Assembly: GCA_039822005.1 (NCBI GenBank) | Contig: JBCBMZ010000001.1 | Span: forward strand, 353,939 to 417,938 | Direction of reading: 5' to 3' | Origin: Pseudomonadota bacterium | Lineage (GTDB): Bacteria; Pseudomonadota; Alphaproteobacteria; Rhizobiales; Rhizobiaceae | DNA length: 64,000 nucleotides | Part shown: positions 1-64,000 of the stretch, in pieces | Position numbering within the stretch: the first letter of the stretch is position 1 | Layout of the letters: each line of letters begins with the position of its first letter | The notes under the pieces: generated by a model | What the model was told of the DNA's origin: nothing | Seen by the model: the letters and a program-made list of their open reading frames with translations, nothing else | Databases searched by the model: none | Position numbers and translations under genes: made by a program

Positions 1-10
1 CGCTTGATAG

Positions 11-26
11 TTAATTGTTCGTTAAC
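11..26 (+). promoter_or_regulatory. Candidate CtrA box (TTAA-N7-TTAAC) upstream of the BTLCP gene
   Basis: The sequence TTAATTGTTCGTTAAC matches the alphaproteobacterial CtrA full-site consensus exactly. It lies 33 nt upstream of the ATG at 59. About 0.5 such sites are expected by chance in 64 kb on both strands. Confidence 0.3.
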
Positions 27-58
27 TGGTTGGTACGGGCATGGTTCGGGAGTGTGTA

Positions 59-658
59 ATGAAGCGGGTATTGGCTCATATAGCGGCAATTGCTGCCGGT
101 ATCATGGTTGCCACGCCGGTTCATCATGTCCAGGCAAGCTCCATGATCACGGGTGGCCTGACGTCGCAACCCATCGGCCACTATGAATTTTGCCAAGTCT
201 ATGCCGGTGAGTGCAGCCAGCTGCCTCGCGGATATGAGCCTCTTGCGTTGACAAGAAACCGCTGGAACACAATCCTAACTGTCAACAGCGCGATTAACAT
301 GATCATCGAGCCCCGTAGTGACCTTGATGTTTACGGTAAGGAAGAAGTCTGGACATTCCCCGATCATGCGGGTGACTGCGAGGACTATGTGCTTCTAAAG
401 CGTCAGATGCTTATTGACGAGGGCATGCCAGCTTCTGCGCTTCTCATTACCGTTGTGCGCAAACCTGATGGCGAGGGCCACGCCGTATTGACCGTGCGCA
501 CCGATCGCGGCGACCTGGTACTCGACAATCTGCGCAATGAAGTCATGATGTGGTCTGACACTGAATATGTTTATTTGAAGCGGCAGTCCGAACGGCATGC
601 GGGCCATTGGGTTGACATTGAAATGCCCGATCCGATCATTGTTGGCACGGTGCGGTAA
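59..658 (+). CDS. Transglutaminase-like cysteine peptidase (BTLCP/LapG family, DUF920), periplasmic
   Basis: Signal-peptide-like N-terminus (MKRVLAHIAAIAAGIMVATPVHHVQA). Cys motif GDCEDYVLLK, followed by EGHAVL and LVLDN (a C-H-D triad arrangement). The start was moved to the internal ATG at 59. Confidence 0.75.
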   Translation: MKRVLAHIAAIAAGIMVATPVHHVQASSMITGGLTSQPIGHYEFCQVYAGECSQLPRGYEPLALTRNRWNTILTVNSAINMIIEPRSDLDVYGKEEVWTFPDHAGDCEDYVLLKRQMLIDEGMPASALLITVVRKPDGEGHAVLTVRTDRGDLVLDNLRNEVMMWSDTEYVYLKRQSERHAGHWVDIEMPDPIIVGTVR

Positions 659-724
659 TTTTTTCACGCTCCATTGCCTTAACCCCATGCTAGAATGACG
701 CATCAGAGCATTTAGGGGGTTGCA

Positions 725-1312
725 ATGGCAGATCTACCACCACCACCGCCGGAACCGATCAAGGAACCTGAGAGCGGATGGTACTTGGCGCCAATCCGTG
801 AGGTGAAACCAAAATGTGAGGGCCAGCTCACAGAGTATATTTATTCGCTTCTCGGTAATGCGAAGCTCGATGGCCCGATTGAAACATATCCGAAAGGGAA
901 AGTACCACCGCCAACCCGCAGTCGGGCACAAATTGAAAGCGAGTTAAGTGACAAGGCGGGGCAGTCAGTCATTTCTCTGAACTATAGCGGCGTGAAATTT
1001 TGCCCCGACGGCTGCGTGACTAAAACGCTAAAAACCGAGACGCTAAAAACCGATTTGCCGGTTTACAGCCATTGGACGGAAGAGTGGCAGGGACAGGACG
1101 CCAACGGGAAACCGGCAAAGATAACCGTTCACTATTTGGCGCGCGGCAAGGCAGACGTTGAGATCACGATCAAAACGCTGTTGTGCTTACCCTCGCTTGG
1201 CGACCCGTTGCCCAAACAATTCTCATTGCCTGCGGCCGATCCGGAAGAAGATTTCCTGATCGACGGGTGGACGTTGCCCGAACATCTCAAGCCAGTGCCG
1301 AAGAAGAAATAG
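725..1312 (+). CDS. Hypothetical protein with a Pro-rich N-terminus
   Basis: 195-aa ORF with a good SD (AGGGGG) 6 nt upstream of the ATG. I recognise no family. Confidence 0.55.
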   Translation: MADLPPPPPEPIKEPESGWYLAPIREVKPKCEGQLTEYIYSLLGNAKLDGPIETYPKGKVPPPTRSRAQIESELSDKAGQSVISLNYSGVKFCPDGCVTKTLKTETLKTDLPVYSHWTEEWQGQDANGKPAKITVHYLARGKADVEITIKTLLCLPSLGDPLPKQFSLPAADPEEDFLIDGWTLPEHLKPVPKKK

Positions 1313-1320
1313 CCCTGTCG

Positions 1321-2304
1321 CTAAGCCTGCCCGATCAACAGGCCCGCCGCCAACACGAGCACGCCACCGAGTACGACTTGGAAGATCGCGCGCGCCCAAG
1401 GTGTTTCCATATAGCGGTTCTGGATCCAGGTGATCGCCCAAAGCTCCACGAAGACCACAATGATCGCGATAATGGTCGCCGTCCAGAAATGTGGGATCAG
1501 ATAAGGCAGCGCGTGCCCCAGCCCGCCGATGGTCGTCATGATTCCGGTGGCAAGACCGCGCTTGATCGGTGAGCCGCGTCCGGAAATCACACCATCATCG
1601 GACGCCACTTCCGTAAAGCCCATGGAGATGCCGGCGCCGACGGACGCGGCGAGACCAACGAGAAACGTGGTCCACGTATCCTGCGTCGCAAACGCCACGG
1701 CAAAGATCGGCGCGAGCGTGGAAACCGACCCGTCCATCAAACCCGCAAGGCCCGGCTGCACATAGGTGAGGATGAACTGGCGGCGCTCGGCCATTTCCTC
1801 ATCATCTTTTACATCGTCCGGCGTGTGCTTGGCTTCCAGATCCTTGGCCGTCGCCTCATGGCCGGCTTCTGCAATCGCCAGCTGGCCCAAAAGTTCGCGC
1901 GTATCGGCATTGGTTACCTGACCGGCAGCGCGCAGGTAAAACCGGTGCGCTTGGCGCTCCATCTCGGCGGCCTGCTCGCGGATTTTTTCCACGCCCTGCG
2001 TTTTCACAAGCCAGTCCGGCTTGCGCTCATAATAGCCGCGCACATGTTCACGCCGGATCAGCGGAATATTATCGCCGAACCGCTCCTTGTGCATGGTGAT
2101 CAGGCGCGAGCGGTGCCCGTCCTCTTCCTTGGCCATCTCATCAAAGATTTTCGCAGAGGCCGGAAACTCCTCACGCAGATTGTCCGCATAAGCCAGATAG
2201 ATGCGCGCATCATCTTCTTCCGAAGAAATGGCGAGCGCCAATATCTCCTGTTCCGACAGGCTGGTGAAATCGCGCCGCCTCGACGGCATCAGCGAAAAGA
2301 CCAT
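1321..2304 (-). CDS. mbfA: Membrane-bound ferritin-like / VIT1-CCC1 iron exporter (erythrin-VIT fusion)
   Basis: The N-terminal ferritin-like/rubrerythrin region has ExxH-type motifs (EEDGHRSR, AEAGHEA). The C-terminal part is a hydrophobic VIT1/CCC1 domain. The architecture matches MbfA of Bradyrhizobium and Agrobacterium. Confidence 0.8.
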   Translation of the reverse strand: MVFSLMPSRRRDFTSLSEQEILALAISSEEDDARIYLAYADNLREEFPASAKIFDEMAKEEDGHRSRLITMHKERFGDNIPLIRREHVRGYYERKPDWLVKTQGVEKIREQAAEMERQAHRFYLRAAGQVTNADTRELLGQLAIAEAGHEATAKDLEAKHTPDDVKDDEEMAERRQFILTYVQPGLAGLMDGSVSTLAPIFAVAFATQDTWTTFLVGLAASVGAGISMGFTEVASDDGVISGRGSPIKRGLATGIMTTIGGLGHALPYLIPHFWTATIIAIIVVFVELWAITWIQNRYMETPWARAIFQVVLGGVLVLAAGLLIGQA

Positions 2305-2448
2305 GGGTTCACTTTCTCAGGTTTCCTGTTTCACATAGCGAACTTGTCCCACCGATCAACCGGCAAATCCTTGATCACGGTCAATGACAATTGGGCGAGC
2401 CGAAACCAATCATGTTGACGCGCCACATTATCGCGCCATGATCGACAA

Positions 2449-3297
2449 ATGACGCAAAAACGCGACACGATCATGGACCGTATCGGTCACTGGATGGCGA
2501 CGCGGCTGGAGGCCGAAACCTCGGGCTACAAACCCTATACGCCCTCGGATCCGCAAACGCTCTACCGCACGCTGCTGCCCGGTGATGTGCTGCTGGTGGA
2601 GGGCAACCGCAAGGTGTCTTCCGCCATCAAATATCTGACCCAAAGCACGTGGAGCCATGCCGCGCTCTATGTGGGCGATGAAATCGATGAGGTGACGAAT
2701 GACGGCCACCGCAATCGTCTCATTGAGGTCAATCTCGGCACCGGTTGCACCGCCGAGCCGCTGGAAAAATATGAGACCTACAACACGCGCATCTGCCGCC
2801 CCAAAGGTCTGACACCGGAAGACCAGCGCAAGGTGATCGACTATGCCAAAAGCCAAATTGGCATCAAATATGACAATAAAAACATTATCGACATGCTGCG
2901 CTATTTTTTCCCGACACCCCCGGTCCCGGTGCGCTGGCGCCGCCGCATGATCCAGTTTGGCTCGGGCGACCCCACCCGCGCGATTTGTTCCACCATGATC
3001 GCCAAAGCCTTCCAGACCGTGCGCTATCCCATATTGCCTGAGATCACCCGCGCGCCGGGCCGCACACGCGCGATTTCCAGCTATTCACGCCGCGAGATTT
3101 TGCACATCCGGCACTTTTCGCTTTTCACCCCGCGCGACTTTGACCTGTCGCCCTATTTCGAGATCGTCAAACCAACGCTCGCTTACGGCTTTGACTATAA
3201 AAAACTGGTCTGGGCAAAGGCGCAAAAAAGCCCGCAAGGCGACGCTGCGCCAGAGCTCTTGCTGCCCGAGGCGGAACCGGTCGGATTAAAAGGGTAG
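2449..3297 (+). CDS. YiiX/C92-family permuted papain-like (lipo-like) protein
   Basis: 282-aa ORF. The N-terminal segment PGDVLLVEGNRKVSSAIKYLTQSTWSHAALYVG is typical of the YiiX family. Confidence 0.6.
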   Translation: MTQKRDTIMDRIGHWMATRLEAETSGYKPYTPSDPQTLYRTLLPGDVLLVEGNRKVSSAIKYLTQSTWSHAALYVGDEIDEVTNDGHRNRLIEVNLGTGCTAEPLEKYETYNTRICRPKGLTPEDQRKVIDYAKSQIGIKYDNKNIIDMLRYFFPTPPVPVRWRRRMIQFGSGDPTRAICSTMIAKAFQTVRYPILPEITRAPGRTRAISSYSRREILHIRHFSLFTPRDFDLSPYFEIVKPTLAYGFDYKKLVWAKAQKSPQGDAAPELLLPEAEPVGLKG

Positions 3298-3393
3298 GGG
3301 TTAGTGCCGCAAAGTTTCCATAATTCAGATTGCGCCTGTAAATTACAGCCGCATACTGTTGACGAGGGCCTGCTGCGTCTCTAAGATTGTGCT

Positions 3394-3960
3394 ATGAACA
3401 AAGTAAAATCGCTTCTTTTGGCTCAGGAAAACAAGGTGTCGGACCTCGAAAGAGAGTTGGCTAGCGAGCGTAGTCGTTTGGAGGGGATGCGCTTGGTCGC
3501 TCAAGAGTTCGACGACGTCTCGGAAATTGCTACAGATAATAGTGAGGCCGCGCCCAAGCGGAGAATGAGGCTTGGGTCGAAAAAGCGTGTTGTCTACAGT
3601 TTGGTTGATGGCGGGAACGAAACAGTAGAGTCTTTGTGTGAACGATTGTCTTCGTCAGATATTGATCCGCGATATGTGAGAGATGTTGTGAGGGTTGCGA
3701 TTAATGAAGGTGATATGTTGGGCAATCTAGACGACAGATTCATCATGTCTGATTTTGGTAAAGAGCTTTTGGAGAGCGCTCCATTACCGAGAGATTGGCA
3801 GAATTATAGCCATCTTGTTGATGGTCAGCACCAAATGTCGAAAAATAAAGCCTCTTCTACAGAAGTAGAAGAGGCTTTGAGAGTCACCGAAGATGCTCCA
3901 ACATCTTCAGAAGAGAACTCGGCTGTAAGACCACCTTGGTGGGTTGACAGCTCGAGTTGA
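3394..3960 (+). CDS. Hypothetical protein (coiled-coil N-terminus, acidic C-terminus) in a lower-GC islet
   Basis: 188-aa ORF in a stretch that is visibly more AT-rich than its flanks. There is no clear SD and I recognise no family. Confidence 0.5.
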   Translation: MNKVKSLLLAQENKVSDLERELASERSRLEGMRLVAQEFDDVSEIATDNSEAAPKRRMRLGSKKRVVYSLVDGGNETVESLCERLSSSDIDPRYVRDVVRVAINEGDMLGNLDDRFIMSDFGKELLESAPLPRDWQNYSHLVDGQHQMSKNKASSTEVEEALRVTEDAPTSSEENSAVRPPWWVDSSS

Positions 3961-4256
3961 ATTCCGCGCAAAACGGACCCAACGGCGGAGAGGGTCTCTC
4001 CGTCAGTCTAGGAGCACTAATGCCCATAGACACCTCACAGTTATAGTTTGCAGATATCCAAACTATAACAGTCAGCCCCACTGGGGGTATGATCAAGCTG
4101 GAGACGTCCAGCTTGGTCGCCACTTTTGCGTTTATTATAATTGGCAGAATCTGTCACGAAAAATATATATTTTGAGTGTTCGTACAGCTTCTCACACCCC
4201 ACCCTGCGCCAAAATCTCCGCTTTCGGTTGCCGCAATTCCCGCCTATATGCGGAAC

Positions 4257-6065
4257 ATGTCTGAAACACCACTTTCCAACATCCGCAATTTTTCCATCGT
4301 CGCGCATATCGACCATGGCAAATCCACGCTCGCCGACCGGCTGATCCAGATGACAGGCTCTTTGGAAGAGCGCGAGATGAAGGATCAGGTGCTTGACGCG
4401 ATGGACATTGAGCGCGAGCGCGGCATCACCATCAAGGCCAACACGGTGCGCCTGGAATATGACGCGCAAGACGGCCAGCACTATGTGCTGAACCTGATCG
4501 ACACGCCCGGCCATGTGGATTTCGCCTACGAGGTTTCCCGCTCGCTCGCCGCCTGTGAAGGTTCGCTTCTGGTGGTCGATGCGTCGCAAGGCGTGGAGGC
4601 GCAAACGCTCGCTAACGTCTATCAGGCGATCGACAATGACCATGAGATCGTGCCCGTCCTCAACAAGGTGGATTTGCCCGCCGCCGACATTGAGCGCGTC
4701 TCGGAGCAGATCGAGGAAGTGATCGGCATCGATGCGTCCGAGGCGGTGCAGATTTCCGCCAAAACCGGACTTGGCGTCAAGAACGTTCTGGAAGCCATCG
4801 TGGAGCGCCTGCCCGCCCCCGCCGGAGGCGACCGCACTGCGCCGCTGAAAGCACTGCTGGTTGACAGCTGGTATGATGCCTATCTCGGCGTCGTCGTCTT
4901 GGTGCGCATCATCGATGGCACCATGAAGCGCGGCCAGACCATCCGCATGATGGGCACGGGCGCCAAATATCCGGTCGACCGTGTCGGCGTGCTCACGCCC
5001 AAGCTTGTGGTCGTGCCGGAACTCGGCCCCGGCGAACTCGGCGTCTTTACGGCGTCGATCAAGGAGGTGGCCGACACCCGCGTCGGTGACACGATCACCG
5101 AGGACAAAAAGCCGACCGCCGACATGCTGCCGGGCTTCAAGCCGGCCCAACCGGTGGTCTTCTGTGGCCTGTTCCCGGTCGATGCCGATGATTTTGAGGA
5201 TCTGCGCGCGGCCATGGGCAAATTGCGCCTCAATGATGCGAGCTTCTCGTTTGAGATGGAAACATCCGCTGCGCTCGGCTTCGGCTTCCGCTGCGGGTTC
5301 TTGGGGCTATTGCATCTGGAGATCGTGCAGGAACGCCTGAGCCGCGAGTTCAATCTGGAGCTCATCGCCACCGCGCCGTCCGTGGTCTACAAGATGAACC
5401 TGACCGACGGCACGTCGATTGACATGCATAATCCGGCAGACATGCCAGACATTGTGAAAATCCGCGACATTGAAGAGCCGTGGATCAAAGCCTCCATCAT
5501 GACGCCGGATGATTATCTGGGCGCGATATTGCAGCTGTGCCAAGAGCGCCGCGGCATCCAGACCGGGCTTTCCTATGTCGGCACCCGCGCGCTGGTGGAA
5601 TATGAACTGCCGCTCAACGAGGTGGTGTTTGATTTTTACGACCGGCTAAAGAGCATCTCCAAGGGCTATGCGTCCTTTGACTATACGATTGCCGATTACC
5701 GCGAGGGTGATCTGGTGAAGATGTCGATCCTGGTCAATGACGAACCGGTCGATGCGCTCTCCATTTTGGTGCACCGCTCAGCGTCGGAAAAGCGCGGGCG
5801 GCAAATGTGCGAGAAGCTGAAAGATCTGATCCCGCGCCACATGTTCAAAATCCCGATCCAGGCCGCGATCGGGGGAAAAGTCATTGCGCGCGAAACCATC
5901 TCGGCGATGCGCAAGGATGTGACGGCCAAATGCTATGGCGGCGATGCCACGCGTAAACGCAAGCTCCTCGACAAGCAAAAAGAGGGCAAAAAGAAAATGC
6001 GCCAATTCGGCCGCGTGGAAATCCCGCAGGAAGCGTTTATTCAAGTGCTGAAGGTGGATTCCTAG
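4257..6065 (+). CDS. lepA: Translation elongation factor 4 (LepA)
   Basis: [23 protein letters not shown]1 motif, [13 protein letters not shown], and a conserved LepA C-terminal domain. The start was set to the ATG at 4257 ([12 protein letters not shown]). Confidence 0.97.
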
Positions 6066-8122
6066 TCTTTTTCTTCGGGTTTCGGTGGCGGCGTGTAATT
6101 GTCAGGATCGGCTTTCCACTTGTTCCACTGATCTGGAAATGTCAGGTCGTCCTGACGTTCAACGGAGAATGCAGGCATCGCCCAATCCGGCCAATGCGCG
6201 GGCCTTGTGATGTCATCCGGCAACCGCGTATCCTCATCACCGAAGGCTGCACTGACTTGGGTCTGTGTCAGTGAAACCATACTTAAATCACACTTCACGG
6301 CAGCAGAATAGAATTCTGCTGCCGTGAATGTGGTTTCATCGTCGAGCCGCACTAGTCTGAAGTTTGCCCCCTGCGCATCCGCAAATCTGAAGTCCGCCCC
6401 CTGCGCCTGCGCAAAGCTGAAGTTCGCCCCCTGCGCGTGCGCAAAGCTGAAGTTCGCCCCCTGCGCCTGCGCTTCGCTGAAGTCCGCCCCCTGCGCCTTC
6501 GCAAATCTGAAGTTCGCCCCCTGCGCGTCCGTTCGGAAGAAGTCTGCCCCCTGCGCCTGCGCTTTGTAGAAGTTCGCCCCTTGCGCGTCGGCGCGGAAGA
6601 AGTCCGCCCCCTGCGCGTCCGCAGATCTGAAGTCCGCCCCCTGCGCCTTGTAGAAGTTCGCCCCTTGCGCCTGCGCTTTGTAGAAGCTCGCCCCCTGCGC
6701 CTGCGCTTCGCTGAAGTCCGCCCCCTGCAAATCTGCGCTCTCAAAGCGCGCGAGTGAAAAGTCTGCCGCTTGCGCAGCACCACTCATGTCCGCCTTGACC
6801 AGATTGGTCTCTCGCAGATCCAGTCGGAATTTGGGCTTGAGTTCGTCCCACGCGTCGCGGGCTTCCTCGTGCTTTTTGACGCCGTCCAGATAGTCATGGC
6901 TGGCGTTGCCATCTTCCTTGGTGCACCATTCAGGCCAATTCGGCATTTTTTCTTCAAACGGCCGCCACTCGCCCCATTCCTTTTCTTTCTGCGCTCGGCT
7001 GCGCCGCCCGATAACCGTGAGCGCCGTTTGCACATCCGCGCGGGGCTTGATGCCCTCCAAGGCCTTTCGGTGTTCTGTTTTCCATGTCCCGATCGCCTCC
7101 TCGAAGTCGTTGCCCTCTTCATTTTCGCCCTCAAACCATTCCGGCGGTTTTGGCAGTTCGGGTGCTTCACTTGCGGGCGCATTCTCGCGAATGTAGGCGC
7201 ACAGGATTTCCATGATCTGGATATGGTCGCGTAAACTGTCCTGCGCGATTCGTTCGAGTGCGTATATGGCGCCGATTCGCACTTCGAGGTTGGAAACCGT
7301 TTGTGAAAACACTTGCCAGTCGCCCGTCTCGGCTATTGCTTCATCTCCTACAAGTTCAGGCTTCTTTCCCTGCCATTCAATTTGGGTTCGAGAATTCTTC
7401 CAGCTACGGACCTCATATTCTTTAACCGGGATCATCTCTCTGTTTTCTTCGTCGAAGTGTTCACCGTAAGGGTCAACGCTCTCCACTATTGAGTATTCAA
7501 GCGGCGGTTCAAATTCTTTGTTCCGTGGGATCATGTGATGAACTGTTCCTAAGGAACCTGAATAGATTGTGATCGACCTCCCGATTGTCTGTTCGGTTTT
7601 TTCCGCTCCCATTCCCTCAACGGCCTTGTTAATGCGGTCGGTGAGCAAGCCTTCTTCCTGCGCCTTGGTCTGGCGTTCGACGGTTTGCACACGCACCAGG
7701 GCAAGGGGGGCCGCCACAAGGCCACCCAGAAGCGCGACGGTTCCTGCCACAGCGAGATAATAGGCGCGCGGATCGGCGTCATCGCCGCTCGGCGGGTTGA
7801 GGCCAAGTTGCGCGAAGTTGCGAATGATCAACCCGATAAAGAAAAGCCAGAATGGTGCCGCTATCAAAGCCAGCCATTTGATGGCGTGAATGCCGCTGTT
7901 TTCCTCATACATCCACTGAAGGAAACGGGTCAGCCACGACTTTTTGGCGCTGCTCTCTTCCTTCCATTGTTCGAGAACGCACGGTATGGCGTTGTTAAAG
8001 ACAAAAACGGTCACAAACACCAACAACCCGAAGAAAAACCACGCCCCAAAAAACCAGAACGTCGACATCTCAATCGGTATCTCGATTGAAAAGCGCGTGC
8101 CTTTTTCTGTTTCGGTGAACAT
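6062..8122 (-). CDS. Membrane-anchored pentapeptide-repeat protein
   Basis: Three or four N-terminal hydrophobic helices, a long acidic middle region, then about 26 pentapeptide units (A[DQ]AQGA[DN]F[FSYR]x). Its stop overlaps the lepA stop by 4 nt (convergent genes). Confidence 0.8.
6357..6740. repeat. Tandem 30-bp coding repeat, about 13 copies (one truncated to 21 bp)
   Basis: The unit CTGAAGTYCGCCCCCTGCGCNTGCGCAAAG is repeated head to tail with high DNA identity. It encodes the pentapeptide-repeat block on the minus strand. Confidence 0.9.
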
Positions 8123-8492
8123 GCCCCTTCCCCGTTTTCAGCAATAATGCGGGGATTTTCCATTTGATGGAAGAGTGTGTTTGGCGGGTTTCACGGAATG
8201 GGCCCTCGCTTCAAGGGCACGGATGACGGCGGTGGGTAAATCGTCAAAATCATCGCACGAAGCAGGGGTTAAAAGTGTTGGGCCTCCAATCCTTGACGTT
8301 GCCAATAGCTGATCAGGTATTCGCCCCTCGCGTTGGTTTTTCCGTACCGCCCCCTGCACCGCTTATGGCGTGGTACAAGACATCCCAAAAGTGCCCGATG
8401 AAATCTTCATAACGCCAAAATTTCGTCTCTATCCTATGAAATGAACGCCGTTCAAAAGTTGTTGTGGCCAATGGCGAGAGGGAGTGGTCCGC

Positions 8493-9140
8493 ATGCCGAC
8501 CTATGTCAGAACGATGTTTGCGATTGCGCTCGTCGCATTTGTATCCGCTTGCGGTTACGGACCTGAGACGGTGGCGGTGAAGGTGGAAAACGCGCGCGCC
8601 AAAAAAGGCACCCACATATTTGCGGTGGCAACGGACTTCAAGATCGTCAGCCAACCAACGGGCGCGATCAACACATTTCCCAATGGCGGCGTCCCGCGTG
8701 TCTCGGCACATGAGGCGCGGATTTACGTCGTCAATCTGGACAAACAAACTATGCGGCTGGCCGCGCAAATTACCGATTGGGGTGAAATTCCGAGGCCCAA
8801 GCAAGTTTGGGTCGAGGGCTGGGTGGGCAATACGCTTTACTTCACCCTTTATGGATATGGCGGTGACAGCCGCTCGGGCGATGATCTCCATGATCCCCGC
8901 GAGCTCGTGTTTCGCGTCACACCATGGGGTTTTGTTGAGCAGGTGGAGGCTTATCCTGAAGGACTGCAGGCACAGAAGAATTCCGGGAAAGCCGGTGATG
9001 CGCCATTTCTGCGGTTGAGTAAGGGCCACACGGACGTCAATGCGGGCATCAATGGCAGCCCTGGTAAGGCGTCGCGGACAGCCAGGTTCTCGCTTGAGCC
9101 GAGTACCGGAGAGGCGCAGCTGACATTTATAAACAACTGA
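8493..9140 (+). CDS. Hypothetical lipoprotein
   Basis: Lipobox LVAFVSAC near the N-terminus. SD GGGAG lies 8 nt upstream of the ATG at 8493. I prefer it to the overlapping 283-aa minus-strand ORF. Confidence 0.6.
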   Translation: MPTYVRTMFAIALVAFVSACGYGPETVAVKVENARAKKGTHIFAVATDFKIVSQPTGAINTFPNGGVPRVSAHEARIYVVNLDKQTMRLAAQITDWGEIPRPKQVWVEGWVGNTLYFTLYGYGGDSRSGDDLHDPRELVFRVTPWGFVEQVEAYPEGLQAQKNSGKAGDAPFLRLSKGHTDVNAGINGSPGKASRTARFSLEPSTGEAQLTFINN

Positions 9141-9160
9141 TGTGTAAACCGCCCAGTTTC

Positions 9161-9685
9161 TCACAGACGCTGCAGCACCGCCGGCAAAAGCGCTTCGAAC
9201 TGCGTCAGTAATTCCGAATAGTCATCATCTTTGATCAGGCGGCGGGCTTGCGGCAGGGTGACCCATTGGCGCTCGCGCACATTTTCTTCCAGCCATTTTT
9301 TTGAGGTAGACTTGGCGAGCAATGGGAAAAAGGTGCACGGCACATGCTCGTAGAATGCCTCAAATTGGCGCTCGATCATGACCGTCATCGGAAATTCGGT
9401 CATCAACCGGCCTTTGACGCCGGTTTCCTCCAAGGTTTCGCGCACGGCTGCCTCTTCCATGCTCTCACCGAATTCCAATGTGCCCTTGGGTACAATCCAA
9501 CGTCTGCGGGTCATCGAGGTGATCAACAGGATGGAGACTGGATCACTCTTCTTCTTTGGCCGCCGGAATGGAATGGCACCGGCGCGGTGGATCGTTGCGT
9601 TGATGTTCATAAAGCCAAAACTATCACGGGCAATGAGCGCGACAAGCGCATCATTTAAATGGTTCAGATTTCGCCAACCATCCAT
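9161..9685 (-). CDS. NUDIX hydrolase
   Basis: Nudix box GTLEFGESMEEAAVRETLEETGV. Confidence 0.85.
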   Translation of the reverse strand: MDGWRNLNHLNDALVALIARDSFGFMNINATIHRAGAIPFRRPKKKSDPVSILLITSMTRRRWIVPKGTLEFGESMEEAAVRETLEETGVKGRLMTEFPMTVMIERQFEAFYEHVPCTFFPLLAKSTSKKWLEENVRERQWVTLPQARRLIKDDDYSELLTQFEALLPAVLQRL

Positions 9686-9835
9686 TTACCATCGTTTGAA
9701 AGTGGGGCGATTCACATTTTGGAAACCCTGTTTTTTAAGTGGGTGGCAAGGCGTGTCGCGTAAGTTTGGCCTCACTGATCGAGGGGAACACCTTGACGGT
9801 AAGTGCTGTAAATTTACGAGTAAGGAGCTCAACCA

Positions 9836-9988
9836 ATGTTTGCACGTTTCATCAAAGACGAGTCTGGCGCAACAGCTATCGAATACGGCCTCATCGCTGC
9901 TCTGATCGCTCTGGCGATCATCGTTGGCGCCGGTGCCCTCGGTTCTAACCTGAACGCTAAGTTCGAATCTATCTCTACATCTTTCTAA
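9836..9988 (+). CDS. flp: Flp-family type IVb pilin (50 aa, absent from the ORF track)
   Basis: My translation is MFARFIKDESGATAIEYGLIAALIALAIIVGAGALGSNLNAKFESISTSF. It has the Flp motif G/ATAIEYGLIA plus a hydrophobic helix. SD AGGAG is at 9823-9827. The gene lies directly upstream of the prepilin peptidase. Confidence 0.9.
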   Translation: MFARFIKDESGATAIEYGLIAALIALAIIVGAGALGSNLNAKFESISTSF

Positions 9989-10010
9989 TAGTTGTAGAAT
10001 TACGATTGAG

Positions 10011-10051
10011 CGACCTGCTGCACCCATTGTGCAGCAGGTCGTTTCTATTTT
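10011..10051 (+). terminator. Rho-independent terminator/attenuator after flp
   Basis: Perfect 13-bp stem CGACCTGCTGCAC/GTGCAGCAGGTCG with a 5-nt loop, followed by TTTCTATTTT. Confidence 0.8.
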
Positions 10052-10135
10052 GGTCAGCCGTTTTTACGGGCCGGTGACTTTTTCTTAAATGACCCGCGCT
10101 AGTGTTTAAAAGCTGACAATTCCGGGGTTTTGGTC

Positions 10136-10648
10136 ATGATCGCCACCATCATCTTTATCGTGTTTCCGTTTGCCATGATCTATGCGGCGCTTTCCGATAT
10201 TCTAACGATGACCATTGCGAACCGGATTTCCCTTTTGCTTATTGGCGGCTTTGTATTGGTCGCCCCTTTCATCGGGCTGAGCTGGACAGACTTTGCCTGG
10301 CATTGGGCAGCCTTTGTATTGGTGTTGACCATTACCTTTGGTCTGTTCGCCGCTGGCGTGATGGGCGGTGGCGATGCAAAACTGATGGCTTCCACGTCCC
10401 TTTGGATCGGCTTCAACATGCAGCTGATGGAATATGCAATCGCATTTACCGTGGCCGGAGGCGTTCTAACGCTGATGCTGATTTTGTTGCGCAACTCTGC
10501 ATTGGCAACATATGTCGGCGAAATTCGGGTTCTCTGGCGCATGCTGGATGAGAAAGACATTCCTTACGGCGTCGCGCTTGCCATCGGCGGGCTAACGGTG
10601 TTCCCGGAAACAGCAGCCATGCAGTGGGCAATTTCCCAGACATTGTGA
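10136..10648 (+). CDS. cpaA: Flp prepilin peptidase (A24 family, CpaA/TadV)
   Basis: Polytopic membrane protein with the two Asp-containing motifs (AALSDIL and GGGDAKL). Its position after flp fits. Confidence 0.85.
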   Translation: MIATIIFIVFPFAMIYAALSDILTMTIANRISLLLIGGFVLVAPFIGLSWTDFAWHWAAFVLVLTITFGLFAAGVMGGGDAKLMASTSLWIGFNMQLMEYAIAFTVAGGVLTLMLILLRNSALATYVGEIRVLWRMLDEKDIPYGVALAIGGLTVFPETAAMQWAISQTL

Positions 10649-10769
10649 TCTTCGGGCACGGCAACTTTTTATTTACCCTGTTTGATACCGAAGCGTTAAC
10701 CGTAATTACACCATTGGCGGGCCACTCTAGCGCAACAGCATAAGTTGCTTTGAGTGAGCGGGTGAAGCC

Positions 10770-11588
10770 ATGTCGACGCGTATGATTATCTTAGGTGTTG
10801 CCGTTTTGGCAGCGGGAGGTGCCGGATATTTGGCCATGAACATGGTCAATCAGCCAGCGCCAGACCCCGTAGAAGTGCAGGCTGATGCGCCGCCACCGAT
10901 CTCGCTCGATCAGGTTCTTGTCGCCGACCAATCAATGTCAGTCGGTGATCGCGTGGAGCGCAATCTGCGCTGGCAGGATTGGCCGACAAAAAGTCTCGCC
11001 CCGGATTTTATCACCAAATCAGCACGCCCTGATGCGCTCGAAGAACTGGCCACTCGTATCGTTCGTTCACCCGTTGTTGAAGGCGAACCCATTCGCCCGA
11101 TCAAGCTTTTGGGCGCAGATCAGAGTTTTATGTCTTCTATCCTGCCGTCAGGCAAACGGGCGGTAGCCACGCAAATCGCAGCGGACACATCGGCCGGCGG
11201 GTTTATTTTGCCCAACGATTATGTGGACGTGATCATGACACGGCGCGGTCAAGGCAATGTTGAGACTTTTGTCACCGAAACCATAATGGAAAATATTCGT
11301 GTTCTGGCCATCGACCAGACCGTGCGTGAAGCCGAAGACGGTTCGCTTGTAATCGTCGGTCAGACAGCCACATTGGAATTGTCGCCACGCCAAGCCGAGA
11401 TCATCGTCGTTGCACAGCAAATGTCCGACCGCCTGACCTTGGCGCTGCGTTCGGTGCAGGATGTTGATTCAGCACAAATCGACGAATCTGCATCGCACTT
11501 GCTGTCCGACGATGGAACCGGAGGGCAACGCGGCTCTGTGAACGTGATCCGCGGCGGCAATCTTGCAGTGGAACAGGGAGGCGACTGA
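10770..11588 (+). CDS. cpaB: Flp pilus assembly protein CpaB/RcpC
   Basis: N-terminal TM anchor and SAF/RcpC-like domains. Locus synteny supports the call. Confidence 0.85.
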   Translation: MSTRMIILGVAVLAAGGAGYLAMNMVNQPAPDPVEVQADAPPPISLDQVLVADQSMSVGDRVERNLRWQDWPTKSLAPDFITKSARPDALEELATRIVRSPVVEGEPIRPIKLLGADQSFMSSILPSGKRAVATQIAADTSAGGFILPNDYVDVIMTRRGQGNVETFVTETIMENIRVLAIDQTVREAEDGSLVIVGQTATLELSPRQAEIIVVAQQMSDRLTLALRSVQDVDSAQIDESASHLLSDDGTGGQRGSVNVIRGGNLAVEQGGD

Positions 11589-13120
11589 TGACTGAGCATA
11601 ACACCTGTTTTTTAGCCCGTAAGCGGAGCGCCAAAGTGATAAATTCAGCAGCAAAAAAGATATCCAAAGCAGCCACTGCGGCCATTGTTGCCACCGGCCT
11701 CCTTGCCGCGGGTGTTGCACTGCCAAGCACATATGGCGAGGCTTTGGCGTCCAACATAATCCAAGTTGGGAAAAATGGTGGGCGCTCAGAATCGGTTGTG
11801 CTGGGTCTCGACAAGTCAATCGTGCTGGAACTTCCGGCAGATGCGCATGACATCCTTGTTGCCAATCCAGGTGTCGCAGACGCGGTTTCCCGCACCGCAC
11901 GTCGTATTTACCTCTTCGGCAAGTCTGTCGGTGCGACCAATATTTTTGTTTTCGACAAAGCGGGCAGGCAGATTGTTAATCTTGACCTGCAGGTTGAACG
12001 CGATGTCGCTGGGCTGGATCGGTATCTGGAGCGCTTCATTCCGCGCTCAAACATCAAGACCGAGATCATCAACGACAACATCATTCTGACCGGTACGGTC
12101 GAAACACCGCAGGATTCTGCCAAGGCACAGCAATTGGCGGAGATTTTCGTCACCGGTGGTGAACGCGCCGACAATGGCGGCGGCGGCTTCAGCTTCTTCA
12201 ATATTGGTGGCGGCAGCAGCCAAATCGTCAATTTGTTGGAAATCAGTGGCGGCGACCAAGTTCATTTGAAAGTAACAGTTGCCGAGATTCAGCGCTCTGT
12301 TCTCAAGCAATTGGGTGTGAACGTGCTGGGCAGCCGCACCGGCGGCAATGGCATCACCTTTTCAGGCGTTGGTAACTCCCTCGTCGAAGCCACAAACCCG
12401 CCAACATCAACTGGATTTAATATCGGTGGCATGATCGGCGGCCTCCAACTCGACGCCTACTTGCGTGCGATGGAGGAAGCCGGCGTGATGAAAGCGCTCG
12501 CGACACCAACCCTGACAGCCGTTTCCGGTGAAGCGGCTGAATTCCGCGTCGGCGGTAGCGTCAACGTTGCTGCAGGCGTCGCCGAAGATGGTTCGCAAAA
12601 CATCGATACCATTGAATATGGTGTTGGGTTGAACTTCACCCCCGTGGTCCTGTCACCAGGACGCATCTCCCTGCAGATCCGAACCGAAGTTTCAGAGCCT
12701 GTTGCAAACACAACCGGTGGCCTCACTGCCGCTGAAGGTGGTTTGACACTGCGTGAGCGCATCGCTGACACGACCATTGAACTCCCATCCGGCGGCTCGA
12801 TGGTTATCGCGGGATTGATCCAGGATGATGTTCGCCAAACAGTAACAGGTTTTCCGGTTCTCAAAGACTTGCCGGTTCTCGGAACATTGTTCCGCAGCCG
12901 CGAATACACGCGCTCTGAGACAGAGTTGGTGATTATGGTGACGCCTTACCTCGTGCGTCCTGTGCCGGAGTCCGCCATTTCTCTCCCGACAGACAATTTC
13001 AATCCGGCCAGTGACCGTGCTGGCAACCTGTTGGGCCGGGTGAACCGCATTTACGGAAACGTCAGCAATGATTTGCCCAATGGGCGCTATCACGGCGCTG
13101 TTGGCTTCATCTACAAGTAA
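11588..13120 (+). CDS. cpaC: Tad secretin CpaC/RcpA
   Basis: BON-like N-terminal region and a C-terminal secretin domain (VPVLGDLPVLGxLFRS-like: FPVLKDLPVLGTLFRSREY). The start overlaps the cpaB stop (TGATG). Confidence 0.9.
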   Translation: MTEHNTCFLARKRSAKVINSAAKKISKAATAAIVATGLLAAGVALPSTYGEALASNIIQVGKNGGRSESVVLGLDKSIVLELPADAHDILVANPGVADAVSRTARRIYLFGKSVGATNIFVFDKAGRQIVNLDLQVERDVAGLDRYLERFIPRSNIKTEIINDNIILTGTVETPQDSAKAQQLAEIFVTGGERADNGGGGFSFFNIGGGSSQIVNLLEISGGDQVHLKVTVAEIQRSVLKQLGVNVLGSRTGGNGITFSGVGNSLVEATNPPTSTGFNIGGMIGGLQLDAYLRAMEEAGVMKALATPTLTAVSGEAAEFRVGGSVNVAAGVAEDGSQNIDTIEYGVGLNFTPVVLSPGRISLQIRTEVSEPVANTTGGLTAAEGGLTLRERIADTTIELPSGGSMVIAGLIQDDVRQTVTGFPVLKDLPVLGTLFRSREYTRSETELVIMVTPYLVRPVPESAISLPTDNFNPASDRAGNLLGRVNRIYGNVSNDLPNGRYHGAVGFIYK

Positions 13121-13134
13121 CCGGAGTAAGACTG

Positions 13135-13785
13135 ATGACGCCGCAAAAGATTTTCAAGATCGCCATGGTGGCCACATTGGCCGGCGCTACCGCAGGTTGC
13201 ATGTCGCAAAAGCGTGACTCCTTTACCGTGGGCAGTATCCCCGAGGATTATCGCACGAACCATCCCATAGTGCTTACCGAAGGTGAGAAGACTTTTGATG
13301 TCCCCGTTTCAGCAAGTTCGCACAAGCTGACGGATCCGGTAAAATCCAACATTCGTGGCTTTGCTGCTGCCTTCAAGCAATCATCGTCCGGCATGATGTA
13401 TATGTTGCTGCCGTCGAACTCAGCCAATTCGGGTGCTGCTGCTTCGGCCCGCCGCCATGTGCTGGAATCTTTGGAAGCTGGCGGCGTGCCCAGACACAAG
13501 GTTCTGATCCAAAATTATGATGCTTCCGGCCATGGGCCAACCGCACCCATTCGATTGGCATACAAACATGTAACAGCATCGACCAACGAATGCGGACGTT
13601 GGCCTGACGATCTGACAGCAACGGCTGAAAATCAGCACTTCCACAATTTTGGCTGCGCTTCGCAGTCCAATCTGGCGGCAGCCATAGAGAACCCGACCGA
13701 CCTGATGGCGCCGCGAGCATCGACACCAATCGACGCTGCGCGCCGCAGTAAAGTCTATGAAGATTATGTCGGCGGTGCCGAGTGA
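13135..13785 (+). CDS. cpaD: Pilus assembly lipoprotein CpaD
   Basis: Lipobox LAGATAGC. Size and position match CpaD of the Caulobacter and rhizobial Tad loci. Confidence 0.75.
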   Translation: MTPQKIFKIAMVATLAGATAGCMSQKRDSFTVGSIPEDYRTNHPIVLTEGEKTFDVPVSASSHKLTDPVKSNIRGFAAAFKQSSSGMMYMLLPSNSANSGAAASARRHVLESLEAGGVPRHKVLIQNYDASGHGPTAPIRLAYKHVTASTNECGRWPDDLTATAENQHFHNFGCASQSNLAAAIENPTDLMAPRASTPIDAARRSKVYEDYVGGAE

Positions 13786-13824
13786 TGAAGGCGCAGCACT
13801 AACGTAGGGCCATTGGATTAAAAC

Positions 13825-15102
13825 ATGTCAAACGCAGCCTTGGAACCAGAACACATCGCCGAAAACCTTGCCGATCAGGTCGATCCGCACAAACTTGCAG
13901 AAGTTAGACCGATTCCGCGTATTTCGATACAGGCCTTCTGCGAGACGCAGTCGGTCATGTCGCCGGTCGAGAAGATGACGACCGACCGCCGCATGTCAAA
14001 TGCACAGGTTCGCACGCATATGGGTGGTCTGATCGCGGCGATTGATTACTATCAAACGTCGCCGACGCCAAACTTGATCATCGTGGAATCCACGCTGCGG
14101 CCGGATGAGCTTATTGCGACATTGGTTGGCCTTGCTGAAGTGTGTGATCCAAGCAGCCGTGTTGTCGTGGTTGGCCACTATAATGATGTGGGGCTTTACC
14201 GCGAACTGACACGGTCAGGTGTTTCTGAATATCTTGTGGCACCGGTTTCGATCGCCGACATCATGACTGTGATTTCAACCCAGTTTGTTAATCCCGACGC
14301 CGAACCGCTTGGGCGGACAATTGGTTTCGTCGGCGCCAAGGGCGGTGTCGGTTCATCAACCATCGCACACAATGTCGCCTGGTCCATCTCTTCGCTGTTT
14401 GAGAGCGAAACTGTCGTTGCGGACATGGATCTTCCTTTCGGCACCGCCAACATCAATTTTGATCAAGACCCCGCACAGGGGATGGCAGAAGCGGTATTTT
14501 CGCCCGAGCGCGTGGATGAGGTTTTCGTCGACCGTCTATTGGCTCAATGCGCCGAGCACCTGTCCCTGTTGGCAGCACCTTCCATGCTCGATAGAACCTA
14601 CGATTTTGACGAAGCCGCATTTACCAGCCTGATTGAGGCCACGCAGCGTACAGCGCCCAACGTTGTGCTCGATATTCCCCATGTGTGGAATGCGTGGACT
14701 GAAAGAACGCTGGCGCAAATCGACGAGGTTGTGATCGTGGCCGCGCCTGAATTGGCAAATCTGCGCAACGCCAAAAACATGATTGATACGCTCAAGCGCC
14801 TGCGCCCCAACGATTTTGCGCCACGCCTTGTGATCAATATGGTGGGCATGCCCAAACGCCCGGAGATATCGCCAGCAGATTTCTCCGAACCCCTTGAACT
14901 CGATCCGACCGCCATCGTTCCTTTTGACGCGGCTCTGTTCGGCAATGCGGCTAATTCGGGACGCATGATTTCTGAGACCGAGGCCACAAGCCCTGTCGTT
15001 TCAATGCTGTCTGATATCGCTCACGCCGTAACGGGTAGAGGCATTGTGGCCAGTAAACCAAAGTCCGGGCTTAAAGGAATTCTAGCCCGCCTGAAAAAGT
15101 AA
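13825..15102 (+). CDS. cpaE: CpaE/TadZ ParA-MinD-like ATPase with a receiver-like N-terminal domain
   Basis: Deviant Walker A GAKGGVGSSTIAHN. Locus synteny supports the call. Confidence 0.85.
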   Translation: MSNAALEPEHIAENLADQVDPHKLAEVRPIPRISIQAFCETQSVMSPVEKMTTDRRMSNAQVRTHMGGLIAAIDYYQTSPTPNLIIVESTLRPDELIATLVGLAEVCDPSSRVVVVGHYNDVGLYRELTRSGVSEYLVAPVSIADIMTVISTQFVNPDAEPLGRTIGFVGAKGGVGSSTIAHNVAWSISSLFESETVVADMDLPFGTANINFDQDPAQGMAEAVFSPERVDEVFVDRLLAQCAEHLSLLAAPSMLDRTYDFDEAAFTSLIEATQRTAPNVVLDIPHVWNAWTERTLAQIDEVVIVAAPELANLRNAKNMIDTLKRLRPNDFAPRLVINMVGMPKRPEISPADFSEPLELDPTAIVPFDAALFGNAANSGRMISETEATSPVVSMLSDIAHAVTGRGIVASKPKSGLKGILARLKK

Positions 15103-15126
15103 GCATATCGGGATTGGTGAAGAACA

Positions 15127-16632
15127 ATGTTTGGAAAGCGCGGTAGTGGATCATCTTCGGGAAACCAGGGCTTTAGCTCCCGGCCGTTAGCGGAAAGCCC
15201 CGCTCCGGCACCGGCACCCGCAGCTACGGAGCCCGCGGTGCCTGCCGCACCCGCACCAGCGGCTGAACCCGCACCGGTGGAAACAAAGCCGGCACCCGAG
15301 CCGATGCCGCAGCCGCCCGCAGAAGAGCCGGCCCGCGCAAAAACAAAACGTGACGAGAGCTACTACGACACGAAAACCCAAGTCTTTTCCGCGCTTATCG
15401 AAACCATCGATCTCTCGCAATTATCGAAGCTGGACGCTGAATCGGCGCGTGAAGAAATCCGCGACATCGTTAACGACATTATCGCGATCAAGAACTACGC
15501 CATGTCTATTGCAGCTCAGGAAGAGCTGCTGGAAGACATTTGTAACGACGTCCTCGGCTACGGCCCGCTTGAACCGTTGCTGGCACGCGATGACATCGCG
15601 GACATCATGATCAATGGACCGGAACACGCCTATATCGAGGTCGAGGGCAAGGTACAACGCGCCGATATTCGTTTCCGAGACAGCCAGCAACTGCTGTCGA
15701 TCTGTCAGCGTATTGTGAGCCAGGTAGGTCGCCGTGTGGATGAAGCGAGCCCCATCTGTGACGCCCGCCTTGCTGACGGTTCTCGTGTGAACGTCATTGC
15801 GCCGCCACTTTCCATTGACGGCACTGCGCTCACCATTCGTAAATTTAAAAAAGACAAGCTCACTCTTGATCAGCTTGTCAACTTCGGATCCATATCGCCG
15901 GAAGGCGCGACACTTCTCCAGATCATCGGGCGTGTTCGCTGTAACGTGGTTATTTCGGGCGGTACTGGTTCGGGTAAAACGACACTGCTCAACTGTCTGA
16001 CGCGCTACATTGACGAGGACGAGCGCATCATCACCTGCGAAGACTCCGCCGAACTTCAATTGCAGCAGCCACACGTCGTACGTCTTGAAACCCGCCCGCC
16101 AAATCTGGAAGGCGAAGGCACAATCACCATGCGCGACCTCGTGAAAAACTGCCTGCGTATGCGTCCGGAACGGATTATCGTTGGCGAGGTGCGCGGCTCG
16201 GAAGTGTTTGACTTGCTGCAGGCCATGAACACTGGCCACGATGGCTCCATGGGCACGATCCACGCCAACTCGCCGCGTGAGTGCCTGAGCCGGATGGAAT
16301 CCATGATCGCGATGGGTGGATTTAGTCTGCCGCAAAAAACCGTGCGCGAAATCATTGTCGGCTCAGTCGATGTCATCGTCCAGGCGACACGCCTGCGGGA
16401 CGGCTCGCGCCGCATCACCCACATCACCGAGGTCGTGGGTATGGAAGGCGACGTCATCATCACGCAAGACTTGGTCCTTTACGACATGACCGGTGAGGAC
16501 TCACAAGGCAACATCATCGGCAAACATCGCTCAACCGGCGTTGGCCGCCCGGCGATGTGGGATCGCGCGCGCTACTATAATGAGGAGCAGCGGCTGGCGA
16601 CGGCGCTTGACTCCATGGAGGTCGTCGAATGA
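15127..16632 (+). CDS. cpaF: CpaF/TadA secretion ATPase
   Basis: Walker [13 protein letters not shown] plus Asp/His boxes of the VirB11/GspE superfamily. It has an unusual Pro/Ala-rich N-terminal extension. Confidence 0.92.
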
Positions 16633-17648
16633 CCATTATGGGCTTTCCGGCGGCCGCACTTGCGATTTTCTTGCTCGCGCTCTTGGGGATCGGGGGCGTT
16701 CTTTATGCTCTGTTCTACAATGCGATCGAAAATGAACAGTCGCAAACACGTCGCCTTTCAAAGATCAAAGCTGCTCAAACCGACAGCCGCTCCAAGCGTG
16801 CGGCATTTGACAAAGCCGCTGAAGGTCAAAAACGCCGCAAGGCAATCGCAGAATCGCTTTCCGACCTTGATGAAAAGAACAAGGATCGCCAGTCCAAAAT
16901 ACAAAAACCGAACCTGAAACTTCAAATTCAACAGGCCGGTCTGAAACTGGAGATGCAGACTTTCTACATTTATTCTGCCATCTGCGGCGTCGTGTTCGCG
17001 GTGCTCGGGCTTTTCATGGGTGCACCGCTCTACATCATTCCTGGTATTTTCTTTGCAGCAGCGCTTGGTGTCCCACGCTGGTTGATCGGCATGATCCGTG
17101 CGCGCCGGATGACGAAATTTCTTGATGAGTTTCCAAATTCAATCGACATCATTGTACGCGCGATCAAGTCAGGCCTGCCGCTCAACGACGGATTGCGCCT
17201 GATCGCCACCGAAGCCAAAGAGCCGGTGCGCTCGGAGTTTCGCCGTATCGTCGAGGGGCAGCAGCTTGGCTTGTCAACGTCGGACTCGGTCGCGCGCATG
17301 TATGAGAGTATGCCGCTGTCCGAGGCCAATTTTTTTGCGATCGTGATTCAAATTCAGGCGCAAGCTGGTGGTAACCTGTCAGAGGCGCTGGGTAACTTGT
17401 CCAAGGTTTTGCGCGCGCGAAAAACGATGAAGGCCAAAGTGGCTGCCATGTCGATGGAAGCCAAAGCTTCAGCTGCTATCATTGGCTCGCTGCCGATTAT
17501 CGTGACGGTGCTCGTTTACCTGTCGAGCCCGGACTACATCATGCTGCTGTTTACCACTGATACTGGCCTGTTGATTCTCGGTGTCTCGGCCGTTTGGATG
17601 GGAATCGGCATTTTCGTCATGCGCCAAATGATCAACTTTGAGGTGTAG
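16629..17648 (+). CDS. tadB: Tad platform protein TadB (T2SS F family)
   Basis: Polytopic protein with a GspF-like domain. There is a 4-nt overlap with cpaF. Confidence 0.85.
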   Translation: MTIMGFPAAALAIFLLALLGIGGVLYALFYNAIENEQSQTRRLSKIKAAQTDSRSKRAAFDKAAEGQKRRKAIAESLSDLDEKNKDRQSKIQKPNLKLQIQQAGLKLEMQTFYIYSAICGVVFAVLGLFMGAPLYIIPGIFFAAALGVPRWLIGMIRARRMTKFLDEFPNSIDIIVRAIKSGLPLNDGLRLIATEAKEPVRSEFRRIVEGQQLGLSTSDSVARMYESMPLSEANFFAIVIQIQAQAGGNLSEALGNLSKVLRARKTMKAKVAAMSMEAKASAAIIGSLPIIVTVLVYLSSPDYIMLLFTTDTGLLILGVSAVWMGIGIFVMRQMINFEV

Positions 17649-17653
17649 CGCGA

Positions 17654-18655
17654 ATGGTTTCCGCAATCGTTGAAATGCTCACCACGCCGCAGTTTCTTTT
17701 TGCGGTTCTCACCGCGATTAGCGTGTTCGCGACAGTCTTTACGCTGCTGGCTCCCATGCTGGGTGGCAACGAGTTGAAAACACGCATGAAAAGCGTTGCA
17801 ATTGAGCGCGATGAAATCCGTGCCAAGGAACGCGCCCGATTGGCGTCTGAAAAACAAAGTGCGCGCGGTGCGCTGCGTATGGACAAGGCAGAGAAAAACG
17901 GCATCACCGGTATCGTTGATCGTCTTGATTTGAAAAAAGCGCTTGCGGACGATGCGACCGTGGCAAAGCTGCGGTCTGCCGGGTTTCGTGGTCAGCAACC
18001 GCTCAACCTGTTTCTCTTTGCCCGTTTTGTTCTGCCTTTTGTTTTCTTCGGTTTGGGCGCGCTTTATGTTTACGGTCTTGGCAATTTCAAAGACCAAACG
18101 CCGATGGCCCGTTTTGCGATTTGTTTGATGGTGGCCTATGCTGGCTTCTATGCACCCAACCTTTATGTAGGCAATCTGGCCAACAAAAGAAAACACTCGA
18201 TCAAGAAGGCTTGGCCGGACGGGCTCGACCTTTTGTTGATTTGTGTTGAATCCGGCATGTCCATCGAAGCGGCCTTCCGCAAAGTTGCAGCTGAAATCGG
18301 CATAAACTCGATCCCGTTGGCTGAGGAACTTGTGCTCGTCGGCGCGGAACTTTCTTACTTGTCAGAACGCCGGCAAGCCTATGATAATCTGGCACAACGC
18401 ACCGGGCTTGAAACCGTTCAAGCGGTCTCGCAAGCGCTTATCCAGGCCGAACGTTACGGCACGCCTGTCGGTCATGCCTTGCGCGTCCTGGCTAATGAAA
18501 GCCGTGATCAGCGCATGAACGAGGCGGAGAAAAAAGCCGCAGCGCTGCCACCGAAGCTAACGGTTCCGATGATCCTTTTCTTCCTGCCGGTTCTTTTCGG
18601 TGTGATCTTGGGCCCAGCTGGTATTCAGATCGCCGAGCGTGGTGGTATCTTCTAA
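17654..18655 (+). CDS. tadC: Tad platform protein TadC (T2SS F family)
   Basis: Paralog of the preceding gene. Locus synteny supports the call. Confidence 0.85.
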   Translation: MVSAIVEMLTTPQFLFAVLTAISVFATVFTLLAPMLGGNELKTRMKSVAIERDEIRAKERARLASEKQSARGALRMDKAEKNGITGIVDRLDLKKALADDATVAKLRSAGFRGQQPLNLFLFARFVLPFVFFGLGALYVYGLGNFKDQTPMARFAICLMVAYAGFYAPNLYVGNLANKRKHSIKKAWPDGLDLLLICVESGMSIEAAFRKVAAEIGINSIPLAEELVLVGAELSYLSERRQAYDNLAQRTGLETVQAVSQALIQAERYGTPVGHALRVLANESRDQRMNEAEKKAAALPPKLTVPMILFFLPVLFGVILGPAGIQIAERGGIF

Positions 18656-18680
18656 AAGAACAGTGGCGCCGCCCGGCAAA

Positions 18681-18712
18681 CTGAAAAGGCCCGCGTGAAT
18701 ATCAAGCGGGCC
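18681..18712 (-). terminator. Hairpin terminator between the convergent tadC and TPR genes
   Basis: Stem GGCCCGC/GCGGGCC (7 bp) with an 11-nt loop. On the minus strand it is followed by TTTTCAGTTT. Confidence 0.55.
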
Positions 18713-18752
18713 TGATCGTTGGGTGTGTTTGCTGGCTAAAACGTGGCTTGGC

Positions 18753-19574
18753 TTAGTTGTCGGAAGTGCCGGATCGATCTTCCTGCTTGATAAGAGCCCA
18801 AGCATTTTCTTGAGACAGCATATTCTCAAGATATTGCATGTTTTCGGCCGCTTGCTGCGGGGAAAGTTCGCGCATGGCAATGCTCTTGGCTTCCTCGAAG
18901 CGACCTTGAAGTCCCACAACAAGAGCAAGGTTTTGACGAACGCGACTGTCCGCACCCCGTTGTTGAACGGCCGTTCGCAGATGGCGTTCAGCTTCAGGCA
19001 AATTGCCTTCAAGGATGAGGCTCATCGCCAAATTGGAAAGGACCGAAGGTTCGTTTGGACGCAGTTGCAATGCTTTGCGATAGCGTTCGCGCGCCTGTTG
19101 TGGACGCCCCGTCTGGTCATAAATGGCACCTTCTGCCGACAGCAAACGCCAGTCAGGGCTGGTTGGATCTTGCGCGCGCTGAATGGCATCCAAGGCTGAA
19201 GTAAACTCCCCGGCACCTGCAAGGGCCTTGCCATATGCGGCAAGGACAGTGCGATCCTCAGGATGGGTGATTGCCGCTTTGCGCATGACTGCAAGAGCCT
19301 GCTCATCACGCCCGTTCATACGAAGGACCGATGCAAACGCCATCGCAGTACTCTTGTCGTTGGGGTTGCGGTCATAAAGGCGCTGGTAGGAGCCTAGTGC
19401 CTGTTGCAGTTCCAGCGCTGTCATCTGCTCGACCGGCTTGGAGCCCGGGCGGATAGAACCGGTTGTGGTGGGATCTTTCGCGCAAGCCGATAGGGTGACA
19501 GCACTAACGGCAAGCATCATCAGCAAGTTGCGTGATTGAAGCACGGGCCTGTTCATTCTTTTCGCCATATGCAT
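18753..19574 (-). CDS. TPR-repeat lipoprotein, TadD/CpaI-like
   Basis: Lipobox VTLSAC and several TPR units. It is adjacent to the Tad locus. The start could be one of the internal Met codons a few residues downstream. Confidence 0.7.
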   Translation of the reverse strand: MHMAKRMNRPVLQSRNLLMMLAVSAVTLSACAKDPTTTGSIRPGSKPVEQMTALELQQALGSYQRLYDRNPNDKSTAMAFASVLRMNGRDEQALAVMRKAAITHPEDRTVLAAYGKALAGAGEFTSALDAIQRAQDPTSPDWRLLSAEGAIYDQTGRPQQARERYRKALQLRPNEPSVLSNLAMSLILEGNLPEAERHLRTAVQQRGADSRVRQNLALVVGLQGRFEEAKSIAMRELSPQQAAENMQYLENMLSQENAWALIKQEDRSGTSDN

Positions 19575-19675
19575 TCCCTATCCTGGTCTCGACAAGCGGG
19601 CGACAAAGCGCGAGAACGGAGCGTTAATGTCGGTTAATATTCAGTAATCAATCATCCCTAACGCGGAGTTAACGA

Positions 19676-21073
19676 GTGGACGAGATAGAGACGGCGCTTG
19701 CTGCTTTGATTATGGAAGCACCCCGGACAGATGCCTCCAAACCCATCTATGTGACGAGCGGTGATGCATCAGAGTTGCCGGGAACAGCGAAGAACTGGTT
19801 GGAGCAAACCGGCCAGACTTTGGATGCTGAATTTGTCAGTCTCATACCGTCAGGCGAGCAGGACGGTTCCGTCGGGAGCGCGGTTCTGGGCATCGGCGCA
19901 GACCTGAACCCCTTTGCCGCTGGCAAGCTGTATCGAACACTGACTGACGGCCAGTGGTATTTTCATCGCGTCCCGCAGGGCGCCGATGCCGAACAATTGC
20001 TGCTTGGTTATCTGCTGGGGGCCTATTCTTTTAATCGGTACAAAGCGACAAAGCAGCGCAATATCCGGATTCATCCGCAGGAAAAGACCGATTTGGAAAC
20101 GGTGCTTCGTAAAGCGGCAGGCGTCTACCAAGTCCGTGACTTGGTCAACACGCCTGCCAATGACATGGGACCTGAGGCCATTGAGATGGCCACAAAATCG
20201 ATGGCCAAGACGCATAAATCGAGTGTGAAAGTCATCGCCGGTGATGACCTTTTGTCAAAGGACTTTCCGCTTGTGCATGCCGTCGGTCGCGCCGCCGCGC
20301 AGGAGCCCCGGCTTCTGGACATGAAATGGGGCAGACGCGGTGCGCCGAAATTGACGCTCGTCGGAAAAGGGGTTGCGTACGATACGGGCGGCCTGAACAT
20401 CAAGCCCGGCGGTTCCATGCGCAACATGAAAAAAGACATGGGTGGTGCTGCCCATGCGATCGCGCTTGCTGGCATGGTGATGACAGCAAAGCTGAATCTA
20501 CGTCTTCGGCTGTTGGTGCCGACTGTTGAAAACTCGATCTCCGCCAATGCGTTCCGGCCGGGCGACGTCTATCCCTCCAGAAAGGGAATAACGGTCGAAA
20601 TCGGTAACACCGATGCCGAAGGCAGGTTGGTTTTGGCCGACGCATTGACCTTGGCTGATGAGGAAACGCCTGAGTTGCTGATTGACTTTGCCACGCTTAC
20701 CGGCGCGGCACGGGTGGCGCTGGGCCCCGACGTCGCACCGTTTTTCACTGATGACGAAGCGTTGGCAGGTGAACTGGCTGAAGCTTCAACGTTGGAACTC
20801 GATCCGATATGGCGGATGCCACTTTGGAAAGACTACGCCAAAGGGCTGTCTTCCAATGTTGCCGATTGCTGCAATATCAGCGGCGATTCATTGGGCGGTG
20901 CCATTACGGCGGCCCTGTTTCTGCAGAAATTTGTAAGCCGCGCCCAGACTTGGGTGCATTTCGACGTTTTTGCTTGGTCAAATTCTGCAAAAGCGCATGG
21001 CGCTGTGGGGGCTGAAGCGCAGGGTTTGCGGGCTTTATACCGGGTTTTGAAAAGGCGTTATCCGCCAAAGTAA
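19676..21073 (+). CDS. M17 leucyl aminopeptidase family protein
   Basis: NTDAEGRL signature and metal-binding region (VGKGVAYDTGGLNIKP). The predicted start is GTG. Confidence 0.88.
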   Translation: MDEIETALAALIMEAPRTDASKPIYVTSGDASELPGTAKNWLEQTGQTLDAEFVSLIPSGEQDGSVGSAVLGIGADLNPFAAGKLYRTLTDGQWYFHRVPQGADAEQLLLGYLLGAYSFNRYKATKQRNIRIHPQEKTDLETVLRKAAGVYQVRDLVNTPANDMGPEAIEMATKSMAKTHKSSVKVIAGDDLLSKDFPLVHAVGRAAAQEPRLLDMKWGRRGAPKLTLVGKGVAYDTGGLNIKPGGSMRNMKKDMGGAAHAIALAGMVMTAKLNLRLRLLVPTVENSISANAFRPGDVYPSRKGITVEIGNTDAEGRLVLADALTLADEETPELLIDFATLTGAARVALGPDVAPFFTDDEALAGELAEASTLELDPIWRMPLWKDYAKGLSSNVADCCNISGDSLGGAITAALFLQKFVSRAQTWVHFDVFAWSNSAKAHGAVGAEAQGLRALYRVLKRRYPPK

Positions 21074-21141
21074 AAGCAGGCCCTTGATCTGTTGCACGGC
21101 CCGTTTATCATAACGCACCCGAAACTTTAGATGAGAGCCGG

Positions 21142-21492
21142 TTGAGCGTATCACTAAAACCAAGTCAGGCATTGAACCTGTGGCGCGACGTTGCGCTCAA
21201 TGAGGTGGTGGAACGTGAGCATGATCTGACGACCCGCCAGATGGCCATCTTGCTCACAATATATATGGATCCACCGCCCCATACGGTGCGCGGCCTTGCC
21301 GCGAAGCTGAACGTCACAAAGCCCGTTATCACACGCGCAATGGACACGATGGGACAGATGAAACTTGTCATGCGCAGACGCGACCCGAAGGACCGCCGCA
21401 ATGTGATCATCGGCAAAACCATGGAAGGCGCGCTCTACCTGGAGCGTTTCTCCGATCTCATCGTTGAAAAAGCCAAATGGTTGCCCAAATGA
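21142..21492 (+). CDS. MarR-family transcriptional regulator
   Basis: 116 aa with a winged-helix segment (LTTRQMAILLTI...VRGLAAKLNVTKPVITRAMDTM...RRRDPKDRRN). Confidence 0.75.
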   Translation: MSVSLKPSQALNLWRDVALNEVVEREHDLTTRQMAILLTIYMDPPPHTVRGLAAKLNVTKPVITRAMDTMGQMKLVMRRRDPKDRRNVIIGKTMEGALYLERFSDLIVEKAKWLPK

Positions 21493-22349
21493 GCCAAGAC
21501 TTGGACAGGCGATTGAACGCCTATCGCGATGATTTGGCCGACGCCCGCCTGTCGGGTCGGGTCAAAGCGGCAAGATTTATCCATGGCACTCAAGCGACAA
21601 TAAGAATACCGGTGTGCGATCTGATGCGAAAGCCCGATGCCTCATCAGGCATGGACACCCAGTTGAAACTCAATGATCCAGTGACGGTGTTTGACCAAGC
21701 TGACGGTTGGAGTTGGGTTCAGGCAAAAGCGGATAATTATGTCGGCTACGTGCCAACGCACGCGGTAAACCTTGAGAGTGTCGTCGCACCAACCCATCGG
21801 GTCAGCGTGCCTCGGACATTTTGTTATCGCGAACCGGACTTGAAAAAACGCCACAGCGCGGCCCTTTCATTGGGCACTTCGCTTTGTGTGGTCGACAAGG
21901 CGCGAACACGCGGCACCGATTTCGCACAGTTGGCCAGTGGTGATTGGGTGTTTTCCAACCATCTGACAGCCAATGACAAGGTGGCAACAGACTATGTCAG
22001 TGTCGCAGAAAGCCTGCTGGCGACACCTTATCTTTGGGGCGGCAGCACGGCTTTCGGAATCGATTGCTCAGGACTTGTCCAATTATCGATGGCCATGTGC
22101 GGAAAGTCTGTTTTGCGCGACAGCGACATGCTGTTTGAAACCGTAGGGGCGCATATAGATCCTGACGGCGGTTTGAAGCGTGGTGATCTTATCTACTGGA
22201 GCGGTCATGTGGCCATCGTGTGTGATCGCGACAACATCATCCACGCGAATGGCCACACTATGATGGTCAATGTTGAGAACAGGGCCGATGCGATTGAGCG
22301 GATCGCATACCTTTATTCGCAGCCCACAGGCTACAAGCGACCAGCCTAA
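21489..22349 (+). CDS. NlpC/P60 (C40) peptidase with an SH3-like N-terminal domain
   Basis: Catalytic segment YLWGGSTAFGIDCSGLV, then a downstream His (WSGHVAIV). The start overlaps the MarR stop (ATGA). Confidence 0.85.
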   Translation: MSQDLDRRLNAYRDDLADARLSGRVKAARFIHGTQATIRIPVCDLMRKPDASSGMDTQLKLNDPVTVFDQADGWSWVQAKADNYVGYVPTHAVNLESVVAPTHRVSVPRTFCYREPDLKKRHSAALSLGTSLCVVDKARTRGTDFAQLASGDWVFSNHLTANDKVATDYVSVAESLLATPYLWGGSTAFGIDCSGLVQLSMAMCGKSVLRDSDMLFETVGAHIDPDGGLKRGDLIYWSGHVAIVCDRDNIIHANGHTMMVNVENRADAIERIAYLYSQPTGYKRPA

Positions 22350-23305
22350 TATCCCGCCTCGCGGTTCACCAAATTGGTCAACGGTGCGCCTTTGTCGTGA
22401 TCATCCATTTGCCGGATCATCGGCGGAATCAGCGCTGCCGGATCGGAGGTCGCAGCCGCATGTGGTGTAATGGTAACCTTCGGATGATCCCAGAGCGGAC
22501 TGGTTGGCGGCAATGGTTCTTCTTCAAACACATCAAGAGACGCAGCGCCGATCCATCCATTGCCGAGCGCAGCCAAGATATCCGCTTCATTTTGCAGCTT
22601 GCCCCGGCCTGCGTTGATGATGATGGCTGGTCCCAGCGGGCCATTTCGTTTCATTTGGATGAAAAGTGGTTTGGACAAGATGCCTTGCGTTTGCGGCGTA
22701 AGAGGCAGCAAGGAAGCAACGATATCCGCACCCTTTAAAAACGCCGGCAACCCATCTTCGCCATGAAAAGTCTGGACCCCGTCCAGCGTTTTTTCGGTTC
22801 GGCTCCACCCGGTTACATTGAAACCCAGAACCTTGAGCTTTTTTGCCGCGTCGGTTCCCAAAACACCTAACCCCAAAATGCCGACAGTCACTTCACTAGC
22901 GGCAGGTTGCAGGCGATCTTCTCGCCAAAGACGCTCGCGTTGCTGTAGGCGGTAGGCCGGCCCCCTTCGGTGATGATCCAGAACTTGCCAAACAATATAC
23001 TCGCTCATCCGGTCTGTAAGGTCGTCTGCGACGACGCGTACAATCGGTACGTCGGGCACATCGGGGTCATTAAAAATATGATCGACACCCGCACCGATCG
23101 AGAAGATGGCTTTGAGGTTCGGCAGTTCGTTGAGAACACCTGGTCGCTGTTTCCAAACAACCGCATAGCCGATCTGGGAAGGATCGGCGACTTCGCTGAC
23201 ATCGGTGATGATCTTTCGGTGTGGCGCTGCTTTTTTCAGATGATCTTTCCAGACCGCTGGGTCAAAGCCTGTAACTGCCAAAAAAATCGTGCCTGCCTTT
23301 GCCAT
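22346..23305 (-). CDS. ghrA: D-2-hydroxyacid dehydrogenase (glyoxylate/hydroxypyruvate reductase A-like)
   Basis: NAD fold GILGLGVLG and overall similarity to E. coli GhrA/YcdW (AVVWKQRP...AIFSIGAGVDHI). Confidence 0.75.
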   Translation of the reverse strand: MAKAGTIFLAVTGFDPAVWKDHLKKAAPHRKIITDVSEVADPSQIGYAVVWKQRPGVLNELPNLKAIFSIGAGVDHIFNDPDVPDVPIVRVVADDLTDRMSEYIVWQVLDHHRRGPAYRLQQRERLWREDRLQPAASEVTVGILGLGVLGTDAAKKLKVLGFNVTGWSRTEKTLDGVQTFHGEDGLPAFLKGADIVASLLPLTPQTQGILSKPLFIQMKRNGPLGPAIIINAGRGKLQNEADILAALGNGWIGAASLDVFEEEPLPPTSPLWDHPKVTITPHAAATSDPAALIPPMIRQMDDHDKGAPLTNLVNREAGY

Positions 23306-23308
23306 CGG

Positions 23309-24940
23309 TCAGTCCATCACTTCAGTACTATGACGGGTTTCAATATCGAAGGCTGCCGCCATCAAGGCCTTGGTATAATCAGTCTGCGGCGCATCGAAAA
23401 TCTGTTGCGATGGCCCGAACTCGACGACCTTGCCGCCCCGCATCACAACAACCTCATTGGCGAGCGCACGAACCACTTTCAGATCGTGGCTGATGAACAG
23501 AAATGCCAAATCATGTCTCTTCTGCAAATCGCGCAGTAAATCGACGACTTGCGCCTGCACGCTCATATCAAGCGCTGAGGTGGGTTCGTCCAGCATCACA
23601 AACTTGGGTTTCAGGGCCATGGCGCGTGCTATGGCGATGCGCTGCCTTTGACCGCCGGAAAACTCATGCGGGTAGCGGAAACGCGTCGCCGGATCGACCC
23701 CAACTTCCTCCAACGCCTGAACAACAGCGGCATCTCGCCGCTCGGGTGTCTCGCCTGGCTGGTGAATGCGCAGGCCCTCGGCGATAATTTCTGAAACCGA
23801 CATGCGCGGCGATAGCGAGCCATATGGATCTTGGAAGACGATTTGCAGATCCTTGCGCATGGGTCGCATTTGTTTGAAAGACAGCGCTTGCAAATTATGT
23901 TCGTTGAACGTGATTTTGCCTTCTGAAGAAATCAAACGACAAAGCGCCAGCCCGAGAGTTGTTTTCCCCGAACCGCTTTCTCCCACGATACCAAGGGTTT
24001 GACCGCGGCGTACATTGACATCAATGCCGTCAACCGCTTTGACATGATCGACCGTCCGGCGCATGAAGCCGCGCTTGATTGGGAACCAGACTTTCACCTG
24101 ATCGCCCGACATGACGGTGGGCGCACTTTCATCCAAAACAGGCGGTTTACCCTTCGGTTCTGCAGCCAGCAAATGTTTGGTGTAATCATGTTGCGGGTCG
24201 TCAAAGATGGTTTGCGTCGGGCCGTGCTCGACAATCTGCCCGTTCGTCATCACGCAAACGCGGTCCGCAATCTTGCGCACGATGCCAAGGTCATGGGTGA
24301 TGAACAGCATTGACATGTCGCGGTCACGCTTAAGCTGATCGAGCAATTCCAAAATTTGCGCCTGCACGGTAACATCAAGCGCCGTAGTCGGTTCATCGGC
24401 GATCAGGAGTTTTGGTGTATTCGCGAGCGCCATGGCGATCATCACGCGCTGGCGTTGCCCGCCTGACAATTGGTGTGGGTAGGCCTGCAGCCGCTTTTCC
24501 GGATCGCGAATACCAACCTGATTGAGAAGCGCCAATGTCCGTTTGCGCTTTTCTGCATCATCCACTTTTTGGTGCAGGGCAATCACTTCGCTGATTTGCC
24601 GCTCAATGGTCTGTAGCGGGTTCAGCGACGTCATCGGCTCCTGAAAAATCATCGAGATGTCATTGCCGCGAACATGGCGCAATTCATCCTCCGCCGCGCC
24701 CATCAACTCCTTGCCATCGAAAGTGATTTCACCGGAGGGATGCGAAGCTGCCGGATAAGGCAGCAGCTTGAGCACAGAGTTGGCTGACACCGATTTACCA
24801 GAGCCGCTTTCGCCGACCAGCGCGACGGTTTCTCCTTGCGCGATGTTAAAGGAAATCCGGTCAACGGCAATGTTTGTGGCACCGCCCTGGTGAAAAGCTA
24901 CCGACAGGTCGCGGACGGAGAGTAGCGGCGCGCCCGTCAT
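23309..24940 (-). CDS. yejF: Peptide/microcin C-type ABC transporter, fused double ATPase
   Basis: Two Walker A motifs (GESGSGKS twice) and two LSGGQRQR signatures. The yejABEF gene order supports the call. Confidence 0.88.
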
Positions 24941-26103
24941 GAAAACGTCTTTCTTGGGTCAAACGCGTCGCGCGTCGCTTCACCCACGAAGATGAGCAGC
25001 GACAGCATGATCGCGACAGAGAAGAACGCTGTAAAACCAAGCCACGGTGATTGGAGGTTGTTTTTACCTTGCAGAATGAGTTCACCGAGTGATGGTGATC
25101 CCGGTGGCAGGCCAAAGCCAAGGAAGTCCAAAGACGTCAACGTGGTGATCGAGCCGTTCAGGATAAACGGTAGAAAAGTCAGCGTTGCCACCATCGCGTT
25201 CGGCAACAAGTGGCGGAACATGATCGTGCCATTGGAGACGCCAAGGGCCCGCGCAGCATTCACATATTCAAAATTGCGTGCCCGCAAAAACTCAGCCCGT
25301 ACCACACCGACAAAGCCGACCCATGAGAACAAAAGCATGATACCGAGCAACACCCAAAAGCCCGGAGGCAAAACCGCAGCCATGATGAGGAGGATGTACA
25401 GAACCGGAATGGCCGACCAAATCTCGATCACACGCTGGCCGATCAGATCCGTCCAACCGCCGAAATAGCCCTGTACTGCGCCGACGGTAACGCCGATTAC
25501 CGCCGAAGCGGCGGTGAGGATAAGCCCGAAGAGAACCGAGATGCGAAAGCCGTAGATCATGCGTGCCAACACGTCTCGCGCCTGGTCGTCCGTGCCCAGC
25601 CAATTGAAGTTTCCCGGGACGCAATTGCGATCTTGAATACCGTCGGGATACCCGGCGCAAAGGGCTTCACGGCTCTCAAACATGAAGGCTGGCTTTGAGG
25701 GGGCGGTTGTCGGCACTTCCTTGTTGACTGATCTGAAAGAGTAGCGGATGGGTGGCCAGACCATCCAACCATGGGTCTCAATCTCTTCTTGGATGAAAGG
25801 ATCGGTATAATCTGTGCGGGCCAAAAAACCGCCGAATTTTTCTTCGGGGTAGTTCACGAATACTGGCGTCAGCAATTGACCCTTGTAGGAAACAAGGATC
25901 GGTTTGTCGTTGGCAATAAACTCGGCAAAAAGTGACGCAATGAAAAGAAAAAGGAATATCCAAAGCGACCAATAGCCACGCCGGTTTGCTTTGAAATTCT
26001 GCCAGCGTCGTTGGTTGAGCGGCGACAGGAACGGCCGTTTGATGGGGCCAGCTTCCACACTGCTTTCAACAATGTGAGGGTCGGCGTGCTTGTTCATCGT
26101 CAC
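24937..26103 (-). CDS. yejE: ABC permease YejE
   Basis: OppC-like permease with a long N-terminal extension. There is a 4-nt overlap with yejF. Confidence 0.85.
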
Positions 26104-27212
26104 ACCTCCCGGCTTTCAAAGTCGATGCGTGGATCAACCCAAGTGTACATCAGATCCGAAAACAGACTGACCAATAGCCCCATTAGCGAAAAGATGTAGA
26201 GCGTGGCGAACACCACCGGATAGTCCCGGTTCACAATGCTTTCAAATCCCAAAAGCCCGAGCCCGTCGAGGGTGAAGATTGTTTCGATCAAAAGCGAGCC
26301 GGTGAAGAACGCCGAAATGAATGCGCCAGGAAATCCGGCGATGATAATCAACATCGCATTGCGAAATACATGGCCGTAGAGCACCTGATTTTCGGTTAGA
26401 CCCTTGGCGCGCGCGGTAGTCACATACTGCTTTCGAATTTCATCCAGAAACGAGTTCTTGGTCAAAAGCGTTGTTGTCGCAAAGGCCGACATGATCATTG
26501 CGGTAAGGGGAAGTGCAAGGTGCCAGAAATAGTCAGCGATGCGGGCAGGCCAAGACAATTCTTCCCAATTATCCGAGGTTAAACCCCTGAGCGGAAACCA
26601 ATCAAAGAAGGAACCGCCGGCAAACAGGATGACCAGGAGGATTGCGAAGAGAAAACCCGGGATGGCATAGGCAACGATGACGACACCAGACGTCCACACG
26701 TCAAAGCGTGTACCATCGTTGACGGCCTTGGAAATGCCGAGCGGAATTGAGATCGAATAAGAGATGAGCGTGATCCAGAGGCCTAACGAAACGGAAACCG
26801 GCATCTTCTCGATGATGAGGTCAATAACCGAGATGTCACGGAAATAGCTCTCGCCGAAATCGAACCGCAAATAGTCCCACAGCATGTTGCCGAAACGCTC
26901 AAGCGGTGGCTTGTCGAAGCCGAATTGACGCTCCAGATCGGCAATAAATTCCGGGTCCAGGCCTTGCGCGCCGCGATATTGGGATGACACCGCCGAACTC
27001 TCAAATGAGTCGCCCGGCTCCGCGCCAAATTCCACGTCACCTCCGCCTCCGGTAAAGCGATCAGTGGCGTCCCCGCCTTGTCCGGTAAGCTGGGCTATGA
27101 CCTGCTCAACCGGCCCGCCGGGTGCGAACTGAATAATGATGAAGGAAATCGCCATGATCCCTAAAATAGTGGGGATCATCAGCAAAAGACGACGTGCGAT
27201 ATAGGCGCCCAT
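26100..27212 (-). CDS. yejB: ABC permease YejB
   Basis: OppB-like permease ([19 protein letters not shown]...). Confidence 0.85.
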
Positions 27213-27245
27213 GGCGGTCAGCGCTCTCCCTTGGCGTATTTCGTG

Positions 27246-29123
27246 TCAGGCTCTGCCAATCGCTTTTGCCTTTTCTTCGTCGTACCACCAAAGCTGCTCC
27301 ACCGGCCAGAAATAGTCAGGCTTTGGATCCTTAAAGCCAAACATGTCCCAATAGGCAACGCGGTGATTCGCCGAGCCCCAATTTGGAATCCAGTCCCGTC
27401 GCAAACGCAAGACCCGGTCCAATACCCGCATGGCGGTCAAATGTTGTTCGCGTGTCTGAGCGCGGCCAACATGTTCGATCAACGCATCAATCAGCGGATC
27501 TGCGGTGCCTGCCCAGTTGCGCGACCCATCTAGTTTCGCTGCCGCAGACCCAAGGGTTCCTTCAAGCGTAGTAGCCGTCGGAGTGGCGCCCCACGAGGCC
27601 GCAGTTCCCACCATGTCGAAGTCGAATGTCGATGTGCGTTGCTGAAACTGCGCCGGATCAACCAGCCGCATGCTGGCATTGATGCCAACCGCGCGCATGG
27701 TTTCGACAAACGGGCCCAAGATGCGCTCAAAAACGCTGGCGCGGATCAGGATTTCAAGATCAAACGGTTCACCTGCCGCATTGCGACGTATCCCATCACT
27801 GCCGACATCCCACCCCGCTTCGGTCATGAGCCGTGTCGCTTCGCGCAAACGCGAGCGATCGCGGCCCGAGCCATTGGAAGGTGTGTACAGATAGGCCGCT
27901 TCGCGGATGCCCTCGGGAAACGTAAATTCGCTCTCCAGCTTTCCGATCAGCGCCAACTCATCGCTTTCGGGCTCACCCACAGCTTCATAGCTTGAGCCAC
28001 CAAACAGGCCGTGCCGCCGGGCATAAATGCCGAAGAACAGGTTTTCGTTGGTCCACTCAAAATCAAAGCAAAGCCCGATGGCGTCGCGCACCCGTCGATC
28101 CTTGAAGCGCTCGCGCCTTTGGTTGACCGCCCATGCCTGCATGGATGCCGCCTTTTCATCGTCAAAAAGCGTTTTCTTGACGCGTCCATCATTGACAGCG
28201 GGGAATGCATACTCCGTCGCCCAGGTCTTGGAGGTAAACTCTTCGCGCCAGTGGACTTCGCCCTTCTTGAAGGCCTCAAAGCCGGTGGTGCGTTCGGTAT
28301 AAAACTCGATACGAATGGTCTGGAAATGGCCGACACCCCGTCCGGTGCCGACTTGCCGCCCCCAATAGTCTTCTACCCGCTCATACTCAATGAAAGTCCC
28401 CTGCCGAAAGCGGCCAATTTTGTAGGCACCGGAACCTGGCGGCGGTTCTAGCGTGGATTGGTCGAATTCGCGGTTCGCGTAGTAGGTGGCAGATTGGATC
28501 GGCATGTCGACGACCGTAAGGATCGCGCGCGCGGATTGCGTACCATCAAAAACCAACGTGACAGTACGCTCGTCTTCGACAACCACTTCAGCCAGCTTCT
28601 GCAGTGGCAGGCTCAACTCCGGGTGGCCCACAGCCTTAAGAGTGTCAAAGGTGAATTTCACATCGGCCGATGTGATGGGAGAACCATCATGGAAGCGCGC
28701 AATATCGCGCAACTTGAATGTATACCGGTTACGGTCTTCGGAGATCGTAACGCTCTCGGCAACGTGGCAATAGGTGGCATCGGGCTCATCGAACGCGCGG
28801 GCCATCAAGCTGTCAAAACACATCTCAATGCGTGGCGGCGCATCTCCGCGTCGCACGAAGGAATTCAGCGTGTTGAAGGTCTGGATGTTCTGGTTGAAAT
28901 ACCAGTAGCTCGGCTGGAAATTGAAAGTACCGCCGACCGGCGCCTGCGGAGAATTATAGTCAAAATGAGAAAACCCGTCAGAATATTTCAAATCACCGAA
29001 TGCGGACAGGCCGTGCAGAGTTACACCACTTGGATTGGCTGCTCTAGATAGGGCAGGAAATAGGGTCGATGCCGTAAAGGCACCGACACCGGCACACAGG
29101 AACTGACGACGATCCAGGTTCAT
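27246..29123 (-). CDS. yejA: Family-5 extracellular solute-binding protein, YejA-like (copy 2)
   Basis: Tat-like signal MNLDRRQFLCAG. The start was set at 29123, where ATGA overlaps the upstream paralog's stop. Confidence 0.85.
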   Translation of the reverse strand: MNLDRRQFLCAGVGAFTASTLFPALSRAANPSGVTLHGLSAFGDLKYSDGFSHFDYNSPQAPVGGTFNFQPSYWYFNQNIQTFNTLNSFVRRGDAPPRIEMCFDSLMARAFDEPDATYCHVAESVTISEDRNRYTFKLRDIARFHDGSPITSADVKFTFDTLKAVGHPELSLPLQKLAEVVVEDERTVTLVFDGTQSARAILTVVDMPIQSATYYANREFDQSTLEPPPGSGAYKIGRFRQGTFIEYERVEDYWGRQVGTGRGVGHFQTIRIEFYTERTTGFEAFKKGEVHWREEFTSKTWATEYAFPAVNDGRVKKTLFDDEKAASMQAWAVNQRRERFKDRRVRDAIGLCFDFEWTNENLFFGIYARRHGLFGGSSYEAVGEPESDELALIGKLESEFTFPEGIREAAYLYTPSNGSGRDRSRLREATRLMTEAGWDVGSDGIRRNAAGEPFDLEILIRASVFERILGPFVETMRAVGINASMRLVDPAQFQQRTSTFDFDMVGTAASWGATPTATTLEGTLGSAAAKLDGSRNWAGTADPLIDALIEHVGRAQTREQHLTAMRVLDRVLRLRRDWIPNWGSANHRVAYWDMFGFKDPKPDYFWPVEQLWWYDEEKAKAIGRA

Positions 29124-30982
29124 TGCACCGCCTCCGGTTTGACCCACCAAGACTGGATATCAACACCGGTATAAGGCGGTTGGTTGTCGACAAACTCGAA
29201 TTTGTCCCACCAAGCGGCCCATTGTTCTGGCGAGTGCCATTGTGGGATATAGTAGAAGTTCCAGAGCAAAACGCGATCCAGCGCGCGGCTGGCTGCTATC
29301 AACTCAGCACGGTCTTCGGCAAAAATGATGGTTTCGATCAAGCTGTCGACAACCTCGTATTCGATGCCCGAAAGGTTGCGTGAATCGGGCGCCGACGCCG
29401 CCTCTGTTGACCAGAAATCGCGTTGCTCATTGCCGGGCGATAGCGACTGGGCAAGCACGGTTGTTGTCATGTCAAAATCGAACTGTTCAAGGCGCGAGAT
29501 GTATTGGCTGGAGTCGACGATTCGCAGCGACGCATCGATGCCAAACGTACGCAAATCTTCCACAAATTGACCGGAGATGATTTGCGCCACTTGCGATCCG
29601 CCGAGGAATTCAATGGTGAAAGGCTCACCGGCTTCATTGACCCATTGGCCGTTCTCCGGTTTCCAGCCGGCCTCTCGTAGTAAATCCGCTGCTATGCGTT
29701 GGTTGGCGCGACGGTTGGCCCGCTCGCCATTGATCGGATTTTCATAAGGAGACGTAAACACCTCTTCGGGCAAGACATTGCGAAACTCTTCCAGGATTTC
29801 CAACTCACGCCCTACCGGTAGCCCGCTGGAAGCCAGTTCACCGCCTTCAAAATAGCTGTCTGTCCGTGTCCGCAAGCTTGATAGTTGAAGCCGGTTGACG
29901 CTCTCAAAATCAAAAAGATGAAGCAATGCCTGCCGCACACGGCGGTCCTTGAACTTGTCGCGTCGCTGGTTCATCGCAAAGCCCTGCATGGGCTGCGGAC
30001 GAATGGTTTTGAACGCCCGGCGTTTGACGCGACCATCTTCAAAAGACGGGAAATTGTATTCGCTCGCCCAACGGGCAGACCTCGTCTCGGTGCGAAAATC
30101 CTGAATGCCACCCTTTTTGAACGCTTCCCATATGGGTGTGGCATCCAGGAAGTACGTGTAGGAAATCTCGTCGAAATTATAGCGGCCTTTGTTGATTGGC
30201 AGATCTGCCGCCCACCAATCCTCGACCCGTTCCCAAGTGATGGAGTTCCCAGATTCGAAAGATTTCACGCGATAGGGGCCCGAGCCGAGCGGTGGTTCCA
30301 GTGTTGGCTGTGTGATGTCGCGTGGCTCGCCGTCAGCGTTCGTGCCCGTCCACCAATGTTTGGGAAAAACCGGCATGTCGCCAAGAATTTTTGGCAGTTC
30401 GCGGTTGCCGGACTGGTCGAATGTGAACTTGATGTCCGTATCATTAAGCGCTTCAGCAGATACGACATTGGCATAATACGCACGGTAAATCTGGCTGATT
30501 TCTTTGAGCTGTTCAAATGTCCAGATGATGTCATCTGTGGTGACCGGCGCGCCATCGTGCCATCGTGCATCGGTGTTAATACGATAAGTGGCCGTTGAAT
30601 AATCATCGGGATATCGAAAAGCTGCGGCCAGGTGGGGGTGGCTGGCCGAAGGCTCATCAATGGATTGATCCGTGAGTGTTTCATATATCAGGCCACCGCC
30701 AAACCGTGCGAAGCCGGCTGCGGCGGTTCCGCGAACAATATAGGGGTTGAAGCTGTCGAACGTGCCTTGAACGGCCAAGTTCAGCGTTCCGCCTTTTGGC
30801 GCGTCGGGATTGGCGTGGTCGTAGTGCGTCCAGCCATCCTTGTATTTGCTCTCGGCGATCAATGAGTTCGTTGTTATCCAATCGCCTTGGTCTTGGGCGG
30901 CGGCGGGTTGGCTTGATGCCACAGCCGTTGCAGCTAACAGGGCAAAGCCAAGGGAAATCGAACGCATAGACATCTCCTGCAA
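29120..30982 (-). CDS. Family-5 extracellular solute-binding protein, YejA-like (copy 1)
   Basis: Sec signal ending in AAAQ and family-5 SBP features. It is a paralog of the next gene. The true start is probably one of the Met codons within the first 6 residues. Confidence 0.85.
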   Translation of the reverse strand: MQEMSMRSISLGFALLAATAVASSQPAAAQDQGDWITTNSLIAESKYKDGWTHYDHANPDAPKGGTLNLAVQGTFDSFNPYIVRGTAAAGFARFGGGLIYETLTDQSIDEPSASHPHLAAAFRYPDDYSTATYRINTDARWHDGAPVTTDDIIWTFEQLKEISQIYRAYYANVVSAEALNDTDIKFTFDQSGNRELPKILGDMPVFPKHWWTGTNADGEPRDITQPTLEPPLGSGPYRVKSFESGNSITWERVEDWWAADLPINKGRYNFDEISYTYFLDATPIWEAFKKGGIQDFRTETRSARWASEYNFPSFEDGRVKRRAFKTIRPQPMQGFAMNQRRDKFKDRRVRQALLHLFDFESVNRLQLSSLRTRTDSYFEGGELASSGLPVGRELEILEEFRNVLPEEVFTSPYENPINGERANRRANQRIAADLLREAGWKPENGQWVNEAGEPFTIEFLGGSQVAQIISGQFVEDLRTFGIDASLRIVDSSQYISRLEQFDFDMTTTVLAQSLSPGNEQRDFWSTEAASAPDSRNLSGIEYEVVDSLIETIIFAEDRAELIAASRALDRVLLWNFYYIPQWHSPEQWAAWWDKFEFVDNQPPYTGVDIQSWWVKPEAVQ

Positions 30983-31088
30983 ATCTCTTTCCTAGGAGAC
31001 TAGGTGCAAATTCGACGATTCAAAGCCCTGAAATGAAAAAGGCCCACTCTTTGGCAGGCCAATTCGTCACATTTAAGCGAAATGAAGT

Positions 31089-31631
31089 TTACTCAACGGC
31101 GATAGGTGCGGCCGATTGCGCATTTAGATAGGCTATCAGATTGGCGCGATCTTCTTCGTCGCGCAGTCCGCGATAACCCATCGACGTGCCTTCGATATAT
31201 TCCTTCGGTTTGACCAAGAAGCGGTTCATCGCCTCAAAGTCCCATTGTGGATTTGCTTCGCCGTAAGAGACCATAGCAGATGAATAACGGAAGTCTGGAT
31301 AGACACCAGGTTGGCGTCCGATGATACCCCAAAGGTTTGGACCGGCTTTGTTGCCTGCGCCGTCGGCCACATTGTGACATGATGCGCACTGCCGGAACAC
31401 GCTTTCGCCGGCGGCTGCGTCAGCACTTGCCAAAAGCGGCGTGATCGCTGCCAGCGTCTCTTCTTCTTCTACCGGTGCTGGATCGGCGCTCGATTCTTCC
31501 ACCACTATGGCGAAACCTTCCTGCTCAGGATCGTCATGATCAAAAACGGTGTCACCGACGATACCGACCGTCATGACGACAAAAACTGTTGACAGGAACG
31601 CGCCTGCATACATGTTGTAATTAATAGCCAT
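31089..31631 (-). CDS. cycM: Membrane-anchored cytochrome c (CycM-like)
   Basis: N-terminal TM helix, heme motif CASCH, and a distal Met region. It shows the conserved cycM-kdsB-pheA neighbourhood. Confidence 0.8.
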   Translation of the reverse strand: MAINYNMYAGAFLSTVFVVMTVGIVGDTVFDHDDPEQEGFAIVVEESSADPAPVEEEETLAAITPLLASADAAAGESVFRQCASCHNVADGAGNKAGPNLWGIIGRQPGVYPDFRYSSAMVSYGEANPQWDFEAMNRFLVKPKEYIEGTSMGYRGLRDEEDRANLIAYLNAQSAAPIAVE

Positions 31632-31778
31632 ATCCGACCTAATTCTTCACTGTAATGGGCTGTTCAGCCCCCCGATACGCGCGCTGTGTATGTCTTTTGC
31701 TCGGCCTGCGCAACACATATAAGGTCGCATTCAATGGTGACCGATTGTCGCTCAAACTGAGCTTCCCGAGAGTGATAC

Positions 31779-32510
31779 ATGAACCCGATTATAATCATTC
31801 CAGCACGCATGGCATCGACACGGCTGCCTGGTAAGCCATTGGCGGACATTTGTGGTAAACCCATGATTATTCAGGTCGCGGAGCGCGCGCGGGAGGCTGA
31901 TTGCGCGACGGTCATTGTGGCTACCGACGAGCGTAAGGTCTTCGATGCCGTGCGCGACCACAACCATCAAGTGATTATGACGCGTAGCGATCATCAATCG
32001 GGCACCGACCGCATCGCCGAAGCGCTCGCTCTCACCGATCCTGACGAAGAGCATGACATCATCATCAATGTGCAGGGAGACTTGCCGACCATTCCAGGCC
32101 AGGACATTCGCGCTTCGCTCAAGCCGCTTGAGCTCGAGCAATGCGACATTGCAACGCTTGGCACTGAAATCACCGATGCGGATGAAAAGACCAACGAAAA
32201 TGTTGTCAAAATTGTCGGGACGACGACATCGCAAAAGCCAGATTTGTTGAGAGCCTTGTACTTTACCCGCGCCACCGCACCGTGGGGAGAAGGCCCGCTC
32301 TACCATCACATCGGCCTTTATGCGTATAGGCGCGAATCTTTAAAACGTTTTGTTGCATTGCCCCCATCCCCATTGGAAATGCGCGAAAAACTTGAGCAGC
32401 TGCGCGCATTGGAGGCCGGGATGCAGATTTTCGCGGCCATTATTGACACAGTCCCGCTGGGCGTCGATACGCCTGCAGACTTGGAAAAGGCGCGCCTCGC
32501 GCTGGGCTAA
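31779..32510 (+). CDS. kdsB: 3-deoxy-manno-octulosonate cytidylyltransferase
   Basis: [25 protein letters not shown]-terminus and a length of 243 aa. Confidence 0.93.
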
Positions 32511-32520
32511 CGGCAGCAAC

Positions 32521-33402
32521 ATGAAAAACGATCCGCAAATTCTCATAGCCTTTCAAGGCGAACCCGGCGCCAACTCCGATACAGCGTGCCGCCAGATGTT
32601 TCCGGATATGACGCCGTTCCCATGCCCAACATTTGAAGACGCCTTTAACGCGGTTGATCAGGGCATCACACGCCTTGCAATGATACCGATTGAAAACACC
32701 ATTGCCGGCCGTGTTGCAGACATTCACACGCTCCTGCCCGAAAGTGACTTGCATATAGTCGGCGAGTTTTTCCTTCCCATCCATTTTCAATTGATGGCGC
32801 TACCGGGCGCGAGCCGCGTTCAGATCAAAACGGTGCACAGTCATATCCACGCCCTGGGCCAATGCCGTCAATACATCCGATCCAATGGTTGGAAACCGAT
32901 GGTCGCTGGAGACACAGCGGGTGCGGCAAAGCTCGTCTCAGAAGAAAAAGATCCGTCAATGGCGGCACTTGCCCCTGAACTCGCTTCATCCATGTATGGC
33001 CTCGACATCGTTGAACGCGATGTCGAAGACCATGAAAACAATATCACGCGATTTGTCGTTTTGTCGAAAGACCCATCCTTGCCGGTTCGCCAATCGGCTG
33101 ACCAGCTGATGATGACGACATTTGTTTTTCGAGTTCGAAACATTCCCGCCGCTCTTTACAAGGCCATGGGCGGCTTTGCGACCAACGGCGTGAACATGAC
33201 GAAACTTGAAAGCTACCAGATTGGCGGCAAGTTCTTTGCGACCCAGTTCTATGCCGATATTGAAGGTCACCCGGACGATGAAAATGTGAAGCTCGCTTTT
33301 GAAGAAATTGGCTTTTTCTCGGATCACTTCCGGGTCCTCGGCGTCTACCCAGCCGCCGATTTCCGTGTTGGGCAAAAGTGGGAGGGGGCGAGCAGTGTCT
33401 AG
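32521..33402 (+). CDS. pheA: Prephenate dehydratase
   Basis: The AFQGEPGANS start of the PDT domain, the TRF motif (NITRFVVL) and a C-terminal ACT domain. The start was set at the ATG at 32521 rather than the track's 32350, which overlaps kdsB. Confidence 0.9.
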   Translation: MKNDPQILIAFQGEPGANSDTACRQMFPDMTPFPCPTFEDAFNAVDQGITRLAMIPIENTIAGRVADIHTLLPESDLHIVGEFFLPIHFQLMALPGASRVQIKTVHSHIHALGQCRQYIRSNGWKPMVAGDTAGAAKLVSEEKDPSMAALAPELASSMYGLDIVERDVEDHENNITRFVVLSKDPSLPVRQSADQLMMTTFVFRVRNIPAALYKAMGGFATNGVNMTKLESYQIGGKFFATQFYADIEGHPDDENVKLAFEEIGFFSDHFRVLGVYPAADFRVGQKWEGASSV

Positions 33403-34350
33403 TCAGCTCGTCACCCAATCCTCCACCAAGCGCCATGCAATCGCGCCCTTTGGCGGCATTTTAATGCCCTGCGGATGTGTGCCCGCGACCATGAGCTGAA
33501 CTTCCTCGCGAGAAAACCAACGCGCATCATCCAACTCATCATCCAGCTTGATCATTGCGCTGGCAGCCTCGCCATACATCCCGATCATCATGGAATAAGG
33601 AAACGGCCATGGTTGGCTCGCATGGTAGACAACGCGGCCAACCTCAATGCCCGATTCTTCACGAGTTTCCCGCCGCACGGCGTGTTCCAGCGTCTCGCCC
33701 GGCTCCACGAACCCGGCCAGGCACGAATACATACCGTCGGGAAAATGCGGACTACGCCCGAGTAAAACGCCGTCACCGTCGCTCGATACGATGAGCATGA
33801 TGACCACGGGATCCGTCCGTGGAAAGTGCGCCGCGTTGCAACCGGGGCATACGCGTTTGTAGCCACCGTCAACTGATTTGCTTTTCGTGCCGCAACGCGA
33901 GCAAAACTGATGAGACTGATGCCAGGCAATAAGGGCAGCCCCTTGCGCCAAGGACCCCAGATCCTGATCGTTCAAATAGCCGGCGATGTAGACTGAGCGA
34001 TAGTCGATAACTGCGTGGCCATCAGCTGGGTATTCGCGGTCAAGGTCAGCAAAGCAGGCAAAGCGCGGCGCGCCGTCCCGCTCATAGCCGAGCAGTACCG
34101 GTTCATGGACTTGCGCCCCCAAGATTTTGGCATCGTCAAATGAACGCCACATCCCTTTGGGTTCGTCATTGATCATCTGAAGCAACACGCTACCTCGTCC
34201 GGCGATGAGCGTCAGTGCGCGTTCGTCGGCAACGGCCTTGGCAACACTTGTTTCATCACGTTTCTCGCTCAACCGCTCCAGACGCCCGCCCGAAAAACCC
34301 ACACGCGATGAGTTTTCCGGGTAGGGCGCATCGAAAAGGGCAAAGGACAT
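33403..34350 (-). CDS. nudC: NAD+ diphosphatase (NADH pyrophosphatase)
   Basis: Zinc ribbon CSRCG...CPGC followed by Nudix box GFVEPGETLEHAVRRETREESGI. Confidence 0.88.
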   Translation of the reverse strand: MSFALFDAPYPENSSRVGFSGGRLERLSEKRDETSVAKAVADERALTLIAGRGSVLLQMINDEPKGMWRSFDDAKILGAQVHEPVLLGYERDGAPRFACFADLDREYPADGHAVIDYRSVYIAGYLNDQDLGSLAQGAALIAWHQSHQFCSRCGTKSKSVDGGYKRVCPGCNAAHFPRTDPVVIMLIVSSDGDGVLLGRSPHFPDGMYSCLAGFVEPGETLEHAVRRETREESGIEVGRVVYHASQPWPFPYSMMIGMYGEAASAMIKLDDELDDARWFSREEVQLMVAGTHPQGIKMPPKGAIAWRLVEDWVTS

Positions 34351-34359
34351 GGAGGTTTT

Positions 34360-34806
34360 TCAAAGCTGCGAAATAATCTGGTCGATAAGCGTTTGCGCCT
34401 CTTCGGCGCCATAAGTCAACGCTTCCCCGCTTCCCCAAATGGGTGATGGCCAGGCAACATCTTCTTCAAAACGAGCAATCACGTGCACGTGCAGTTGCGG
34501 CACCTGGTTGCCCAGCGCCGCCACATTCATCTTGTCGGCACCTGTCACCCGTTGCAGCAATTTGGATGTCTGCGTGATCTCAAATGTCAGCATGGTTTGG
34601 TCCAGCGGCGATAATTCATGCATCTCGCGCATGTCCGCCCGCTTGGGCACCAGGATCAGCCAGGGAAAGCGCTTGTCATTCATCAGCCGCATCCGGCAAA
34701 GGCCGATATCGGCAACGGCGAACGTGTCGTTCTCCAGTCTTCCATCAAGCGCAAAGCCAGTCATGGAGCGCATGCTATCAGCATTTTGCGATTTGGCGAC
34801 TTGCAA
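34360..34806 (-). CDS. HIT-family nucleotide hydrolase/transferase
   Basis: Histidine triad QLHVHVIARF. Confidence 0.85.
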   Translation of the reverse strand: MQVAKSQNADSMRSMTGFALDGRLENDTFAVADIGLCRMRLMNDKRFPWLILVPKRADMREMHELSPLDQTMLTFEITQTSKLLQRVTGADKMNVAALGNQVPQLHVHVIARFEEDVAWPSPIWGSGEALTYGAEEAQTLIDQIISQL

Positions 34807-34833
34807 TTTCAGCGTTGAAAGCAGATATCAGCG

Positions 34834-34936
34834 GCGGGAGGTTGGTGGTGGACGTCGCCACTCGCCAACCGGGTCAGGTCCGGAAGGAAGCAGCCCTAAC
34901 GAGCCGGGCACGGGTCGCCGTGCCAGCCTCCCACCC
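34834..34936 (+). ncRNA. ffs: Signal recognition particle RNA (4.5S, small bacterial type)
   Basis: Contains the invariant domain IV sequence GGTCAGGTCCGGAAGGAAGCAGCC. The closing helix pairs GGGAGGTTGG (34836-) with CCAGCCTCCC (-34932). The overlapping track ORFs are spurious. Confidence 0.9.
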
Positions 34937-35083
34937 CAAGACCAGCGCAGCCATGCCGTCTGCCGATAGGCATTGGTTATGAATATCGAGTAGCCATTTT
35001 CAGGATTCGCGATTACCTCCGTATAAAAGACGAAATCACAGGCTTATTGGTCTGCATTCTCATTGCGGATAAAGTGTGTTTAG

Positions 35084-35911
35084 ATGGCATTGGCGTTTGC
35101 GAAAAAATTGGCGGTTGGTGTCGCGGCCACGTACCTTTCGCTCACTGGAATATTATACGCAACGCAACGCCAGTTGATGTATTTCCCCACCAATGAAAAC
35201 CCCGAGCCGGCGCAAGTCGGTCTTGCCGATGTTTCGGTTGAAAAGCTGGAAACTCCAGACGGAGAGAGCCTTACCGCTTGGTATGCCCCGGCGGACATAG
35301 GCCAGCCGACCATATTGTTTTTCCAAGGGAACGCTGGTGAAATCAGCGACCGCGCAGCTCGTTTCTCCGCTTACCGGGCCGCAGGTTTGGGCGTCTTGTT
35401 TGTTTCTTGGCGGGGCTATGGTGGAAGCACAGGTTCGCCCAGTGAAAACGGGATCATCATCGATTCTCGCACTGCCTATGATTGGCTAGTGCTCCATGGC
35501 GTAAAGCCCGATGCGATCGCGGTCTCCGGGGAATCGTTGGGAACCGGTGCTGCGGTTCGTTTGGCGGCGGAGACGGTCGTCGGCGCGCTCATACTGGGCG
35601 CGCCCTACAGTTCCACCGCGGAGGTGGCCAAGAGGCAATATCCATTTCTGCCGGTCGAGCTTCTCATGAAGGATCAGTTTCGCAGCATTGATCATGTGGC
35701 AGCAGTGAAAGCGCCTGTTTTGATCATTCACGGTACAGCTGACCGGGTTGTTCCTTTCGCATTAGGTCTAAAGCTTTTTAACGCGGTGACTGCGCCAAAG
35801 GAGTTCATCGCATTGGAGCATGGAGACCACGCAGCCATCTCTGGCAGCGAGGCCCTGCAGCATGAGGTCGAATTTATCCGCCGGACAATTGTGCCGACCG
35901 ACACTTTGTAG
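35084..35911 (+). CDS. Alpha/beta hydrolase (S9/S33-like)
   Basis: Nucleophile elbow GESLG, plus Asp (GTADRVV) and His (EHGDH) further downstream. Confidence 0.8.
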   Translation: MALAFAKKLAVGVAATYLSLTGILYATQRQLMYFPTNENPEPAQVGLADVSVEKLETPDGESLTAWYAPADIGQPTILFFQGNAGEISDRAARFSAYRAAGLGVLFVSWRGYGGSTGSPSENGIIIDSRTAYDWLVLHGVKPDAIAVSGESLGTGAAVRLAAETVVGALILGAPYSSTAEVAKRQYPFLPVELLMKDQFRSIDHVAAVKAPVLIIHGTADRVVPFALGLKLFNAVTAPKEFIALEHGDHAAISGSEALQHEVEFIRRTIVPTDTL

Positions 35912-36020
35912 CCGCTGAGAACGCGCATTTGGAGCCGCCAGTCCATCGCTTTCGACCCCTCAGTTGCGACCTGTTTGTCAGCATAGTTCCATTTTCCATT
36001 CGTCTCTCCACGGCACGTGG

Positions 36021-36278
36021 TCATCGTTGGTTGAGCTGTGAACGAACGGCTTCAATGCCGACCCGTGAAGCGCGATATGGTCGCCCGTTCGAAGAACGAA
36101 TGAGGCGACGTTTCTTCAACCGCTGGAACACATCAAGTGTGCAGTCAGCCAGAACATGTCCATCACGCGTGTAGCAGATGACAACACGTATCTTGCCGTT
36201 TTCACACCGTTCATGGTGGATTGCTCCACCCAATGCGAGCACGTGCAAAACACGCTGTTCGTGTTTTGAAATATTCAC
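36021..36278 (-). CDS. yjhX: YjhX/TopAI-family (UPF0386) toxin homolog
   Basis: 85 aa and alignable over its full length to my recollection of E. coli YjhX (MN.S..EQ..LHVLA.G...H.R......V.CY.R.G..L.DCTL.VF..LK...LI.S.NG.PYR....G...VR.QL..R). Confidence 0.8.
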   Translation of the reverse strand: MNISKHEQRVLHVLALGGAIHHERCENGKIRVVICYTRDGHVLADCTLDVFQRLKKRRLIRSSNGRPYRASRVGIEAVRSQLNQR

Positions 36279-36558
36279 TGAGATTTCTCGATTTCATGAA
36301 GTCACAACAAAGGGCCCACCCGATTATTTATCGAGGTGTTTTCCCAGTTCGTTGTTCCTGATATTTGGCCAGGAACGGGCCTAGGCCCGGGACTCTTGCA
36401 TAAAATCTCCAAAGTGCCGGTCGATAACCAGCCACTCCTCCGTCGTAACGCCTGACGCTTGATCGAACAAGTGTCAAATCCGCAGCCAAGGGTGGCAAGC
36501 GCCCCTTGGCATCCCCGCCAAGTTGCCTATCGTGCCCAAAACAGCGGAGAACGACACC

Positions 36559-37530
36559 ATGTCCGATCATGGCTACGAAAAAGGGCGTCTCAACCTTCCC
36601 TTTGTCGGTATACCCACATTCTCCAAGTCACCCTATATGGCGGATTGGGGTATGATTGATGCCGACGTTGCCATTCTGGGCGCGCCCTTCGATTTTGGGA
36701 CGCAATGGCGGCCCGGTGCCCGTTTTGGGCCGCGGGCGGTTAGGGAGGCATCGACCCTTTTCAGTTTTGGCCACGCGGGCGCATATGACCATGAAGATGA
36801 CGCAACTTATCTCGACGCGTCGGTTCGGATGGTCGACATAGGGGACGCCGATATCATCCACACCAAGACCGAAGAGAGCCACGCCAACATCAGGCACGGG
36901 GCCATCAAAATCCTCGAGGCGAGTGCGCTGCCCGTCATCATTGGCGGTGACCATTCGATCAATATCCCCTGTATCGAAGCATTTGAAAAAGACTGCGATG
37001 CCAAAGGGCCGATCCATATCGTCCAGATCGATGCGCATCTGGACTTTGTCGATGAACGTCACGGCGTCACCGCAGGGCACGGTAATCCCATGCGCCGCGC
37101 GATTGAAAAGCCGTATGTTTCCGGGATGACGCAGCTCGGTATCCGCAATGTGTCATCTACCGCCAAGGAGGGATATGATGATGCCCGCGCCCGCGGGTCC
37201 GATATTCTTTCGGTGCGACAGGTTCGCAAGCTCGGCACCGAGGCCGTACTCGCACGGATGCCGGAAGGTGCCCGCTATTACGTAACCATTGACATCGACG
37301 CATTTTGCCCGTCCATCGCACCGGGTACCGGAACGCCGAGCCATGGCGGCTTTCTCTACTATGATGTGCTGGAAATTCTGCAAGGCCTGACGAGGCGGGG
37401 CGATGTCGTCGGCATCGATCTGGTGGAGGTGGCACCCGCCTATGACCCGACCGAAAGTACGCAAATCCTGGCGGCACAGCTATTGATGAATTTCATCGGC
37501 TTTGTTTTTCATGCGCGTTCAAGGGCCTGA
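36559..37530 (+). CDS. Ureohydrolase (agmatinase/guanidino-acid hydrolase family)
   Basis: Mn-binding motifs GGDHS, DAHLD and TIDIDAFCP...GTGTP. The start was set at the ATG at 36559, which has a GGAGA SD. Confidence 0.88.
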   Translation: MSDHGYEKGRLNLPFVGIPTFSKSPYMADWGMIDADVAILGAPFDFGTQWRPGARFGPRAVREASTLFSFGHAGAYDHEDDATYLDASVRMVDIGDADIIHTKTEESHANIRHGAIKILEASALPVIIGGDHSINIPCIEAFEKDCDAKGPIHIVQIDAHLDFVDERHGVTAGHGNPMRRAIEKPYVSGMTQLGIRNVSSTAKEGYDDARARGSDILSVRQVRKLGTEAVLARMPEGARYYVTIDIDAFCPSIAPGTGTPSHGGFLYYDVLEILQGLTRRGDVVGIDLVEVAPAYDPTESTQILAAQLLMNFIGFVFHARSRA

Positions 37531-37597
37531 AAATGCGCGGTCAGGGGCATGTGGGGCATAGCTCGCGTTGGCACCTTTCTACAAAAGCCAATAAGCC

Positions 37598-37611
37598 TTG
37601 ACAAATGTCAA
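37598..37611 (+). promoter_or_regulatory. Palindromic operator / -35 element TTGACAAATGTCAA upstream of the transketolase-RLP operon
   Basis: 6-bp inverted arms (TTGACA/TGTCAA) with a 2-nt spacer, 37 nt upstream of the GTG start. The 13-mer TTGACAAATGTCA recurs at 52592. The 10-mer TTGACAAATG recurs at 56046-56055 on the minus strand. Confidence 0.55.
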
Positions 37612-37647
37612 CGGCGGAGCTTTTCTCGCGCGCACGGGAGACAAAAA

Positions 37648-38583
37648 GTGCTGAACGAGAAAACCACCGAAGAAGTGGCGCTGGGCATTCGCCGCCGCGT
37701 TTTTGAACATTCCATGCGCAACAATGGCGGCTATTTGAGCCAGGCCTGCTCGGCCGCTGAACAGCTCGCCTTTTTGTACAATGAAGCGCTCAATCTCGGT
37801 CAGCCAACACTGCCGCCCGTGCCCAAACCGTTTGGAGGCGTGCCGTCCGCTGACAACACGGATTATCATACGGGAGCCGGCTATAATGGCCCGTTTGAGG
37901 CGCACTATGATCGACTGTTTATCGCACCAGCCCACTACGCGTTGGTGGCTTACGCAACGCTCATCGAGGTCGGACGGATGGATCCGGCGGGCCTTGAAAT
38001 GTTCAACAAGGATGGCTCCTCCGTCGAGATGATCGGCGCGGAGCATTCCCCCGGCATGGAAGTGCACAATGGCACGCTTGGCATTGGTCTTTCCACGGGC
38101 GCAGGCCTCGCCTTCGGCCGCAAGCGACGCGGCGAGACGGGTCAGGTCTGCGTGTTCATGTCAGACGGTGAAGTGCAGGAAGGCCAAACCTGGGAGGCCG
38201 TGCAGGCTTGCGCCCACCATGGCATCGACAATGTCTGGGCGCTCATGGATGTTAACGACCAGCAATGTGATGGAGCGATGGATAGCGTGATGGAAGTGCG
38301 CGATATCAAGGCCAAGTTCGAAAATTTCGGCGCGGTGTGCGTGGAGATTGACGCTCATGATTTGGATGCGATGCGCCAAGCCAAAGCGACATCTCACCAG
38401 GGACAGCCACTCATCATCCTTGCGCGTTCATCGCCGACACAAGGCATGGCGTTCTTGCAAAGACGGTTTCCCCGCCTGCACTATGTGCGCTTCAAATCGG
38501 ACGATGAGCGCGCTGAGATGAATGCGGCGATTGCCAAAGAGTTGGGCGTTCAGCCTGTCGATTACGGGCAAGGGGGGCACTGA
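37648..38583 (+). CDS. Transketolase, N-terminal (ThDP/PP-binding) subunit
   Basis: ThDP-binding region (MSDGEVQEGQTWEA...DVNDQQ). Split-TK architecture. GTG start at 37648 with a GGGAG SD. Confidence 0.85.
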   Translation: MLNEKTTEEVALGIRRRVFEHSMRNNGGYLSQACSAAEQLAFLYNEALNLGQPTLPPVPKPFGGVPSADNTDYHTGAGYNGPFEAHYDRLFIAPAHYALVAYATLIEVGRMDPAGLEMFNKDGSSVEMIGAEHSPGMEVHNGTLGIGLSTGAGLAFGRKRRGETGQVCVFMSDGEVQEGQTWEAVQACAHHGIDNVWALMDVNDQQCDGAMDSVMEVRDIKAKFENFGAVCVEIDAHDLDAMRQAKATSHQGQPLIILARSSPTQGMAFLQRRFPRLHYVRFKSDDERAEMNAAIAKELGVQPVDYGQGGH

Positions 38584-38584
38584 C

Positions 38585-39589
38585 ATGGTCGAAATGGTCA
38601 GCCGCCCATACGCGTCAGCATTTGAAAAATTCGCCGCAGGAAATCCGGACATACTTTGCCTGTCCGCCGATCTGACCTCGTCCTGCGAGATTGATGGTTT
38701 TCGTGACCGGCACCCCGAGCAATTTGTCTCTTTGGGTATGGCAGAGCAAAACATGATGAGCTTTGCCGGTGGGCTAGGCTTGGCCGGTTTCCGCCCGTTT
38801 CTTCACTCGTTCGGCGTCTTCCTTTACCGCCGCCCCTATGATCAATTGATGGCGTCTGTCGCCTACCCGAGGCGCAAGGTGCGCCTCATGGGATTTTTGC
38901 CGGGCATTACAACGCCGGGGGGCATGACGCACCAAGCCATTGAAGATATCGCAGTGATGCGTTCAATTCCGAACATGACGATCCTTGAAACCGGCGATGC
39001 CACGGAAGTGGAAAGCATTTGCGAAGCTGCCGACTCCATCGATGGTCCGGTCTATTGTCGCGTGTTGCGCGGGTCTGTACCGCGGTTGTTTGATACGCCC
39101 ATTGCAGTAGGCCACATGCGCGAATTGTCATTGGGCAGCGACGTCCTGATCGTAACATCCGGCATTACCACCGAAGAAGCGCTGCGCGCCCGCCAGGCGC
39201 TAGAAGATGCCGGAGTGTCGATCCGCCACGTCCACATCAACACCATCAAGCCTTTCGACGAAGACGCGCTGCTCGACCATATTGGCTCTGTATCCAAAGG
39301 CGTCATTGTACTGGAAAACCATGTCACCGAGGGAGGCGTTGGTTCGCTCGTCGCCGAGATTATGGCCGACAATGGCGCCGGCAAAAAGCTCGTGCGGCTC
39401 GGGTTGAAAGACACCTACGCCCATGGCGGATCGCGACCCTATCTGATGAAGCATTACGGCCTCGACGCGTCTGCCTTGGTGGCCGGCATTGAGAGACTTT
39501 TGGGCGCTGATTTGAGCGTTGCCGACGAGCAACTCACCGAAGCGCGCGTCGATGCGGTCCACTCAGCTGTCAAGGCGGAGGCACTGTAA
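38585..39589 (+). CDS. Transketolase, C-terminal (pyrimidine-binding) subunit
   Basis: GMAEQNMMSFAGGLGLAGFRPF motif. The ATG lies 1 nt after the stop of the N-terminal subunit gene. Confidence 0.85.
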   Translation: MVEMVSRPYASAFEKFAAGNPDILCLSADLTSSCEIDGFRDRHPEQFVSLGMAEQNMMSFAGGLGLAGFRPFLHSFGVFLYRRPYDQLMASVAYPRRKVRLMGFLPGITTPGGMTHQAIEDIAVMRSIPNMTILETGDATEVESICEAADSIDGPVYCRVLRGSVPRLFDTPIAVGHMRELSLGSDVLIVTSGITTEEALRARQALEDAGVSIRHVHINTIKPFDEDALLDHIGSVSKGVIVLENHVTEGGVGSLVAEIMADNGAGKKLVRLGLKDTYAHGGSRPYLMKHYGLDASALVAGIERLLGADLSVADEQLTEARVDAVHSAVKAEAL

Positions 39590-40720
39590 GTGCCGACGGA
39601 TGGTCGTTTTCGCGTCACCTACTTGATTGTTGCGGGTGACGAAAAAACAGCGCGAGAACGCGCCGACGCTGTTGCTTATGAGCAAACTGTCGAGGTGCCG
39701 GATGATGTCATTCCCGACGGCTACATCCGCGATGAAATCGTTGGCCAGATTGAGGCCGTTGAACCTTCGGTTGATGGACGCTGGCGCACGACCATTTCCT
39801 ACTCACCGGACAGTGTTGGTCTTGAGGTGATCCAACTGTTGAACGTCATGTTCGGCAACTCGTCTATCCAGCAGGGCGTTGCGGTTGACGGCTTTAAGCC
39901 GGGCCCGGTCATAAGCGCGCGTTTTGGCGGCGCGCGTTTTGGCGTGAAAGGCTTGCGCGAACTGACGGGCACCAAACGTGGCGGCTTGATTTCACCCGTC
40001 ATCAAACCGCAAGGCTCGTCCGTCGCGGCCTTAGCCGGCGTCGCCGGTCGATGCGTTGCGGGCGGTGCCGACATCATCAAGGATGACCACGGGTTAACCA
40101 ACCAGAAGATGGCCCCGTTTGCCGAGCGACTACAAATTGTCGGCGATGCTGTGCGCGAGGCCAATGCCAAAAATGGGCGCTCGGCGCTTTATTTCATAAA
40201 TATAAGCGGCTGGTCGGGCAATCCGGTGGAAGAAGCATTTCAAGCCAAGGAAGCCGGTGCGGGTGGCGTTCTCATCATGCCGGGACTGCTGGGCTATGCG
40301 CTCGCGCACCGGCTGTCATCCGACCCGGACTTTGGCCTGCCCATCATGACGCATCCGTCATTTACTGGTCCGTTCGTTTTGAACGCCGAAACCGGCATGA
40401 CTCACGCCATGCTGTACGGCACGGTTCAACGCTTGATGGGGGCTGACATTTCGGTGTTTCCCAATGTCGGTGGGCGCTTTGGTTTCTCCCGCGAGGAATG
40501 CCTCTCGATTGCCGGCGCCTGCCGTGATGCAGACGGGATCGGGCAACCCATGATGCCCTCGCCAGGCGGTGGCATGAGCGTGGATCGTGCGGCGGATATG
40601 GTGGAGATGTATGGCCAGGATGTCGTTTATCTGATCGGCGGCAGCCTTTTGCGCGCGGGCGACAAGATCGGCGACGCCGTCAAGGCGATGCGTGACGCGG
40701 TGGATGCGGCTCAAAGTTAG
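39590..40720 (+). CDS. RuBisCO-like protein (form IV RLP), short 376-aa variant
   Basis: RuBisCO large-subunit TIM-barrel signatures: VIKPQG (cf. KPKLG), GGADIIKDDH (cf. GG.DF.KDDE) and MTHPSF (cf. the His-rich strand). The GTG start immediately follows the transketolase stop codon. Confidence 0.8.
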   Translation: MPTDGRFRVTYLIVAGDEKTARERADAVAYEQTVEVPDDVIPDGYIRDEIVGQIEAVEPSVDGRWRTTISYSPDSVGLEVIQLLNVMFGNSSIQQGVAVDGFKPGPVISARFGGARFGVKGLRELTGTKRGGLISPVIKPQGSSVAALAGVAGRCVAGGADIIKDDHGLTNQKMAPFAERLQIVGDAVREANAKNGRSALYFINISGWSGNPVEEAFQAKEAGAGGVLIMPGLLGYALAHRLSSDPDFGLPIMTHPSFTGPFVLNAETGMTHAMLYGTVQRLMGADISVFPNVGGRFGFSREECLSIAGACRDADGIGQPMMPSPGGGMSVDRAADMVEMYGQDVVYLIGGSLLRAGDKIGDAVKAMRDAVDAAQS

Positions 40721-40881
40721 GGGATTTTCTGCTTGCGTTTGTTGAAGCGAGGCTGGTCCACCCCGTTCACAGGTCTCGGAGCGAAGTGTGCATTGGTCGC
40801 AAATATCTCAATGTCGGCTAGCCATATCCAAAAGGTGACTGTCATCACTTAATCTTCGCAAAAGCCCATTAAACGCCCCAC

Positions 40882-41904
40882 ATGAGTATTCGCGTCACAT
40901 CTGTCACAAAATCGTTCGGCCTTTGCACGGCCGTGGATGACATCTCATTTGATATTCCGGACGGCGTCTTCTTTTGTGTTGTAGGTCCATCGGGATGCGG
41001 AAAGAGTACGCTCTTGCGTCTCATTGCCGGATTGGACACGCCCGACAGCGGAACTGTTTTGCTTGATGGAAAAACCGTTTTTGATGATCAGCAGAACATT
41101 CCGCCTGAAGACCGGCAGGTGGGTGTCGTCTTTCAGTCTTATGCTTTATGGCCGCATCTGAGCGTGCTTCGCAACGTTGCATTTCCTTATGAAGCAAAGG
41201 GGGTTGCTCGGTCGGTTGCCCAAAAGCAGGCGGCAATCCATCTGGACACGGTGTCTTTGACGGAGTTTGCGGACCGCAGGCCGGAAGCGCTATCGGGGGG
41301 TCAGCGGCAGCGCGTTGCGCTGGCCCGGTGTCTGGCCGGAGATGCCCGAACGATCCTGATGGATGAACCCTTGGCCAATCTCGATCCACATCTTCGGCAT
41401 TCCATGGAGGCCGAGCTGCGTGCCTTTCACGACCGATCCGGTGTCACGACGCTGTTCATCACACATGATCAGCGCGAGGCTATGGCGCTTGCCGATTTGA
41501 TGGCCGTGATGGATGGCGGGCGGATTTTGCAGATTGGCACGCCACAAGAGATCTATGATCGGCCGACAAACATCAGCGTCGCCCGCTTCATTGGACGCGG
41601 AACTTTGCTTGCCTCCAACGTTGTGAATGGAAGAGCAACACTATTTGGCCAGGACGTCCCGGTGCTTGGCCGTGGAAGCGGGGTGTGCAACGTATTTGTC
41701 AGGCCCAAACAAGTGGCGATCGATCAGAGCGGATGGCCGGCCAAGGTGACCTCCGTGGCTTATCGTGGCGGGCATTGGGAGGTAGCAGCGACGGGTAAGC
41801 ACGATGCGCAAGAGGCCACAGCCTTGGTCGATCTCGACAGCCCGGTTCGTCTCGGCGAAACACTTTTTCTGAGCGTTTCCAGCGGCTGGGTTGTTCCCGA
41901 TTAG
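40882..41904 (+). CDS. ABC transporter ATPase (FbpC/PotA-like)
   Basis: Walker [10 protein letters not shown], signature [13 protein letters not shown], and a C-terminal TOBE-like tail. Confidence 0.88.
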   Translation: MSIRVTSVTKSFGLCTAVDDISFDIPDGVFFCVVGPSGCGKSTLLRLIAGLDTPDSGTVLLDGKTVFDDQQNIPPEDRQVGVVFQSYALWPHLSVLRNVAFPYEAKGVARSVAQKQAAIHLDTVSLTEFADRRPEALSGGQRQRVALARCLAGDARTILMDEPLANLDPHLRHSMEAELRAFHDRSGVTTLFITHDQREAMALADLMAVMDGGRILQIGTPQEIYDRPTNISVARFIGRGTLLASNVVNGRATLFGQDVPVLGRGSGVCNVFVRPKQVAIDQSGWPAKVTSVAYRGGHWEVAATGKHDAQEATALVDLDSPVRLGETLFLSVSSGWVVPD

Positions 41905-43601
41905 ATGCGCCAAGGCACCACGCCCGGTGGTGCGTGACGTCCCAAGCGGTCCAGTACCATCATCAGAACCACTGTCGCTACAACCGTCACCGCCGCCATG
42001 GCGGAGGCCAGCGTCGTGTAGCCCCCATCTTCATAGTTGAAGATCGTCGTCCCAATCGTTTCTGTCCCACTTGACCAAAGAAGCGCCGAGACCGTGACCT
42101 CATTGTACGCGGTCAGGAAGACCAGAATTGCCCCGGACATCGCGGCCGGCAGAACCAGCGGGAAAGTGATCCGCAACTGGCGCCGGAAAAAACCGGCGCC
42201 GGCCACGCGCGCGGCCTCGTTAAGGGCGGGATCAAGTTGCAGCGTCGCGGCCGCAACAGGCTTCAGGGCAATCGAAAAGAACGCGCACAGATAAGCCAGC
42301 AGGATGATCCAAAGCGTGTTGTATATCGAGAAACCGAGTATGGGGAGCGGCTTGATGAACGCCAGAATAAAGGCCACCGATATCACCAATCCGGGAATAG
42401 CGTAGGATATCTCGGAGAGCGCCGTTACTCCCGTTCCTATGCGCCGCATACCTGTCTTTTGCGAGGCGGTGTAGTGTGCCGTGACAATAGCCAACAAAGC
42501 CAAGACCAAGGCGGCAGCCGTCGCGATCAATGTTGAATTGAAAAAGGCGCGCAGCGTGACTGATTGGCGAAAAAGGACCTCGGCAAAATTGGCCATCGTT
42601 GCGGTCTCACTTGTAAGCCGCACCCCATAGGTGGGCACTAGAGCCGTGGCAAAGAGCGCCGTGACCGGCAGGATCAGTGTCGCGACGATGGCAAGCGCCA
42701 GTGCGACCTCCACACCCAGGCGTGCCCGCCCCAGACGGATGTCGAGCGCGGGCTGTGGCGGACCAATCAGTGCATTGCGACGGCTTGAAGACAGCCACAG
42801 CTGCAAGATCACCGCGATCGCTGCTATGACCGCGACAAGCGATGCAATAGCGGCCATGTCAGTTAGGACGGAAGGGCCAAAGCTGGCTAGGCGCCGCCAG
42901 ATCAATACCGGCAATGTCGTATAGCGTGCGGGGATCCCGAGAAGGGCAGGGATTCCAAAATTACCAAGAGCTGAAACGAAGGCCAACGCGTATCCGGCGA
43001 TCAATGTGGGAGCAAGTAGCGGCAAGACAACGCGCCGGACCATTCTCCAGGGGGCGGCGCCGGAGACGCGGGCAGCATCAGACATCTCTCTGGGCAGGCT
43101 TCGCAACGCAGCAAGGACTAGGAGGAACACCAAGGGCGCATGTTGGATGCCCAATAGCAGGATCACGCCCTCGCGCGAATAAAGCGGATGGGTTGACCCG
43201 ATCTCTGGCGCCAGACCAACAGCCTGAAGAAGCGGTGAGGAAGGCCCCAAGGCCTGTATCCATGCAATGGCCGTCACATGGGGCGGTACCATCATCGGGA
43301 TCAACAGGAGGAACGCAAACGCGCCTTTGCCCCGAACATCTGTCAAGCCAAGAACCAGAGCCGCCATGGTTCCGGCCAGCAAGGCGAGCAGAGCCGACAA
43401 GCCAGCGCTTTCCAAAGAGTTCCACAATGCGCGTGGCACGGATCGGCTGTCCAGCGCGTCAACAATGGACCCCAGCCCATCGCCAAGCGCGATTTGGACC
43501 AATCGTCCGAGCGGCAGGGCAAACAGAACCAGACAAACCAAAATGAGGACGGCGAGGGTGATGCCCTCGCCGCGCTCAGTGTTTTTCAGCAACCTGCGCA
43601 T
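41901..43601 (-). CDS. ABC transporter permease, duplicated 12-TM type (FbpB-like)
   Basis: 566-aa polytopic protein with two permease repeats. It converges on the ATPase gene, with a 4-nt overlap. Confidence 0.85.
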   Translation of the reverse strand: MRRLLKNTERGEGITLAVLILVCLVLFALPLGRLVQIALGDGLGSIVDALDSRSVPRALWNSLESAGLSALLALLAGTMAALVLGLTDVRGKGAFAFLLLIPMMVPPHVTAIAWIQALGPSSPLLQAVGLAPEIGSTHPLYSREGVILLLGIQHAPLVFLLVLAALRSLPREMSDAARVSGAAPWRMVRRVVLPLLAPTLIAGYALAFVSALGNFGIPALLGIPARYTTLPVLIWRRLASFGPSVLTDMAAIASLVAVIAAIAVILQLWLSSSRRNALIGPPQPALDIRLGRARLGVEVALALAIVATLILPVTALFATALVPTYGVRLTSETATMANFAEVLFRQSVTLRAFFNSTLIATAAALVLALLAIVTAHYTASQKTGMRRIGTGVTALSEISYAIPGLVISVAFILAFIKPLPILGFSIYNTLWIILLAYLCAFFSIALKPVAAATLQLDPALNEAARVAGAGFFRRQLRITFPLVLPAAMSGAILVFLTAYNEVTVSALLWSSGTETIGTTIFNYEDGGYTTLASAMAAVTVVATVVLMMVLDRLGRHAPPGVVPWRI

Positions 43602-44578
43602 TAGCCGCCGAATATATCGACAAAGCGTTCCTTGTTGGCTTGGTCGTCGGCCAGTGCTTTGGCGGGATCAAAGTCCAGAAGCTTGATGTCGTTCAGCGCT
43701 GGGAAGCCCTCAGGGGGAGTGATCGCGGGATGCGCGGGCAGATAGCCCATATCGGAGGCCAGTTGCTGCCCCTCAGCTGAGATCAGGAAGTCGACAAAAG
43801 CTTTCGCGGCGTCCGGGTTCTGCGCGGTGGACAGGATTGCTACCGGCTCGGTGACCGCCGATACACCCTCTTCAGGGAAGACGAATTCCACCGGCGCGCC
43901 ATCCAGCTTGTTGCGGATCGGCAGGAAGTCGACGACGAAGCCGTAGAGCTTCTCGCCCCCGGCGATCGCCTTGTAGGTGCCGCCATTGCCGCCTTGCGGG
44001 TTGGCGCCCTGATCGGCAAGACCTTCATAGAAGTCCCAGCCAAGGTCCGGATGAGACGTGATCGCTGCCATGTGTATGGTCGCTGCACCTGATGTCAGAG
44101 GCGATGGCATCGCCAGCTTGTCTTTGGCATCCGCTGACAAAAGGTCCTTGTAGGAGGTTGGAACCATCGGCGCATTCGTGTTGTAGACGATCCCCGTTGT
44201 GATGAGCTTGGTGGAGAAATAGTGGCCTTCTGCGTCCATCAGCGCTGGATCATAGGCCGACACATCCGCCTCTGGATAGGCCATCAACCGGCCTTCTGCC
44301 TCCAGACCTTCCATTGTCACCATATCAGCGATCAACAAAACGTCGGGCTGCGGGGCGCCAGCCTCGAATTCCGCACGCAGCTTTGCCATCACCTTGGTGG
44401 TGCCATCGCGGATCCACTCCACTTCGACGTTGGGGTATTTGGCTTGGAACGCGTCAACGGTTTGTTGCGCATCAGCGTTGGGCTGCGAAGTATAAAGCAC
44501 CAGCTTGCCGGATACATCGGCAAACGCTGCGGTTGAAAGCATTAGTGTGGAAACGACACCGGTAATAATCTTGAGCAT
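43601..44578 (-). CDS. Periplasmic substrate-binding protein (family 1, Fe3+/thiamine/2-AEP-like)
   Basis: Signal peptide ending in AAFA and an FbpA/FutA-like length and sequence pattern (LVLYTSQP...). Confidence 0.8.
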   Translation of the reverse strand: MLKIITGVVSTLMLSTAAFADVSGKLVLYTSQPNADAQQTVDAFQAKYPNVEVEWIRDGTTKVMAKLRAEFEAGAPQPDVLLIADMVTMEGLEAEGRLMAYPEADVSAYDPALMDAEGHYFSTKLITTGIVYNTNAPMVPTSYKDLLSADAKDKLAMPSPLTSGAATIHMAAITSHPDLGWDFYEGLADQGANPQGGNGGTYKAIAGGEKLYGFVVDFLPIRNKLDGAPVEFVFPEEGVSAVTEPVAILSTAQNPDAAKAFVDFLISAEGQQLASDMGYLPAHPAITPPEGFPALNDIKLLDFDPAKALADDQANKERFVDIFGG

Positions 44579-45331
44579 TTTAGTCTCCTTTGGGGTTCGA
44601 GGCGCTCGGTACCGACCCGGAACAACAGCTTCATGACATTGGCGAGAATTTGGATCGGTTACCGCCGAAGGGCTGTGGCCCTTGATACCAGATCACCTGA
44701 CCATGTAATTTCTTTGGTCAAAATCGCAGCCGAGGAGTGAACTGGATGGCAGGCCAGAAGGCCCAATCCAAAGACCGTTTCGGGGTTTTTTTAGCTGCTT
44801 GGGTGCGCCGGATATTTGCCGGCTGTGAGTTTTGCTGCATCTGAGAAGATCGGGAGTCCAAGGTCGAGATAGTCCGCAAAGCAACCGCCGATGGGTCAAA
44901 TGTAAGACATAGTATCGTCTGTCCGATTGGTGGCAGCTTTGTGCGCGCATAGACCACTCTTTTTTTGCCTTTCACTGATAGAGAAGCGAAAAAGGGTGGT
45001 CAGGCGCTTTGTGGATTGAGCGCGCATTTGATGCTGCTTGTTTCCGGCTCTGCACACTTGCCCTAATAGAGGCAATCATAGCGCAAATTATTGGCATCGT
45101 TTACGTGCCGCATTGCTTTCGCCGCGAGCTTGACGATGCCACCATGAATACCGTCGCGGCGCTCTGTTGCCGCAAGCCCTCGGTGTTCATCCCGCGCGAA
45201 GCGCGGAAACAAAGCCGCTGTTCAGTTTTGATCACTTGCCAAGACAAGGTGGTTTTTAACATGTTTTGCGCAGGGTAGACTTGATCGATGTCAACTTTGG
45301 TTGACGCTATTGATCCGCACTCCAAGCGGCC

Positions 45332-46564
45332 TCACCGGACTGCATTCACCAACCGCTTACTTGGAAAACAAGTCGGGCTCAGGCCATTCTTTTTTTGCCA
45401 ATCACCGATGGAGCGGCGGGTTTTGAAACCGGGTAGCCCATCCGCACCGCCCACATCATAACCCTGCCTTTCGAGCACACGCTGCATGGCTGCGATTTCC
45501 GAGCGGTAAAGCGTATCGACACTACCCCACCCCGCTTGGAACTTGCCGGAGCCGTAGGCGATCCGGTCACCGGCATGGCCGACGAACAAGGCATACAAAT
45601 CGCTCTCATTGTATTTCTTGATCACGTAAAAATTCGGCGTCACCACGAACGCAGGACCGCTGCGGCCGGCGGGCATAAGCAAATAACCTTCGCGCTCGCG
45701 TTCGGCGGCCGGGAACGGACGACCGCTGACACGTTTGACGCCCAACGCTTCCCAGTCCTTGACTTTAAAGCCTTGATCTGGCCCTTCAAACGCGCAGGAA
45801 ATTTCAGCCGGCACTGTCACCTCAAAGCCCCAATCGCGCCCTTTCTGCCAGCCGAATTTGTTGAGATAGGCCGCAATGGACGCCAAGGTGTCGGGCACAG
45901 AGGTCCAAATGTTGGGCTTGCGGTCCCCATCAAAATCAACGGCATACTGCAGATAGGATGATGGCAGAAACTGCGGCTGTCCGAGTGCTCCAGCCCAAGA
46001 GGATTTCATTTGCGCGGGCGTTGCCAGACCGCGCTCAATCATCACCAATGCGGCCACCAGTTCCTTTTGGAACAATTCCGGGCGGGTCGACATATAGGCC
46101 TTAGTGCCCAGCACCTCGATGGCATCATGGGGAATACGTACTCGGCCGAAACCGCTTTCGCGGCCCCAGATGGCGATGATAATGTGCGCAGGCACACCAT
46201 ATTTGCGCTCAATGTCCCTCAAGGTACGGGCATGTTCACGCGCAAGCGCACGACCCGACGAGGCGATGGAAGCAACATTGTTTTCGTTGAAATAACGCGC
46301 GGGCGCAGAGAATTCCGCCTGACGGATACGTTTGGGCGTTCCGGAAGAACCCGGCTCAACAAGCCCCGGAATATCGCGGTTCAGCGTTGCACCGGCGAGT
46401 GTTCGGTCAAAGGTTGAACGCGATACGCCTTGCTGGCGCGCCATCGGCCAGATGGTTCTTTCAAGGAAGGCACGATAATTAGCATTGGTGGCCGCCGAAT
46501 GGGCAGGCGCAAAACTGAAAAGCAGCAACAACAGCGTAGCAATTGTGCGGAACATCATGGTCAA
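45332..46564 (-). CDS. mltB: Lytic murein transglycosylase (MltB family) with a C-terminal PG-binding domain
   Basis: Signal peptide, SLT_2-like core, and a C-terminal PG_binding_1-like segment (LERQGYDVGGADGLPGFKTRRSIGDWQKKNGL). Confidence 0.85.
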   Translation of the reverse strand: MTMMFRTIATLLLLLFSFAPAHSAATNANYRAFLERTIWPMARQQGVSRSTFDRTLAGATLNRDIPGLVEPGSSGTPKRIRQAEFSAPARYFNENNVASIASSGRALAREHARTLRDIERKYGVPAHIIIAIWGRESGFGRVRIPHDAIEVLGTKAYMSTRPELFQKELVAALVMIERGLATPAQMKSSWAGALGQPQFLPSSYLQYAVDFDGDRKPNIWTSVPDTLASIAAYLNKFGWQKGRDWGFEVTVPAEISCAFEGPDQGFKVKDWEALGVKRVSGRPFPAAEREREGYLLMPAGRSGPAFVVTPNFYVIKKYNESDLYALFVGHAGDRIAYGSGKFQAGWGSVDTLYRSEIAAMQRVLERQGYDVGGADGLPGFKTRRSIGDWQKKNGLSPTCFPSKRLVNAVR

Positions 46565-46616
46565 TTAGCCTCTGGTTAGGCACGAGATTATCGTTTGATG
46601 TGGCGCAATCAAGACA

Positions 46617-47225
46617 TCAAAAATCCGTCCGCGAACGAAGCGCTGCCGACAATGTGCCATCATCGAGATAGTCCAACTCGCCGCCGACCGGTACACCATG
46701 GGCAAGGCGCGTGACTTTCACGCCCAGACCTTCCAATTGGCCGGTGATGTAGTGCGCGGTGGACTGGCCGTCCACGGTGGCGTTGACCGCAAGGATCAAC
46801 TCTTTGGCCTCACCACTTGCCACGCGGCTGACTAGTGAGGCGATATTGAGATCATCGGGGCCAACACCGTCCAGAGGCGATAGCGTTCCGCCCAGCACAT
46901 GATATTTCGCGCCCATATCTGCTGCGCGCTCCAGCGCCCAAAGGTCTGACACATCTTCCACGACGATGATGGTTGAACCATCGCGACGCGGATCAGTACA
47001 CATCGAGCAGGGGTCGCTTGTGTCAATGTTTCCGCAAATCGAGCAAACCTTCACATGGCGTGATGCATCCTCCAGTGCCGAAGCCAGCGGATCGAGCAGT
47101 TGCTCTTTCTTCTTGATCATGTGGAGCGCTGCACGACGCGCCGAGCGCGGACCCAAGCCCGGCACTTTGGCTAGCAGCTGGATCAACCGCTCAATTTCGG
47201 GTCCTGCGATTCGCTTGGTTGTCAT
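46617..47225 (-). CDS. recR: Recombination protein RecR
   Basis: HhH N-terminus, zinc finger CSICGN...CSMC, and a Toprim domain. Confidence 0.95.
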
Positions 47226-47319
47226 GCGCCATCATTAAATGAGGTCGTGAACGAATGGAATCCGCTGCTCGAACAAGTTTCGGGTGGAGGCAGCCCTGCA
47301 ACGACGATAGACGGCTGAT

Positions 47320-48261
47320 ATGAGCCCACAACCCACCATCAACGTCACGATGACCACAGCGCAATGGCTGGTGCTGGTGGGGCTTGCGATCATCTGGGGC
47401 GGATCATTTTTCTTCGTCGAAGTGATCATTAAGGAGTTGCCGCCATTCACAACGGTCTTTTTCCGCGTGCTCTTGGCCGCCATTGCTCTGCACATATTCT
47501 TGCTCGCGACCGGCAAATCATTTCCGTGGCGGGACAAAACCCGGCACGTCTTCCTCTTTATGGGGCTGTTCAACAACGCGATCCCGTTTTCCTTGCTGGT
47601 TTACGGACAAACGGAACTGGCCTCAGGTGTGGCGGCCATTTTAAATGCGACCACGCCCATGTTCACCGTCGCCATATCGCATTTTGCCAGCGATGATGAT
47701 CGTCTGACCCCATTGCGCGTTGCTGGCATTTGTGCGGCGATCATTGGTGTCTCGGTGATGATCGGCAACGCCGGGCTTCAAGGCTCATCACAAACCGCGT
47801 TTTTGGCTTATGTCGCCTGCATTGGCGCGCCGGTCTCCTACTCTGTTGCGGGTGTGTTTGGGAGACAATTACTGAAACGAAATCCCGTCGATCCACTCAT
47901 CGTTGCGACCGGACAATTGACCGCGGCATCGCTGTTCATGCTGCCCATGATGCTCTGGGTTGACCAGCCGTGGACACTGACGGCGCCAACGATGCCCGTC
48001 CTCGGCTCGATGATCGGACTTGCAGTTTTGTCCACTGCTCTGGCGTATATCGGCTATTTCAAATTGCTTGCGAGCGCCGGTGCCACCAATCTATCACTGG
48101 TCACAATTCTTGTTCCAGTGAGCGCTATCCTGCTTGGGGTCACGTTCTTGGGAGAACAGCTTTTGCCCCGTCACATCATTGGGTTTGCGTTGATCGCTCT
48201 TGGGCTTGCGCTGGTTGACGGGCGCATGTTTTGGCGCTTGCGCGGCGCAAACCCGGTTTAG
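47320..48261 (+). CDS. EamA/DMT-family transporter
   Basis: 10-TM profile with two EamA repeats. Confidence 0.8.
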   Translation: MSPQPTINVTMTTAQWLVLVGLAIIWGGSFFFVEVIIKELPPFTTVFFRVLLAAIALHIFLLATGKSFPWRDKTRHVFLFMGLFNNAIPFSLLVYGQTELASGVAAILNATTPMFTVAISHFASDDDRLTPLRVAGICAAIIGVSVMIGNAGLQGSSQTAFLAYVACIGAPVSYSVAGVFGRQLLKRNPVDPLIVATGQLTAASLFMLPMMLWVDQPWTLTAPTMPVLGSMIGLAVLSTALAYIGYFKLLASAGATNLSLVTILVPVSAILLGVTFLGEQLLPRHIIGFALIALGLALVDGRMFWRLRGANPV

Positions 48262-48590
48262 AACGGAAGTTTCATGCCCGGTGGCAGCGGCAGGCCCGCT
48301 GTCATTTCAGCGGTTTTTTCCTGCATGATCGTCTCGATCTTGGATTTGGCATCGCCATGAGCGGCTAAAACCAGGTCCTCCAAAATCTCGACATCATCTT
48401 CCTGAAAAACCGACGCATCGATCTTGATACCTTGCATCGCGCCTTTGCCGTTCAACGTGACGGTGACCATCCCGCCACCGGCTGTTCCATCCGCCGTAAC
48501 CGTTTCCATCTCGGCTTGCATGTCAGCCATCTTTTGCTGCATTTCCTTGGCCTTGGACATTAGGCCCATCAGGTCTTTCATCGCGGTCAC
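48258..48590 (-). CDS. ybaB: Nucleoid-associated protein YbaB/EbfC
   Basis: 110 aa with the conserved dnaX-ybaB-recR context. Confidence 0.9.
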   Translation of the reverse strand: MTAMKDLMGLMSKAKEMQQKMADMQAEMETVTADGTAGGGMVTVTLNGKGAMQGIKIDASVFQEDDVEILEDLVLAAHGDAKSKIETIMQEKTAEMTAGLPLPPGMKLPF

Positions 48591-48599
48591 TCCATCAGT

Positions 48600-50408
48600 T
48601 TAATCATCATCGGATGGGTCAGGCACATCTTCTGCGCCATCCGCCATCGGAAATTCGTTCTCAATCGCCTCAGCATCCGCCAACCGGACATTGACAACTT
48701 TGGCACCTGGAAACTTCTCCAGAATCTTGGCCACTTCCGGGTCGCGACTTGCATCGGAAACGAGCGCCAGTTTCTTGGCCTCATCTTGCTGCGATAGCGT
48801 CTCGCCCACCGCATCGCGCGCCAATGAAACCATCCATCGCTCACCGGTCCAGTCTTGCAGTTTCTTGGAGAGATCGCCCAGTAACGATTGAGGCGCGCCT
48901 TCGGCCAGACCAACTGTGAGGCTTAGTGGTTCAATCGACCCCAACAGCAAATATTGCCGGATATGCGCTTTCATGAGCGGGTCACGGTTTTTGTCACAAA
49001 GCGCAACAAGGTCTTGCAATGAATTGATGGCCACCTGTGGCGTAACCGGTGCCGGCGCCGGCTCCGATACGGGTGTGGGCCCGTTAGACACCAAGCGCAT
49101 GGTTGGCGCGCTACCGTCGGATGACGTCGATAGCGTGTGTGGTGTCATGCCTCCGCCGGCTGACATATCACCGTTACCACCTCCGGGGCGGGAGGCGGCA
49201 GGCGTTGCGGCCAGGTCCGGGTTTTGCCTGAGCGTTTCCAACTGCTTCATCGCCTGATCCAAGGTCGGTAAGTCGGCTGCATGGGCGAGGCGGATCAGCA
49301 CCATCTCGGCGGCCGCAAAAGGACGGGCCGCCGTTTCGACTTCGGAGATGCCTTTAAGCAAAACTTGCCAGGCACGACCCAAGGTTTGAACCGACAATTG
49401 CTGCGAAAACTGAAGCCCCAGATCACGCTCTTCCGGCGATAAAGAGACATCCATTTGCGCTGCCTGCGGAACAAAACGAAGGCGCGTGACAAGATGTGTA
49501 AACTGCGCCAAATCGCTTAGAATCACAGCCGGATCGGCACCCTGGTCATAGAGGGACTTAAAGTCTTCCAGTGTGCCCACCATGTCACCTGCCATCAGCT
49601 TTTCGAAAAGGCGAACAACCCTTCCCCTGTCCGCCAGGCCAAGCATCGTGCGCACCGATTGCTCATCGACATTTGCGTTTGTATGGGCAATCGCCTGATC
49701 CAAAATCGACAGCGCATCACGCACCGAACCCTCGCCAGCGCGCGCGATCATGGCGAGCGACGCGTCATCGATCTCGACATCTTCCTTGTCGGCAATATCC
49801 GCCAAATGCCGGGTCAAGACGTCGGCTTCCACGCGGCGCAAATCAAAGCGCTGACAACGCGACAGGACCGTAATTGGCACCTTGCGAATTTCGGTGGTCG
49901 CAAAGATGAATTTGGCATGTGGCGGGGGTTCTTCCAGTGTCTTTAACAGCGCGTTGAAGGCCTTTTCCGACAACATATGGATTTCATCGATGATATAGAC
50001 CTTGTAACGCGCCGACACAGGCGAATAGCGCACGCCGTCGATGATTTGCTTAATGTCGTCGATGCCCGTGTGAGACGCTGCATCCATCTCGACAATGTCG
50101 ACATGGCGGCCTTCCATGATGGCCGCGCAGTGCTCACCTGGCTGAGTCAGATCAATTGAAGGAGCATCCACATCACCGCGCTTGTAGTTGAGCGCACGCG
50201 CCAATATCCGCGCCGTCGTTGTTTTACCCACGCCGCGCACACCTGTCAGCATCCAGGCTTGCGCGATCCGTCCCGCCTCAAATGCATTTTTCAGCGTCTG
50301 AACCATCGGCGCCTGACCGATCAGGCCAGAAAAATCCGATGGGCGATATTTGCGCGCCAAGACGCGGTAGGCAGCCTGTTTTTCGGATACGGTGATCGGG
50401 TCGCTCAT
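48600..50408 (-). CDS. dnaX: DNA polymerase III subunits gamma/tau
   Basis: AAA+ Walker A GVRGVGKTTTARILA, Zn module (CAAIMEGRH region) and the SRC motif. Confidence 0.95.
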   Translation of the reverse strand: MSDPITVSEKQAAYRVLARKYRPSDFSGLIGQAPMVQTLKNAFEAGRIAQAWMLTGVRGVGKTTTARILARALNYKRGDVDAPSIDLTQPGEHCAAIMEGRHVDIVEMDAASHTGIDDIKQIIDGVRYSPVSARYKVYIIDEIHMLSEKAFNALLKTLEEPPPHAKFIFATTEIRKVPITVLSRCQRFDLRRVEADVLTRHLADIADKEDVEIDDASLAMIARAGEGSVRDALSILDQAIAHTNANVDEQSVRTMLGLADRGRVVRLFEKLMAGDMVGTLEDFKSLYDQGADPAVILSDLAQFTHLVTRLRFVPQAAQMDVSLSPEERDLGLQFSQQLSVQTLGRAWQVLLKGISEVETAARPFAAAEMVLIRLAHAADLPTLDQAMKQLETLRQNPDLAATPAASRPGGGNGDMSAGGGMTPHTLSTSSDGSAPTMRLVSNGPTPVSEPAPAPVTPQVAINSLQDLVALCDKNRDPLMKAHIRQYLLLGSIEPLSLTVGLAEGAPQSLLGDLSKKLQDWTGERWMVSLARDAVGETLSQQDEAKKLALVSDASRDPEVAKILEKFPGAKVVNVRLADAEAIENEFPMADGAEDVPDPSDDD

Positions 50409-50506
50409 AAGCCGACACTATAGGAGGTTACGGCTGGTTGGTAGTAGCGGCGAGGCCAAATTTCGGAGGAAATATTGCCGCTTACGGCCGCCCGCCCGAT
50501 TTTTCG

Positions 50507-52570
50507 CTAGCGCAGAGCTGCTTCAATATTCCCGCCATCAACGGTCATGACGTGGGCGGTGGTTCGTTCCGCTTTTGCTAGTGCCACAAAGGCATCGGCC
50601 ACATGGCGCGCTTCAACTTCTTTGCGCAAGAGATTGCCCGCCATATAGTCAGCTTCGGAAACACCGCGCGCTGATGCGCGGGATTTGATGAAATCCTCGT
50701 CCAACAGCCCCGACCTGATCCGGTCGGCGTTCACGCCGTTGACGCGGATATGGTCGCCGCCAAGTTCCAGCGCGAGTTGGCGTATCAAAAAGAAGGTCGC
50801 CGCTTTCGGCAGTCCGTAGGCCCCGAAACCTTTACCGGGATTGACCGCCTGTTTCGACACGTTGAAAAGGATTTGACCGCCATATCCCTGACGACGAAAA
50901 ACGCCGGTTGCCGCCTTTGCCATCTCGCGATGCGCAAAAAAGTTCACCTCAAATGACTGTCGAAGGGCGGGATCATCCAGTTCCAGAATATTGCCCTGCA
51001 ATGCGTAGCCTGCGTTCGAAACCAGAACATCAATACCTCCGAAGCGGCCTGCCACCGCTTCAATGGCCGACGCGGCAGCGCCCTCCTGTGCAAGATCTGC
51101 GGTAACTGGAAACGCACTTGCGCCCAAGTTCGCTCCCGCGTTGAGGCAAGCCTCTTCATCTCGATCAATCAACGCTATTGCGGCACCTTGCGCGGCAAAA
51201 ACCTTGGCCGTTGCAAGACCAATCGCGCCCGCACCACCTGTCACCGCAACCACTTGACCGGTGAAAGGTTTTGTACTGGCCTTGGATAATTTGGCCTGTT
51301 CCAAAGACCAATATTCCATGTCGAAAAGATCATCCGTGCCGATCGGATGAAAACCGCCGGCAGCTTCGCCCAGCGACATGACTTCAATCGCTTGCTCCGC
51401 GATATCGGCGGCCGTCGATGCTGCCTTGGCGTCTTTCCCGATGCCTGCGATCCCCACACCCTCTATCCACGCGACGCACGGGTGCGGCTCCAGCATGATT
51501 TTGTGCCCACCGACCCGCAAATTTTGCTGATCAAACATGGCGCGGTAAGCGTCGGCATAGGATTGCACTTTGCCTTTTAGCGTCTCGCTACCCGCAATTA
51601 TGTCATCTTGCGTCAAAACCAGCATTCGCCCTTTTGTTCGAATGACATGATCGGGCGAACCAACACCGCGCTGGCTGAGCGCAGTCAAATCGCTGTGCGC
51701 CAGGAATTGCGAAATGATTGGTCCGGTTCGTAGGTCTGTCACTACAGGTATGGGATCTTTATCATGGTGGTGGCCACGCAGGTCGGCTATCGCGCCGCGC
51801 ACAACAGGCAGAATTTGCGCTGCAGTCTTGTGCGGTGTCCTTGAGCGATGGACACTCGTTGAAAATGTGCGGCCGTTCGCTCTGTGTGCGAGCCATTCCT
51901 CCACAAGGTTGGTATGCTCGATTACACGGCCATAGCTTTCTTTTGCGGTGTCGCCGAAGGTGAAATGGCCATGCTTTAACAGAACCATACCGTCACATTC
52001 GGGGTTGGCATCAAACACGTCTGCGGCTTTTTTGGCGAGCGCAAAGCCGGGCATGATGTAGGGCACGCAAACCAATCGCCCCTCAAAAATCTCGTCTACC
52101 GCTGTTTCGGCATTGGGCAAATTGGCCAGTGCCAGAAAAGCCGTGGCATGGGTGTGGTCGACAAAACGATGCGGCAGATAGGCATGCAGCAATGTTTCCA
52201 CCGATGGATTGGGCGACATTGTATCAATTAGATTGGCGCGCTGCACATTGACCATGTCTTCATCTGACAGGGTATTAAGTTCCCGTAACGCCATCAAAGG
52301 CTCCATACGCACACCGGGTAAACCAGGTGCTTCAATGGTATCCAGATCCCAGCCGGACCCTTTGACATGCAGAACATCGATTGGGGTGCCAAACAGATCG
52401 CGGCGCGCAGTCTTGACCGAAGTGTTGCCGCCCCCATGCATAACCAAATCAGGATCGGCGCCGATGATACGCGATGAATATACCCTTTCCGCAACGAGCC
52501 TGTCGGCCTCATTATCGGCGGTGGACGCCCATTTGGCAGCGTCCAAATCGTTCCACAAATTGGGTCGCAT
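50507..52570 (-). CDS. Bifunctional class II aldolase-like / short-chain dehydrogenase fusion (RhaD-RhaEW/YuxG-like)
   Basis: N-terminal aldolase/adducin-like region of about 430 aa. C-terminal SDR with TGGAGAIG, NAG and YGLPK (YxxxK). Confidence 0.85.
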   Translation of the reverse strand: MRPNLWNDLDAAKWASTADNEADRLVAERVYSSRIIGADPDLVMHGGGNTSVKTARRDLFGTPIDVLHVKGSGWDLDTIEAPGLPGVRMEPLMALRELNTLSDEDMVNVQRANLIDTMSPNPSVETLLHAYLPHRFVDHTHATAFLALANLPNAETAVDEIFEGRLVCVPYIMPGFALAKKAADVFDANPECDGMVLLKHGHFTFGDTAKESYGRVIEHTNLVEEWLAHRANGRTFSTSVHRSRTPHKTAAQILPVVRGAIADLRGHHHDKDPIPVVTDLRTGPIISQFLAHSDLTALSQRGVGSPDHVIRTKGRMLVLTQDDIIAGSETLKGKVQSYADAYRAMFDQQNLRVGGHKIMLEPHPCVAWIEGVGIAGIGKDAKAASTAADIAEQAIEVMSLGEAAGGFHPIGTDDLFDMEYWSLEQAKLSKASTKPFTGQVVAVTGGAGAIGLATAKVFAAQGAAIALIDRDEEACLNAGANLGASAFPVTADLAQEGAAASAIEAVAGRFGGIDVLVSNAGYALQGNILELDDPALRQSFEVNFFAHREMAKAATGVFRRQGYGGQILFNVSKQAVNPGKGFGAYGLPKAATFFLIRQLALELGGDHIRVNGVNADRIRSGLLDEDFIKSRASARGVSEADYMAGNLLRKEVEARHVADAFVALAKAERTTAHVMTVDGGNIEAALR

Positions 52571-52591
52571 GTTCTATCTCCCACGCCTTGT

Positions 52592-52605
52592 TTGACAAAT
52601 GTCAG
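52592..52605 (+). promoter_or_regulatory. Operator / -35 element TTGACAAATGTCAG in the divergent aldolase-SDR / sorC promoter region
   Basis: Same 13-mer as at 37598. A related half-site, TGTCAAATGT, lies at 52613-52622. It is 22 nt from the aldolase-SDR start and 36 nt from the sorC start. Confidence 0.55.
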
Positions 52606-52640
52606 CAAGGTCTGTCAAATGTTTACCCGGAGGAATTGGT

Positions 52641-53615
52641 ATGTCATTAGAGGCGTCCCGGCGCACACAACGCATGGTTAGTGGTGAGGACATCGTCATC
52701 GAAGCTGCGTGGCTGTACTACCACGACAGCTTGAACCAGAACGATATCGCGGAACGGCTTGGCGTATCGCGCGCCACTGTGGTCAATTATCTGCAAGAAG
52801 CACGTGAGCGCGGTTTTGTGCAAATCAGCATGTCGGCCGACGCTTTCAGCGGACACCGCCTTGCAATCGCAATCAAAGAGCTTTTTGGCTTGGACGATGT
52901 ACTCGTAATTCCCGACGGCAAACTATCTGTCGATCAAGCGGCGAACCGCGTTGCCCGCGCTGCTGCACGTTGGTTGCCTTCCATGCTTGCACCGGGCGAC
53001 CGATTGGGCGTTGCGTGGGGCAAGACGATCTACGACGTTGCGGAAAATTTGGAACCCGTCGCCATACCCGATCTGACGGTGCTCCAGTTGGTCGGGTCAA
53101 TGGCGACGCCTTACGGATTTTCCGCCGATGTTTGCTCCTCCTATGTGGCGCGGCGCTTGTTTGCGCGTTGTATCAATTTGCATGTACCGGCGATCGTCTC
53201 GACGCCGGAAGTTGCCGACGTCTTGCGCCGCGAAACCCTCATCGCCAGCCAGTTTGATGAGATAACGCGCTTCAACAAGACGCTGTTTGCTGTTGGCTCG
53301 TGTTTGCCAGACAGCCACGTGGTTTCGTCCGGCGTGGCAACGGTTGCCGAACTGCAATGGTATGTGGATCAAGGAGCGACCGGTGTGCTGTGCGGGCGGT
53401 TTATTGACCGCAATGGCAAAGGCATTGAAGGCCCGCTCGATGCGCGCATGATGGGCGTTTCAGTCGATATGATGCGCAGTCGCGAAACGGGGATTTTGGT
53501 TTCGGTCGCAGCCGATCGCGTTCCTGCTACGGTGGCAGCCTTGCGCGGTGGCTACGCGACACACCTTGTCACCGATCAGTCGAGCGCGGAAAAGCTGTTG
53601 ACTTCAAGCAGCTGA
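52641..53615 (+). CDS. SorC/DeoR-type sugar-binding transcriptional regulator
   Basis: N-terminal HTH ([24 protein letters not shown]) and a C-terminal sugar-phosphate-binding domain. The start was set at the ATG at 52641, which has a GGAGGA SD. Confidence 0.85.
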
Positions 53616-54707
53616 ACGCCTTTCGGGGAACAGAGTTAAAAGACCTTCCGGGCTCGCATCACATACACCGCGTTCCGTAATCAGGCCGGTGATGAGACGG
53701 GCCGGCGTCACATCAAAGGCCGGGTTGCCGCCGGGCGTGCCGTCGGGCGAAATTTGCACAAATCCCGTCTCGCCATTTTCCTGTTTGCCGAAAATGTGCG
53801 TGACCTCCCGTCCATCACGCTCCTCAATCGGAATTTCCTTCAAGCCATCCTTGACGGTCCAATCAATGGTCGATGATGGCAACGCAACATAGAAGGGAAC
53901 GCCATTGTCGCTGGCGGCCAACGCTTTGAGATAGGTCCCGATTTTGTTGCAAACGTCGCCACGCGCTGTCGTTCTGTCGGTGCCAACGATCACCATATCC
54001 ACCTGACCATGCTGCATCAGATGTCCTCCAGCATTATCGACAATCAAATGGTGCGGAATGTCATTGCCGACCATCTCCCACGAAGTAAGCTGTGCGCCCT
54101 GATTGCGCGGCCTCGTCTCGTCCACCCAAACATGGATCGCAATGCCGGCTTCCTGCGCGTGATACATCGGCGATGTCGCCGTTCCCCAATCGACCGTCGC
54201 GAGCCAACCCGCATTGCAATGGGTCAGCATATTGACAGGCTCGCCGGGCCCTTTGGTTTCTGCAATCCGTTTGACGATCTCCAATCCGTGGACGCCGATC
54301 ATTCGGTTGCACGCGGCATCTTCATCGCAAATCAGCGCCGCCTTTTTAAACGCTGCCTCGGCACGATCTGAAGGTGCCAGAGAGTCCAATTCTGAACGCA
54401 TCGCATCGAGTGCCCAGCGAAGATTGATCGCCGTCGGTCTGGTCGCATGCAAAATATCATAGGCATGGTCGAGCGCGCCATCGGAGGGGTCACGCGCCAT
54501 TTGCTCGGCAACGCCATAGGCTGCGGTCGCGCCAATCAGGGGCGCGCCCCTTACCCACATGTCACGAATGGCCGTTGCAAACGCATCAAGAGACTTGATG
54601 GAGACGATCTTGAACTCATGGGGCAGCCAGCGCTGATCGATGATGCGCACGTCGCCCGTTTCAGAATCGCGCCATATGGAGCGGTAGTGGGTGCCTTGAA
54701 CCTTCAT
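53604..54707 (-). CDS. mtnA: S-methyl-5-thioribose-1-phosphate isomerase family (MtnA/DrdI-like)
   Basis: eIF-2B-related family: [42 protein letters not shown]. Confidence 0.88.
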
Positions 54708-55969
54708 ACTTTGCCTCCCGTTTCCATTTGACGGGCCATCGCAACCACGCGATCCACGCCGCCAATTGCTTTGCGGTTGAGCACCAGTGAGCGTCCAAGT
54801 CTGAGCGCGCGCTCCTCCAGGATAGCCCGTTCGTCTTCATCGGCAATCGTATCCAGTTCAGCGACGTGCGCGAGGCCAAGGATGCGCCTGTGCATTTCGA
54901 TACCGGCAAATCCCAAAAGATCCTCCAGAATTTCGTTTAGCAATTGCTCAAGCGCTGCATCTGCAGCTTCCGGCTGACCTTGATCTTCGTACAAGGAATG
55001 AGGGTAGAGGATGCCCGTACGTTCGGTTCGCCAAAGCGTTGCAAATTCGTCGCAAAAAGCGGTCCACGTATCGGTTGTTTGCTGGAGGATCCACTCTTGG
55101 TAGCCCGCGCAGACGTCCATGTCTTTCAGGTGGGCGGACGCTGCCTGGTAGGCCATCAGATAGTTGCCGATCAGCATGCCGATATCGAAACCAAAGGGAC
55201 CGTAGAAGGCAAATTCCGGGTCGATCATACGCGCTTCATCGGGTGTTGCCATGATGGAACCCGCATGCAAATCGCCGTGGCACATCGTTTCCTGTTTGGC
55301 GGTGAAAGCCCGCTTCATGTGCTGTGCTTCAACTTTTAGCAAATGATCGGCGCGCAACTCTGCAACTACACTATCCAACTGAGGGGTTGTGTGCCGGTTC
55401 ATTTCCGCATCGAAATAGGGGTCGGTGAAAACAAGGTTTTCAGTAATGTCGCAAAGTTCGATGTTGCCCGAAAAAAGCGCCACATCTTTTTTTTTGTCAC
55501 CGGCATTCATGGACAGATCTGAGCCGCGAAACGCCGTGCGCGCGCAGAACCGACCCATTGTCTCGCCCAGCTTGGCAACCTTTTGGCCAGCCATCATATG
55601 ATGGCGCAATATAATATGCGGATGGAGGCGTTCCATCACAATCAACGCCTGCTCTTCGTCAAAGTGCAGGATCGCAGGAACGGATCCAGGGTCGCGCTCC
55701 TGCTGGCGTTTTAGGGCATGATATTCGAAAAACGCGCGCTTGAGCGGTAGCGGCCAGGAATCGCCGACCAAACGCACATACGGCAGCGCCTGCTTGACGA
55801 TCACTGAACCCTTCGTGCCCTCAACGATGAAGACTAGATTAAGATTACCGTCTCCCACTTCCTGAACGGACCAGGATGCGGGATCCTCTCCTACGACACT
55901 GGTCAAAGCATCCAGCGAACCAAGCCGTACAGGAAGCGTTTCCTGTGACAGTGCTTCATATTGCGACAC
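54704..55969 (-). CDS. mtnK: S-methyl-5-thioribose kinase family (MtnK/DrdK-like)
   Basis: [11 protein letters not shown] and KQALPYVR signatures, catalytic HGDLHAGS. There is a 4-nt overlap with mtnA. Confidence 0.88.
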
Positions 55970-56041
55970 CTGTTTCCTCCCATGATCCAGGTGAAATAAA
56001 CACCAATCCGCGGTTGTGTCTTCGCATCGTATGAAGCCGAT

Positions 56042-56075
56042 CAGGCATTTGTCAATATAGCTTGACTTTTGTCAG
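56042..56075. promoter_or_regulatory. Two copies of the TTGAC-N4-GTCA element in the divergent mtnK / ABC importer promoter region
   Basis: The minus strand at 56055-56042 reads TTGACAAATGCCTG. The plus strand at 56062-56075 reads TTGACTTTTGTCAG. Confidence 0.5.
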
Positions 56076-56106
56076 GTGCACTGTTGTGATTGCCTTGGGA
56101 GGAACT

Positions 56107-57630
56107 ATGAAGCCGCAGCTTTGTCGCATTGACGGGCTTGAAAAGGCGTTTGGACACAATCGTGTTCTGCGCGCATTCTCGCTGGATTTGAACGGTGGTG
56201 AAGTCACCGCGCTCATGGGTGCAAACGGTGCCGGCAAATCCACTTTGGTGAAAATCCTCTCGGGTGTTTATCGTCGCGATGCCGGCTCAATTGCGCTTAA
56301 TGGGCAAGCCTTCCTGCCCGAAACGCCAGCGCAGGCCATGCGCCAGGGCGTTGTCACCGTTCATCAGCATATCAATGATGGCGTCATTCCCGATCTCGAC
56401 GTGGCTTCAAACCTGCTCATAGATCGTTTGGCCGAGCCCAGCTACGGCTTCCTCTTGCGTCGAGGCAACATGTTTCGTGAAGCGCGCAAGATCGCGGACA
56501 CGATGGGCCTTCAAATTGATGTGCGGGCACCGGTCTCCAGTCTTGGCGTCGCAGACAGACAGCTCATCGCGATCGCCCGCGCCATGTCGCACGAGCCATC
56601 ATTGCTGATCTTGGATGAGCCGACATCGTCATTGTCTGCCTCCGAGGCTGAACAGCTTTTTGCTCTGGTCGACACGCTCAAGCGGCAGGGCGTTGCCATT
56701 TTGTATATTTCACACCGCATGTCGGACATTCGCCGTATCGCGGATCGGATTGTGTCCATGCGCGACGGCGAGGTTTCAGGTGTTTTTGAAGGTCAGAACC
56801 TCGACTATGAAGGCGCCGTCCACGCCATGCTGGGACACACCATGACCGATGTTGATATTGACGTTCCTCAGCAAGGCGAGCCGATCCTGACCTTGCAAGA
56901 CACAAGACTGAAAGAAGGTGCCGCACCTTTTGATCTGACGCTGCATGATAATGAGGTGGTGGTTGTCACCGGCCTGCTTGGCAGCGGCAAGACGGCGCTG
57001 GCCCAGTCGCTTTTTGGCCTGTCCAAGATTGCGGGCGGGCAAATCACACTCAATGGTCAGACCTATCGACCGCGTGATCCGCAACAGGCCATTGCACGCG
57101 GCGTTTTCATGTCGGCCAAGGACCGCGCGGACAATGCCATCGTGGCGGACTTCGACATTTCACGAAACATGTCGCTCCCGTTTTTGCCTCAATTTTCGAC
57201 CGCCGGCTTCATCAAGCGGCGCGAGGAACTGACATCTGCGCGTCATCTTGTCGACGCTCTGGCGGTTGTTTGCCAGTCCGAAGGCGATGACATCAACACG
57301 TTATCAGGCGGCAACCAACAAAAGGTCATGCTGGCGCGCTGGCTGTCGCAATCATGCAAACTACTGCTGTTGGATGAACCTTTCCAAGGCGTCGACATTC
57401 GCTCGCGCCGTGACATCGGTGCCAAGATACGCTCAACCTCGAAAGGTAGGGCGACGTTGGTGTTTGTCGCTGAGCTTGATGAAGCTTTTGAGGTGGCGGA
57501 TCGGATTGTGGTGATGCACGACCACTCCATCGTCGCGGAGTTCATCAATCGCAATGTCGATCTCAACGCAGTTCTGGCTGCTGTTACCGGCAGCACACAA
57601 GATTTTATGAAAACGGGTGTTGCTGCATGA
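56107..57630 (+). CDS. Sugar ABC transporter ATPase (RbsA-like, duplicated)
   Basis: Walker A GANGAGKST, and a second half with LSGGNQQKV. The start was set at the ATG at 56107, which has a GGGAGG SD. Confidence 0.88.
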   Translation: MKPQLCRIDGLEKAFGHNRVLRAFSLDLNGGEVTALMGANGAGKSTLVKILSGVYRRDAGSIALNGQAFLPETPAQAMRQGVVTVHQHINDGVIPDLDVASNLLIDRLAEPSYGFLLRRGNMFREARKIADTMGLQIDVRAPVSSLGVADRQLIAIARAMSHEPSLLILDEPTSSLSASEAEQLFALVDTLKRQGVAILYISHRMSDIRRIADRIVSMRDGEVSGVFEGQNLDYEGAVHAMLGHTMTDVDIDVPQQGEPILTLQDTRLKEGAAPFDLTLHDNEVVVVTGLLGSGKTALAQSLFGLSKIAGGQITLNGQTYRPRDPQQAIARGVFMSAKDRADNAIVADFDISRNMSLPFLPQFSTAGFIKRREELTSARHLVDALAVVCQSEGDDINTLSGGNQQKVMLARWLSQSCKLLLLDEPFQGVDIRSRRDIGAKIRSTSKGRATLVFVAELDEAFEVADRIVVMHDHSIVAEFINRNVDLNAVLAAVTGSTQDFMKTGVAA

Positions 57631-58688
57631 GCGCGGAAGCAAAAGAACTCGGCACCAGTTTGGGCGCACCCAAAGGAAGTCAGGGTCCGACGCTGATTGA
57701 TTTGGCAATCCGCTATGGCTTCTTAACACTTCTTTTGGGGTTGGTGATCTTTTTTTCGATCTTTGCAGACGGCTTTGCCGGGCCAAGATCCGCCGTCTTC
57801 ATTTTCCAGTCTGTGGCGATCACGGGCATTCTGGCGCTGGGTGTGACTTGTACACTGGTTGTGGGCGGATTTGATTTGTCGATTGGCTCCGTTGCGACAT
57901 CAGCCATGATGCTTGCCGCCTATGTGATGGTTGTCATGGAACAATCGGCAGTGGTCGCCATTTTGGCCTGTTTGGCGATGGGCGCTGCCATTGGTTTCAT
58001 CAACGGAATGTTGATCGTACGTTTCAAGGTGCCGGATCTACTGGCAACGCTTGGCATGATGTTTCTGCTCGTGGGATTGCAACGCATACCGACCGAAGGG
58101 CGCTCCATCTCGACCGGTATGACACTGCCGAGCGGCGAGACAGCCAATGGCGCCTTCTCGCCGCTCTTTTTGTCGATGGGCCGCCACCGGTTCGATTTCA
58201 TTTTGGAAAACCTGATCCCGATTTCCGTGGTATTTTTGATTGTGATCGGCATTTTGGTCTGGGCGTTTTTGGAGCTTACCCGCCACGGCCGCCTCATGTA
58301 CGCGATCGGTTCAAATGAACGGGCAGCGGCACTGACTGGAACAAATGTCAATCGCTACAAAGTGTATGCTTATATGATCTCAGGCGTTCTGGCCTCAGTG
58401 GGAGGGCTGTTGCTGGCTGCACGCCTTGGGCGCGGTGACATCGCATCGGGCACCAACTTGCTGCTCGATGCTGTGGCGGCGGCATTGATTGGTTTTGCGG
58501 TTTTGGGCGCGGCCAAACCCAATGCGTTTGGTACCGCTATGGGGGCTTTGTTTGTCGGTATCCTGTTGCAGGGTCTGACCATGATGAACGCGCCATACTA
58601 CACGCAGGATTTCATCAAGGGTGCGGTGCTGGTCGTGGCGCTCGTCTTTACCTTTTCTCTGTCGGCGAGGAGGGCCGGCGGTCACTAG
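57627..58688 (+). CDS. Sugar ABC transporter permease (RbsC-like)
   Basis: 10-TM profile. There is a 4-nt overlap with the ATPase gene. Confidence 0.85.
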   Translation: MSAEAKELGTSLGAPKGSQGPTLIDLAIRYGFLTLLLGLVIFFSIFADGFAGPRSAVFIFQSVAITGILALGVTCTLVVGGFDLSIGSVATSAMMLAAYVMVVMEQSAVVAILACLAMGAAIGFINGMLIVRFKVPDLLATLGMMFLLVGLQRIPTEGRSISTGMTLPSGETANGAFSPLFLSMGRHRFDFILENLIPISVVFLIVIGILVWAFLELTRHGRLMYAIGSNERAAALTGTNVNRYKVYAYMISGVLASVGGLLLAARLGRGDIASGTNLLLDAVAAALIGFAVLGAAKPNAFGTAMGALFVGILLQGLTMMNAPYYTQDFIKGAVLVVALVFTFSLSARRAGGH

Positions 58689-58717
58689 CAAATCGTCATG
58701 CAAGGGAGGAATCAAGC

Positions 58718-59767
58718 ATGAATATTTTTCGAAGAACGTTTTTGGGCATGGCAGCGGGCGTCGCCGCAGCCGTGGTCACAACAGGCGCATCCTTTGCGCA
58801 ATCCATGCCCGCGCCACTCGACAACGCGGGAGACGTAAAAATCGCGCTTGTGCGTTACCTTTCGACCGGCGACTTTTTCCAAGCCTATTTGTCTGGCGTG
58901 GAAAAGCAGGCAGAAGCACTTGGCGTTGATTTGCGTGTCTTTGACAGCCGTCAGGATGCCGCTTTGCAAGCTGATATGGTCGACCAAGCAATTGCGCTCG
59001 GTGTTGATGGCATTGTTATCCAGCACGGTTTGACGGAAAGCATGAGAGAAGCGGCACAACGGGCAGTTGATGCAGGCATCAAGGTTGTCGCATTCGACGT
59101 CAACGTTGAAAATGACGCCATTCCGCAGATCGAACAGTCCGACTACCTCTTGGGCAAACTGGCGCTGGAGCAAGCCATCAAGGACAATGGCGATTCGTGG
59201 AACGCGGGATATGTCTATGTACCCGGCATCGCGCCACTCGACCGTCGCCATGTCGCTTGGGAGGAGGTGAAGGAAGCCAATCCGGGTATCGTCGAGAAGG
59301 CGCAAATGGGCACGCTCGACAATCCGATTGCCAACTCCAACGCCAATCAGGCGCGCTCTGTGCTTCAGGCCAACCCGGACATCAGCGTCTTTTTTGCCCC
59401 CTATGATGAGTTTGCCAAAGGCATCAAAATCGCGTTGGATGAAGCGGGCATGTCGTCTGATGTTTCCATCTATTCGGCAGACGTTTCGACCGCTGACATC
59501 AATTTGATGCGCGAGCCAGGCAGCGCCTGGAAGGCGACCGTTGCGACCAATCCTGCCGTCGTGGGGGAAGTGTCTGTGCGCGCCTTGGCGATCATGTTGA
59601 CCGGCGGTGACCCGGGTGCACAAGTTGTTGTACCACCGACCCTCATTACGCAGGAATTCCTGAACGAGAACAACATCACCAACATGGAAACCCTGTCAGC
59701 CCAGATGCCACAGTTTGCCCATGCCGATGTGGCGATGACCGATTGGATGCCTTTGCCATCGCGCTAA
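58718..59767 (+). CDS. Periplasmic sugar-binding protein (RbsB/family 2-like)
   Basis: Signal peptide (RRTFLGMAAGVAAAVVTTGASFA) and a periplasmic-binding fold pattern (KIALV...DGIVIQHG). Confidence 0.85.
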   Translation: MNIFRRTFLGMAAGVAAAVVTTGASFAQSMPAPLDNAGDVKIALVRYLSTGDFFQAYLSGVEKQAEALGVDLRVFDSRQDAALQADMVDQAIALGVDGIVIQHGLTESMREAAQRAVDAGIKVVAFDVNVENDAIPQIEQSDYLLGKLALEQAIKDNGDSWNAGYVYVPGIAPLDRRHVAWEEVKEANPGIVEKAQMGTLDNPIANSNANQARSVLQANPDISVFFAPYDEFAKGIKIALDEAGMSSDVSIYSADVSTADINLMREPGSAWKATVATNPAVVGEVSVRALAIMLTGGDPGAQVVVPPTLITQEFLNENNITNMETLSAQMPQFAHADVAMTDWMPLPSR

Positions 59768-59779
59768 AGGGATCCTCCC

Positions 59780-59819
59780 GGAGCGGGGTCACGGCTTCGG
59801 CTGTGGCTCCGTTTCTTTT
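59780..59819 (+). terminator. Intra-operon hairpin plus T-tract between the binding-protein gene and the fucU-like gene
   Basis: GGAGC...CACGGC-TTCG-GCTGTG-GCTCC stem (one bulge and one G-T pair), followed by TTTCTTTT. Confidence 0.45.
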
Positions 59820-59840
59820 GATGCAGGGCAGGAGAGGAAA

Positions 59841-60284
59841 ATGCTGAAGGGTATTGACCCCCGTATAACGCCGGAACTGATGGATTGCCTTGTTCGGTTG
59901 GGCCATGGCGATGAGATCGTGATCGCGGACCGCAATTATCCGTCCGCCTCTACCGCTTCCGACTGTGTGATGCCGGACGTCATTCGCATGCCTGGCATGT
60001 CCGCCCTCGAGGTGGTCGAGTTGATCACACAGCTGATGCCGATTGACAATTTTGCCGATTATGGTGCGTTGCGCATGGAAGAAGATGGGAAGCCCGATTT
60101 CCAAAATGACTGCCACAGGCAAGTGTTCGATGTGTTGCGCCAAGTCGCGCCTGAAGGAACGCATTTAAAAAGCATCGAGCGGCAGGATTTTTATGCGCAT
60201 GCCCGCAGCGCATTTGCCGTGATTTCCTGCTCGGAAGACCGGCCATTCGGGTGCTTTATTTTAAGGGCGGGTGTGGTTTTTTGA
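59841..60284 (+). CDS. RbsD/FucU-family sugar mutarotase/pyranase
   Basis: 147 aa. The N-terminus MLKGIDPRITPELMDCLVRLGHGDEIVIADRNYP matches the FucU/RbsD signature (GHGDE.V..D.N.P). Confidence 0.8.
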   Translation: MLKGIDPRITPELMDCLVRLGHGDEIVIADRNYPSASTASDCVMPDVIRMPGMSALEVVELITQLMPIDNFADYGALRMEEDGKPDFQNDCHRQVFDVLRQVAPEGTHLKSIERQDFYAHARSAFAVISCSEDRPFGCFILRAGVVF

Positions 60285-60337
60285 AGGGCAGTGGTCGGTG
60301 GTGGTTTTGACGGCGGCTATCGAGGCCAAACTGACGT

Positions 60338-61837
60338 TCAGCGAGTTGCGGTTGCTTCCATTTTGTCACTTATTTGCCCGAGAGCTTGACTGACACCGCG
60401 ATCCTTAAGTGTTTCAACCGATCGCTCAAATGCGGCTGCAAAGCGAACGTTGTTTGCAAGGTCGCCAAAATACTTCTGTTGTGAAATCCAGAAAATTGGT
60501 TTTTTCAACGATATTTGCGCTGCAGACTTAAGACCTCCTGCCGACGGATCATTGGGTGCGATCTTTGAGCCGTCTTCGCGTATGCCAAGACAATAGCGCA
60601 TCCATAGCGCGCTCATAAGGGCCAGGCACTCAACCGGATGACCGTTTGCCAAGGCATCGCGAATAGAAGGGACAATAAAACCTGATTGTCGGCTGGAGCC
60701 GTCGAAAGCAACGCGCCGCGTTGTATCGATAATCTCCGGGTTTGAAAAACGTCTTTCAATCAGATCCAAATATGCTGATGGCGTCATACCCTCTACGGGC
60801 CGAACGTTAGGGACGATCTCTTGGATCATCGTCTGGTTGAAAAACCCACGGATCCCAACATGGCTCATGGAATCGGAAATTGTTTCAATACCCAGAAGAT
60901 CACCGGGAATAGATACGATCTGATGGCCACCGTTCAGGACACGTAACTTCATCGCCTCATAGGCATGAACTTGATCGGAAAAAGTAGCGCCGACCATGTC
61001 CCAGTCAGGACGCCCGGCACAAAAACTATCTTCGATTACCCATTGGCGGAAGTTTTCATGGGTTACGGGCGCCACATCATCGACGCCAAAATTGTGCGCC
61101 AAAGCTAGTTCATGGCGACCCGTGGCCGGTACAATGCAGTCAACCATGGAGTTGGGGAATGTGCAGTTCTTGTCGATCCAAGAAGCCAGTTCAGGGTCGG
61201 ACAATTCGGCAAGCGAAACGATTGTAAGGTGAAGGATGGCGCCATTGCCCTGCAAATTGTCGCAAGACAGGGCGGTGAAAGGTCCGATACCCGTATCACG
61301 TCTTCGTTTAAGAGCGGCAACCATGGCACCAAAAGCGGTTCGCGGCGCGTTCGGATTTGCGCCGTCATGGACAATGTCGGGATGGCTCGCGTCAAAGCCG
61401 CCGGTTGCCGGGTCAGTATAGTACCCGCCTTCGGTGACCGTCAGCGAGACAATGCGAATGTCTGGCTGCGTCATACGTTCAATCAGCGAAGCATTGTTTG
61501 GTTCAACGGGTACGAAATCGATCATCGACCCGGTGATCTCAGCTGACTTGCCGGATGGATCGAGCTCTATGAGGGTCGTGAGGCAGTCCTGCGCAAGCAA
61601 GCGTTCACGCTGAATGGCATCAGCTGGTCGAACGCCTGCACCGACAATGGCCCAATCGTGTGCGAGACCCATCTCCATGAGACGATGCAAATACCAAGCT
61701 TGATGGGCACGATGGAAATTGCCCAATCCGATGTGCACGATGCCAGCGCTCAGGCCACTTCGGTTATAGTTCGGCACTTTCACATGGGACGGAATCTGCC
61801 CAAGCGTTGCGTCGCGCAGTGGAACTAGCTCATCCAT
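60338..61837 (-). CDS. mtlK: Mannitol dehydrogenase family (mannitol 2-dehydrogenase-like)
   Basis: GLGNFHRAHQAWY N-terminal motif and a length of 499 aa. It lies downstream of smoS, as in the Rhodobacter and rhizobial smo operons. Confidence 0.8.
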   Translation of the reverse strand: MDELVPLRDATLGQIPSHVKVPNYNRSGLSAGIVHIGLGNFHRAHQAWYLHRLMEMGLAHDWAIVGAGVRPADAIQRERLLAQDCLTTLIELDPSGKSAEITGSMIDFVPVEPNNASLIERMTQPDIRIVSLTVTEGGYYTDPATGGFDASHPDIVHDGANPNAPRTAFGAMVAALKRRRDTGIGPFTALSCDNLQGNGAILHLTIVSLAELSDPELASWIDKNCTFPNSMVDCIVPATGRHELALAHNFGVDDVAPVTHENFRQWVIEDSFCAGRPDWDMVGATFSDQVHAYEAMKLRVLNGGHQIVSIPGDLLGIETISDSMSHVGIRGFFNQTMIQEIVPNVRPVEGMTPSAYLDLIERRFSNPEIIDTTRRVAFDGSSRQSGFIVPSIRDALANGHPVECLALMSALWMRYCLGIREDGSKIAPNDPSAGGLKSAAQISLKKPIFWISQQKYFGDLANNVRFAAAFERSVETLKDRGVSQALGQISDKMEATATR

Positions 61838-62598
61838 TGGCCACCATCCACATTATAGGTCTGGGCAACGATGTAGTTGGCTTCATCACTTGCAAGAAAC
61901 ACAGCCATACCGGTCAGGTCGTCGGGGGTGCCCATGCGTCCGAATGGTACGCCTGCGCCGACCTCCTTCTTTTTCTGACCGGGCGCCTTTTTTTCGAACT
62001 TGGCGAAAATGGCGTCCACACCGTCCCAGTGCTCGCCATCAACCACACCTGGCGAGATCGCGTTCACGTTGATGCCATGTTTGATGAGATCAAGGCCAGC
62101 CGATTGGGTGAGCGAAATGACGGCCGCTTTGGTCGCGCAATAGATAGCCACCAAGGGTTCGCCGCGACGACCCGCTTGGCTAGCCATATTGATGATCTTC
62201 CCTTTGATGCCATAGTCGACCATGTGCCGAGCAACGGCTTGCATCGTAAATAGCGTGCCAGACACATTGATTGAGAATGTCCGGTCAAAATCACGTCGTT
62301 CAATCTCCACGATCGGTGCGGCGGTAAAGATCGCGGCGTTGTTGATCAAAATGTCGATCTGGCCAAAACTCCTTACACACTCGTCGACTGTGTCATCTAT
62401 GCTCTCTTGTGACGTGACATCCAGCTTGACCGCGGTAGCATGATCACCGATTTCAGCTGCGGTGTCTTGCGCGCCGACAAAGTCGATGTCGGCAATAGCG
62501 ACCCGCGCACCTTCTCGTACATAGGCCTGCGCAAATGCCTTGCCGATGCCTCGTGCGGCACCGGTTATGACTGCGGTTTTGCCAGCCAAACGGTGCAT
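61825..62598 (-). CDS. smoS: SDR-family sorbitol (L-iditol) dehydrogenase
   Basis: TGAARGIG, NNAA and YCATK motifs. The operon context supports the call. Confidence 0.8.
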   Translation of the reverse strand: MHRLAGKTAVITGAARGIGKAFAQAYVREGARVAIADIDFVGAQDTAAEIGDHATAVKLDVTSQESIDDTVDECVRSFGQIDILINNAAIFTAAPIVEIERRDFDRTFSINVSGTLFTMQAVARHMVDYGIKGKIINMASQAGRRGEPLVAIYCATKAAVISLTQSAGLDLIKHGINVNAISPGVVDGEHWDGVDAIFAKFEKKAPGQKKKEVGAGVPFGRMGTPDDLTGMAVFLASDEANYIVAQTYNVDGGQWMS

Positions 62599-63605
62599 CA
62601 GATGCGCAACCCCTTGTCGTCAAATTTGTGCACTTGGCTCGACTCCGGCGTCAGATAAACCGTATCCCCGTGGTCCACATTCATCTCTCCATCTGTGCGC
62701 ACCGTCATCGGGTCGCAGCCGCCGATGCCGTGTACATGCAGAAAGGTGTCGGAACCCAAATGCTCGGCGACCCCGACAGTGCCCTGCCACGCGCCTTTCG
62801 AGACTTTTGTTGACACTTTAATATGTTCCGGGCGCACACCAATCGATTGTCCGCCCAAACGACCAGCTTCTTCACCCTCGATAAAATTCATCTTCGGCGA
62901 ACCGATAAAACCGGCCACAAATTTGTTTGCAGGATGCTTGTAGAGCTCGAGCGGCGACCCAACTTGCTCGATCACGCCTGCTTGTAGCACCACGATCTTG
63001 TCGGCCATCGTCATGGCTTCCACCTGATCGTGCGTCACGTAAATCATCGTCGTGCCCAAACGATTGTGCATCTCGCTAATCTCAAGCCGCATACCCACGC
63101 GCAGCGCGGCGTCCAGGTTGGAAAGCGGTTCATCGAAAAGGAAGGCTGTCGGGTCGCGAACAATGGCCCGGCCGATGGCAACACGTTGTCGCTGGCCACC
63201 CGAGAGTTGCCCCGGCTTACGGTCTAGATAATCCGTCAGGTTCAGTGCTTTTGCAGCCGCCTCGATTTTGGCGTCTTGCTCTGCTTGCGGCATCCCGGCC
63301 ATCCGCATCGGGAACGCTATGTTCTTGCGAACCGTCATATGCGGATAAAGCGCATAGGTTTGGAACACCATGGCCAACCCGCGCTTGGATGGCGAAACCT
63401 CTGTTACATCCTGATCATTGATAAGGATGCGGCCTGACGTTGTTTCCTCAAGCCCGGCGATAAGTCGCAAAAGGGTAGACTTGCCGCAGCCGGAAGGTCC
63501 GACAAACACCGCAAACTCACGGTCTTCAATTGTCAGGTTGATCGGTGGAATGACTTGTGTTTCCCCGAAACTCTTGGTGACATTTTCTAAAACGATACGT
63601 CCCAT
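62598..63605 (-). CDS. smoK: Carbohydrate ABC transporter ATPase (MalK/UgpC-like)
   Basis: [23 protein letters not shown], and a C-terminal TOBE/MalK regulatory domain. Confidence 0.88.
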
Positions 63606-63614
63606 GTTCTTTTC

Positions 63615-64000
63615 CTATTTCACCGCACCGAAGGTGAGGCCTTGGACAAGTTGTTTCTGGCAGAACCAACCCAGTACAATGATCGGGCCAACGGCGGCGG
63701 TAGAGACAGCGGAAAGGCGGCCAAAAAAGAGCCCTTCCGGTGCACGGTTACCCTCTATGAGTTTGGAGAGTGTCGCCGCATCAGTCGTAGTCAGGCGCAC
63801 GGTCCAATAGGCTTCGTTCCAGCAGAAGATGAAAATCAGTAGTGCCGTCGAAGCGATGCCACCCCAAGCAAGCGGAATGAGGATTTCCTTGACCTCACCC
63901 CAAGTGGTTACGCCGTCCATTTGCCCCGCTTCAATGATCTCCTTGGGGATCTCCTTGAAGTAGGTAAAAAGCATCCAGATCGCGATCGGCAAATTGATCA
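63615..64000 (-). CDS. smoG: Carbohydrate ABC transporter permease, C-terminal part (truncated by the window edge)
   Basis: MalG-like C-terminal TM segments. The ORF runs off the window, and the track's internal Met is not the true start. Confidence 0.75.
   Translation of the reverse strand, partial: INLPIAIWMLFTYFKEIPKEIIEAGQMDGVTTWGEVKEILIPLAWGGIASTALLIFIFCWNEAYWTVRLTTTDAATLSKLIEGNRAPEGLFFGRLSAVSTAAVGPIIVLGWFCQKQLVQGLTFGAVK

Follow-up and report, generated by a model that had tools for sequence, protein, structure and literature searches.

Comparison of gene neighbourhoods and protein sequences identifies tkN-tkC-rlp, three adjoining genes for a split transketolase-like enzyme (TK-N and TK-C) and a RuBisCO-like protein (RLP), as a conserved add-on to bacterial methylthioribose/5-deoxyribose gene clusters. 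The trio probably encodes an undescribed breakdown route for by-products of S-adenosylmethionine, the sugar remnants of which are 5-methylthioribose and 5-deoxyribose.

The trio and its conservation

In the window, which is the whole 64-kb stretch of DNA analysed, the trio lies between two genes of the same strand:

36559-37530, + strand: Mn-ureohydrolase (PF00491 arginase family, E 1.8e-76)
37648..38583, + strand: TK-N, ThDP/Mg-binding subunit of a divergent split transketolase-like enzyme, 311 aa (PF00456)
38585..39589, + strand: TK-C, 334 aa, partner subunit with the pyrimidine-binding and C-terminal parts (PF02779 and PF02780)
39590..40720, + strand: RLP, form IV RuBisCO-like protein of the TK-linked clade, 376 aa (PF00016)
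40882-41904, + strand: ABC ATPase (PF00005)

The placement of these five genes in the initial annotation was borne out by the list of open reading frames and by Pfam matches. Both junctions within the trio were read directly: TK-N ends with TGA at 38581-38583, followed after one base by ATG 38585, with AAGGGGGG before the ATG, and TK-C ends with TAA at 39587-39589, followed immediately by GTG 39590, with GGAGG before the GTG. The reported gaps of 1 and 0 nt are correct, as are those of 117 nt (37531-37647) and 161 nt (40721-40881) around the trio. A Shine-Dalgarno-like motif precedes each of the three genes. GTG 37648 was preferred over ATG 37549 as the TK-N start because alignments to orthologues start within the first three residues of the 311-aa product. 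The ureohydrolase reading frame has an alternative start at TTG 36523.

The tight coupling proposed for the three genes is conserved, and with it the split-transketolase context of the RLP: of the 76 related genome loci whose upstream sequence was long enough, 70 have TK-N and TK-C immediately before the RLP, in the same order and on the same strand. The gap between the TK-N stop and the TK-C start was scored at 72 loci and is -4 to +14 nt in 68 of them. In metagenomes, the RLP is the next gene after 34 of 40 TK pairs, and the pairing is kept down to identities of 52% (TK-N) and 40% (RLP). Neither enzyme strictly depends on the other, since the RLP occurs without the TK in 6/76 genomes and the TK pair without the RLP in 6/40. 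The TK subunits are the best conserved proteins of the island, with median identities of 83% and 82% versus 58% for the RLP.

The methylthioribose-type island

The remaining pathway genes, which the initial annotation did not include, lie elsewhere in the window, at 50.5-60.3 kb:

50507..52570, - strand: bifunctional class II aldolase/short-chain dehydrogenase (SDR) (NF006192, 870 bits vs cut-off 639; PF00596 and PF00106)
52599..53615, + strand: SorC/DeoR-type sugar-phosphate-responsive regulator (PF04198 Sugar-bind and HTH domain)
53604..54707, - strand: mtnA, S-methyl-5-thioribose-1-phosphate isomerase family (TIGR00512, 416 bits vs cut-off 279)
54704..55969, - strand: mtnK, S-methyl-5-thioribose kinase family (TIGR01767, 492 bits vs cut-off 275)
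56062..57630, + strand: ribose-type ABC importer ATPase with two ABC domains (PF00005 twice; top NCBIfam matches AraG/RbsA-like, below cut-offs)
57627..58688, + strand: ribose-type ABC importer permease (RbsC-like NCBIfam matches)
58718..59767, + strand: ribose-type ABC importer periplasmic binding protein (PF13407)
59841..60284, + strand: RbsD/FucU-family mutarotase (tblastn, 51% identity to a Pseudooceanicola RbsD/FucU homologue)

Partners were counted within 10 kb of the RLP at 60 loci with full flanks. By this measure mtnK is present at 56/60 loci, mtnA at 55/60 and the aldolase/SDR gene at 41/60, the last often being cut off by the flank limit; the SorC regulator is kept in the island at 43/60. 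Several loci carry a single co-directional array mtnK-mtnA-tkN-tkC-rlp, metagenomic single arrays include mtnK-mtnA-(rbsD)-tkN-tkC-rlp(-ald/SDR), and the association of trio and island persists through several different gene orders. The class II aldolase/SDR is predicted to contribute a cleavage of the DHAP-shunt type together with an aldehyde redox step.

The importer ATPase gene is also part of the Hoeflea, Maritalea, Roseitalea and Pseudooceanicola islands, and the permease counterparts in orthologous islands carry PF02653. The binding protein, 77% identical to its Pseudooceanicola island counterpart, matches 4ry8 best in the PDB over its full length (E 6.8e-64), an entry titled '5-methylthioribose transporter solute binding protein TLET_1677', and is a probable binder of methylthioribose or a 5-deoxypentose. 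The Roseitalea island additionally contains an upstream nucleoside-type transporter, an amidohydrolase and a nucleoside phosphorylase-family gene.

In most genomes, tkN is preceded by rbsD or sugar ABC genes. An RbsD/FucU gene stands immediately before tkN-tkC-rlp in many of them, and PF05025 genes hold this position in loci L083, L084 and L090. In the present window the trio stands apart from the other island genes; compared with these gene orders, it is displaced by ~20 kb from the usual site after rbsD. No riboswitch was found.

Active sites of the two enzymes

The RLP is a form IV RuBisCO relative that does not fix CO2; RuBisCO residues Lys177, Glu204, Arg295, His327 and Lys334 are missing. 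Its top PDB match is the Rhodopseudomonas palustris RLP 3qfw (E 3e-73), which is putatively RLP1 and not RLP2, given the description of DeepYkr in PMC5893883 and the RLP-cupin gene pair. R. palustris RLP1 is a demonstrated 5-methylthioribulose-1-phosphate (MTRu-1-P) 1,3-isomerase (PMC5893883). The initial annotation had called the RLP uncharacterised, which holds insofar as all its NCBIfam scores for MtnW and OiaC/OiaX are far below the cut-offs, so that it is neither of these. It is no orphan in kind, since it falls within the radiation of ~370-aa RLPs that contains RLP1/DeepYkr and has the active-site signature of the RLP1 clade (K139, Q141, K164, D166, H167, H255, P256, V289 and R296); the active-site positions of 119 TK-linked sequences match those of 117 sequences from the RLP1 clade. 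The TK-linked RLPs form one separate clade in the tree, distinct from the characterised ones, and their gene context differs: RLP1 genes overlap a cupin gene, whereas neither the window nor any of 80+ TK-type loci has a cupin homologue. The RLP is only ~45% identical to the characterised isomerase, and its loop just after the His294 equivalent (after His255) is six residues longer, resembling MtnW in length. The signature shared with RLP1 points to a probable 1,3-isomerase of 5-substituted ribulose-1-phosphates.

The proposal of a split transketolase held for the two-piece architecture, N and C subunits being recognised by Pfam and PDB matches. The top PDB matches are 6yak, the N-terminal chain of the C. 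hydrogenoformans split transketolase, for TK-N (E 2e-29) and 6yaj for TK-C (E 1e-55). Among 73 genome orthologues, invariant TK-N residues are Y29 (E. coli TktA His26), H96 (His66), M128 (His100) and S172-D173-G174...N203. Y29, H96, D173 and N203 are also constant across ~80 metagenomic relatives, in which position 128 is mostly M with few L or Q and position 172 is S or T. TK-C keeps R7 (Arg358; R/K in relatives), S33 (Ser385), E54 (Glu411), H116 (His473) and R162 (Arg520); it has an invariant G112 in place of Asp469 and, as read from the HMMER alignment of this TK-C, L105 in place of His461. The ThDP/Mg motif and three phosphate-binding residues are therefore kept, and four canonical active-site residues are replaced (His26 by Tyr, His100 by Met, His461 by Leu and Asp469 by Gly). 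By these replacements the protein is no canonical transketolase, and its scores are far below the transketolase equivalog cut-offs.

The replaced residues include canonical transketolase contacts to the donor C1-hydroxyl as well as other substrate contacts; Asp469 and His461 touch the glyceraldehyde-3-phosphate part of the substrate. E. coli Dxs, which handles a 1-deoxy C2 unit, likewise has no His at the His100 column, but it keeps the Asp equivalent to 469 where the TK-like enzyme has Gly. Because both Asp469 and His461 are lost, the substrate may differ from a simple xylulose-5-phosphate analogue. In an RLP-less context, the same TK family (80% identical) is accompanied by a XylB-like kinase, a Zn-dependent alcohol dehydrogenase, an AraD-like epimerase and a BisC-type S-oxide reductase (S/N-oxide reductase). 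This enzyme set would likewise supply a modified D-xylulose-5-phosphate, and we count it as independent convergence on such a compound as the TK substrate. A sulfatase is also present in this context.

Candidate pathway and competing readings

We propose, with confidence evenly balanced for and against, that the island serves the catabolism or salvage of 5-methylthioribose, and probably of 5-deoxyribose, and that the trio forms one of its branches. MtnK and MtnA would yield 5-methylthio- (or 5-deoxy-) D-ribulose-1-phosphate, which the RLP, having the same catalytic residues as RLP1 enzymes, would convert by 1,3-isomerisation to 1-methylthio- (or 1-deoxy-) D-xylulose-5-phosphate. The split ThDP enzyme would then cut C2-C3 to give glyceraldehyde-3-phosphate and a ThDP-bound C2 fragment. 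This fragment might leave as (methylthio)acetaldehyde or acetaldehyde, be passed on to an acceptor, or undergo beta-elimination of methanethiol, which would yield acetyl-ThDP. The aldolase/SDR would serve the DHAP-shunt branch of the island, and the TK-like enzyme would fill the place that the cupin methylsulfurylase has in the Rhodospirillum/Rhodopseudomonas MTA-isoprenoid shunt. Essentially this chemistry, with the RLP acting on the MtnA product and a ThDP enzyme cleaving the 1-substituted xylulose-5-phosphate, was put forward in the initial annotation, and the conserved mtnK and mtnA neighbourhood suggests it. Against it stand the complete DHAP shunt (kinase, isomerase and aldolase) already encoded in the island, next to which the trio would be an additional route from one shared intermediate, as well as the modest identity and longer loop of the RLP, the loss of Asp469 and His461, the RLP-only and TK-only loci, and the detachment of the trio here.

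An imported 5-modified or otherwise unusual pentose that is no S-adenosylmethionine by-product would call for the same kind of chemistry, with MtnK/MtnA paralogues activating it and the RLP and TK tuned to it. The ABC importer and the RbsD/FucU mutarotase suggest that the growth substrate is a sugar taken up from outside, 5-deoxyribose-specific MtnK/MtnA paralogues are known (PMC6079011), and the S/N-oxide reductase and sulfatase of the RLP-less context hint at oxidised or sulfated substrates. We nevertheless consider this unlikely, as MtnK and MtnA exceed the NCBIfam equivalog cut-offs for methylthioribose enzymes, the closest solved relative of the binding protein was deposited as a 5-methylthioribose binder, and the nucleoside uptake and cleavage genes of Roseitalea would be expected for MTA or 5'-deoxyadenosine. 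A disguised Bacillus-type methionine salvage is quite improbable. It would make the aldolase-family domain an MtnB-like dehydratase and the RLP an MtnW-like enolase of 2,3-diketo-5-methylthiopentyl-1-phosphate, and the ThDP enzyme would act on the resulting diketone or enol; the island does contain mtnK, mtnA and an Aldolase_II-family protein, MtnB belongs to that family (PMC6302742), the RLP loop has MtnW length, and the MtnW model PRK09549 is the top NCBIfam match of the RLP (E 1.4e-48). However, the MtnW scores are 165 vs cut-off 409 and 121 vs 513, MtnW keeps Glu204 where the TK-linked clade, like RLP1, has His, and MtnW is a distant outgroup to the entire ~370-aa RLP radiation in the tree. 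The aldolase/SDR is related over its full length to RhaD-type aldolase-dehydrogenases (NF006192), with no MtnB model among the best 25 families listed; the stand-alone aldolase of Pseudooceanicola matches FucA best, with MtnB at 75 and 68 bits, below cut-offs; and mtnX, mtnC and mtnD were not seen in the islands examined.

The flanking genes were listed with the trio in the initial annotation, and a wider module would consist of ureohydrolase, TK, RLP and downstream ABC ATPase acting on a guanidino- or amino-substituted sugar. The shared strand, the short distances (117 and 161 nt) and the lack of a convincing terminator between ureohydrolase, trio and downstream ABC gene in the window speak for this, yet homologues of the ureohydrolase and of the PhnS2-like binding protein were each found within 10 kb of the RLP at 0/60 loci with full flanks, including relatives with an RLP 87-88% identical, and other genes precede tkN in most genomes, as described above. 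The wider module is refuted at the level of conservation and very improbable; on this distribution, the ureohydrolase and the PhnS2/T2/U2-like ABC transporter adjoining the trio are unrelated neighbours. Barely credible is a chance adjacency of ordinary pentose-phosphate/Calvin-cycle genes, a housekeeping transketolase and a RuBisCO homologue: the source annotations do read 'transketolase' and 'ribulose-bisphosphate carboxylase large chain', but both proteins have lost the diagnostic residues listed above, the TK falls far short of the equivalog cut-offs, and the conserved partners are mtnK and mtnA rather than Calvin-cycle genes.

For the preferred scheme of RLP isomerisation followed by ThDP-dependent cleavage, no description of such an RLP and split TK-like combination was found in the accessible literature. 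If true, it would represent a variant of the RLP shunt not previously described.

Conservation of the tkN-tkC-rlp trio

The genes for the two subunits of the divergent split transketolase-like (TK-like) enzyme (TK-N and TK-C) and for the RuBisCO-like protein (RLP) were found, with their flanking genes, at the positions given in the initial annotation, which also had the 117-nt and 161-nt spacers around the trio right. Pfam assigned these genes to the following families:

36559-37530, + strand: arginase family
37648-38583, + strand: Transketolase_N (tkN, encoding TK-N)
38585-39589, + strand: Transket_pyr and Transketolase_C (tkC, encoding TK-C)
39590-40720, + strand: RuBisCO_large (rlp, encoding the RLP)
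40882-41904, + strand: ABC_tran

TK-N starts at the GTG at 37648, and its orthologues align from residues 1-3. Its TGA stop (38581-38583) is followed by one base and then by the ATG of TK-C, with AAGGGGGG immediately 5′ of this ATG; the GTG of the RLP abuts the TAA stop of TK-C (39587-39589), with GGAGG 8 bases upstream of the GTG. The two spacers flanking the trio, inspected for insertion traces, showed no meaningful direct or inverted repeats, and promoter- or terminator-like sites around the trio were no commoner than in shuffled sequence. An Rfam scan of the whole window at gathering thresholds detected an SRP RNA only, with no riboswitch upstream of tkN, and a permissive Rfam scan of 37400-37750 found nothing. 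The small SRP RNA gene lies at 34837-34934 on the + strand (RF00169, 57 bits), and the 176-aa ORF overlapping it (34439-34969) is probably spurious. An ABC operon resembling YejABEF (microcin C / oligopeptide type) was also observed at 23309-30982 on the − strand, with tandem large binding-protein genes at 27246-29150 and 29120-30982.

A scan of one genome per species, queried with an alignment of RLP relatives, identified 343 RLP relatives in species-representative genomes, and the window proteins were compared by tblastn with the best 80 of these 343 loci (54-88% RLP identity). The adjacency described in the initial annotation proved to be conserved: of the 76 loci with enough upstream sequence, 70 have TK-N and TK-C immediately before the RLP on the same strand, and the spacing from TK-N to TK-C ranges from −4 to +14 nt in all but 4 of the 72 scored loci. 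The 6 exceptions, in which the RLP lacks the TK genes, are real, since the absence of N runs rules out a masked-sequence artefact and ORF maps show other genes in place. Where at least 9 kb was available on each side (60 loci), mtnK was located within 10 kb of the RLP in 56 loci and mtnA in 55. A metagenome scan seeded with TK-N added 80 further loci (49-88% TK-N identity), and at least 497 metagenomic stretches carry the TK partner. The RLP follows 34 of the 40 complete metagenomic TK pairs, down to 52% TK-N and 40% RLP identity, when two loci whose RLP overlaps the end of TK-C (L117 and L147) are counted as RLP-bearing.

Several metagenomic loci consist of a single array, mtnK-mtnA-(rbsD)-tkN-tkC-rlp(-aldolase/SDR). 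One of these, L152:3122-12101 (metagenome contig Ga0180009_10000064), reads mtnK-mtnA-rbsD-tkN-tkC-rlp-aldolase/SDR in one direction, and its source organism appears to be low-GC and non-proteobacterial; because of this appearance, the module does not seem to be confined to Alphaproteobacteria. A 293-aa ORF resembling a class I (DhnA/LsrF-type) aldolase comes after this array. RLPs of the TK-linked clade without TK genes were found in two Hyphomicrobiales MAGs (L068:2642-13209 and L073:2606-13210), in the order ABC-rlp-aldolase/SDR divergent from mtnK-mtnA, and in Roseitalea sp. (L028), where the RLP is placed between an amidohydrolase/PNP pair and mtnK-mtnA. Since these three loci have the RLP and no TK genes, the RLP can work without its TK partner. 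The nearest RLP representative outside the TK-linked clade (P0122) sits on a 1.5-kb contig.

The genes on either side of the trio, whose proximity the initial annotation had pointed out, are not part of the module. The upstream ureohydrolase (36559-37530), which passes the agmatinase model TIGR01230 (182.8 versus 174.3), is absent from all 60 full-flank loci, as is the PhnS2-like binding protein of the downstream ABC transporter (0/60), and both are missing even in relatives with 87-88% identical RLPs. A guanidino-sugar pathway including the ureohydrolase was rejected on the same count. In the window, the trio is flanked by this agmatinase-family gene (36559-37530) and by ABC transporter genes (40882-44578), the nearest of which encodes a PhnT2-like ATPase; the fused permease (41901-43601) and the binding protein (43601-44578) that go with this ATPase are encoded in the reverse orientation, and the 3′ ends of the ATPase and permease genes share 4 nt. 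Together, the flanking genes resemble an independent locus for uptake and hydrolysis, and the trio would have moved into it or next to it.

A probable methylthioribose/5-deoxyribose island

The mtnK and mtnA genes of the window lie in an island with the following genes:

50507-52570: aldolase/SDR
52599-53615: sorC
53604-54707: mtnA
54704-55969: mtnK
56062-59767: ABC ATPase, permease and binding protein
59841-60284: rbsD/fucU

The enzymes of the DHAP shunt are thus found together at 50507-55969: MtnK (TIGR01767, 492 versus 275), MtnA (TIGR00512, 416 versus 279) and the aldolase (NF006192, 870 versus 639). The aldolase/SDR protein would represent the aldolase branch of this shunt, with predicted cleavage of methylthioribulose-1-P or 5-deoxyribulose-1-P. 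Like the described DHAP shunt (mtnK/mtnP, mtnA, ald2; drdK-drdI-drdA), the island combines a kinase, an isomerase and a class II aldolase; unlike the described form, which contains no RLP or ThDP enzyme, it adds genes for an ABC importer, a mutarotase, an RLP and the TK-like enzyme, and its aldolase is usually fused to an SDR. In some bacteria, the DHAP shunt serves externally acquired sugars (PMC10986504, PMC6079011). The best solved relative of the island's binding protein, matched over the full length (E 6.8e-64), is 4ry8, whose entry title reads '5-methylthioribose transporter solute binding protein TLET_1677'. Foldseek structural scores were disregarded and only PDB entry titles were used, because the AlphaFold model, built with no alignment, was poor (pLDDT 41).

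Gene orders around homologues were read from gene calls with Pfam marks. Hoeflea carries tkN-tkC-rlp, a convergent ribose-type ABC operon, mtnK-mtnA, sorC and aldolase/SDR, and in Maritalea and Pseudooceanicola the aldolase, sorC, mtnA and mtnK are divergent from ABC-rbsD/fucU-tkN-tkC-rlp. In many genomes tkN comes after rbsD, whereas in the window rbsD is followed by a mannitol dehydrogenase gene on the opposite strand, and the trio therefore lies about 20 kb from its usual place in this lineage. Beyond the island, 60338-63605 (− strand) holds this mannitol dehydrogenase-family gene, an SDR and an ABC ATPase with a TOBE domain, and these genes would mark the break where tkN-tkC-rlp sits in related genomes. 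In a Roseitalea porphyridii MAG (L084:1-8000), a Bmp-type ABC transporter, an Amidohydro_1 gene, a PNP_UDP_1 nucleoside phosphorylase/nucleosidase-family gene and two SDRs lie directly upstream of tkN. Bmp-type ABC transporters are typical of nucleoside uptake, and this gene set suggests the uptake and cleavage of whole 5′-deoxynucleosides, for example MTA or 5′-deoxyadenosine.

Active-site residues of the RLP and the transketolase-like enzyme

The RLP contains the RuBisCO large-chain catalytic domain (PF00016, 58.5 bits versus a cut-off of 30.1), and its best solved relative is the RLP structure 3qfw, matched over the full length (E 3e-73, 250 bits). An R. palustris protein has exactly the 3qfw sequence, and the RLP-cupin gene pair around that protein fits its identity as RLP1, the DeepYkr-clade RLP of R. 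palustris, which is a demonstrated methylthioribulose-1-P 1,3-isomerase (PMC5893883). When the window RLP was numbered against spinach RuBisCO (numbering verified at 20 sites), the carboxylation residues were found to be lost (Lys177→Gln141, Glu204→His167, Arg295→Pro256, His327→Val289, Lys334→Arg296), and Lys175, Lys201, Asp203 and His294 were kept. On sequence grounds, the RLP is a form IV, non-carboxylating member of the RuBisCO superfamily. The residues K, Q, K, D, H, H, P, V/I and R in the columns of RuBisCO 175, 177, 201, 203, 204, 294, 295, 327 and 334 are common to 119 TK-linked and 117 RLP1-clade sequences, and from this RLP1-like active-site pattern the RLP is probably a 1,3-isomerase.

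The RLP is nevertheless distinct from RLP1, to which it is roughly 45% identical. A search of 1.84 billion representative proteins gave 253 clusters at E ≤ 1e-30, so that the radiation of ~370-aa RLPs is large, and unnamed representatives score up to 427 bits against the RLP, versus 250 bits for 3qfw. In a neighbour-joining tree calculated without bootstrap support, the TK-linked RLPs and the RLP1 sequences occupy two separate clades that are widely spaced in this radiation, and the window RLP does not group with the R. rubrum / R. palustris RLP1 clade. After the His294 equivalent, the TK-linked clade has a loop 6 residues longer than that of R. palustris RLP1 (residues about 257-276), which could bear on the 5-substituent of the substrate; its length resembles that in MtnW.

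The gene context separates the two groups as well. The MTA-isoprenoid shunt of R. rubrum and R. palustris is similar in that its RLP belongs to the ~370-aa radiation, shares the active-site signature and is fed by the MtnA product. However, RLP1 works with a cupin, whose gene overlaps that of RLP1 in R. palustris and Rhodomicrobium, and these pairs stand alone, with mtnK, mtnA and TK absent nearby, whereas the window RLP has no cupin, is translationally coupled to a divergent split ThDP enzyme and belongs to an import/catabolic island that also includes mtnK and mtnA. No homologue of the RLP1-linked cupin (1-methylthioxylulose-5-P methylsulfurylase) was found in the window or in the 80+ TK-type loci.

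Among NCBIfam models, the RLP falls far below the cut-offs for MtnW, type III RuBisCO and OiaX. MtnW (YkrW, the Bacillus DK-MTP-1-P enolase) is also a form IV RLP linked to mtnK and mtnA and is the best NCBIfam match of the window RLP, but the scores (NF007095, 165.4 versus 409; TIGR03332, 121.5 versus 513.6), the motif (KDDH versus KDDE in MtnW, with Glu204) and the position of MtnW as a distant outgroup in the tree led us to reject this assignment. Neither mtnX nor mtnD was present in the islands inspected, and the best families for the aldolase/SDR protein included no mtnB-type score. Assignment to OiaC/OiaX of D-apiose catabolism was likewise rejected (NF042437, 63.6 versus 700).

The closest solved structures of TK-N and TK-C are the two chains of the split transketolase of Carboxydothermus hydrogenoformans (PDB 6yak/6yaj), with which the window enzyme shares the two-subunit architecture, the ThDP/Mg motif and the activating Glu. 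Residues were compared in alignments of 73-74 orthologues with the TktA and Dxs sequences of the E. coli K-12 genome. The ThDP/Mg motif S172-D173-G174...N203, E178 and E54 (= Glu411 in TktA numbering) are invariant in genome orthologues; the Glu160 and Glu411 equivalents, His66, His473 and the phosphate ligands Arg358, Ser385 and Arg520 are kept. Replaced are His26 (Tyr29), His100 (Met128) and Asp469 (Gly112), and Leu105 pairs with the His461 equivalent in an HMMER alignment. Tyr29 and Gly112 never vary among genome orthologues and metagenomic relatives, and position 128 is Met in 73/73 genome orthologues and Met, Leu or Gln in metagenomic relatives, never His; every metagenomic relative, the most distant at 49% identity, carries this signature. 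In the yeast/E. coli transketolases, His100/103 binds the C1-hydroxyl of the donor, His26/30 takes part in proton transfer at the C3-OH, His461/469 in phosphate binding, and Asp469/477 binds the adjacent hydroxyl.

Judged by this active site, the TK partner is not a transketolase. An ordinary transketolase (EC 2.2.1.1) was rejected both by score (NF004559, 124.9 for TK-N and 188.1 for TK-C versus 488) and by the missing canonical His26, His100, His461 and Asp469, in whose place the window enzyme, unlike the C. hydrogenoformans split transketolase, has Tyr, Met, Leu and Gly. A further difference from the latter is an insertion of ~30 residues in TK-N (residues about 45-85, …LGQPTLPPVPKPFGGVPSADNTDYHTGAGYNGPFEAHY…), which falls between the first two conserved transketolase motifs and is also missing from E. 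coli TktA in the alignment. Other split transketolases include AptA/AptB of apiose catabolism and the sulfofructose transketolase SqwGH, and to our knowledge the known ones use ordinary 1-hydroxy ketose donors. Identity as 1-deoxy-D-xylulose-5-P synthase was rejected as well, since TK-C scores 160.8 versus 465.95 on TIGR00204, TK-N has no dxs match, and all dxs cut-offs are missed. Dxs offers a mechanistic analogy only: its product is a 1-deoxy compound, the 1-deoxy analogue of the substrate proposed below, and E. coli Dxs also has no His in the His100 column, but it keeps Asp469. No phosphoketolase homology was detected in the TK-like enzyme. Within the island, conservation is highest for the TK subunits (median identity 83% and 82%, compared with 76% for MtnA, 62% for MtnK and 58% for the RLP), and the best 120 database relatives of TK-N are all at least 79% identical, those named by their source being called only 'transketolase'.

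A candidate pathway and its significance

The best-supported reading has three steps, each predicted from gene content, linkage and residue patterns, and we give it an even chance of being right. MtnK and MtnA would activate imported methylthioribose and/or 5-deoxyribose, the RLP would isomerise the resulting ribulose-1-P to a 1-substituted xylulose-5-P, and the TK-like enzyme would cleave this to glyceraldehyde-3-P and a C2 unit, standing in for the cupin of the known RLP shunt beside the DHAP-shunt branch. Against this stand the apparent redundancy of the aldolase branch with the RLP/TK branch, the lack of Asp469 and His461 in the TK, and the occurrence of genomes with the RLP and no TK, or with the TK and no RLP. 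In R. palustris, the RLP1 shunt coexists with a DHAP-shunt aldolase branch, as here (PMC5893883). Calvin-cycle or pentose-phosphate housekeeping genes were rejected as an explanation, since the canonical TK residues and the RuBisCO carboxylation residues are lost.

TK pairs without an RLP, divergent from a BisC-family molybdenum S/N-oxide reductase, were found in Paracoccus seriniphilus (CP067132.1; L091:3380-13643) and in at least 4 metagenomic loci; besides L091, the RLP-less TK loci are L104, L111, L114, L115, L121, L126, L129 and L130, and their TK-N is about 76-80% identical to that of the window. The fuller clusters (L091 and L129) encode an XylB-like kinase, a Zn-dependent alcohol dehydrogenase and an AraD-like class II aldolase-family protein (epimerase-like), and L091 additionally a SorC regulator and a sulfatase. 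By analogy with the L-arabinose pathway, we infer that this gene set would also end in a D-xylulose-5-P-type compound. The cluster may supply the same modified xylulose-5-P by another path, with a sulfoxide-bearing sugar or polyol as a possible starting compound, and the findings fit a TK that is dedicated to a modified xylulose-5-P with two alternative origins. Hybrid loci were observed as well: L113 has the RLP with AraD-like and dehydrogenase genes, and L132 has mtnA with the Mo enzyme.

Phosphoketolase reaches acetyl-ThDP by eliminating a beta-substituent from a C2 enamine bound to ThDP. A bolder and, in our judgement, unlikely extension of the three-step reading is that the split TK-like enzyme is a new ThDP-dependent lyase acting on 1-methylthio-D-xylulose-5-P. 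Glyceraldehyde-3-P would be released, methanethiolate would be expelled from the ThDP-bound enamine by a phosphoketolase-like beta-elimination, and the acetyl-ThDP left would be released as acetate or acetyl-phosphate. The methylthio group would sit in a pocket formed by two hydrophobic substitutions, His100→Met and His461→Leu, and by His26→Tyr. If this were true, the sulfur and all the carbon of methylthioribose would be recovered without oxygen or glutathione, by a route widespread in marine and soil Alphaproteobacteria and present also in other phyla.

The RLP family, the MtnK/MtnA steps and the DHAP shunt are already known. The pairing of an RLP and TK with mtnK/mtnA and the atypical TK family were not found in the full-text literature searched, outside whose scope lie the older RLP reviews and the Gerlt/Tabita papers, so that an earlier mention is possible; older gene-neighbourhood figures may already place transketolase subunits beside some marine alphaproteobacterial RLPs. 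Most form IV RLPs are still without a known function, and a large TK-linked clade now has a testable substrate proposal. Its TK partner represents a sharply delimited, highly conserved family of ThDP enzymes that annotations uniformly call plain 'transketolase', and assigning its reaction would establish a new activity in the transketolase/DXS/phosphoketolase group and correct thousands of annotations. The island suggests that marine Alphaproteobacteria (such as Hoeflea, Maritalea, Roseitalea and Paracoccaceae) take up and use methylthioribose, 5-deoxyribose and the corresponding nucleosides, a possible path by which dissolved organic sulfur and carbon are turned over and methanethiol is released.

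What the first reader, a model, noticed from the sequence alone, without database searches (positions are those of the whole stretch)
37598..56075. A shared near-palindromic element (TTGACAAATGTCA) links the RLP/transketolase operon to the SorC-regulator, mtnK-mtnA, aldolase-SDR and ABC importer cluster 15-18 kb away
**Seen directly**
- TTGACAAATGTCAA lies at 37598-37611, 37 nt upstream of the TK-N start.
- TTGACAAATGTCAG lies at 52592-52605, between the aldolase-SDR and sorC genes. A half-site, TGTCAAATGT, lies at 52613-52622.
- TTGACAAATGCCTG lies on the minus strand at 56055-56042.
- TTGACTTTTGTCAG lies at 56062-56075, between mtnK and the sugar ABC ATPase gene.
- A weaker TGTCAAAT lies at 36472-36479, upstream of the ureohydrolase gene.
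- The plus-strand copies start 45-50 nt upstream of their start codons, so each overlaps a likely -35 box, the usual arrangement for a repressor operator.

**Statistics**
- A single 13-mer repeat is not significant across the whole 64 kb window, where dozens are expected by chance.
- Three or four occurrences of a palindromic 10-13-mer confined to a few hundred bp of promoter DNA next to functionally related genes is significant.

**Inference**
- The SorC-family regulator at 52641-53615 is the most likely binding protein.
- This would define one regulon covering both gene blocks.
Basis: seen in the sequence. Interest (0 to 1): 0.8.

Follow-up and report, generated by a model that had tools for sequence, protein, structure and literature searches.

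The report
MtnR-type repressor operator shared by three promoters
Three promoters in this window carry the same conserved two-box DNA site, most likely the operator of the neighbouring SorC-family (MtnR-like) repressor, which places an uncharacterised RuBisCO-like protein and a split transketolase under the same control as the genes for uptake and breakdown of 5-methylthioribose/5-deoxyribose.

Summary
**Observation:** confirmed. All six stated sequences are at the stated coordinates.

**What the element is:**
- It is not a single 13-mer. It is a bipartite operator of two 14-bp pseudo-palindromes (consensus TTGACAAAAGTCAA) offset by 20 bp.
- It occurs three times: 37578-37611, 52592-52625 and 56042-56075.
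The weak site at 36472 is not supported.

**Evidence:**
- A matrix built only from orthologous promoters of other genomes ranks these three sites first in the window: 38, 28 and 17 bits, against 2.6 for the next independent site.
- In 1.39 Mb around 80 sorC orthologs, all 160 two-box hits lie upstream of sorC/aldolase-SDR, mtnK/ABC importer, or the transketolase-RLP genes.
- In most relatives the transketolase-RLP operon sits beside the importer. Where it is fused into the importer operon it has no operator of its own. Where it is unlinked, as here, it keeps one.

**Likely binding protein:**
- The regulator is 37% identical to E. coli YjhU/MtnR. A 2025 study showed MtnR represses mtnK-mtnA-aldolase but did not define its binding site.
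- The alphaproteobacterial box model also picks out that E. coli promoter.

**Verdict:** This is a new member of a known kind. Binding itself is untested.

The parts
37578..37591 (.). Operator C, weak (upstream) box: TCTACAAAAGCCAA.
   Evidence: It matches the 14-mer consensus at 11 of 14 positions and lies exactly 20 bp from the strong box. The same left box (ACAAAAGACA or ACATTTGCCA) is conserved upstream of tkN in 23 loci.
37598..37611 (.). Operator C, strong box: TTGACAAATGTCAA. It contains the presumed -35 hexamer TTGACA of the tkN-tkC-rlp operon.
   Evidence: It is the top single-box score in the window, 22.9 bits. The pair scores 33.6 bits. It is retained in the syntenic locus L085 and in the unlinked operon of L087.
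37648..38583 (+). tkN: transketolase N-terminal (ThDP-binding) subunit, GTG start.
   Evidence: Pfam PF00456 and NCBIfam transketolase hits. The GTG start is conserved in orthologs.
38585..39589 (+). tkC: transketolase pyrimidine-binding and C-terminal subunit.
   Evidence: Pfam PF02779 and PF02780. The ATG lies 2 nt after the tkN stop, matching the gene call in syntenic L085.
39590..40720 (+). rlp: short RuBisCO-like protein (376 aa) of unassigned function.
   Evidence: Pfam PF00016. The best solved relative is 3QFW (E 3e-73); the MtnW enolases reach only E 1e-30. It scores below the NCBIfam MtnW cut-offs. It has a KDDH motif where MtnW has KDDE.
50507..52570 (-). Bifunctional class II aldolase / short-chain dehydrogenase, transcribed divergently from sorC.
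   Evidence: NCBIfam NF006192 scores 870 bits against a cut-off of 639. Pfam Aldolase_II plus adh_short.
52592..52605 (.). Operator A, strong box: TTGACAAATGTCAG. It contains the presumed -35 of sorC.
   Evidence: 20.8 bits. TTGACAAWWGTCA is conserved in about 60 orthologous loci.
52612..52625 (.). Operator A, weak box: CTGTCAAATGTTTA. On the opposite strand it contains TTGACA, the presumed -35 of the aldolase-SDR gene.
   Evidence: 12.4 bits at a 20-bp offset; the pair scores 33.1 bits. TGTCAAATRT is conserved in the orthologous loci.
52641..53615 (+). SorC-family (MtnR-like) transcriptional regulator, presumed autoregulated repressor.
   Evidence: Pfam PF04198 plus an HTH. It aligns full length to B. 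subtilis DeoR 8R7Y, E 2e-33. It is 37% identical to E. coli YjhU/MtnR, E 2e-77. The recognition helix is invariant in all orthologs printed.
53604..54707 (-). mtnA: S-methyl-5-thioribose-1-phosphate isomerase.
   Evidence: TIGR00512 scores 416 bits against a cut-off of 279.
54704..55969 (-). mtnK: S-methyl-5-thioribose kinase.
   Evidence: TIGR01767 scores 492 bits against a cut-off of 275.
56042..56055 (.). Operator B, left box: CAGGCATTTGTCAA. On the minus strand it contains the -35 TTGACA of mtnK.
   Evidence: 13.4 bits. The generic sigma-70 scan finds TTGACA, an 18-nt spacer and TACGAT on the minus strand here. The box is conserved in about 60 loci.
56062..56075 (.). Operator B, right box: TTGACTTTTGTCAG. 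It contains the presumed -35 of the ABC importer operon.
   Evidence: 18.7 bits; the pair scores 32.2 bits at a 20-bp offset. TTGACTTTTGTCA is unchanged in the 32 listed loci whose regulator is closest to this one.
56107..57630 (+). Sugar ABC importer ATPase with two nucleotide-binding domains.
   Evidence: NCBIfam AraG/YtfR/RbsA-type hits.
57627..58688 (+). Sugar ABC importer permease.
   Evidence: NCBIfam RbsC-type hits.
58718..59767 (+). Periplasmic sugar-binding protein.
   Evidence: Pfam Peripla_BP_4.
59841..60284 (+). RbsD/FucU-type sugar mutarotase, probably the last gene of the importer operon.
   Evidence: Pfam PF05025, E 3e-30. The same gene follows the binding protein in L081, L083 and L086.

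Best explanation
**What it is.** The three sites are operators of the SorC-family regulator encoded at 52641-53615. This protein is a homolog of E. coli MtnR (YjhU).

**Anatomy.** Each operator has two 14-bp pseudo-palindromic boxes (consensus TTGACAAAAGTCAA) whose starts are 20 bp apart, about two helical turns. At least one box in each operator contains the TTGACA/TTGACT -35 hexamer of the controlled promoter. At the two divergent intergenic regions, the two boxes cover the -35 elements of both divergent promoters.

**How it works (inferred).**
- By analogy with the solved DeoR and CggR complexes, a dimer of dimers binds both boxes and blocks RNA polymerase.
- A phosphorylated pathway intermediate releases the repressor. 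Candidates are 5-deoxyribose-1-P / methylthioribose-1-P or the corresponding ribulose-1-P.

**Regulon.** It comprises five transcription units:
- sorC itself (autoregulation)
- the aldolase-SDR gene
- mtnK-mtnA
- the ABC importer plus mutarotase
- tkN-tkC-rlp

Together these probably encode uptake and catabolism of 5-deoxy- or 5-methylthio-pentoses.

**Shown versus inferred.**
- Shown: the sequence anatomy, its conservation and specificity, the gene linkage, and the homology to MtnR and DeoR.
- Inferred: that this protein binds the site, that it represses, the oligomeric state, the effector and the substrate.
For: 1. **Independent matrix.** A matrix from other genomes ranks the three window sites first, at 38.3, 28.3 and 17.4 bits against 2.6 for the next independent position. 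The two-box model gives 33.6, 33.1 and 32.2 bits against 12.8 for the next.
2. **Specificity in relatives.** In 1.39 Mb around 80 sorC orthologs, 160 of 160 two-box hits of at least 20 bits lie upstream of these genes:
   - sorC/aldSDR: 71
   - mtnK/abcA: 64
   - tkN: 23
   - a lone rlp: 2

   With the rigid matrix, 144 of 145 hits do.
3. **Footprint.** The boxes carry 1.0-1.7 bits per column. Spacer and flanks carry about 0.3-0.7.
4. **Positions outside promoter hexamers are conserved.**
   - The GTCA half of the strong box lies in the promoter spacer.
   - The left box of operator C lies upstream of the -35, next to unrelated genes.
5. **Regulon logic.**
   - tkN-tkC-rlp lies next to the importer in about 40 loci.
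   - In the 6 loci where it follows the importer genes within 80 bp it has no operator of its own; 3 more co-oriented loci with gaps of about 555-590 bp also lack one.
   - Unlinked copies keep an operator: the window, L085 and L087.
6. **The regulator.**
   - sorC is the only regulator gene conserved in the cluster.
   - 78 of 79 orthologs carry the site upstream of themselves.
   - The recognition helix [17 protein letters not shown] is invariant.
7. **Family architecture.** DeoR has a 39-bp operator with a palindrome plus a weaker half, at -60 to -21. CggR repeats are offset by 20 bp. Both bind as tetramers (PMC11229326).
8. **E. coli precedent.**
   - YjhU/MtnR carries PF04198 and is 37% identical to this regulator.
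   - It represses mtnK-mtnA-ald2 unless 5-deoxyribose is present (PMC12632272).
   - In 92 kb of E. coli DNA the only box pairs of at least 16 bits are in that promoter, at 27.6 and 21.5 bits with a 21-bp period. P is about 5e-5 for a random region of the same composition.
9. **No RNA alternative.** No Rfam family is found in 35000-61000.
Against: - There is no binding, footprint or expression data for this organism or any alphaproteobacterial ortholog.
- The strong boxes contain a consensus -35, so part of the conservation is promoter conservation.
- The weak boxes taken singly (10.7-13.4 bits) fall within window background, which reaches 13.4 bits. Only the pairing at a fixed offset is distinctive.
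- The generic sigma-70 scan recognises only the mtnK promoter. The other -10 assignments are inference.
- The loose consensus is not unique in nature. In a metagenome scan 102 of 120 hits were not next to core genes. Most were in low-GC DNA; in contigs of at least 55% GC, 15 of 27 were at core promoters.
- Offsets differ slightly between sites: 19 bp at Hoeflea tkN sites and 21 bp in E. coli.
- The lysine that I recall forming the covalent effector adduct in B. subtilis DeoR (K141) aligns to valine here. Effector chemistry therefore cannot be carried over from DeoR.
Confidence: 0.82

Rival explanations
1. The conserved sequence is only promoter architecture: strong -35 hexamers and overlapping -10 elements of divergent promoters. 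No dedicated transcription factor binds it.
For: - Every strong box contains TTGACA or TTGACT.
- In the sorC/aldolase region, TGTCAAAT can be read as a -10 on one strand and a -35 on the other.
- The mtnK promoter is picked up by the generic scan.
Against: - Conserved positions extend beyond the hexamers: the GTCA half lies in the spacer, and the whole left box of operator C lies at about -55 next to unrelated genes.
- The pattern is absent from every other promoter in the 64-kb window and in 1.39 Mb of related DNA.
- A homologous regulator represses the homologous E. coli promoter, which carries the same boxes although it has a different -35 and -10 (PMC12632272).
Confidence: 0.04
2. The site is a genuine operator but is bound by a different protein encoded elsewhere, not by the adjacent SorC-family regulator.
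For: No binding experiment exists. Assigning the binder from adjacency is circumstantial.
Against: - The site occurs upstream of the regulator gene in 78 of 79 orthologous loci.
- It is found only in this cluster.
- No other regulator gene is conserved there.
- The box architecture fits the SorC family (PMC11229326).
- E. coli MtnR is the homolog and does repress mtnK (PMC12632272).
- The operator variants (GTATAA outer half) follow the clade with a variant DNA-binding domain (EVAW / ISRAT).
Confidence: 0.05
3. The SorC-type protein binds these sites but acts as an activator or dual regulator rather than a simple repressor.
For: - From my own knowledge, K. pneumoniae SorC has been described as both an activator and a repressor.
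- At the tkN promoter the second box lies upstream of the -35, a position compatible with activation.
- The predicted -10 elements are weak.
Against: - The boxes overlap consensus -35 hexamers, which would be occluded.
- The characterised close homologs DeoR, CggR and E. coli MtnR are repressors released by pathway intermediates (PMC11229326, PMC12632272).
Confidence: 0.08

Closest known systems
[quoted passage not shown]
   Same: - Both are SorC-family proteins (PF04198 plus an N-terminal HTH).
- They are 37% identical over the full length, with similar recognition helices: [15 protein letters not shown] against VSRVTVVKYLQTARE.
- Both are encoded next to mtnK-mtnA plus a class II aldolase and a sugar transporter.
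- The E. coli promoter carries boxes recognised by the model built here, 21 bp apart.
   Different: - In E. coli the recognition sequence is stated to be unknown. Here it is defined by comparative genomics.
- The E. coli operon has a stand-alone aldolase and a GRP-family permease, and is also CRP-dependent. Here there is an aldolase-SDR fusion, an ABC importer plus mutarotase, and an added transketolase-RLP operon.
- The E. coli boxes lie over the -10 to about +35. Here they lie over the -35.
- Orthology, as opposed to homology, was not established.
B. subtilis DeoR and its dra-nupC-pdp operator (SorC family, DeoR subclass; PMC11229326, PDB 8R7Y)
   Same: - Best solved relative, aligned over the full length (E 2e-33).
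- The operator has a strong palindromic half (TTGAACAAAATTTCAA against TTGACAAAAGTCAA here) plus a weaker second half about two turns away, overlapping the -35.
- The arginine that contacts bases in DeoR (R34) is conserved here.
   Different: - Boxes are 16 bp with an offset of about 22 bp in DeoR, against 14 bp and 20 bp here.
- DeoR R39 corresponds to an invariant asparagine here.
- The lysine I recall as the covalent deoxyribose-5-P site (K141) is valine here.
- The window protein scores below the NCBIfam DeoR equivalog cut-off, 202 against 420 bits.
- The regulated pathway is different.
B. subtilis CggR and its gapA operator
   Same: Same family. It has a tandem operator with a 20-bp repeat offset, is bound by a tetramer, and is released by sugar phosphates (PMC11229326, PMC2943609).
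   Different: It has a winged-helix DNA-binding subclass, an unrelated box sequence (CGGGAC-N6-TGTC), and an operator downstream of the transcription start.
DHAP shunt / 5-deoxyribose salvage (MtnK or DrdK, MtnA or DrdI, Ald2 or DrdA; PMC6079011, PMC10986504)
   Same: A kinase, an isomerase and a class II aldolase are encoded together. The mtnK and mtnA calls are above the NCBIfam equivalog cut-offs.
   Different: The aldolase is fused to an SDR. An ABC importer, a mutarotase and a transketolase-RLP operon are co-regulated. None of the papers I could search describes that combination.
RLP-dependent MTA-isoprenoid shunt of Rhodospirillum rubrum (RLP acting on methylthioribulose-1-P; from my knowledge of Erb et al. 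2012, discussed in PMC5893883 and PMC6302742)
   Same: An RLP is genetically tied to mtnA/mtnK-type genes, which suggests a ribulose-1-phosphate-type substrate.
   Different: - The partner here is a split transketolase rather than a cupin.
- The RLP is a short 3QFW-like form with KDDH in place of KDDE.
- Its activity is untested.

Membership tests
SorC family of transcriptional regulators | C-terminal sugar-binding effector domain (Pfam PF04198) | tested here: met
   PF04198 scores 177.7 bits, E 3e-52, over residues 74-320.
SorC family of transcriptional regulators | N-terminal helix-turn-helix DNA-binding domain (DeoR/HTH subclass) | tested here: met
   MarR_2 and HTH_11 hits over residues 24-62. 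The domain aligns to the DeoR DNA-binding domain in 8R7Y and 7BHY.
SorC family of transcriptional regulators | Operator made of two half-operators about two helical turns apart | tested here: met
   Two 14-bp boxes at a 20-bp offset at all three promoters, conserved in 160 sites in relatives. For comparison, see DeoR and CggR in PMC11229326.
SorC family of transcriptional regulators | Tetramer (dimer of dimers) on DNA, released by a phosphorylated sugar | not testable with these tools
   This needs a gel shift, mass photometry or a structure of the purified protein with candidate effectors.
B. subtilis DeoR equivalog (deoxyribonucleoside regulator) | Score above the NCBIfam NF053881 cut-off | tested here: not met
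   202 bits against a cut-off of 420.
B. subtilis DeoR equivalog (deoxyribonucleoside regulator) | Lysine that forms the covalent adduct with deoxyribose-5-P (K141; residue number from my memory) | tested here: not met
   In the alignment to 8R7Y, the QLKGG lysine corresponds to valine in QLVGSM.
MtnR (E. coli YjhU) type repressor of 5-deoxypentose genes | Sequence homology to YjhU over the full length | tested here: met
   37% identity over 318 residues, E 2e-77. This is a higher score than against DeoR or LsrR. Reciprocal-best orthology was not tested.
MtnR (E. coli YjhU) type repressor of 5-deoxypentose genes | Encoded next to, and controlling, mtnK-mtnA plus an aldolase | tested here: inconclusive
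   Adjacency is conserved in nearly all of the 80 loci, and operators lie at those promoters. Control itself has been shown only in E. coli (PMC12632272).
MtnR (E. coli YjhU) type repressor of 5-deoxypentose genes | Shared recognition sequence | tested here: inconclusive
   The alphaproteobacterial box model singles out the E. coli mtnK promoter (27.6 bits, P about 5e-5). The E. coli binding site has not been determined experimentally.
DHAP shunt / methylthioribose salvage enzymes | MtnK and MtnA above the curated equivalog cut-offs | tested here: met
   TIGR01767 scores 492 against 275. TIGR00512 scores 416 against 279.
DHAP shunt / methylthioribose salvage enzymes | Class II aldolase that cleaves the ribulose-1-phosphate intermediate | tested here: inconclusive
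   An Aldolase_II domain is present but fused to an SDR. Substrate and orthology to Ald2/DrdA were not tested.
MtnW / YkrW RLP (2,3-diketo-5-methylthiopentyl-1-P enolase) | Score above the NCBIfam equivalog cut-offs | tested here: not met
   165 bits against 409 (NF007095) and 121 against 513 (TIGR03332). E is about 1e-30 to the solved MtnW proteins, against 3e-73 to 3QFW.

The most novel reading that the evidence does not exclude
The operator-defined regulon may reveal an undescribed second branch of 5-deoxy- / 5-methylthio-pentose catabolism in marine alphaproteobacteria, running parallel to the aldolase (DHAP-shunt) branch.

In this reading, a short, uncharacterised RLP clade (3QFW-like, KDDH motif) and a split transketolase process the MtnA product. 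For example, the RLP could isomerise (methylthio/deoxy)ribulose-1-P to a 1-substituted xylulose-5-P. The ThDP enzyme could then cleave that product to glyceraldehyde-3-P plus a C2 unit.

The same analysis would also supply the recognition sequence of MtnR, which the E. coli study left unknown.
Probability: 0.3. Interest if true: 0.8.

Novelty: new member of a known kind. Interest (0 to 1): 0.55.

Why it matters
1. **It assigns a context to an orphan enzyme pair.** Shared control places an orphan RuBisCO-like protein clade and a split transketolase in a defined physiological setting: uptake and catabolism of 5-methylthioribose / 5-deoxyribose, which are by-products of S-adenosylmethionine chemistry. 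Their function becomes directly testable in culturable Hoeflea, Maritalea, Oricola and Paracoccus strains.

2. **It proposes a concrete operator for MtnR-type repressors.** The proposed site is two 14-bp boxes about 20 bp apart. The 2025 E. coli study that named MtnR stated that the recognition sequence was unknown.

3. **It shows the gene set is widespread.** The DHAP-shunt-like genes in many marine alphaproteobacteria sit with a dedicated high-affinity importer under substrate-responsive control. That fits scavenging of these compounds from the environment rather than only internal detoxification.

Tried and rejected
- **The weak TGTCAAAT at 36472.** It has no matrix or box support, and the arginase-family gene is not conserved with the cluster. 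Rejected.
- **The single 13-mer as the unit of analysis.** It is not significant on its own. I replaced it with the two-box model.
- **The rigid 31-nt matrix with an 8-nt gap.** It misses the Hoeflea tkN operators because their box offset is 19 bp. I replaced it with a symmetric 14-mer box matrix allowing offsets of 19-21 bp.
- **The generic sigma-70 scan.** It recognises only the mtnK promoter. The other -10 assignments remain inference.
- **A riboswitch or small-RNA alternative.** No Rfam hit in 35000-61000.
- **A reverse search of metagenomes with the loose consensus.** It was only partly informative. Most hits are chance matches in AT-rich DNA or belong to other systems. 18 of 120 hits, and 15 of 27 in high-GC contigs, lie at core promoters.
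- **Literature.** Searches for RLP plus transketolase plus mtnK, for DeepYkr, for IV-GOS and for SorC plus methylthioribose found no description of this cluster or regulon. Erb et al. 2012 could not be retrieved.
- **B. subtilis DeoR as the family assignment.** Rejected as an ortholog: the score is below the cut-off and the effector lysine is absent.

Full report
**1. Observation.**

- TTGACAAATGTCAA at 37598-37611
- TTGACAAATGTCAG at 52592-52605
- TGTCAAATGT at 52613-52622
- TTGACAAATGCCTG on the minus strand at 56055-56042
- TTGACTTTTGTCAG at 56062-56075
- TGTCAAAT at 36472-36479

The gene calls also hold:

| Coordinates | Strand | Gene |
|---|---|---|
| 36559-37530 | + | arginase-family gene |
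| 37648-38583 | + | tkN |
| 38585-39589 | + | tkC (start checked) |
| 39590-40720 | + | RuBisCO-like protein |
| 50507-52570 | - | aldolase/SDR fusion |
| 52641-53615 | + | SorC-family regulator |
| 53604-54707 | - | mtnA |
| 54704-55969 | - | mtnK |
| 56107-59767 | + | sugar ABC importer |

Between the two blocks lie unrelated genes: another ABC system, mltB, recR, a DMT transporter and dnaX.

With up to 3 mismatches there are 28 matches against 18.9 expected. With up to 2 mismatches there are 6 against 2.0.

**2. Relatives.**

The window comes from an uncultured Pseudomonadota MAG. The regulator has many orthologs of 53-88% identity in Hoeflea, Roseitalea, Oricola, Paracoccaceae and related marine alphaproteobacteria. 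I fetched 80 genomic loci, each with ±10 kb around an ortholog, and mapped the window's proteins onto them.

- The order aldolase-SDR (-), sorC (+), mtnA (-), mtnK (-), ABC ATPase, permease, binding protein (+) is nearly universal.
- In about 40 loci tkN-tkC-rlp lies immediately beside the binding-protein gene. It is either convergent or co-oriented right behind that gene.
- The 12-kb separation in this window is therefore a derived rearrangement. It is shared with the syntenic contig L085.

**3. What the element is.**

I aligned the three classes of upstream region across these loci. The conserved unit is bipartite: two 14-bp pseudo-palindromes (consensus TTGACAAAAGTCAA) whose starts are 20 bp apart.

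In the window the boxes are:

| Operator | Controlled genes | Boxes |
|---|---|---|
| C | tkN-tkC-rlp | 37578-37591 and 37598-37611 |
| A | aldolase-SDR and sorC | 52592-52605 and 52612-52625 |
| B | mtnK and importer | 56042-56055 and 56062-56075 |

Information content is 1.0-1.7 bits per column in the boxes, against about 0.3 in the spacer and 5' flank.

**4. Tests that do not depend on the window.**

- **Matrix from other genomes.** I built a 31-nt matrix from aldolase/sorC promoters of other genomes only. On both strands of the window it scores 38.3, 28.3 and 17.4 bits at the three operators and 2.6 bits at the next independent position.
- **Two-box model on the window.** A symmetric 14-mer box matrix with a required partner at 19-21 bp gives 33.6, 33.1 and 32.2 bits, against 12.8 for the next pair.
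- **Two-box model on relatives.** Across the 1.39 Mb of related loci, all 160 pairs of at least 20 bits lie upstream of core genes:
  - sorC/aldolase-SDR: 71
  - mtnK/importer: 64
  - tkN: 23
  - a lone rlp: 2
- **Rigid matrix on relatives.** 144 of 145 hits lie at these promoters.
- **Regulon logic.** In the 6 loci where tkN directly follows the importer genes (gaps of 52-77 bp) it has no operator of its own. The same holds for 3 further co-oriented loci with gaps of about 555-590 bp. Where the operon is unlinked, as in the window, L085 and L087 (which has different neighbours), the operator travels with it.
- **The 36472 site.** It receives no support.

**5. Relation to promoters.**

Each strong box contains TTGACA or TTGACT.

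- In region B the two boxes carry the -35 hexamers of the back-to-back mtnK and importer promoters. The mtnK promoter is also found by the generic scan.
- In region A the -35 of each divergent promoter lies in one box, and the presumed -10 of each overlaps the other box.
- In region C the strong box carries the -35, and the second box lies upstream at about -55.

The other -10 elements are non-canonical, so those assignments are inference.

Promoter function alone does not explain three things:
- the conserved GTCA half in the spacer;
- the upstream box of region C, which abuts unrelated genes in different genomes;
- the restriction of the pattern to this one cluster.

**6. Who binds.**

- The adjacent protein has PF04198 plus an N-terminal HTH.
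- It aligns over its full length to B. subtilis DeoR (8R7Y, E 2e-33).
- Its recognition helix [17 protein letters not shown] is invariant in all orthologs printed.
- A subclade with changes next to that helix (EVAW, ISRAT) carries variant outer half-sites (GTATAA).
- 78 of 79 orthologs have the operator upstream of their own gene.

The SorC-family structures show tetramers, built as dimers of dimers, on operators made of two halves (PMC11229326):
- DeoR has a 39-bp site, ATTGAACAAAATTTCAATTACCAATTTACATATGTTCAA, with a strong palindrome and a weaker half, at -60 to -21.
- CggR has repeats offset by 20 bp.

**7. Experimental precedent.**

A 2025 study showed that E. coli YjhU, renamed MtnR, represses the mtnK-mtnA-ald2-transporter operon unless 5-deoxyribose is present. 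It proposed a phosphorylated intermediate as the effector. It stated that the recognition sequence is unknown and noted only a CAAAT-N9-ATTTG semi-palindrome over the -10 (PMC12632272).

- YjhU is a SorC-family protein and is 37% identical to the window regulator over 318 residues (E 2e-77).
- I applied the alphaproteobacterial box matrix to the E. coli SE15 locus. The two best boxes in 17 kb both lie in the mtnK promoter: TTATCAAATGTAAA and TTGTCATGTGACAA. A third, weaker box continues a 21-bp period.
- No other pair of at least 16 bits occurs in 92 kb of E. coli DNA.
- A random region of the same composition reaches 27.6 bits with P of about 5e-5.

The window regulator is therefore best described as MtnR-like.

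**8. Mechanism (inferred).**

- A tetramer occupies both boxes and occludes the -35 elements.
- At the two divergent regions one complex would silence both promoters, including that of the regulator gene.
- A phosphorylated intermediate made by MtnK or MtnA releases it.

The lysine that I recall forming the covalent adduct in DeoR (K141) is valine here, and DeoR R39 is an invariant asparagine. Details of effector and base recognition therefore differ from DeoR.

**9. Pathway context.**

- mtnK and mtnA exceed their equivalog cut-offs.
- The importer is of the ribose type and has a mutarotase.
- In Roseitalea a Bmp-type nucleoside ABC system, an amidohydrolase, a purine-nucleoside-phosphorylase-family gene and two SDRs lie directly upstream of tkN.

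Together these fit uptake and catabolism of 5'-deoxynucleoside-derived pentoses.

The RLP belongs to a short clade. Its nearest solved relative is 3QFW, it is far from the MtnW enolases, and it has KDDH in place of KDDE. Its function is unknown. Two MAGs carry rlp without transketolase genes within the fetched ±10 kb, still behind an operator.

**10. Rivals.**

- **Promoter-only conservation, or a different binding protein.** Both are unlikely for the reasons given in sections 4-7.
- **Activation rather than repression.** This cannot be excluded without experiments. It is disfavoured by the overlap with consensus -35 elements and by the behaviour of DeoR, CggR and MtnR.

**11. Limits.**

- No experiment exists for this lineage.
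- Only ±10 kb per genome could be scanned.
- The loose consensus is not unique across all metagenomes. 102 of 120 pattern hits were not at core genes, and most of those were in low-GC DNA. In contigs of at least 55% GC, 15 of 27 hits were at core promoters.
- No paper in the searchable library describes this regulon or the RLP-transketolase-mtnKA cluster. Curated regulon databases could not be consulted.

**12. Verdict.**

This is a new member of a known kind, an MtnR/SorC-type local repressor with a bipartite operator. Its value is that it ties an orphan RLP and a split transketolase to 5-deoxypentose metabolism, and that it proposes the MtnR recognition sequence.

Noticed in passing
window 59841-60284 (+): A 147-aa RbsD/FucU-type mutarotase gene follows the sugar-binding protein gene. 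It probably belongs to the importer operon. The same gene sits there in Maritalea, Roseitalea and another contig.
   Followed up: partly
That gene is absent from the conserved cluster in relatives, except in the syntenic contig L085.
   Followed up: yes
L083 and L084, 1-7971 (Roseitalea porphyridii): Directly upstream of tkN lie a Bmp-type nucleoside ABC importer, an amidohydrolase, a PNP/UDP-family phosphorylase and two SDRs. This hints that the pathway starts from 5'-deoxynucleosides. The operator still sits between the last SDR gene and tkN.
   Followed up: partly
L028 17701-18807 and L039 13617-14759: Two Phyllobacteriaceae/Roseitalea MAGs carry the RLP gene with no transketolase genes detected in the fetched locus. 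It is still preceded by a two-box operator, so the RLP may be able to work without the transketolase.
   Followed up: partly
window 60338-63605 (-); L020, L021, L024 at about 4480-7770: A cluster of a mannitol-dehydrogenase-family gene, an SDR and an ABC ATPase lies downstream of the importer in the window. In three Hoeflea genomes it lies next to the aldolase-SDR gene. No operator precedes it, and any functional link is open.
   Followed up: no
window 39590-40720 (RLP), residues around 163-167: The RLP and its solved relative 3QFW both have KDDH where RuBisCO and MtnW have KDDE. They keep the K-P of the KPK motif (IKPQ). This suggests an altered metal site in this clade.
   Followed up: no
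L209 13229-13284 (E. coli SE15 mtnK promoter): Three MtnR-like boxes with a 21-bp period (TTGTCATGTGACAA, TTATCAAATGTAAA, GTGACACATGTAGA) overlap the semi-palindrome noted in PMC12632272. They are a candidate for the undefined E. coli MtnR operator.
   Followed up: partly
L015, L029, L033, L052, L055, about 2-5 kb upstream of the aldolase-SDR or regulator gene: A second SorC-family paralog of about 28% identity, with its own ribose-type ABC importer, lies nearby in several genomes. It has no operator of the type described here.
   Followed up: no
metagenome loci L095, L101, L117, L121, L122, L135, L166, L171, L175, L206: A recurrent, near-identical site CAAAAGACACCTGACAGTGACTTTTGTCA appears in one series of metagenomes, away from any core gene. 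It may be the operator of an unrelated system or a repeated element.
   Followed up: no

Follow-up and report, generated by a model that had tools for sequence, protein, structure and literature searches.

The window, that is, the whole 64-kb stretch of DNA analysed, is reasonably likely to carry one regulon for the uptake and catabolism of SAM-derived 5-methylthioribose and/or 5-deoxyribose, as judged from sequence. The locus is a variant of a DHAP-shunt-type cluster that is widespread among marine Alphaproteobacteria; the host is a marine alphaproteobacterium, and the genes most likely form one co-regulated set. ORF analysis and Pfam/NCBIfam profile scans located all eight genes of the first-pass annotation at 50507-60284, which confirmed their layout, coordinates and strands. 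This layout is more than chance, because mtnA adjoins the gene of an aldolase-SDR fusion in 68 of the 72 related loci with enough flank. The annotation had described a self-contained island, a view that did not hold: split transketolase and RuBisCO-like genes at 37648-40720 had been overlooked, and synteny and a palindrome tie them in. In view of this co-regulated module, the pathway is probably branched and not a plain DHAP shunt. The statement that the window lacks mtnB, mtnC and mtnD was upheld, as Pfam and NCBIfam searches that covered virtually every large ORF in the 64 kb failed to reveal a stand-alone class II aldolase or MtnB, an MtnC-type HAD enolase-phosphatase, an ARD/MtnD cupin, MtnN or MtnP.

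The minus-strand gene at 54704-55969 encodes an MtnK-type 5-methylthioribose kinase (TIGR01767, 492 bits; cutoff 275), and the gene at 53604-54707 on the same strand encodes an MtnA-type 5-methylthioribose-1-phosphate isomerase (TIGR00512, 416 bits, cutoff 279; NF004326, 475 bits). The kinase matched PDB 2PYW (E = 2.5e-94), which is listed as 'Uncharacterized protein' and which we take to be the Arabidopsis MTR kinase, as well as the methylthioribose kinase PDB 2OLC (E = 7e-72), presumably that of B. subtilis. Both identities thus pass curated equivalog cutoffs, and the DHAP-shunt reading is largely supported.

The third enzyme, encoded at 50507-52570 on the minus strand, is a 687-aa Aldolase_II-SDR fusion (NF006192, 870 bits; cutoff 639) in which a linker domain joins a RhaE-type class II aldolase domain (residues ~13-233) to an SDR domain (~436-687). 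Residues E125, H139, H141, H200, H202, the TGGAGAIG motif, D469, S572, Y585 and K589 were invariant in 12 orthologues, a set which covers the histidines that serve as metal ligands, the catalytic Glu, the S-Y-K triad and Asp469 of the NAD type. RhaEW members of the aldolase/SDR family have been shown experimentally to convert a ketose-1-phosphate to DHAP and to oxidise the aldehyde with NAD+, and RhaEW orthologues are 'always' within rha loci (PMC3870299). The fusion shares its three-part architecture, its family (the NF0061xx series) and its NAD-type SDR with RhaEW/YuxG (L-rhamnulose-1-phosphate aldolase/L-lactaldehyde dehydrogenase), and a similar coupling of cleavage and oxidation is expected. 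Unlike RhaEW, it falls in the separate curated equivalog NF006192, scoring 448 bits on the RhaEW equivalog TIGR02632 (cutoff 568), and has an mtnK/mtnA context in place of a rha locus; its predicted substrate is a 5-substituted pentulose-1-phosphate, which would yield an aldehyde without the 2-hydroxyl. Our search found no literature description of a RhaEW-like fusion in a 5-methylthioribose/5-deoxyribose pathway. No sequence similarity was detectable between its aldolase domain and Ald2, DrdA or FucA. Certain genomes hold the mtnA-fusion pair alone, and the orthologous cluster of Dinoroseobacter shibae, whose binding protein is 80-85% identical to that of the window, carries a FucA-like aldolase and an aldo-keto reductase where the window has the fusion. 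This replacement agrees with the core proposed earlier, in which MtnK and MtnA are joined by an enzyme of the class II aldolase type that brings its own aldehyde oxidoreductase; this proposal is supported, and we consider a DHAP-shunt-type core likely.

The divergent gene at 52641-53615 (plus strand; ATG after GGAGGA, moved from the listed start at 52599) encodes a 324-aa MtnR-like transcriptional regulator of the SorC family (Sugar-bind, PF04198), which is 37% identical over its full length to E. coli YjhU/MtnR (E = 5e-77), the experimentally shown repressor of mtnK-mtnA-ald2 in the E. coli DHAP shunt (PMC12632272). A 13-14-bp palindrome with the consensus TTGAC-WWW-TGTCA(A) marks both divergent cluster promoters and the transketolase promoter. 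Its copies, which are putative operators, are TTGACAAATGTCAG at 52592-52605 in the 70 bp that separate the divergent fusion and regulator genes, TTGACTTTTGTCA at 56062-56074 in the mtnK/ABC divergent gap, 33-45 bp before the start codon of the ATPase gene, and TTGACAAATGTCAA at 37598-37611, 37-50 bp ahead of the corrected start of the transketolase N-half gene; these three are the only promoter-located copies in the 64-kb window. TGACNNNTGTCA gave 6 strand-matches in the window against 0.52 expected, a number reached in 0 of 100 shuffles. In about 36 related loci the palindrome also precedes the fusion gene by ~30-65 bp; it is kept in the ATPase/mtnK gap of related loci, and stands between the binding-protein and transketolase genes in two of them (L003 and L045). 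Beside the mtnK/ABC palindrome, the TTGACA at 56055-56050 is the -35 hexamer of the best promoter-like mtnK site in a consensus scan, and the palindrome itself holds TTGACA on both strands, so that -35 boxes could partly explain the motif. Taken as a candidate operator, TTGAC-WWW-TGTCA(A) is probably the site at which the SorC/MtnR-like repressor acts, with the genes forming one regulon.

The importer genes, all on the plus strand, encode a CUT2-type sugar ABC transporter ATPase with two ABC domains (56107-57630; two ABC_tran matches; real ATG at 56107, the listed ORF start being 56062), which scored under all named sugar-specific NCBIfam cutoffs, a permease (57627-58688; BPD_transp_2) and a periplasmic binding protein (58718-59767; Peripla_BP_4). 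The closest solved relative of the binding protein is PDB 4RY8, entitled '5-methylthioribose transporter solute binding protein TLET_1677' (Thermotoga lettingae), with E = 7e-64 and 37% identity over 317 residues, compared with about 24% identity to ribose-binding proteins; 4RY8 was also the top Foldseek match (TM 0.79-0.86) of its AF2 model (pLDDT 81). TLET_1677 is thus the best match in both sequence and fold, yet only at 37% identity. Among the matches listed, all 120 homologues of the binding protein were at least 79% identical to it. Because its best solved relative binds 5-methylthioribose, the importer points to a 5-substituted ribose, which bears out the ligand class proposed earlier; 5-methylthioribose and/or 5-deoxyribose would fit as the predicted ligand. 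A strong hairpin with a 16-bp stem and a T-rich tail was predicted by consensus scan at 59780-59815 (plus strand), in the gap from the binding-protein gene to the fucU-like gene. This last gene (59841-60284, plus strand) encodes an RbsD/FucU-family protein (PF05025, RbsD_FucU, 106 bits), a predicted anomerase for the imported furanose, which matched FucU-family structures at E = 1e-20 to 1e-22 and scored 69 bits on the L-fucose mutarotase model, under the cutoff of 141.

The overlooked module consists of three plus-strand genes. The first encodes the N-terminal, ThDP-binding half of a split transketolase (37648-38583; 311 aa; Transketolase_N); its start was placed at the GTG at 37648 after GGGAGA, the listed 37549 being too early, and the product aligns with 309-315-aa orthologues and best matches the N-chain of the Carboxydothermus split transketolase 6YAK (E = 2e-29). 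The second encodes the C-terminal half with the pyrimidine-binding and C domains (38585-39589; 334 aa; Transket_pyr, Transketolase_C), which is 87% identical to a cluster-abutting Hoeflea orthologue and matches PDB 6YAJ at E = 1e-55, compared with about 1e-28 to 1e-30 for DXP synthases. The third encodes a 376-aa RuBisCO-like protein (39590-40720), most similar to the Rhodopseudomonas palustris RLP of the DeepYkr type: PDB 3QFW matched at E = 3e-73 and 41% identity, as opposed to E = 1e-30 and about 25% for MtnW enolases, Foldseek placed 3QFW ('Rubisco-like protein from R. palustris') on top, and the K-P-Q, K-D-D-H, H-P and GGRF motifs are common to both proteins. We infer that 3QFW is R. palustris RLP1, a 5-methylthioribulose-1-phosphate 1,3-isomerase that forms 1-methylthioxylulose-5-phosphate (PMC5893883). 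The RLP1 proteins of R. rubrum and R. palustris are 53% identical, and an aldolase branch and an RLP branch run in parallel in both species (PMC5893883). Of the 45 related loci with room to see it, 29 have the module immediately past the binding-protein or fucU gene, convergent in some and in the importer's operon in others. Synteny in relatives and the common promoter palindrome therefore tie it to the cluster's system, and it is very likely part of the regulon; together with the nearness of the RuBisCO-like protein to 3QFW, they give the set a two-branched look.

By homology, the CUT2 ABC importer with its 5-methylthioribose-type binding protein would carry the sugar in, MtnK would phosphorylate C1, and MtnA would convert the aldose-1-phosphate to a 5-substituted ribulose-1-phosphate; the FucU-like protein may equilibrate furanose anomers for the kinase. 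In one branch, the RhaEW-like fusion would split the ribulose-1-phosphate into DHAP and acetaldehyde or 2-methylthioacetaldehyde, and its NAD-type SDR domain would immediately take over the aldehyde; by analogy with the lactaldehyde step of RhaEW, an oxidation that yields acetate or methylthioacetate is most likely. In the other, the DeepYkr-like RuBisCO-like protein would turn the same ribulose-1-phosphate into a 1-substituted xylulose-5-phosphate, and the split transketolase might, more speculatively, cut this xylulose-5-phosphate analogue at C2-C3 to give glyceraldehyde-3-phosphate and a ThDP-bound C2 unit. We regard this transketolase chemistry as rather doubtful.

It is unlikely that the cluster is a plain DHAP shunt, with transketolase and RuBisCO-like genes from an unrelated sugar pathway, their frequent adjacency and common motif being due to a related regulator or shared -35 boxes. 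About a third of the importer loci have no adjoining module, as is the case in D. shibae, Roseobacter denitrificans and Actibacterium; in one locus (L090) the trio sits with a different kinase set without MtnK or MtnA, so its substrate need not come from MtnA, and the palindrome does contain the -35 consensus. However, members of both Rhizobiales and Rhodobacterales keep the module adjacent, with two different gene orders, among them a single operon ATPase-permease-SBP-(FucU)-TKN-TKC-RLP; the module of the window retains the exact 14-bp palindrome despite its separation from the cluster, with just two other sites in the 64 kb, both at cluster promoters, and among characterised proteins the one nearest to the RuBisCO-like protein acts on exactly the MtnA product. 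The same genes could be read as a linear pathway of MtnK, MtnA and the RuBisCO-like isomerase, followed by the fusion as an AraD-like epimerase on the 1-substituted pentulose-5-phosphate and then the transketolase, whose C2 product the SDR would take. L-ribulose-5-phosphate 4-epimerases belong to the class II aldolase fold, the L090 trio is beside an AraD-like protein (245 bits, cutoff 251) and a xylulokinase-like kinase, and the RLP1 product is a 3:1 mixture of xylulose and ribulose epimers (PMC5893883). This reading appears quite improbable, as many genomes hold the fusion with only MtnA beside it or with no module, D. shibae swaps it for the FucA-like aldolase and reductase with no adjoining module, and the tested members of its family are all aldolases (PMC3870299).

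We give very little weight to a conventional sugar (ribose, L-fucose or L-rhamnose) or another 5-/6-modified furanose as the substrate, under misleading MtnK/MtnA names. The FucU-family protein and the RhaEW-like fusion do resemble 6-deoxyhexose catabolism, and the importer belongs to the ribose-type (CUT2) transporters, but the kinase and isomerase are well over curated MTR-specific cutoffs, the binding protein is far under each named ribose, allose, rhamnose and fucose NCBIfam model with an MTR binder as its best structure, and Pfam and NCBIfam scans detected no RhaA/RhaB or FucI/FucK in the window; DrdK-type kinases, moreover, reject ribose, fucose and 2-deoxyribose (PMC6079011). It is hardly credible that the genes form the first half of a methionine salvage pathway of the Bacillus type, with an MtnB-type dehydratase domain, an MtnW-type enolase and other genes elsewhere in the genome. 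MtnB has the class II aldolase fold, the MtnW model is the best NCBIfam match of the RuBisCO-like protein, and with 64 kb in view other mtn genes could lie outside; nevertheless, that match reached 165 bits against a cutoff of 409, MtnW structures fell far behind 3QFW, and the Mg-ligand motif is K-D-D-H as in 3QFW, whereas that of MtnW is K-x-D-E. The dehydratase alternative in the first-pass annotation is likewise disfavoured by the mere 21 bits of the aldolase domain on the MtnB model. MtnX, MtnC, MtnD and MtnE were neither in the 64-kb window nor recurrent across 80 related loci, and methionine salvage has no role for a fused SDR.

Returning to the two-branched reading, scavenging by clustered transporters and a mutarotase is not new: what had been presented as an uncharacterised exogenous route was already proposed in 2018 by Beaudoin et al., who described 5-deoxyribose clusters that include sugar transporters and, in Denitrovibrio, a homologue of fucose mutarotase (PMC6079011), and E. 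coli uses external 5-deoxyribose for growth through the DHAP shunt (PMC10986504). The window shares the MtnK-type kinase, MtnA and an aldolase step expected to give DHAP and an aldehyde with the DHAP shunt of E. coli ExPEC, R. rubrum and R. palustris (MtnK or MtnP, MtnA, Ald2), and its MtnR-like regulator and proposed use of external sugar with that of E. coli. It differs in the SDR-fused, RhaE-type aldolase domain, unrelated in sequence to Ald2, and in the co-regulated module; the enzyme reducing 2-methylthioacetaldehyde in the DHAP shunt is unknown according to a 2026 review. The dedicated ABC importer and FucU-like gene are further additions relative to E. coli, a term search of the 2025 E. 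coli DHAP-shunt paper returning no mention of an ABC system or mutarotase (PMC12632272). The three-step logic is also that of DrdK-DrdI-DrdA in Bacillus thuringiensis, although DrdA is a stand-alone FucA-like aldolase; a search of PMC6079011 for an aldolase-SDR fusion or a transketolase found neither term.

As in the MTA-isoprenoid shunt of R. rubrum and R. palustris (MtnP, MtnA, DeepYkr RLP, cupin methylsulfurylase), the RuBisCO-like protein is short (about 375 aa), nearest to 3QFW, encoded with MtnA-type genes and coexistent with an aldolase branch. In contrast to that shunt, entry is by kinase and importer instead of a phosphorylase, identity to the RLP is just 41%, no cupin methylsulfurylase lies beside the RuBisCO-like gene, and a split transketolase is always immediately upstream of it. 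AptA/AptB apulose-4-phosphate transketolase and SqwGH sulfo-transketolase are further split-chain transketolases. The two-gene N/C architecture with ThDP and pyrimidine domains is that of Carboxydothermus 6YAJ/6YAK, from which the transketolase of the window is divergent, with about 85 extra N-terminal residues, and, unlike the Carboxydothermus enzyme, transketolases of this type are invariably paired with the RuBisCO-like protein.

The open reading frame map of the window, together with Pfam and NCBIfam scans, confirmed that the eight genes assigned by the first-pass annotation to the cluster at 50507-60284 are all present and lie on the strands claimed. They comprise a 687-aa fusion of an Aldolase_II and an SDR domain (50507-52570, minus strand; Pfam and NCBIfam), a SorC/Sugar-bind regulator (plus strand; Pfam; start corrected to the ATG at 52641, after GGAGGA), MtnA (53604-54707, minus strand; TIGR00512, 416 bits against a cutoff of 279) and MtnK (54704-55969, minus strand; TIGR01767, 492 bits against a cutoff of 275). 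Four plus-strand genes, assigned by Pfam, encode a two-domain ABC ATPase (start corrected to the ATG at 56107, after GGGAGGA), a BPD_transp_2 permease, a Peripla_BP_4 binding protein (58718-59767) and an RbsD/FucU protein. Between the binding-protein and fucU-like genes, a hairpin with a 16-bp stem and a T-rich tail was observed (59780-59815, plus strand), which may act in attenuation or may stabilise the mRNA and so raise binding-protein expression. Essentially all large open reading frames were scanned and none encoded MtnB, MtnC or MtnD, so the earlier statement that these genes are missing holds within the window. Nor did the large open reading frames of the 64-kb window include an MtnB-like stand-alone class II aldolase, MtnN, MtnP, or the canonical methionine salvage set (MtnB, MtnC or MtnW plus MtnX, and MtnD), and the scans for riboswitches and tRNAs found none near the cluster. 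A compositionally distinct, horizontally acquired island was rejected, since the GC content is flat over the region (0.55-0.56) and mobility genes are absent.

The kinase-isomerase-aldolase logic of such a cluster is that of the published DHAP shunt, or Drd pathway (PMC10986504, PMC6079011). As for the substrate, a PDB search matched MtnK to the solved 5-methylthioribose (MTR) kinases with E values of 1e-72 to 1e-94. The best PDB sequence match of the binding protein was 4RY8 (E 7e-64, 37% identity over 317 residues), followed by 5ULB and then by ribose-binding proteins at E 1e-13 or worse, and 4RY8 was also the top fold match of an AF2 model of the protein (pLDDT 81). The title of this entry is [quoted passage not shown], and a full-text literature search returned no mention of it. 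All 120 homologues of the binding protein among the matches listed were at least 79% identical. It has been reported that DrdK and MtnK-type kinases take both 5-deoxyribose and MTR (PMC6079011); sequence cannot separate these two sugars as the substrate. The salvage of exogenous sugars, which the first-pass annotation did not know to be characterised, was already proposed in 2018, with transporters and a fucose-mutarotase homologue noted in the clusters (PMC6079011), and E. coli grows on external 5-deoxyribose (PMC10986504).

In the 687-aa fusion, the two Pfam domains span residues 39-224 and 439-680, which is the aldolase-linker-SDR layout of RhaEW. The protein passed the curated equivalog NF006192 (870 bits, cutoff 639) and failed the RhaEW equivalog TIGR02632 (448 bits, cutoff 568). 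The residues that a class II metal aldolase should have (E125, H139, H141 and H200/H202) and those of a classical NAD-type SDR (TGGAGAIG, D469, S572, Y585 and K589) are invariant among its orthologues. The DHAP-shunt interpretation made earlier stood for MtnK and MtnA, which pass their cutoffs; on the other side, phmmer and BLAST comparisons revealed no similarity between the aldolase domain and FucA-like aldolases, including that of Dinoroseobacter shibae. In a PDB search the domain matched only 3M4R, an uncharacterised protein, and none of the FucA, RhaD, DrdA and MtnB structures. Judged from these comparisons of sequence, it is a RhaE-type domain and not an Ald2 orthologue, and it may be analogous in function to Ald2/DrdA. 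The RhaEW enzymes tested so far convert rhamnulose-1-P to DHAP and lactate with NAD+; NADH gives no activity, and no DHAP is formed without NAD+ (PMC3870299). RhaEW sits in a rha locus with rhaA, rhaB and a rhamnose transporter, whereas the genes around the fusion are mtnA, mtnK and those of an MTR-type importer, both here and in related loci. Among the evidence from gene context, the orthologous cluster of D. shibae (MtnK 59%, MtnA 68%, permease 76% and binding protein 80-85% identical to those of the window) spoke most strongly for an aldolase/aldehyde-oxidoreductase role: a stand-alone FucA-like aldolase of 231 aa and a 359-aa aldo-keto reductase occupy exactly the place of the fusion there (L084, 2176-3947). 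This displacement lends indirect support to the predicted cleavage of 5-substituted ribulose-1-P by the fusion into DHAP and an aldehyde. The orthologous importer-MtnK-MtnA-regulator cluster of Roseobacter denitrificans (L086) has no aldolase next door. Hence the downstream module of these clusters is interchangeable.

The cluster was found to continue into a RuBisCO-like protein (RLP) and a split transketolase in Hoeflea phototrophica, a Paracoccaceae MAG and a Cohaesibacteraceae MAG. Searching the window by tblastn with the Hoeflea proteins located the same module about 10 kb upstream of the cluster, at 37648-40720, on the plus strand, which the first-pass annotation had missed in describing the cluster as a self-contained island. 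It consists of the transketolase halves TK-N (37648-38583) and TK-C (38585-39589; 87% identical to the Hoeflea orthologue) and the 376-aa RLP (39590-40720; 67% identical). In L004, the closest related locus, in which the fusion is 80% identical, the distance between the RLP gene and fucU is 1.5 kb. Compared with L004 (2287-12062), the window has a 9.8-kb block (50509-60280) in inverted orientation, and unrelated genes (a PhnS2/T2/U2-like ABC system, MltB, recR and dnaX) fill the roughly 10 kb between this block and the RLP gene. Directly upstream of the transketolase operon lies an agmatinase gene (36523-37530, plus strand; TIGR01230, 183 bits, cutoff 174); agmatinase is a step on the polyamine route, which generates 5'-methylthioadenosine (MTA). 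Co-transcription of this gene with the transketolase genes was rejected, given the 117-bp gap with its own palindrome and ribosome-binding site and the lack of a nearby agmatinase in any related locus; this latter absence makes the adjacency look like a by-product of rearrangement.

To assess conservation, species-representative genomes were scanned for the fusion with an alignment of its orthologues as the query, which yielded 80 loci, all of them in marine Alphaproteobacteria. The carriers include Hoeflea, Lentilitoribacter, Oricola, Oceaniradius, Roseitalea, Maritalea, Pannonibacter and Cohaesibacteraceae in the Rhizobiales, and Ruegeria, Roseovarius, Antarcticimicrobium, Parasedimentitalea and others in the Rhodobacterales. 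Clusters of this type are widespread in marine Alphaproteobacteria. MtnA was present in 68 of the 72 loci with at least 3 kb upstream, and MtnK, the regulator and the binding protein in 57, 58 and 50 of the 80 loci, respectively. Among the 45 loci that extend 1.5 kb or more past the binding-protein gene, 29 had transketolase and/or RLP genes immediately beyond it, in some cases facing the importer operon convergently and in others forming part of it, and in the related loci examined the TK-N and TK-C genes were always upstream of the RLP gene. Clustering of all open reading frames of the fusion loci gave no further recurrent partner. Some Ruegeria and Roseovarius genomes carry the mtnA-fusion pair alone. 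In Paracoccus isoporae (L089, 4408-13245) the importer, transketolase and RLP genes form one co-directional operon, followed by genes for a GntR regulator and a Cys_Met_Meta_PP protein (PLP sulfhydrylase/lyase family); the latter might be of relevance should the pathway release methanethiol.

The closest PDB match of the RLP was 3QFW ("Rubisco-like protein from Rhodopseudomonas palustris", 378 aa; E 3e-73, 41% identity), with which it has the motifs K-P-Q, K-D-D-H, H-P and GGRF in common, and weaker matches were obtained with the MtnW enolases (E 1e-30) and with rlp2 of R. palustris (2QYG, 7e-24). Of the two RuBisCO-like proteins of R. palustris, RLP1 is of the DeepYkr type; it is a 5-methylthioribulose-1-P 1,3-isomerase that forms 1-methylthioxylulose-5-P, and its route runs parallel to the Ald2 branch (PMC5893883). 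Since 2QYG bears the name rlp2, we infer that 3QFW is RLP1, and on that footing the nearest characterised relative of the RLP would be DeepYkr RLP1 rather than MtnW, a Photo-type RLP or OiaX. In R. rubrum, DeepYkr RLP1 works with a cupin 1-methylthioxylulose-5-P methylsulfurylase, whereas the RLP of the window is adjoined by the split transketolase; no cupin methylsulfurylase was found in the window or among the recurrent families of the 80 loci. Compared with the split transketolase of Carboxydothermus, TK-C and TK-N gave E values of 1e-55 and 2e-29, and DXP synthase was more distant.

Several alternative assignments were considered. Canonical methionine salvage of the MtnB/MtnW type was rejected, as MtnB, MtnC and MtnD are not in the window and the RLP is nearer to 3QFW than to MtnW. 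A D-apiose-type RuBisCO-like protein was likewise rejected, the OiaX model giving 64 bits with a cutoff of 700. Catabolism of rhamnose or fucose, to which a RhaEW-like fusion and a FucU-like protein might point, was rejected because rhaA/B and fucI/K are absent and the family cutoffs were missed.

The regulator gene, which adjoins the fusion gene divergently, encodes a full-length homologue of E. coli YjhU (37% identity over 318 residues, E 5e-77). Once it had been identified as a repressor of mtnK-mtnA-ald2, YjhU received the name MtnR (PMC12632272). Among all promoters of the window, a TTGAC-WWW-TGTCA(A) palindrome was present at only three positions: in the gap between the fusion and regulator genes (52592-52605), in the mtnK/ABC gap (56062-56074), and 37-50 bp upstream of the corrected GTG start of TK-N (37598-37611). 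The motif TGACNNNTGTCA gave 6 strand-matches in the window where 0.52 were expected, and none of 100 shuffles reached 6. Its only other match in the window lies inside the binding-protein gene (58942-58953, minus strand; TGACGGCTGTCA); this copy is kept at the same place in many binding-protein orthologues and could reflect a coding constraint or an internal operator. More than 35 related loci have the motif at their orthologous promoters, and in two of them (L003 and L045) it also separates the binding-protein gene from TK-N; variants of it precede TK-N in Hoeflea sp. G2-23 and are found at each of the two promoters in Paracoccus isoporae. We read the palindrome as a putative operator of the adjacent SorC-type regulator; as it has TTGACA on both strands, it may double as -35 boxes.

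Based on these results, we tentatively propose, as a possibility that is rather less probable than its alternatives taken together, that the regulon is an undescribed "transketolase shunt" for SAM by-products with the fusion as a parallel branch. The DeepYkr-like RLP would convert 5-methylthio- or 5-deoxy-ribulose-1-P to 1-methylthio- or 1-deoxy-xylulose-5-P. Like xylulose-5-P, the usual transketolase donor, 1-methylthioxylulose-5-P is D-threo in configuration, from which we infer that the dedicated, split, DXS-like transketolase might cleave the xylulose-5-P analogue to glyceraldehyde-3-P and a ThDP-bound C2 unit, in place of the cupin methylsulfurylase used by R. rubrum. If the substrate is the methylthio compound, the C2 unit could eliminate methanethiol in a phosphoketolase-like manner, which would return the sulfur to methionine synthesis. 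The transketolase/RLP module may be a portable unit for 1-substituted pentulose-5-phosphates. On a metagenome contig from ENA (L090, 3057-18295), the TKN-TKC-RLP trio (RLP 59% identical) lies in a sugar cluster without MtnK or MtnA. There it is accompanied by a SorC regulator, a different CUT2 importer, two kinases (PfkB and xylulokinase-like FGGY), an AraD-like protein (245 bits, cutoff 251) and two alcohol dehydrogenases (Zn-ADH and Fe-ADH). This context fits a module acting on pentulose-5-phosphate analogues and implies that its substrate need not derive from MtnA. The promoters of L090 carry TGACAAAAGT-type repeats.

The fusion would form the parallel, carbon-only branch, and with it a DHAP shunt would for the first time have an enzyme dedicated to processing the aldehyde. 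A 2026 review lists only two characterised DHAP-shunt variants and calls the aldehyde-reducing enzyme unknown; the fusion is a concrete candidate for this aldehyde-converting step. Our full-text literature search returned no paper that connects MtnK/MtnA or the DHAP shunt with an aldolase/SDR fusion or with a transketolase, although an earlier mention of either is possible. Relative to the literature searched, a RhaEW-like fusion in place of Ald2 and a probably co-regulated transketolase/RLP module have not been described. The strict pairing of the RLP with the split transketolase, the synteny and the putative operator shared with MtnK/MtnA make the function of a large RLP group directly testable. 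Every cell makes MTA and 5'-deoxyadenosine, and MTA can be measured as an exometabolite in the sea. Through a conserved regulon for import and catabolism, present in Hoeflea, Roseitalea, Oricola, Ruegeria, Roseovarius, Paracoccus and many other marine Alphaproteobacteria that are uncultured, the sugar moieties of the two nucleosides would become a source of carbon and sulfur traded in the ocean.

Beyond the cluster, a polyol-type gene set was observed at 60338-63605 (minus strand), encoding a mannitol-dehydrogenase-family protein (below the cutoffs of both the D-arabinitol 4-dehydrogenase and the fructuronate reductase models), an L-iditol 2-dehydrogenase-type SDR (430 bits, cutoff 338) and a UgpC/MalK-like ABC ATPase. 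A bacterial small SRP RNA (RF00169, 57 bits) was identified at 34837-34934 (plus strand), within a 176-aa open reading frame (34439-34969) that is probably spurious, as it has no Pfam hit. A Tad/Flp pilus assembly cluster occupies 10130-18655 (plus strand) and encodes a prepilin peptidase, RcpC/CpaB, a secretin, CpaD, a T2SSE ATPase and two T2SSF proteins.
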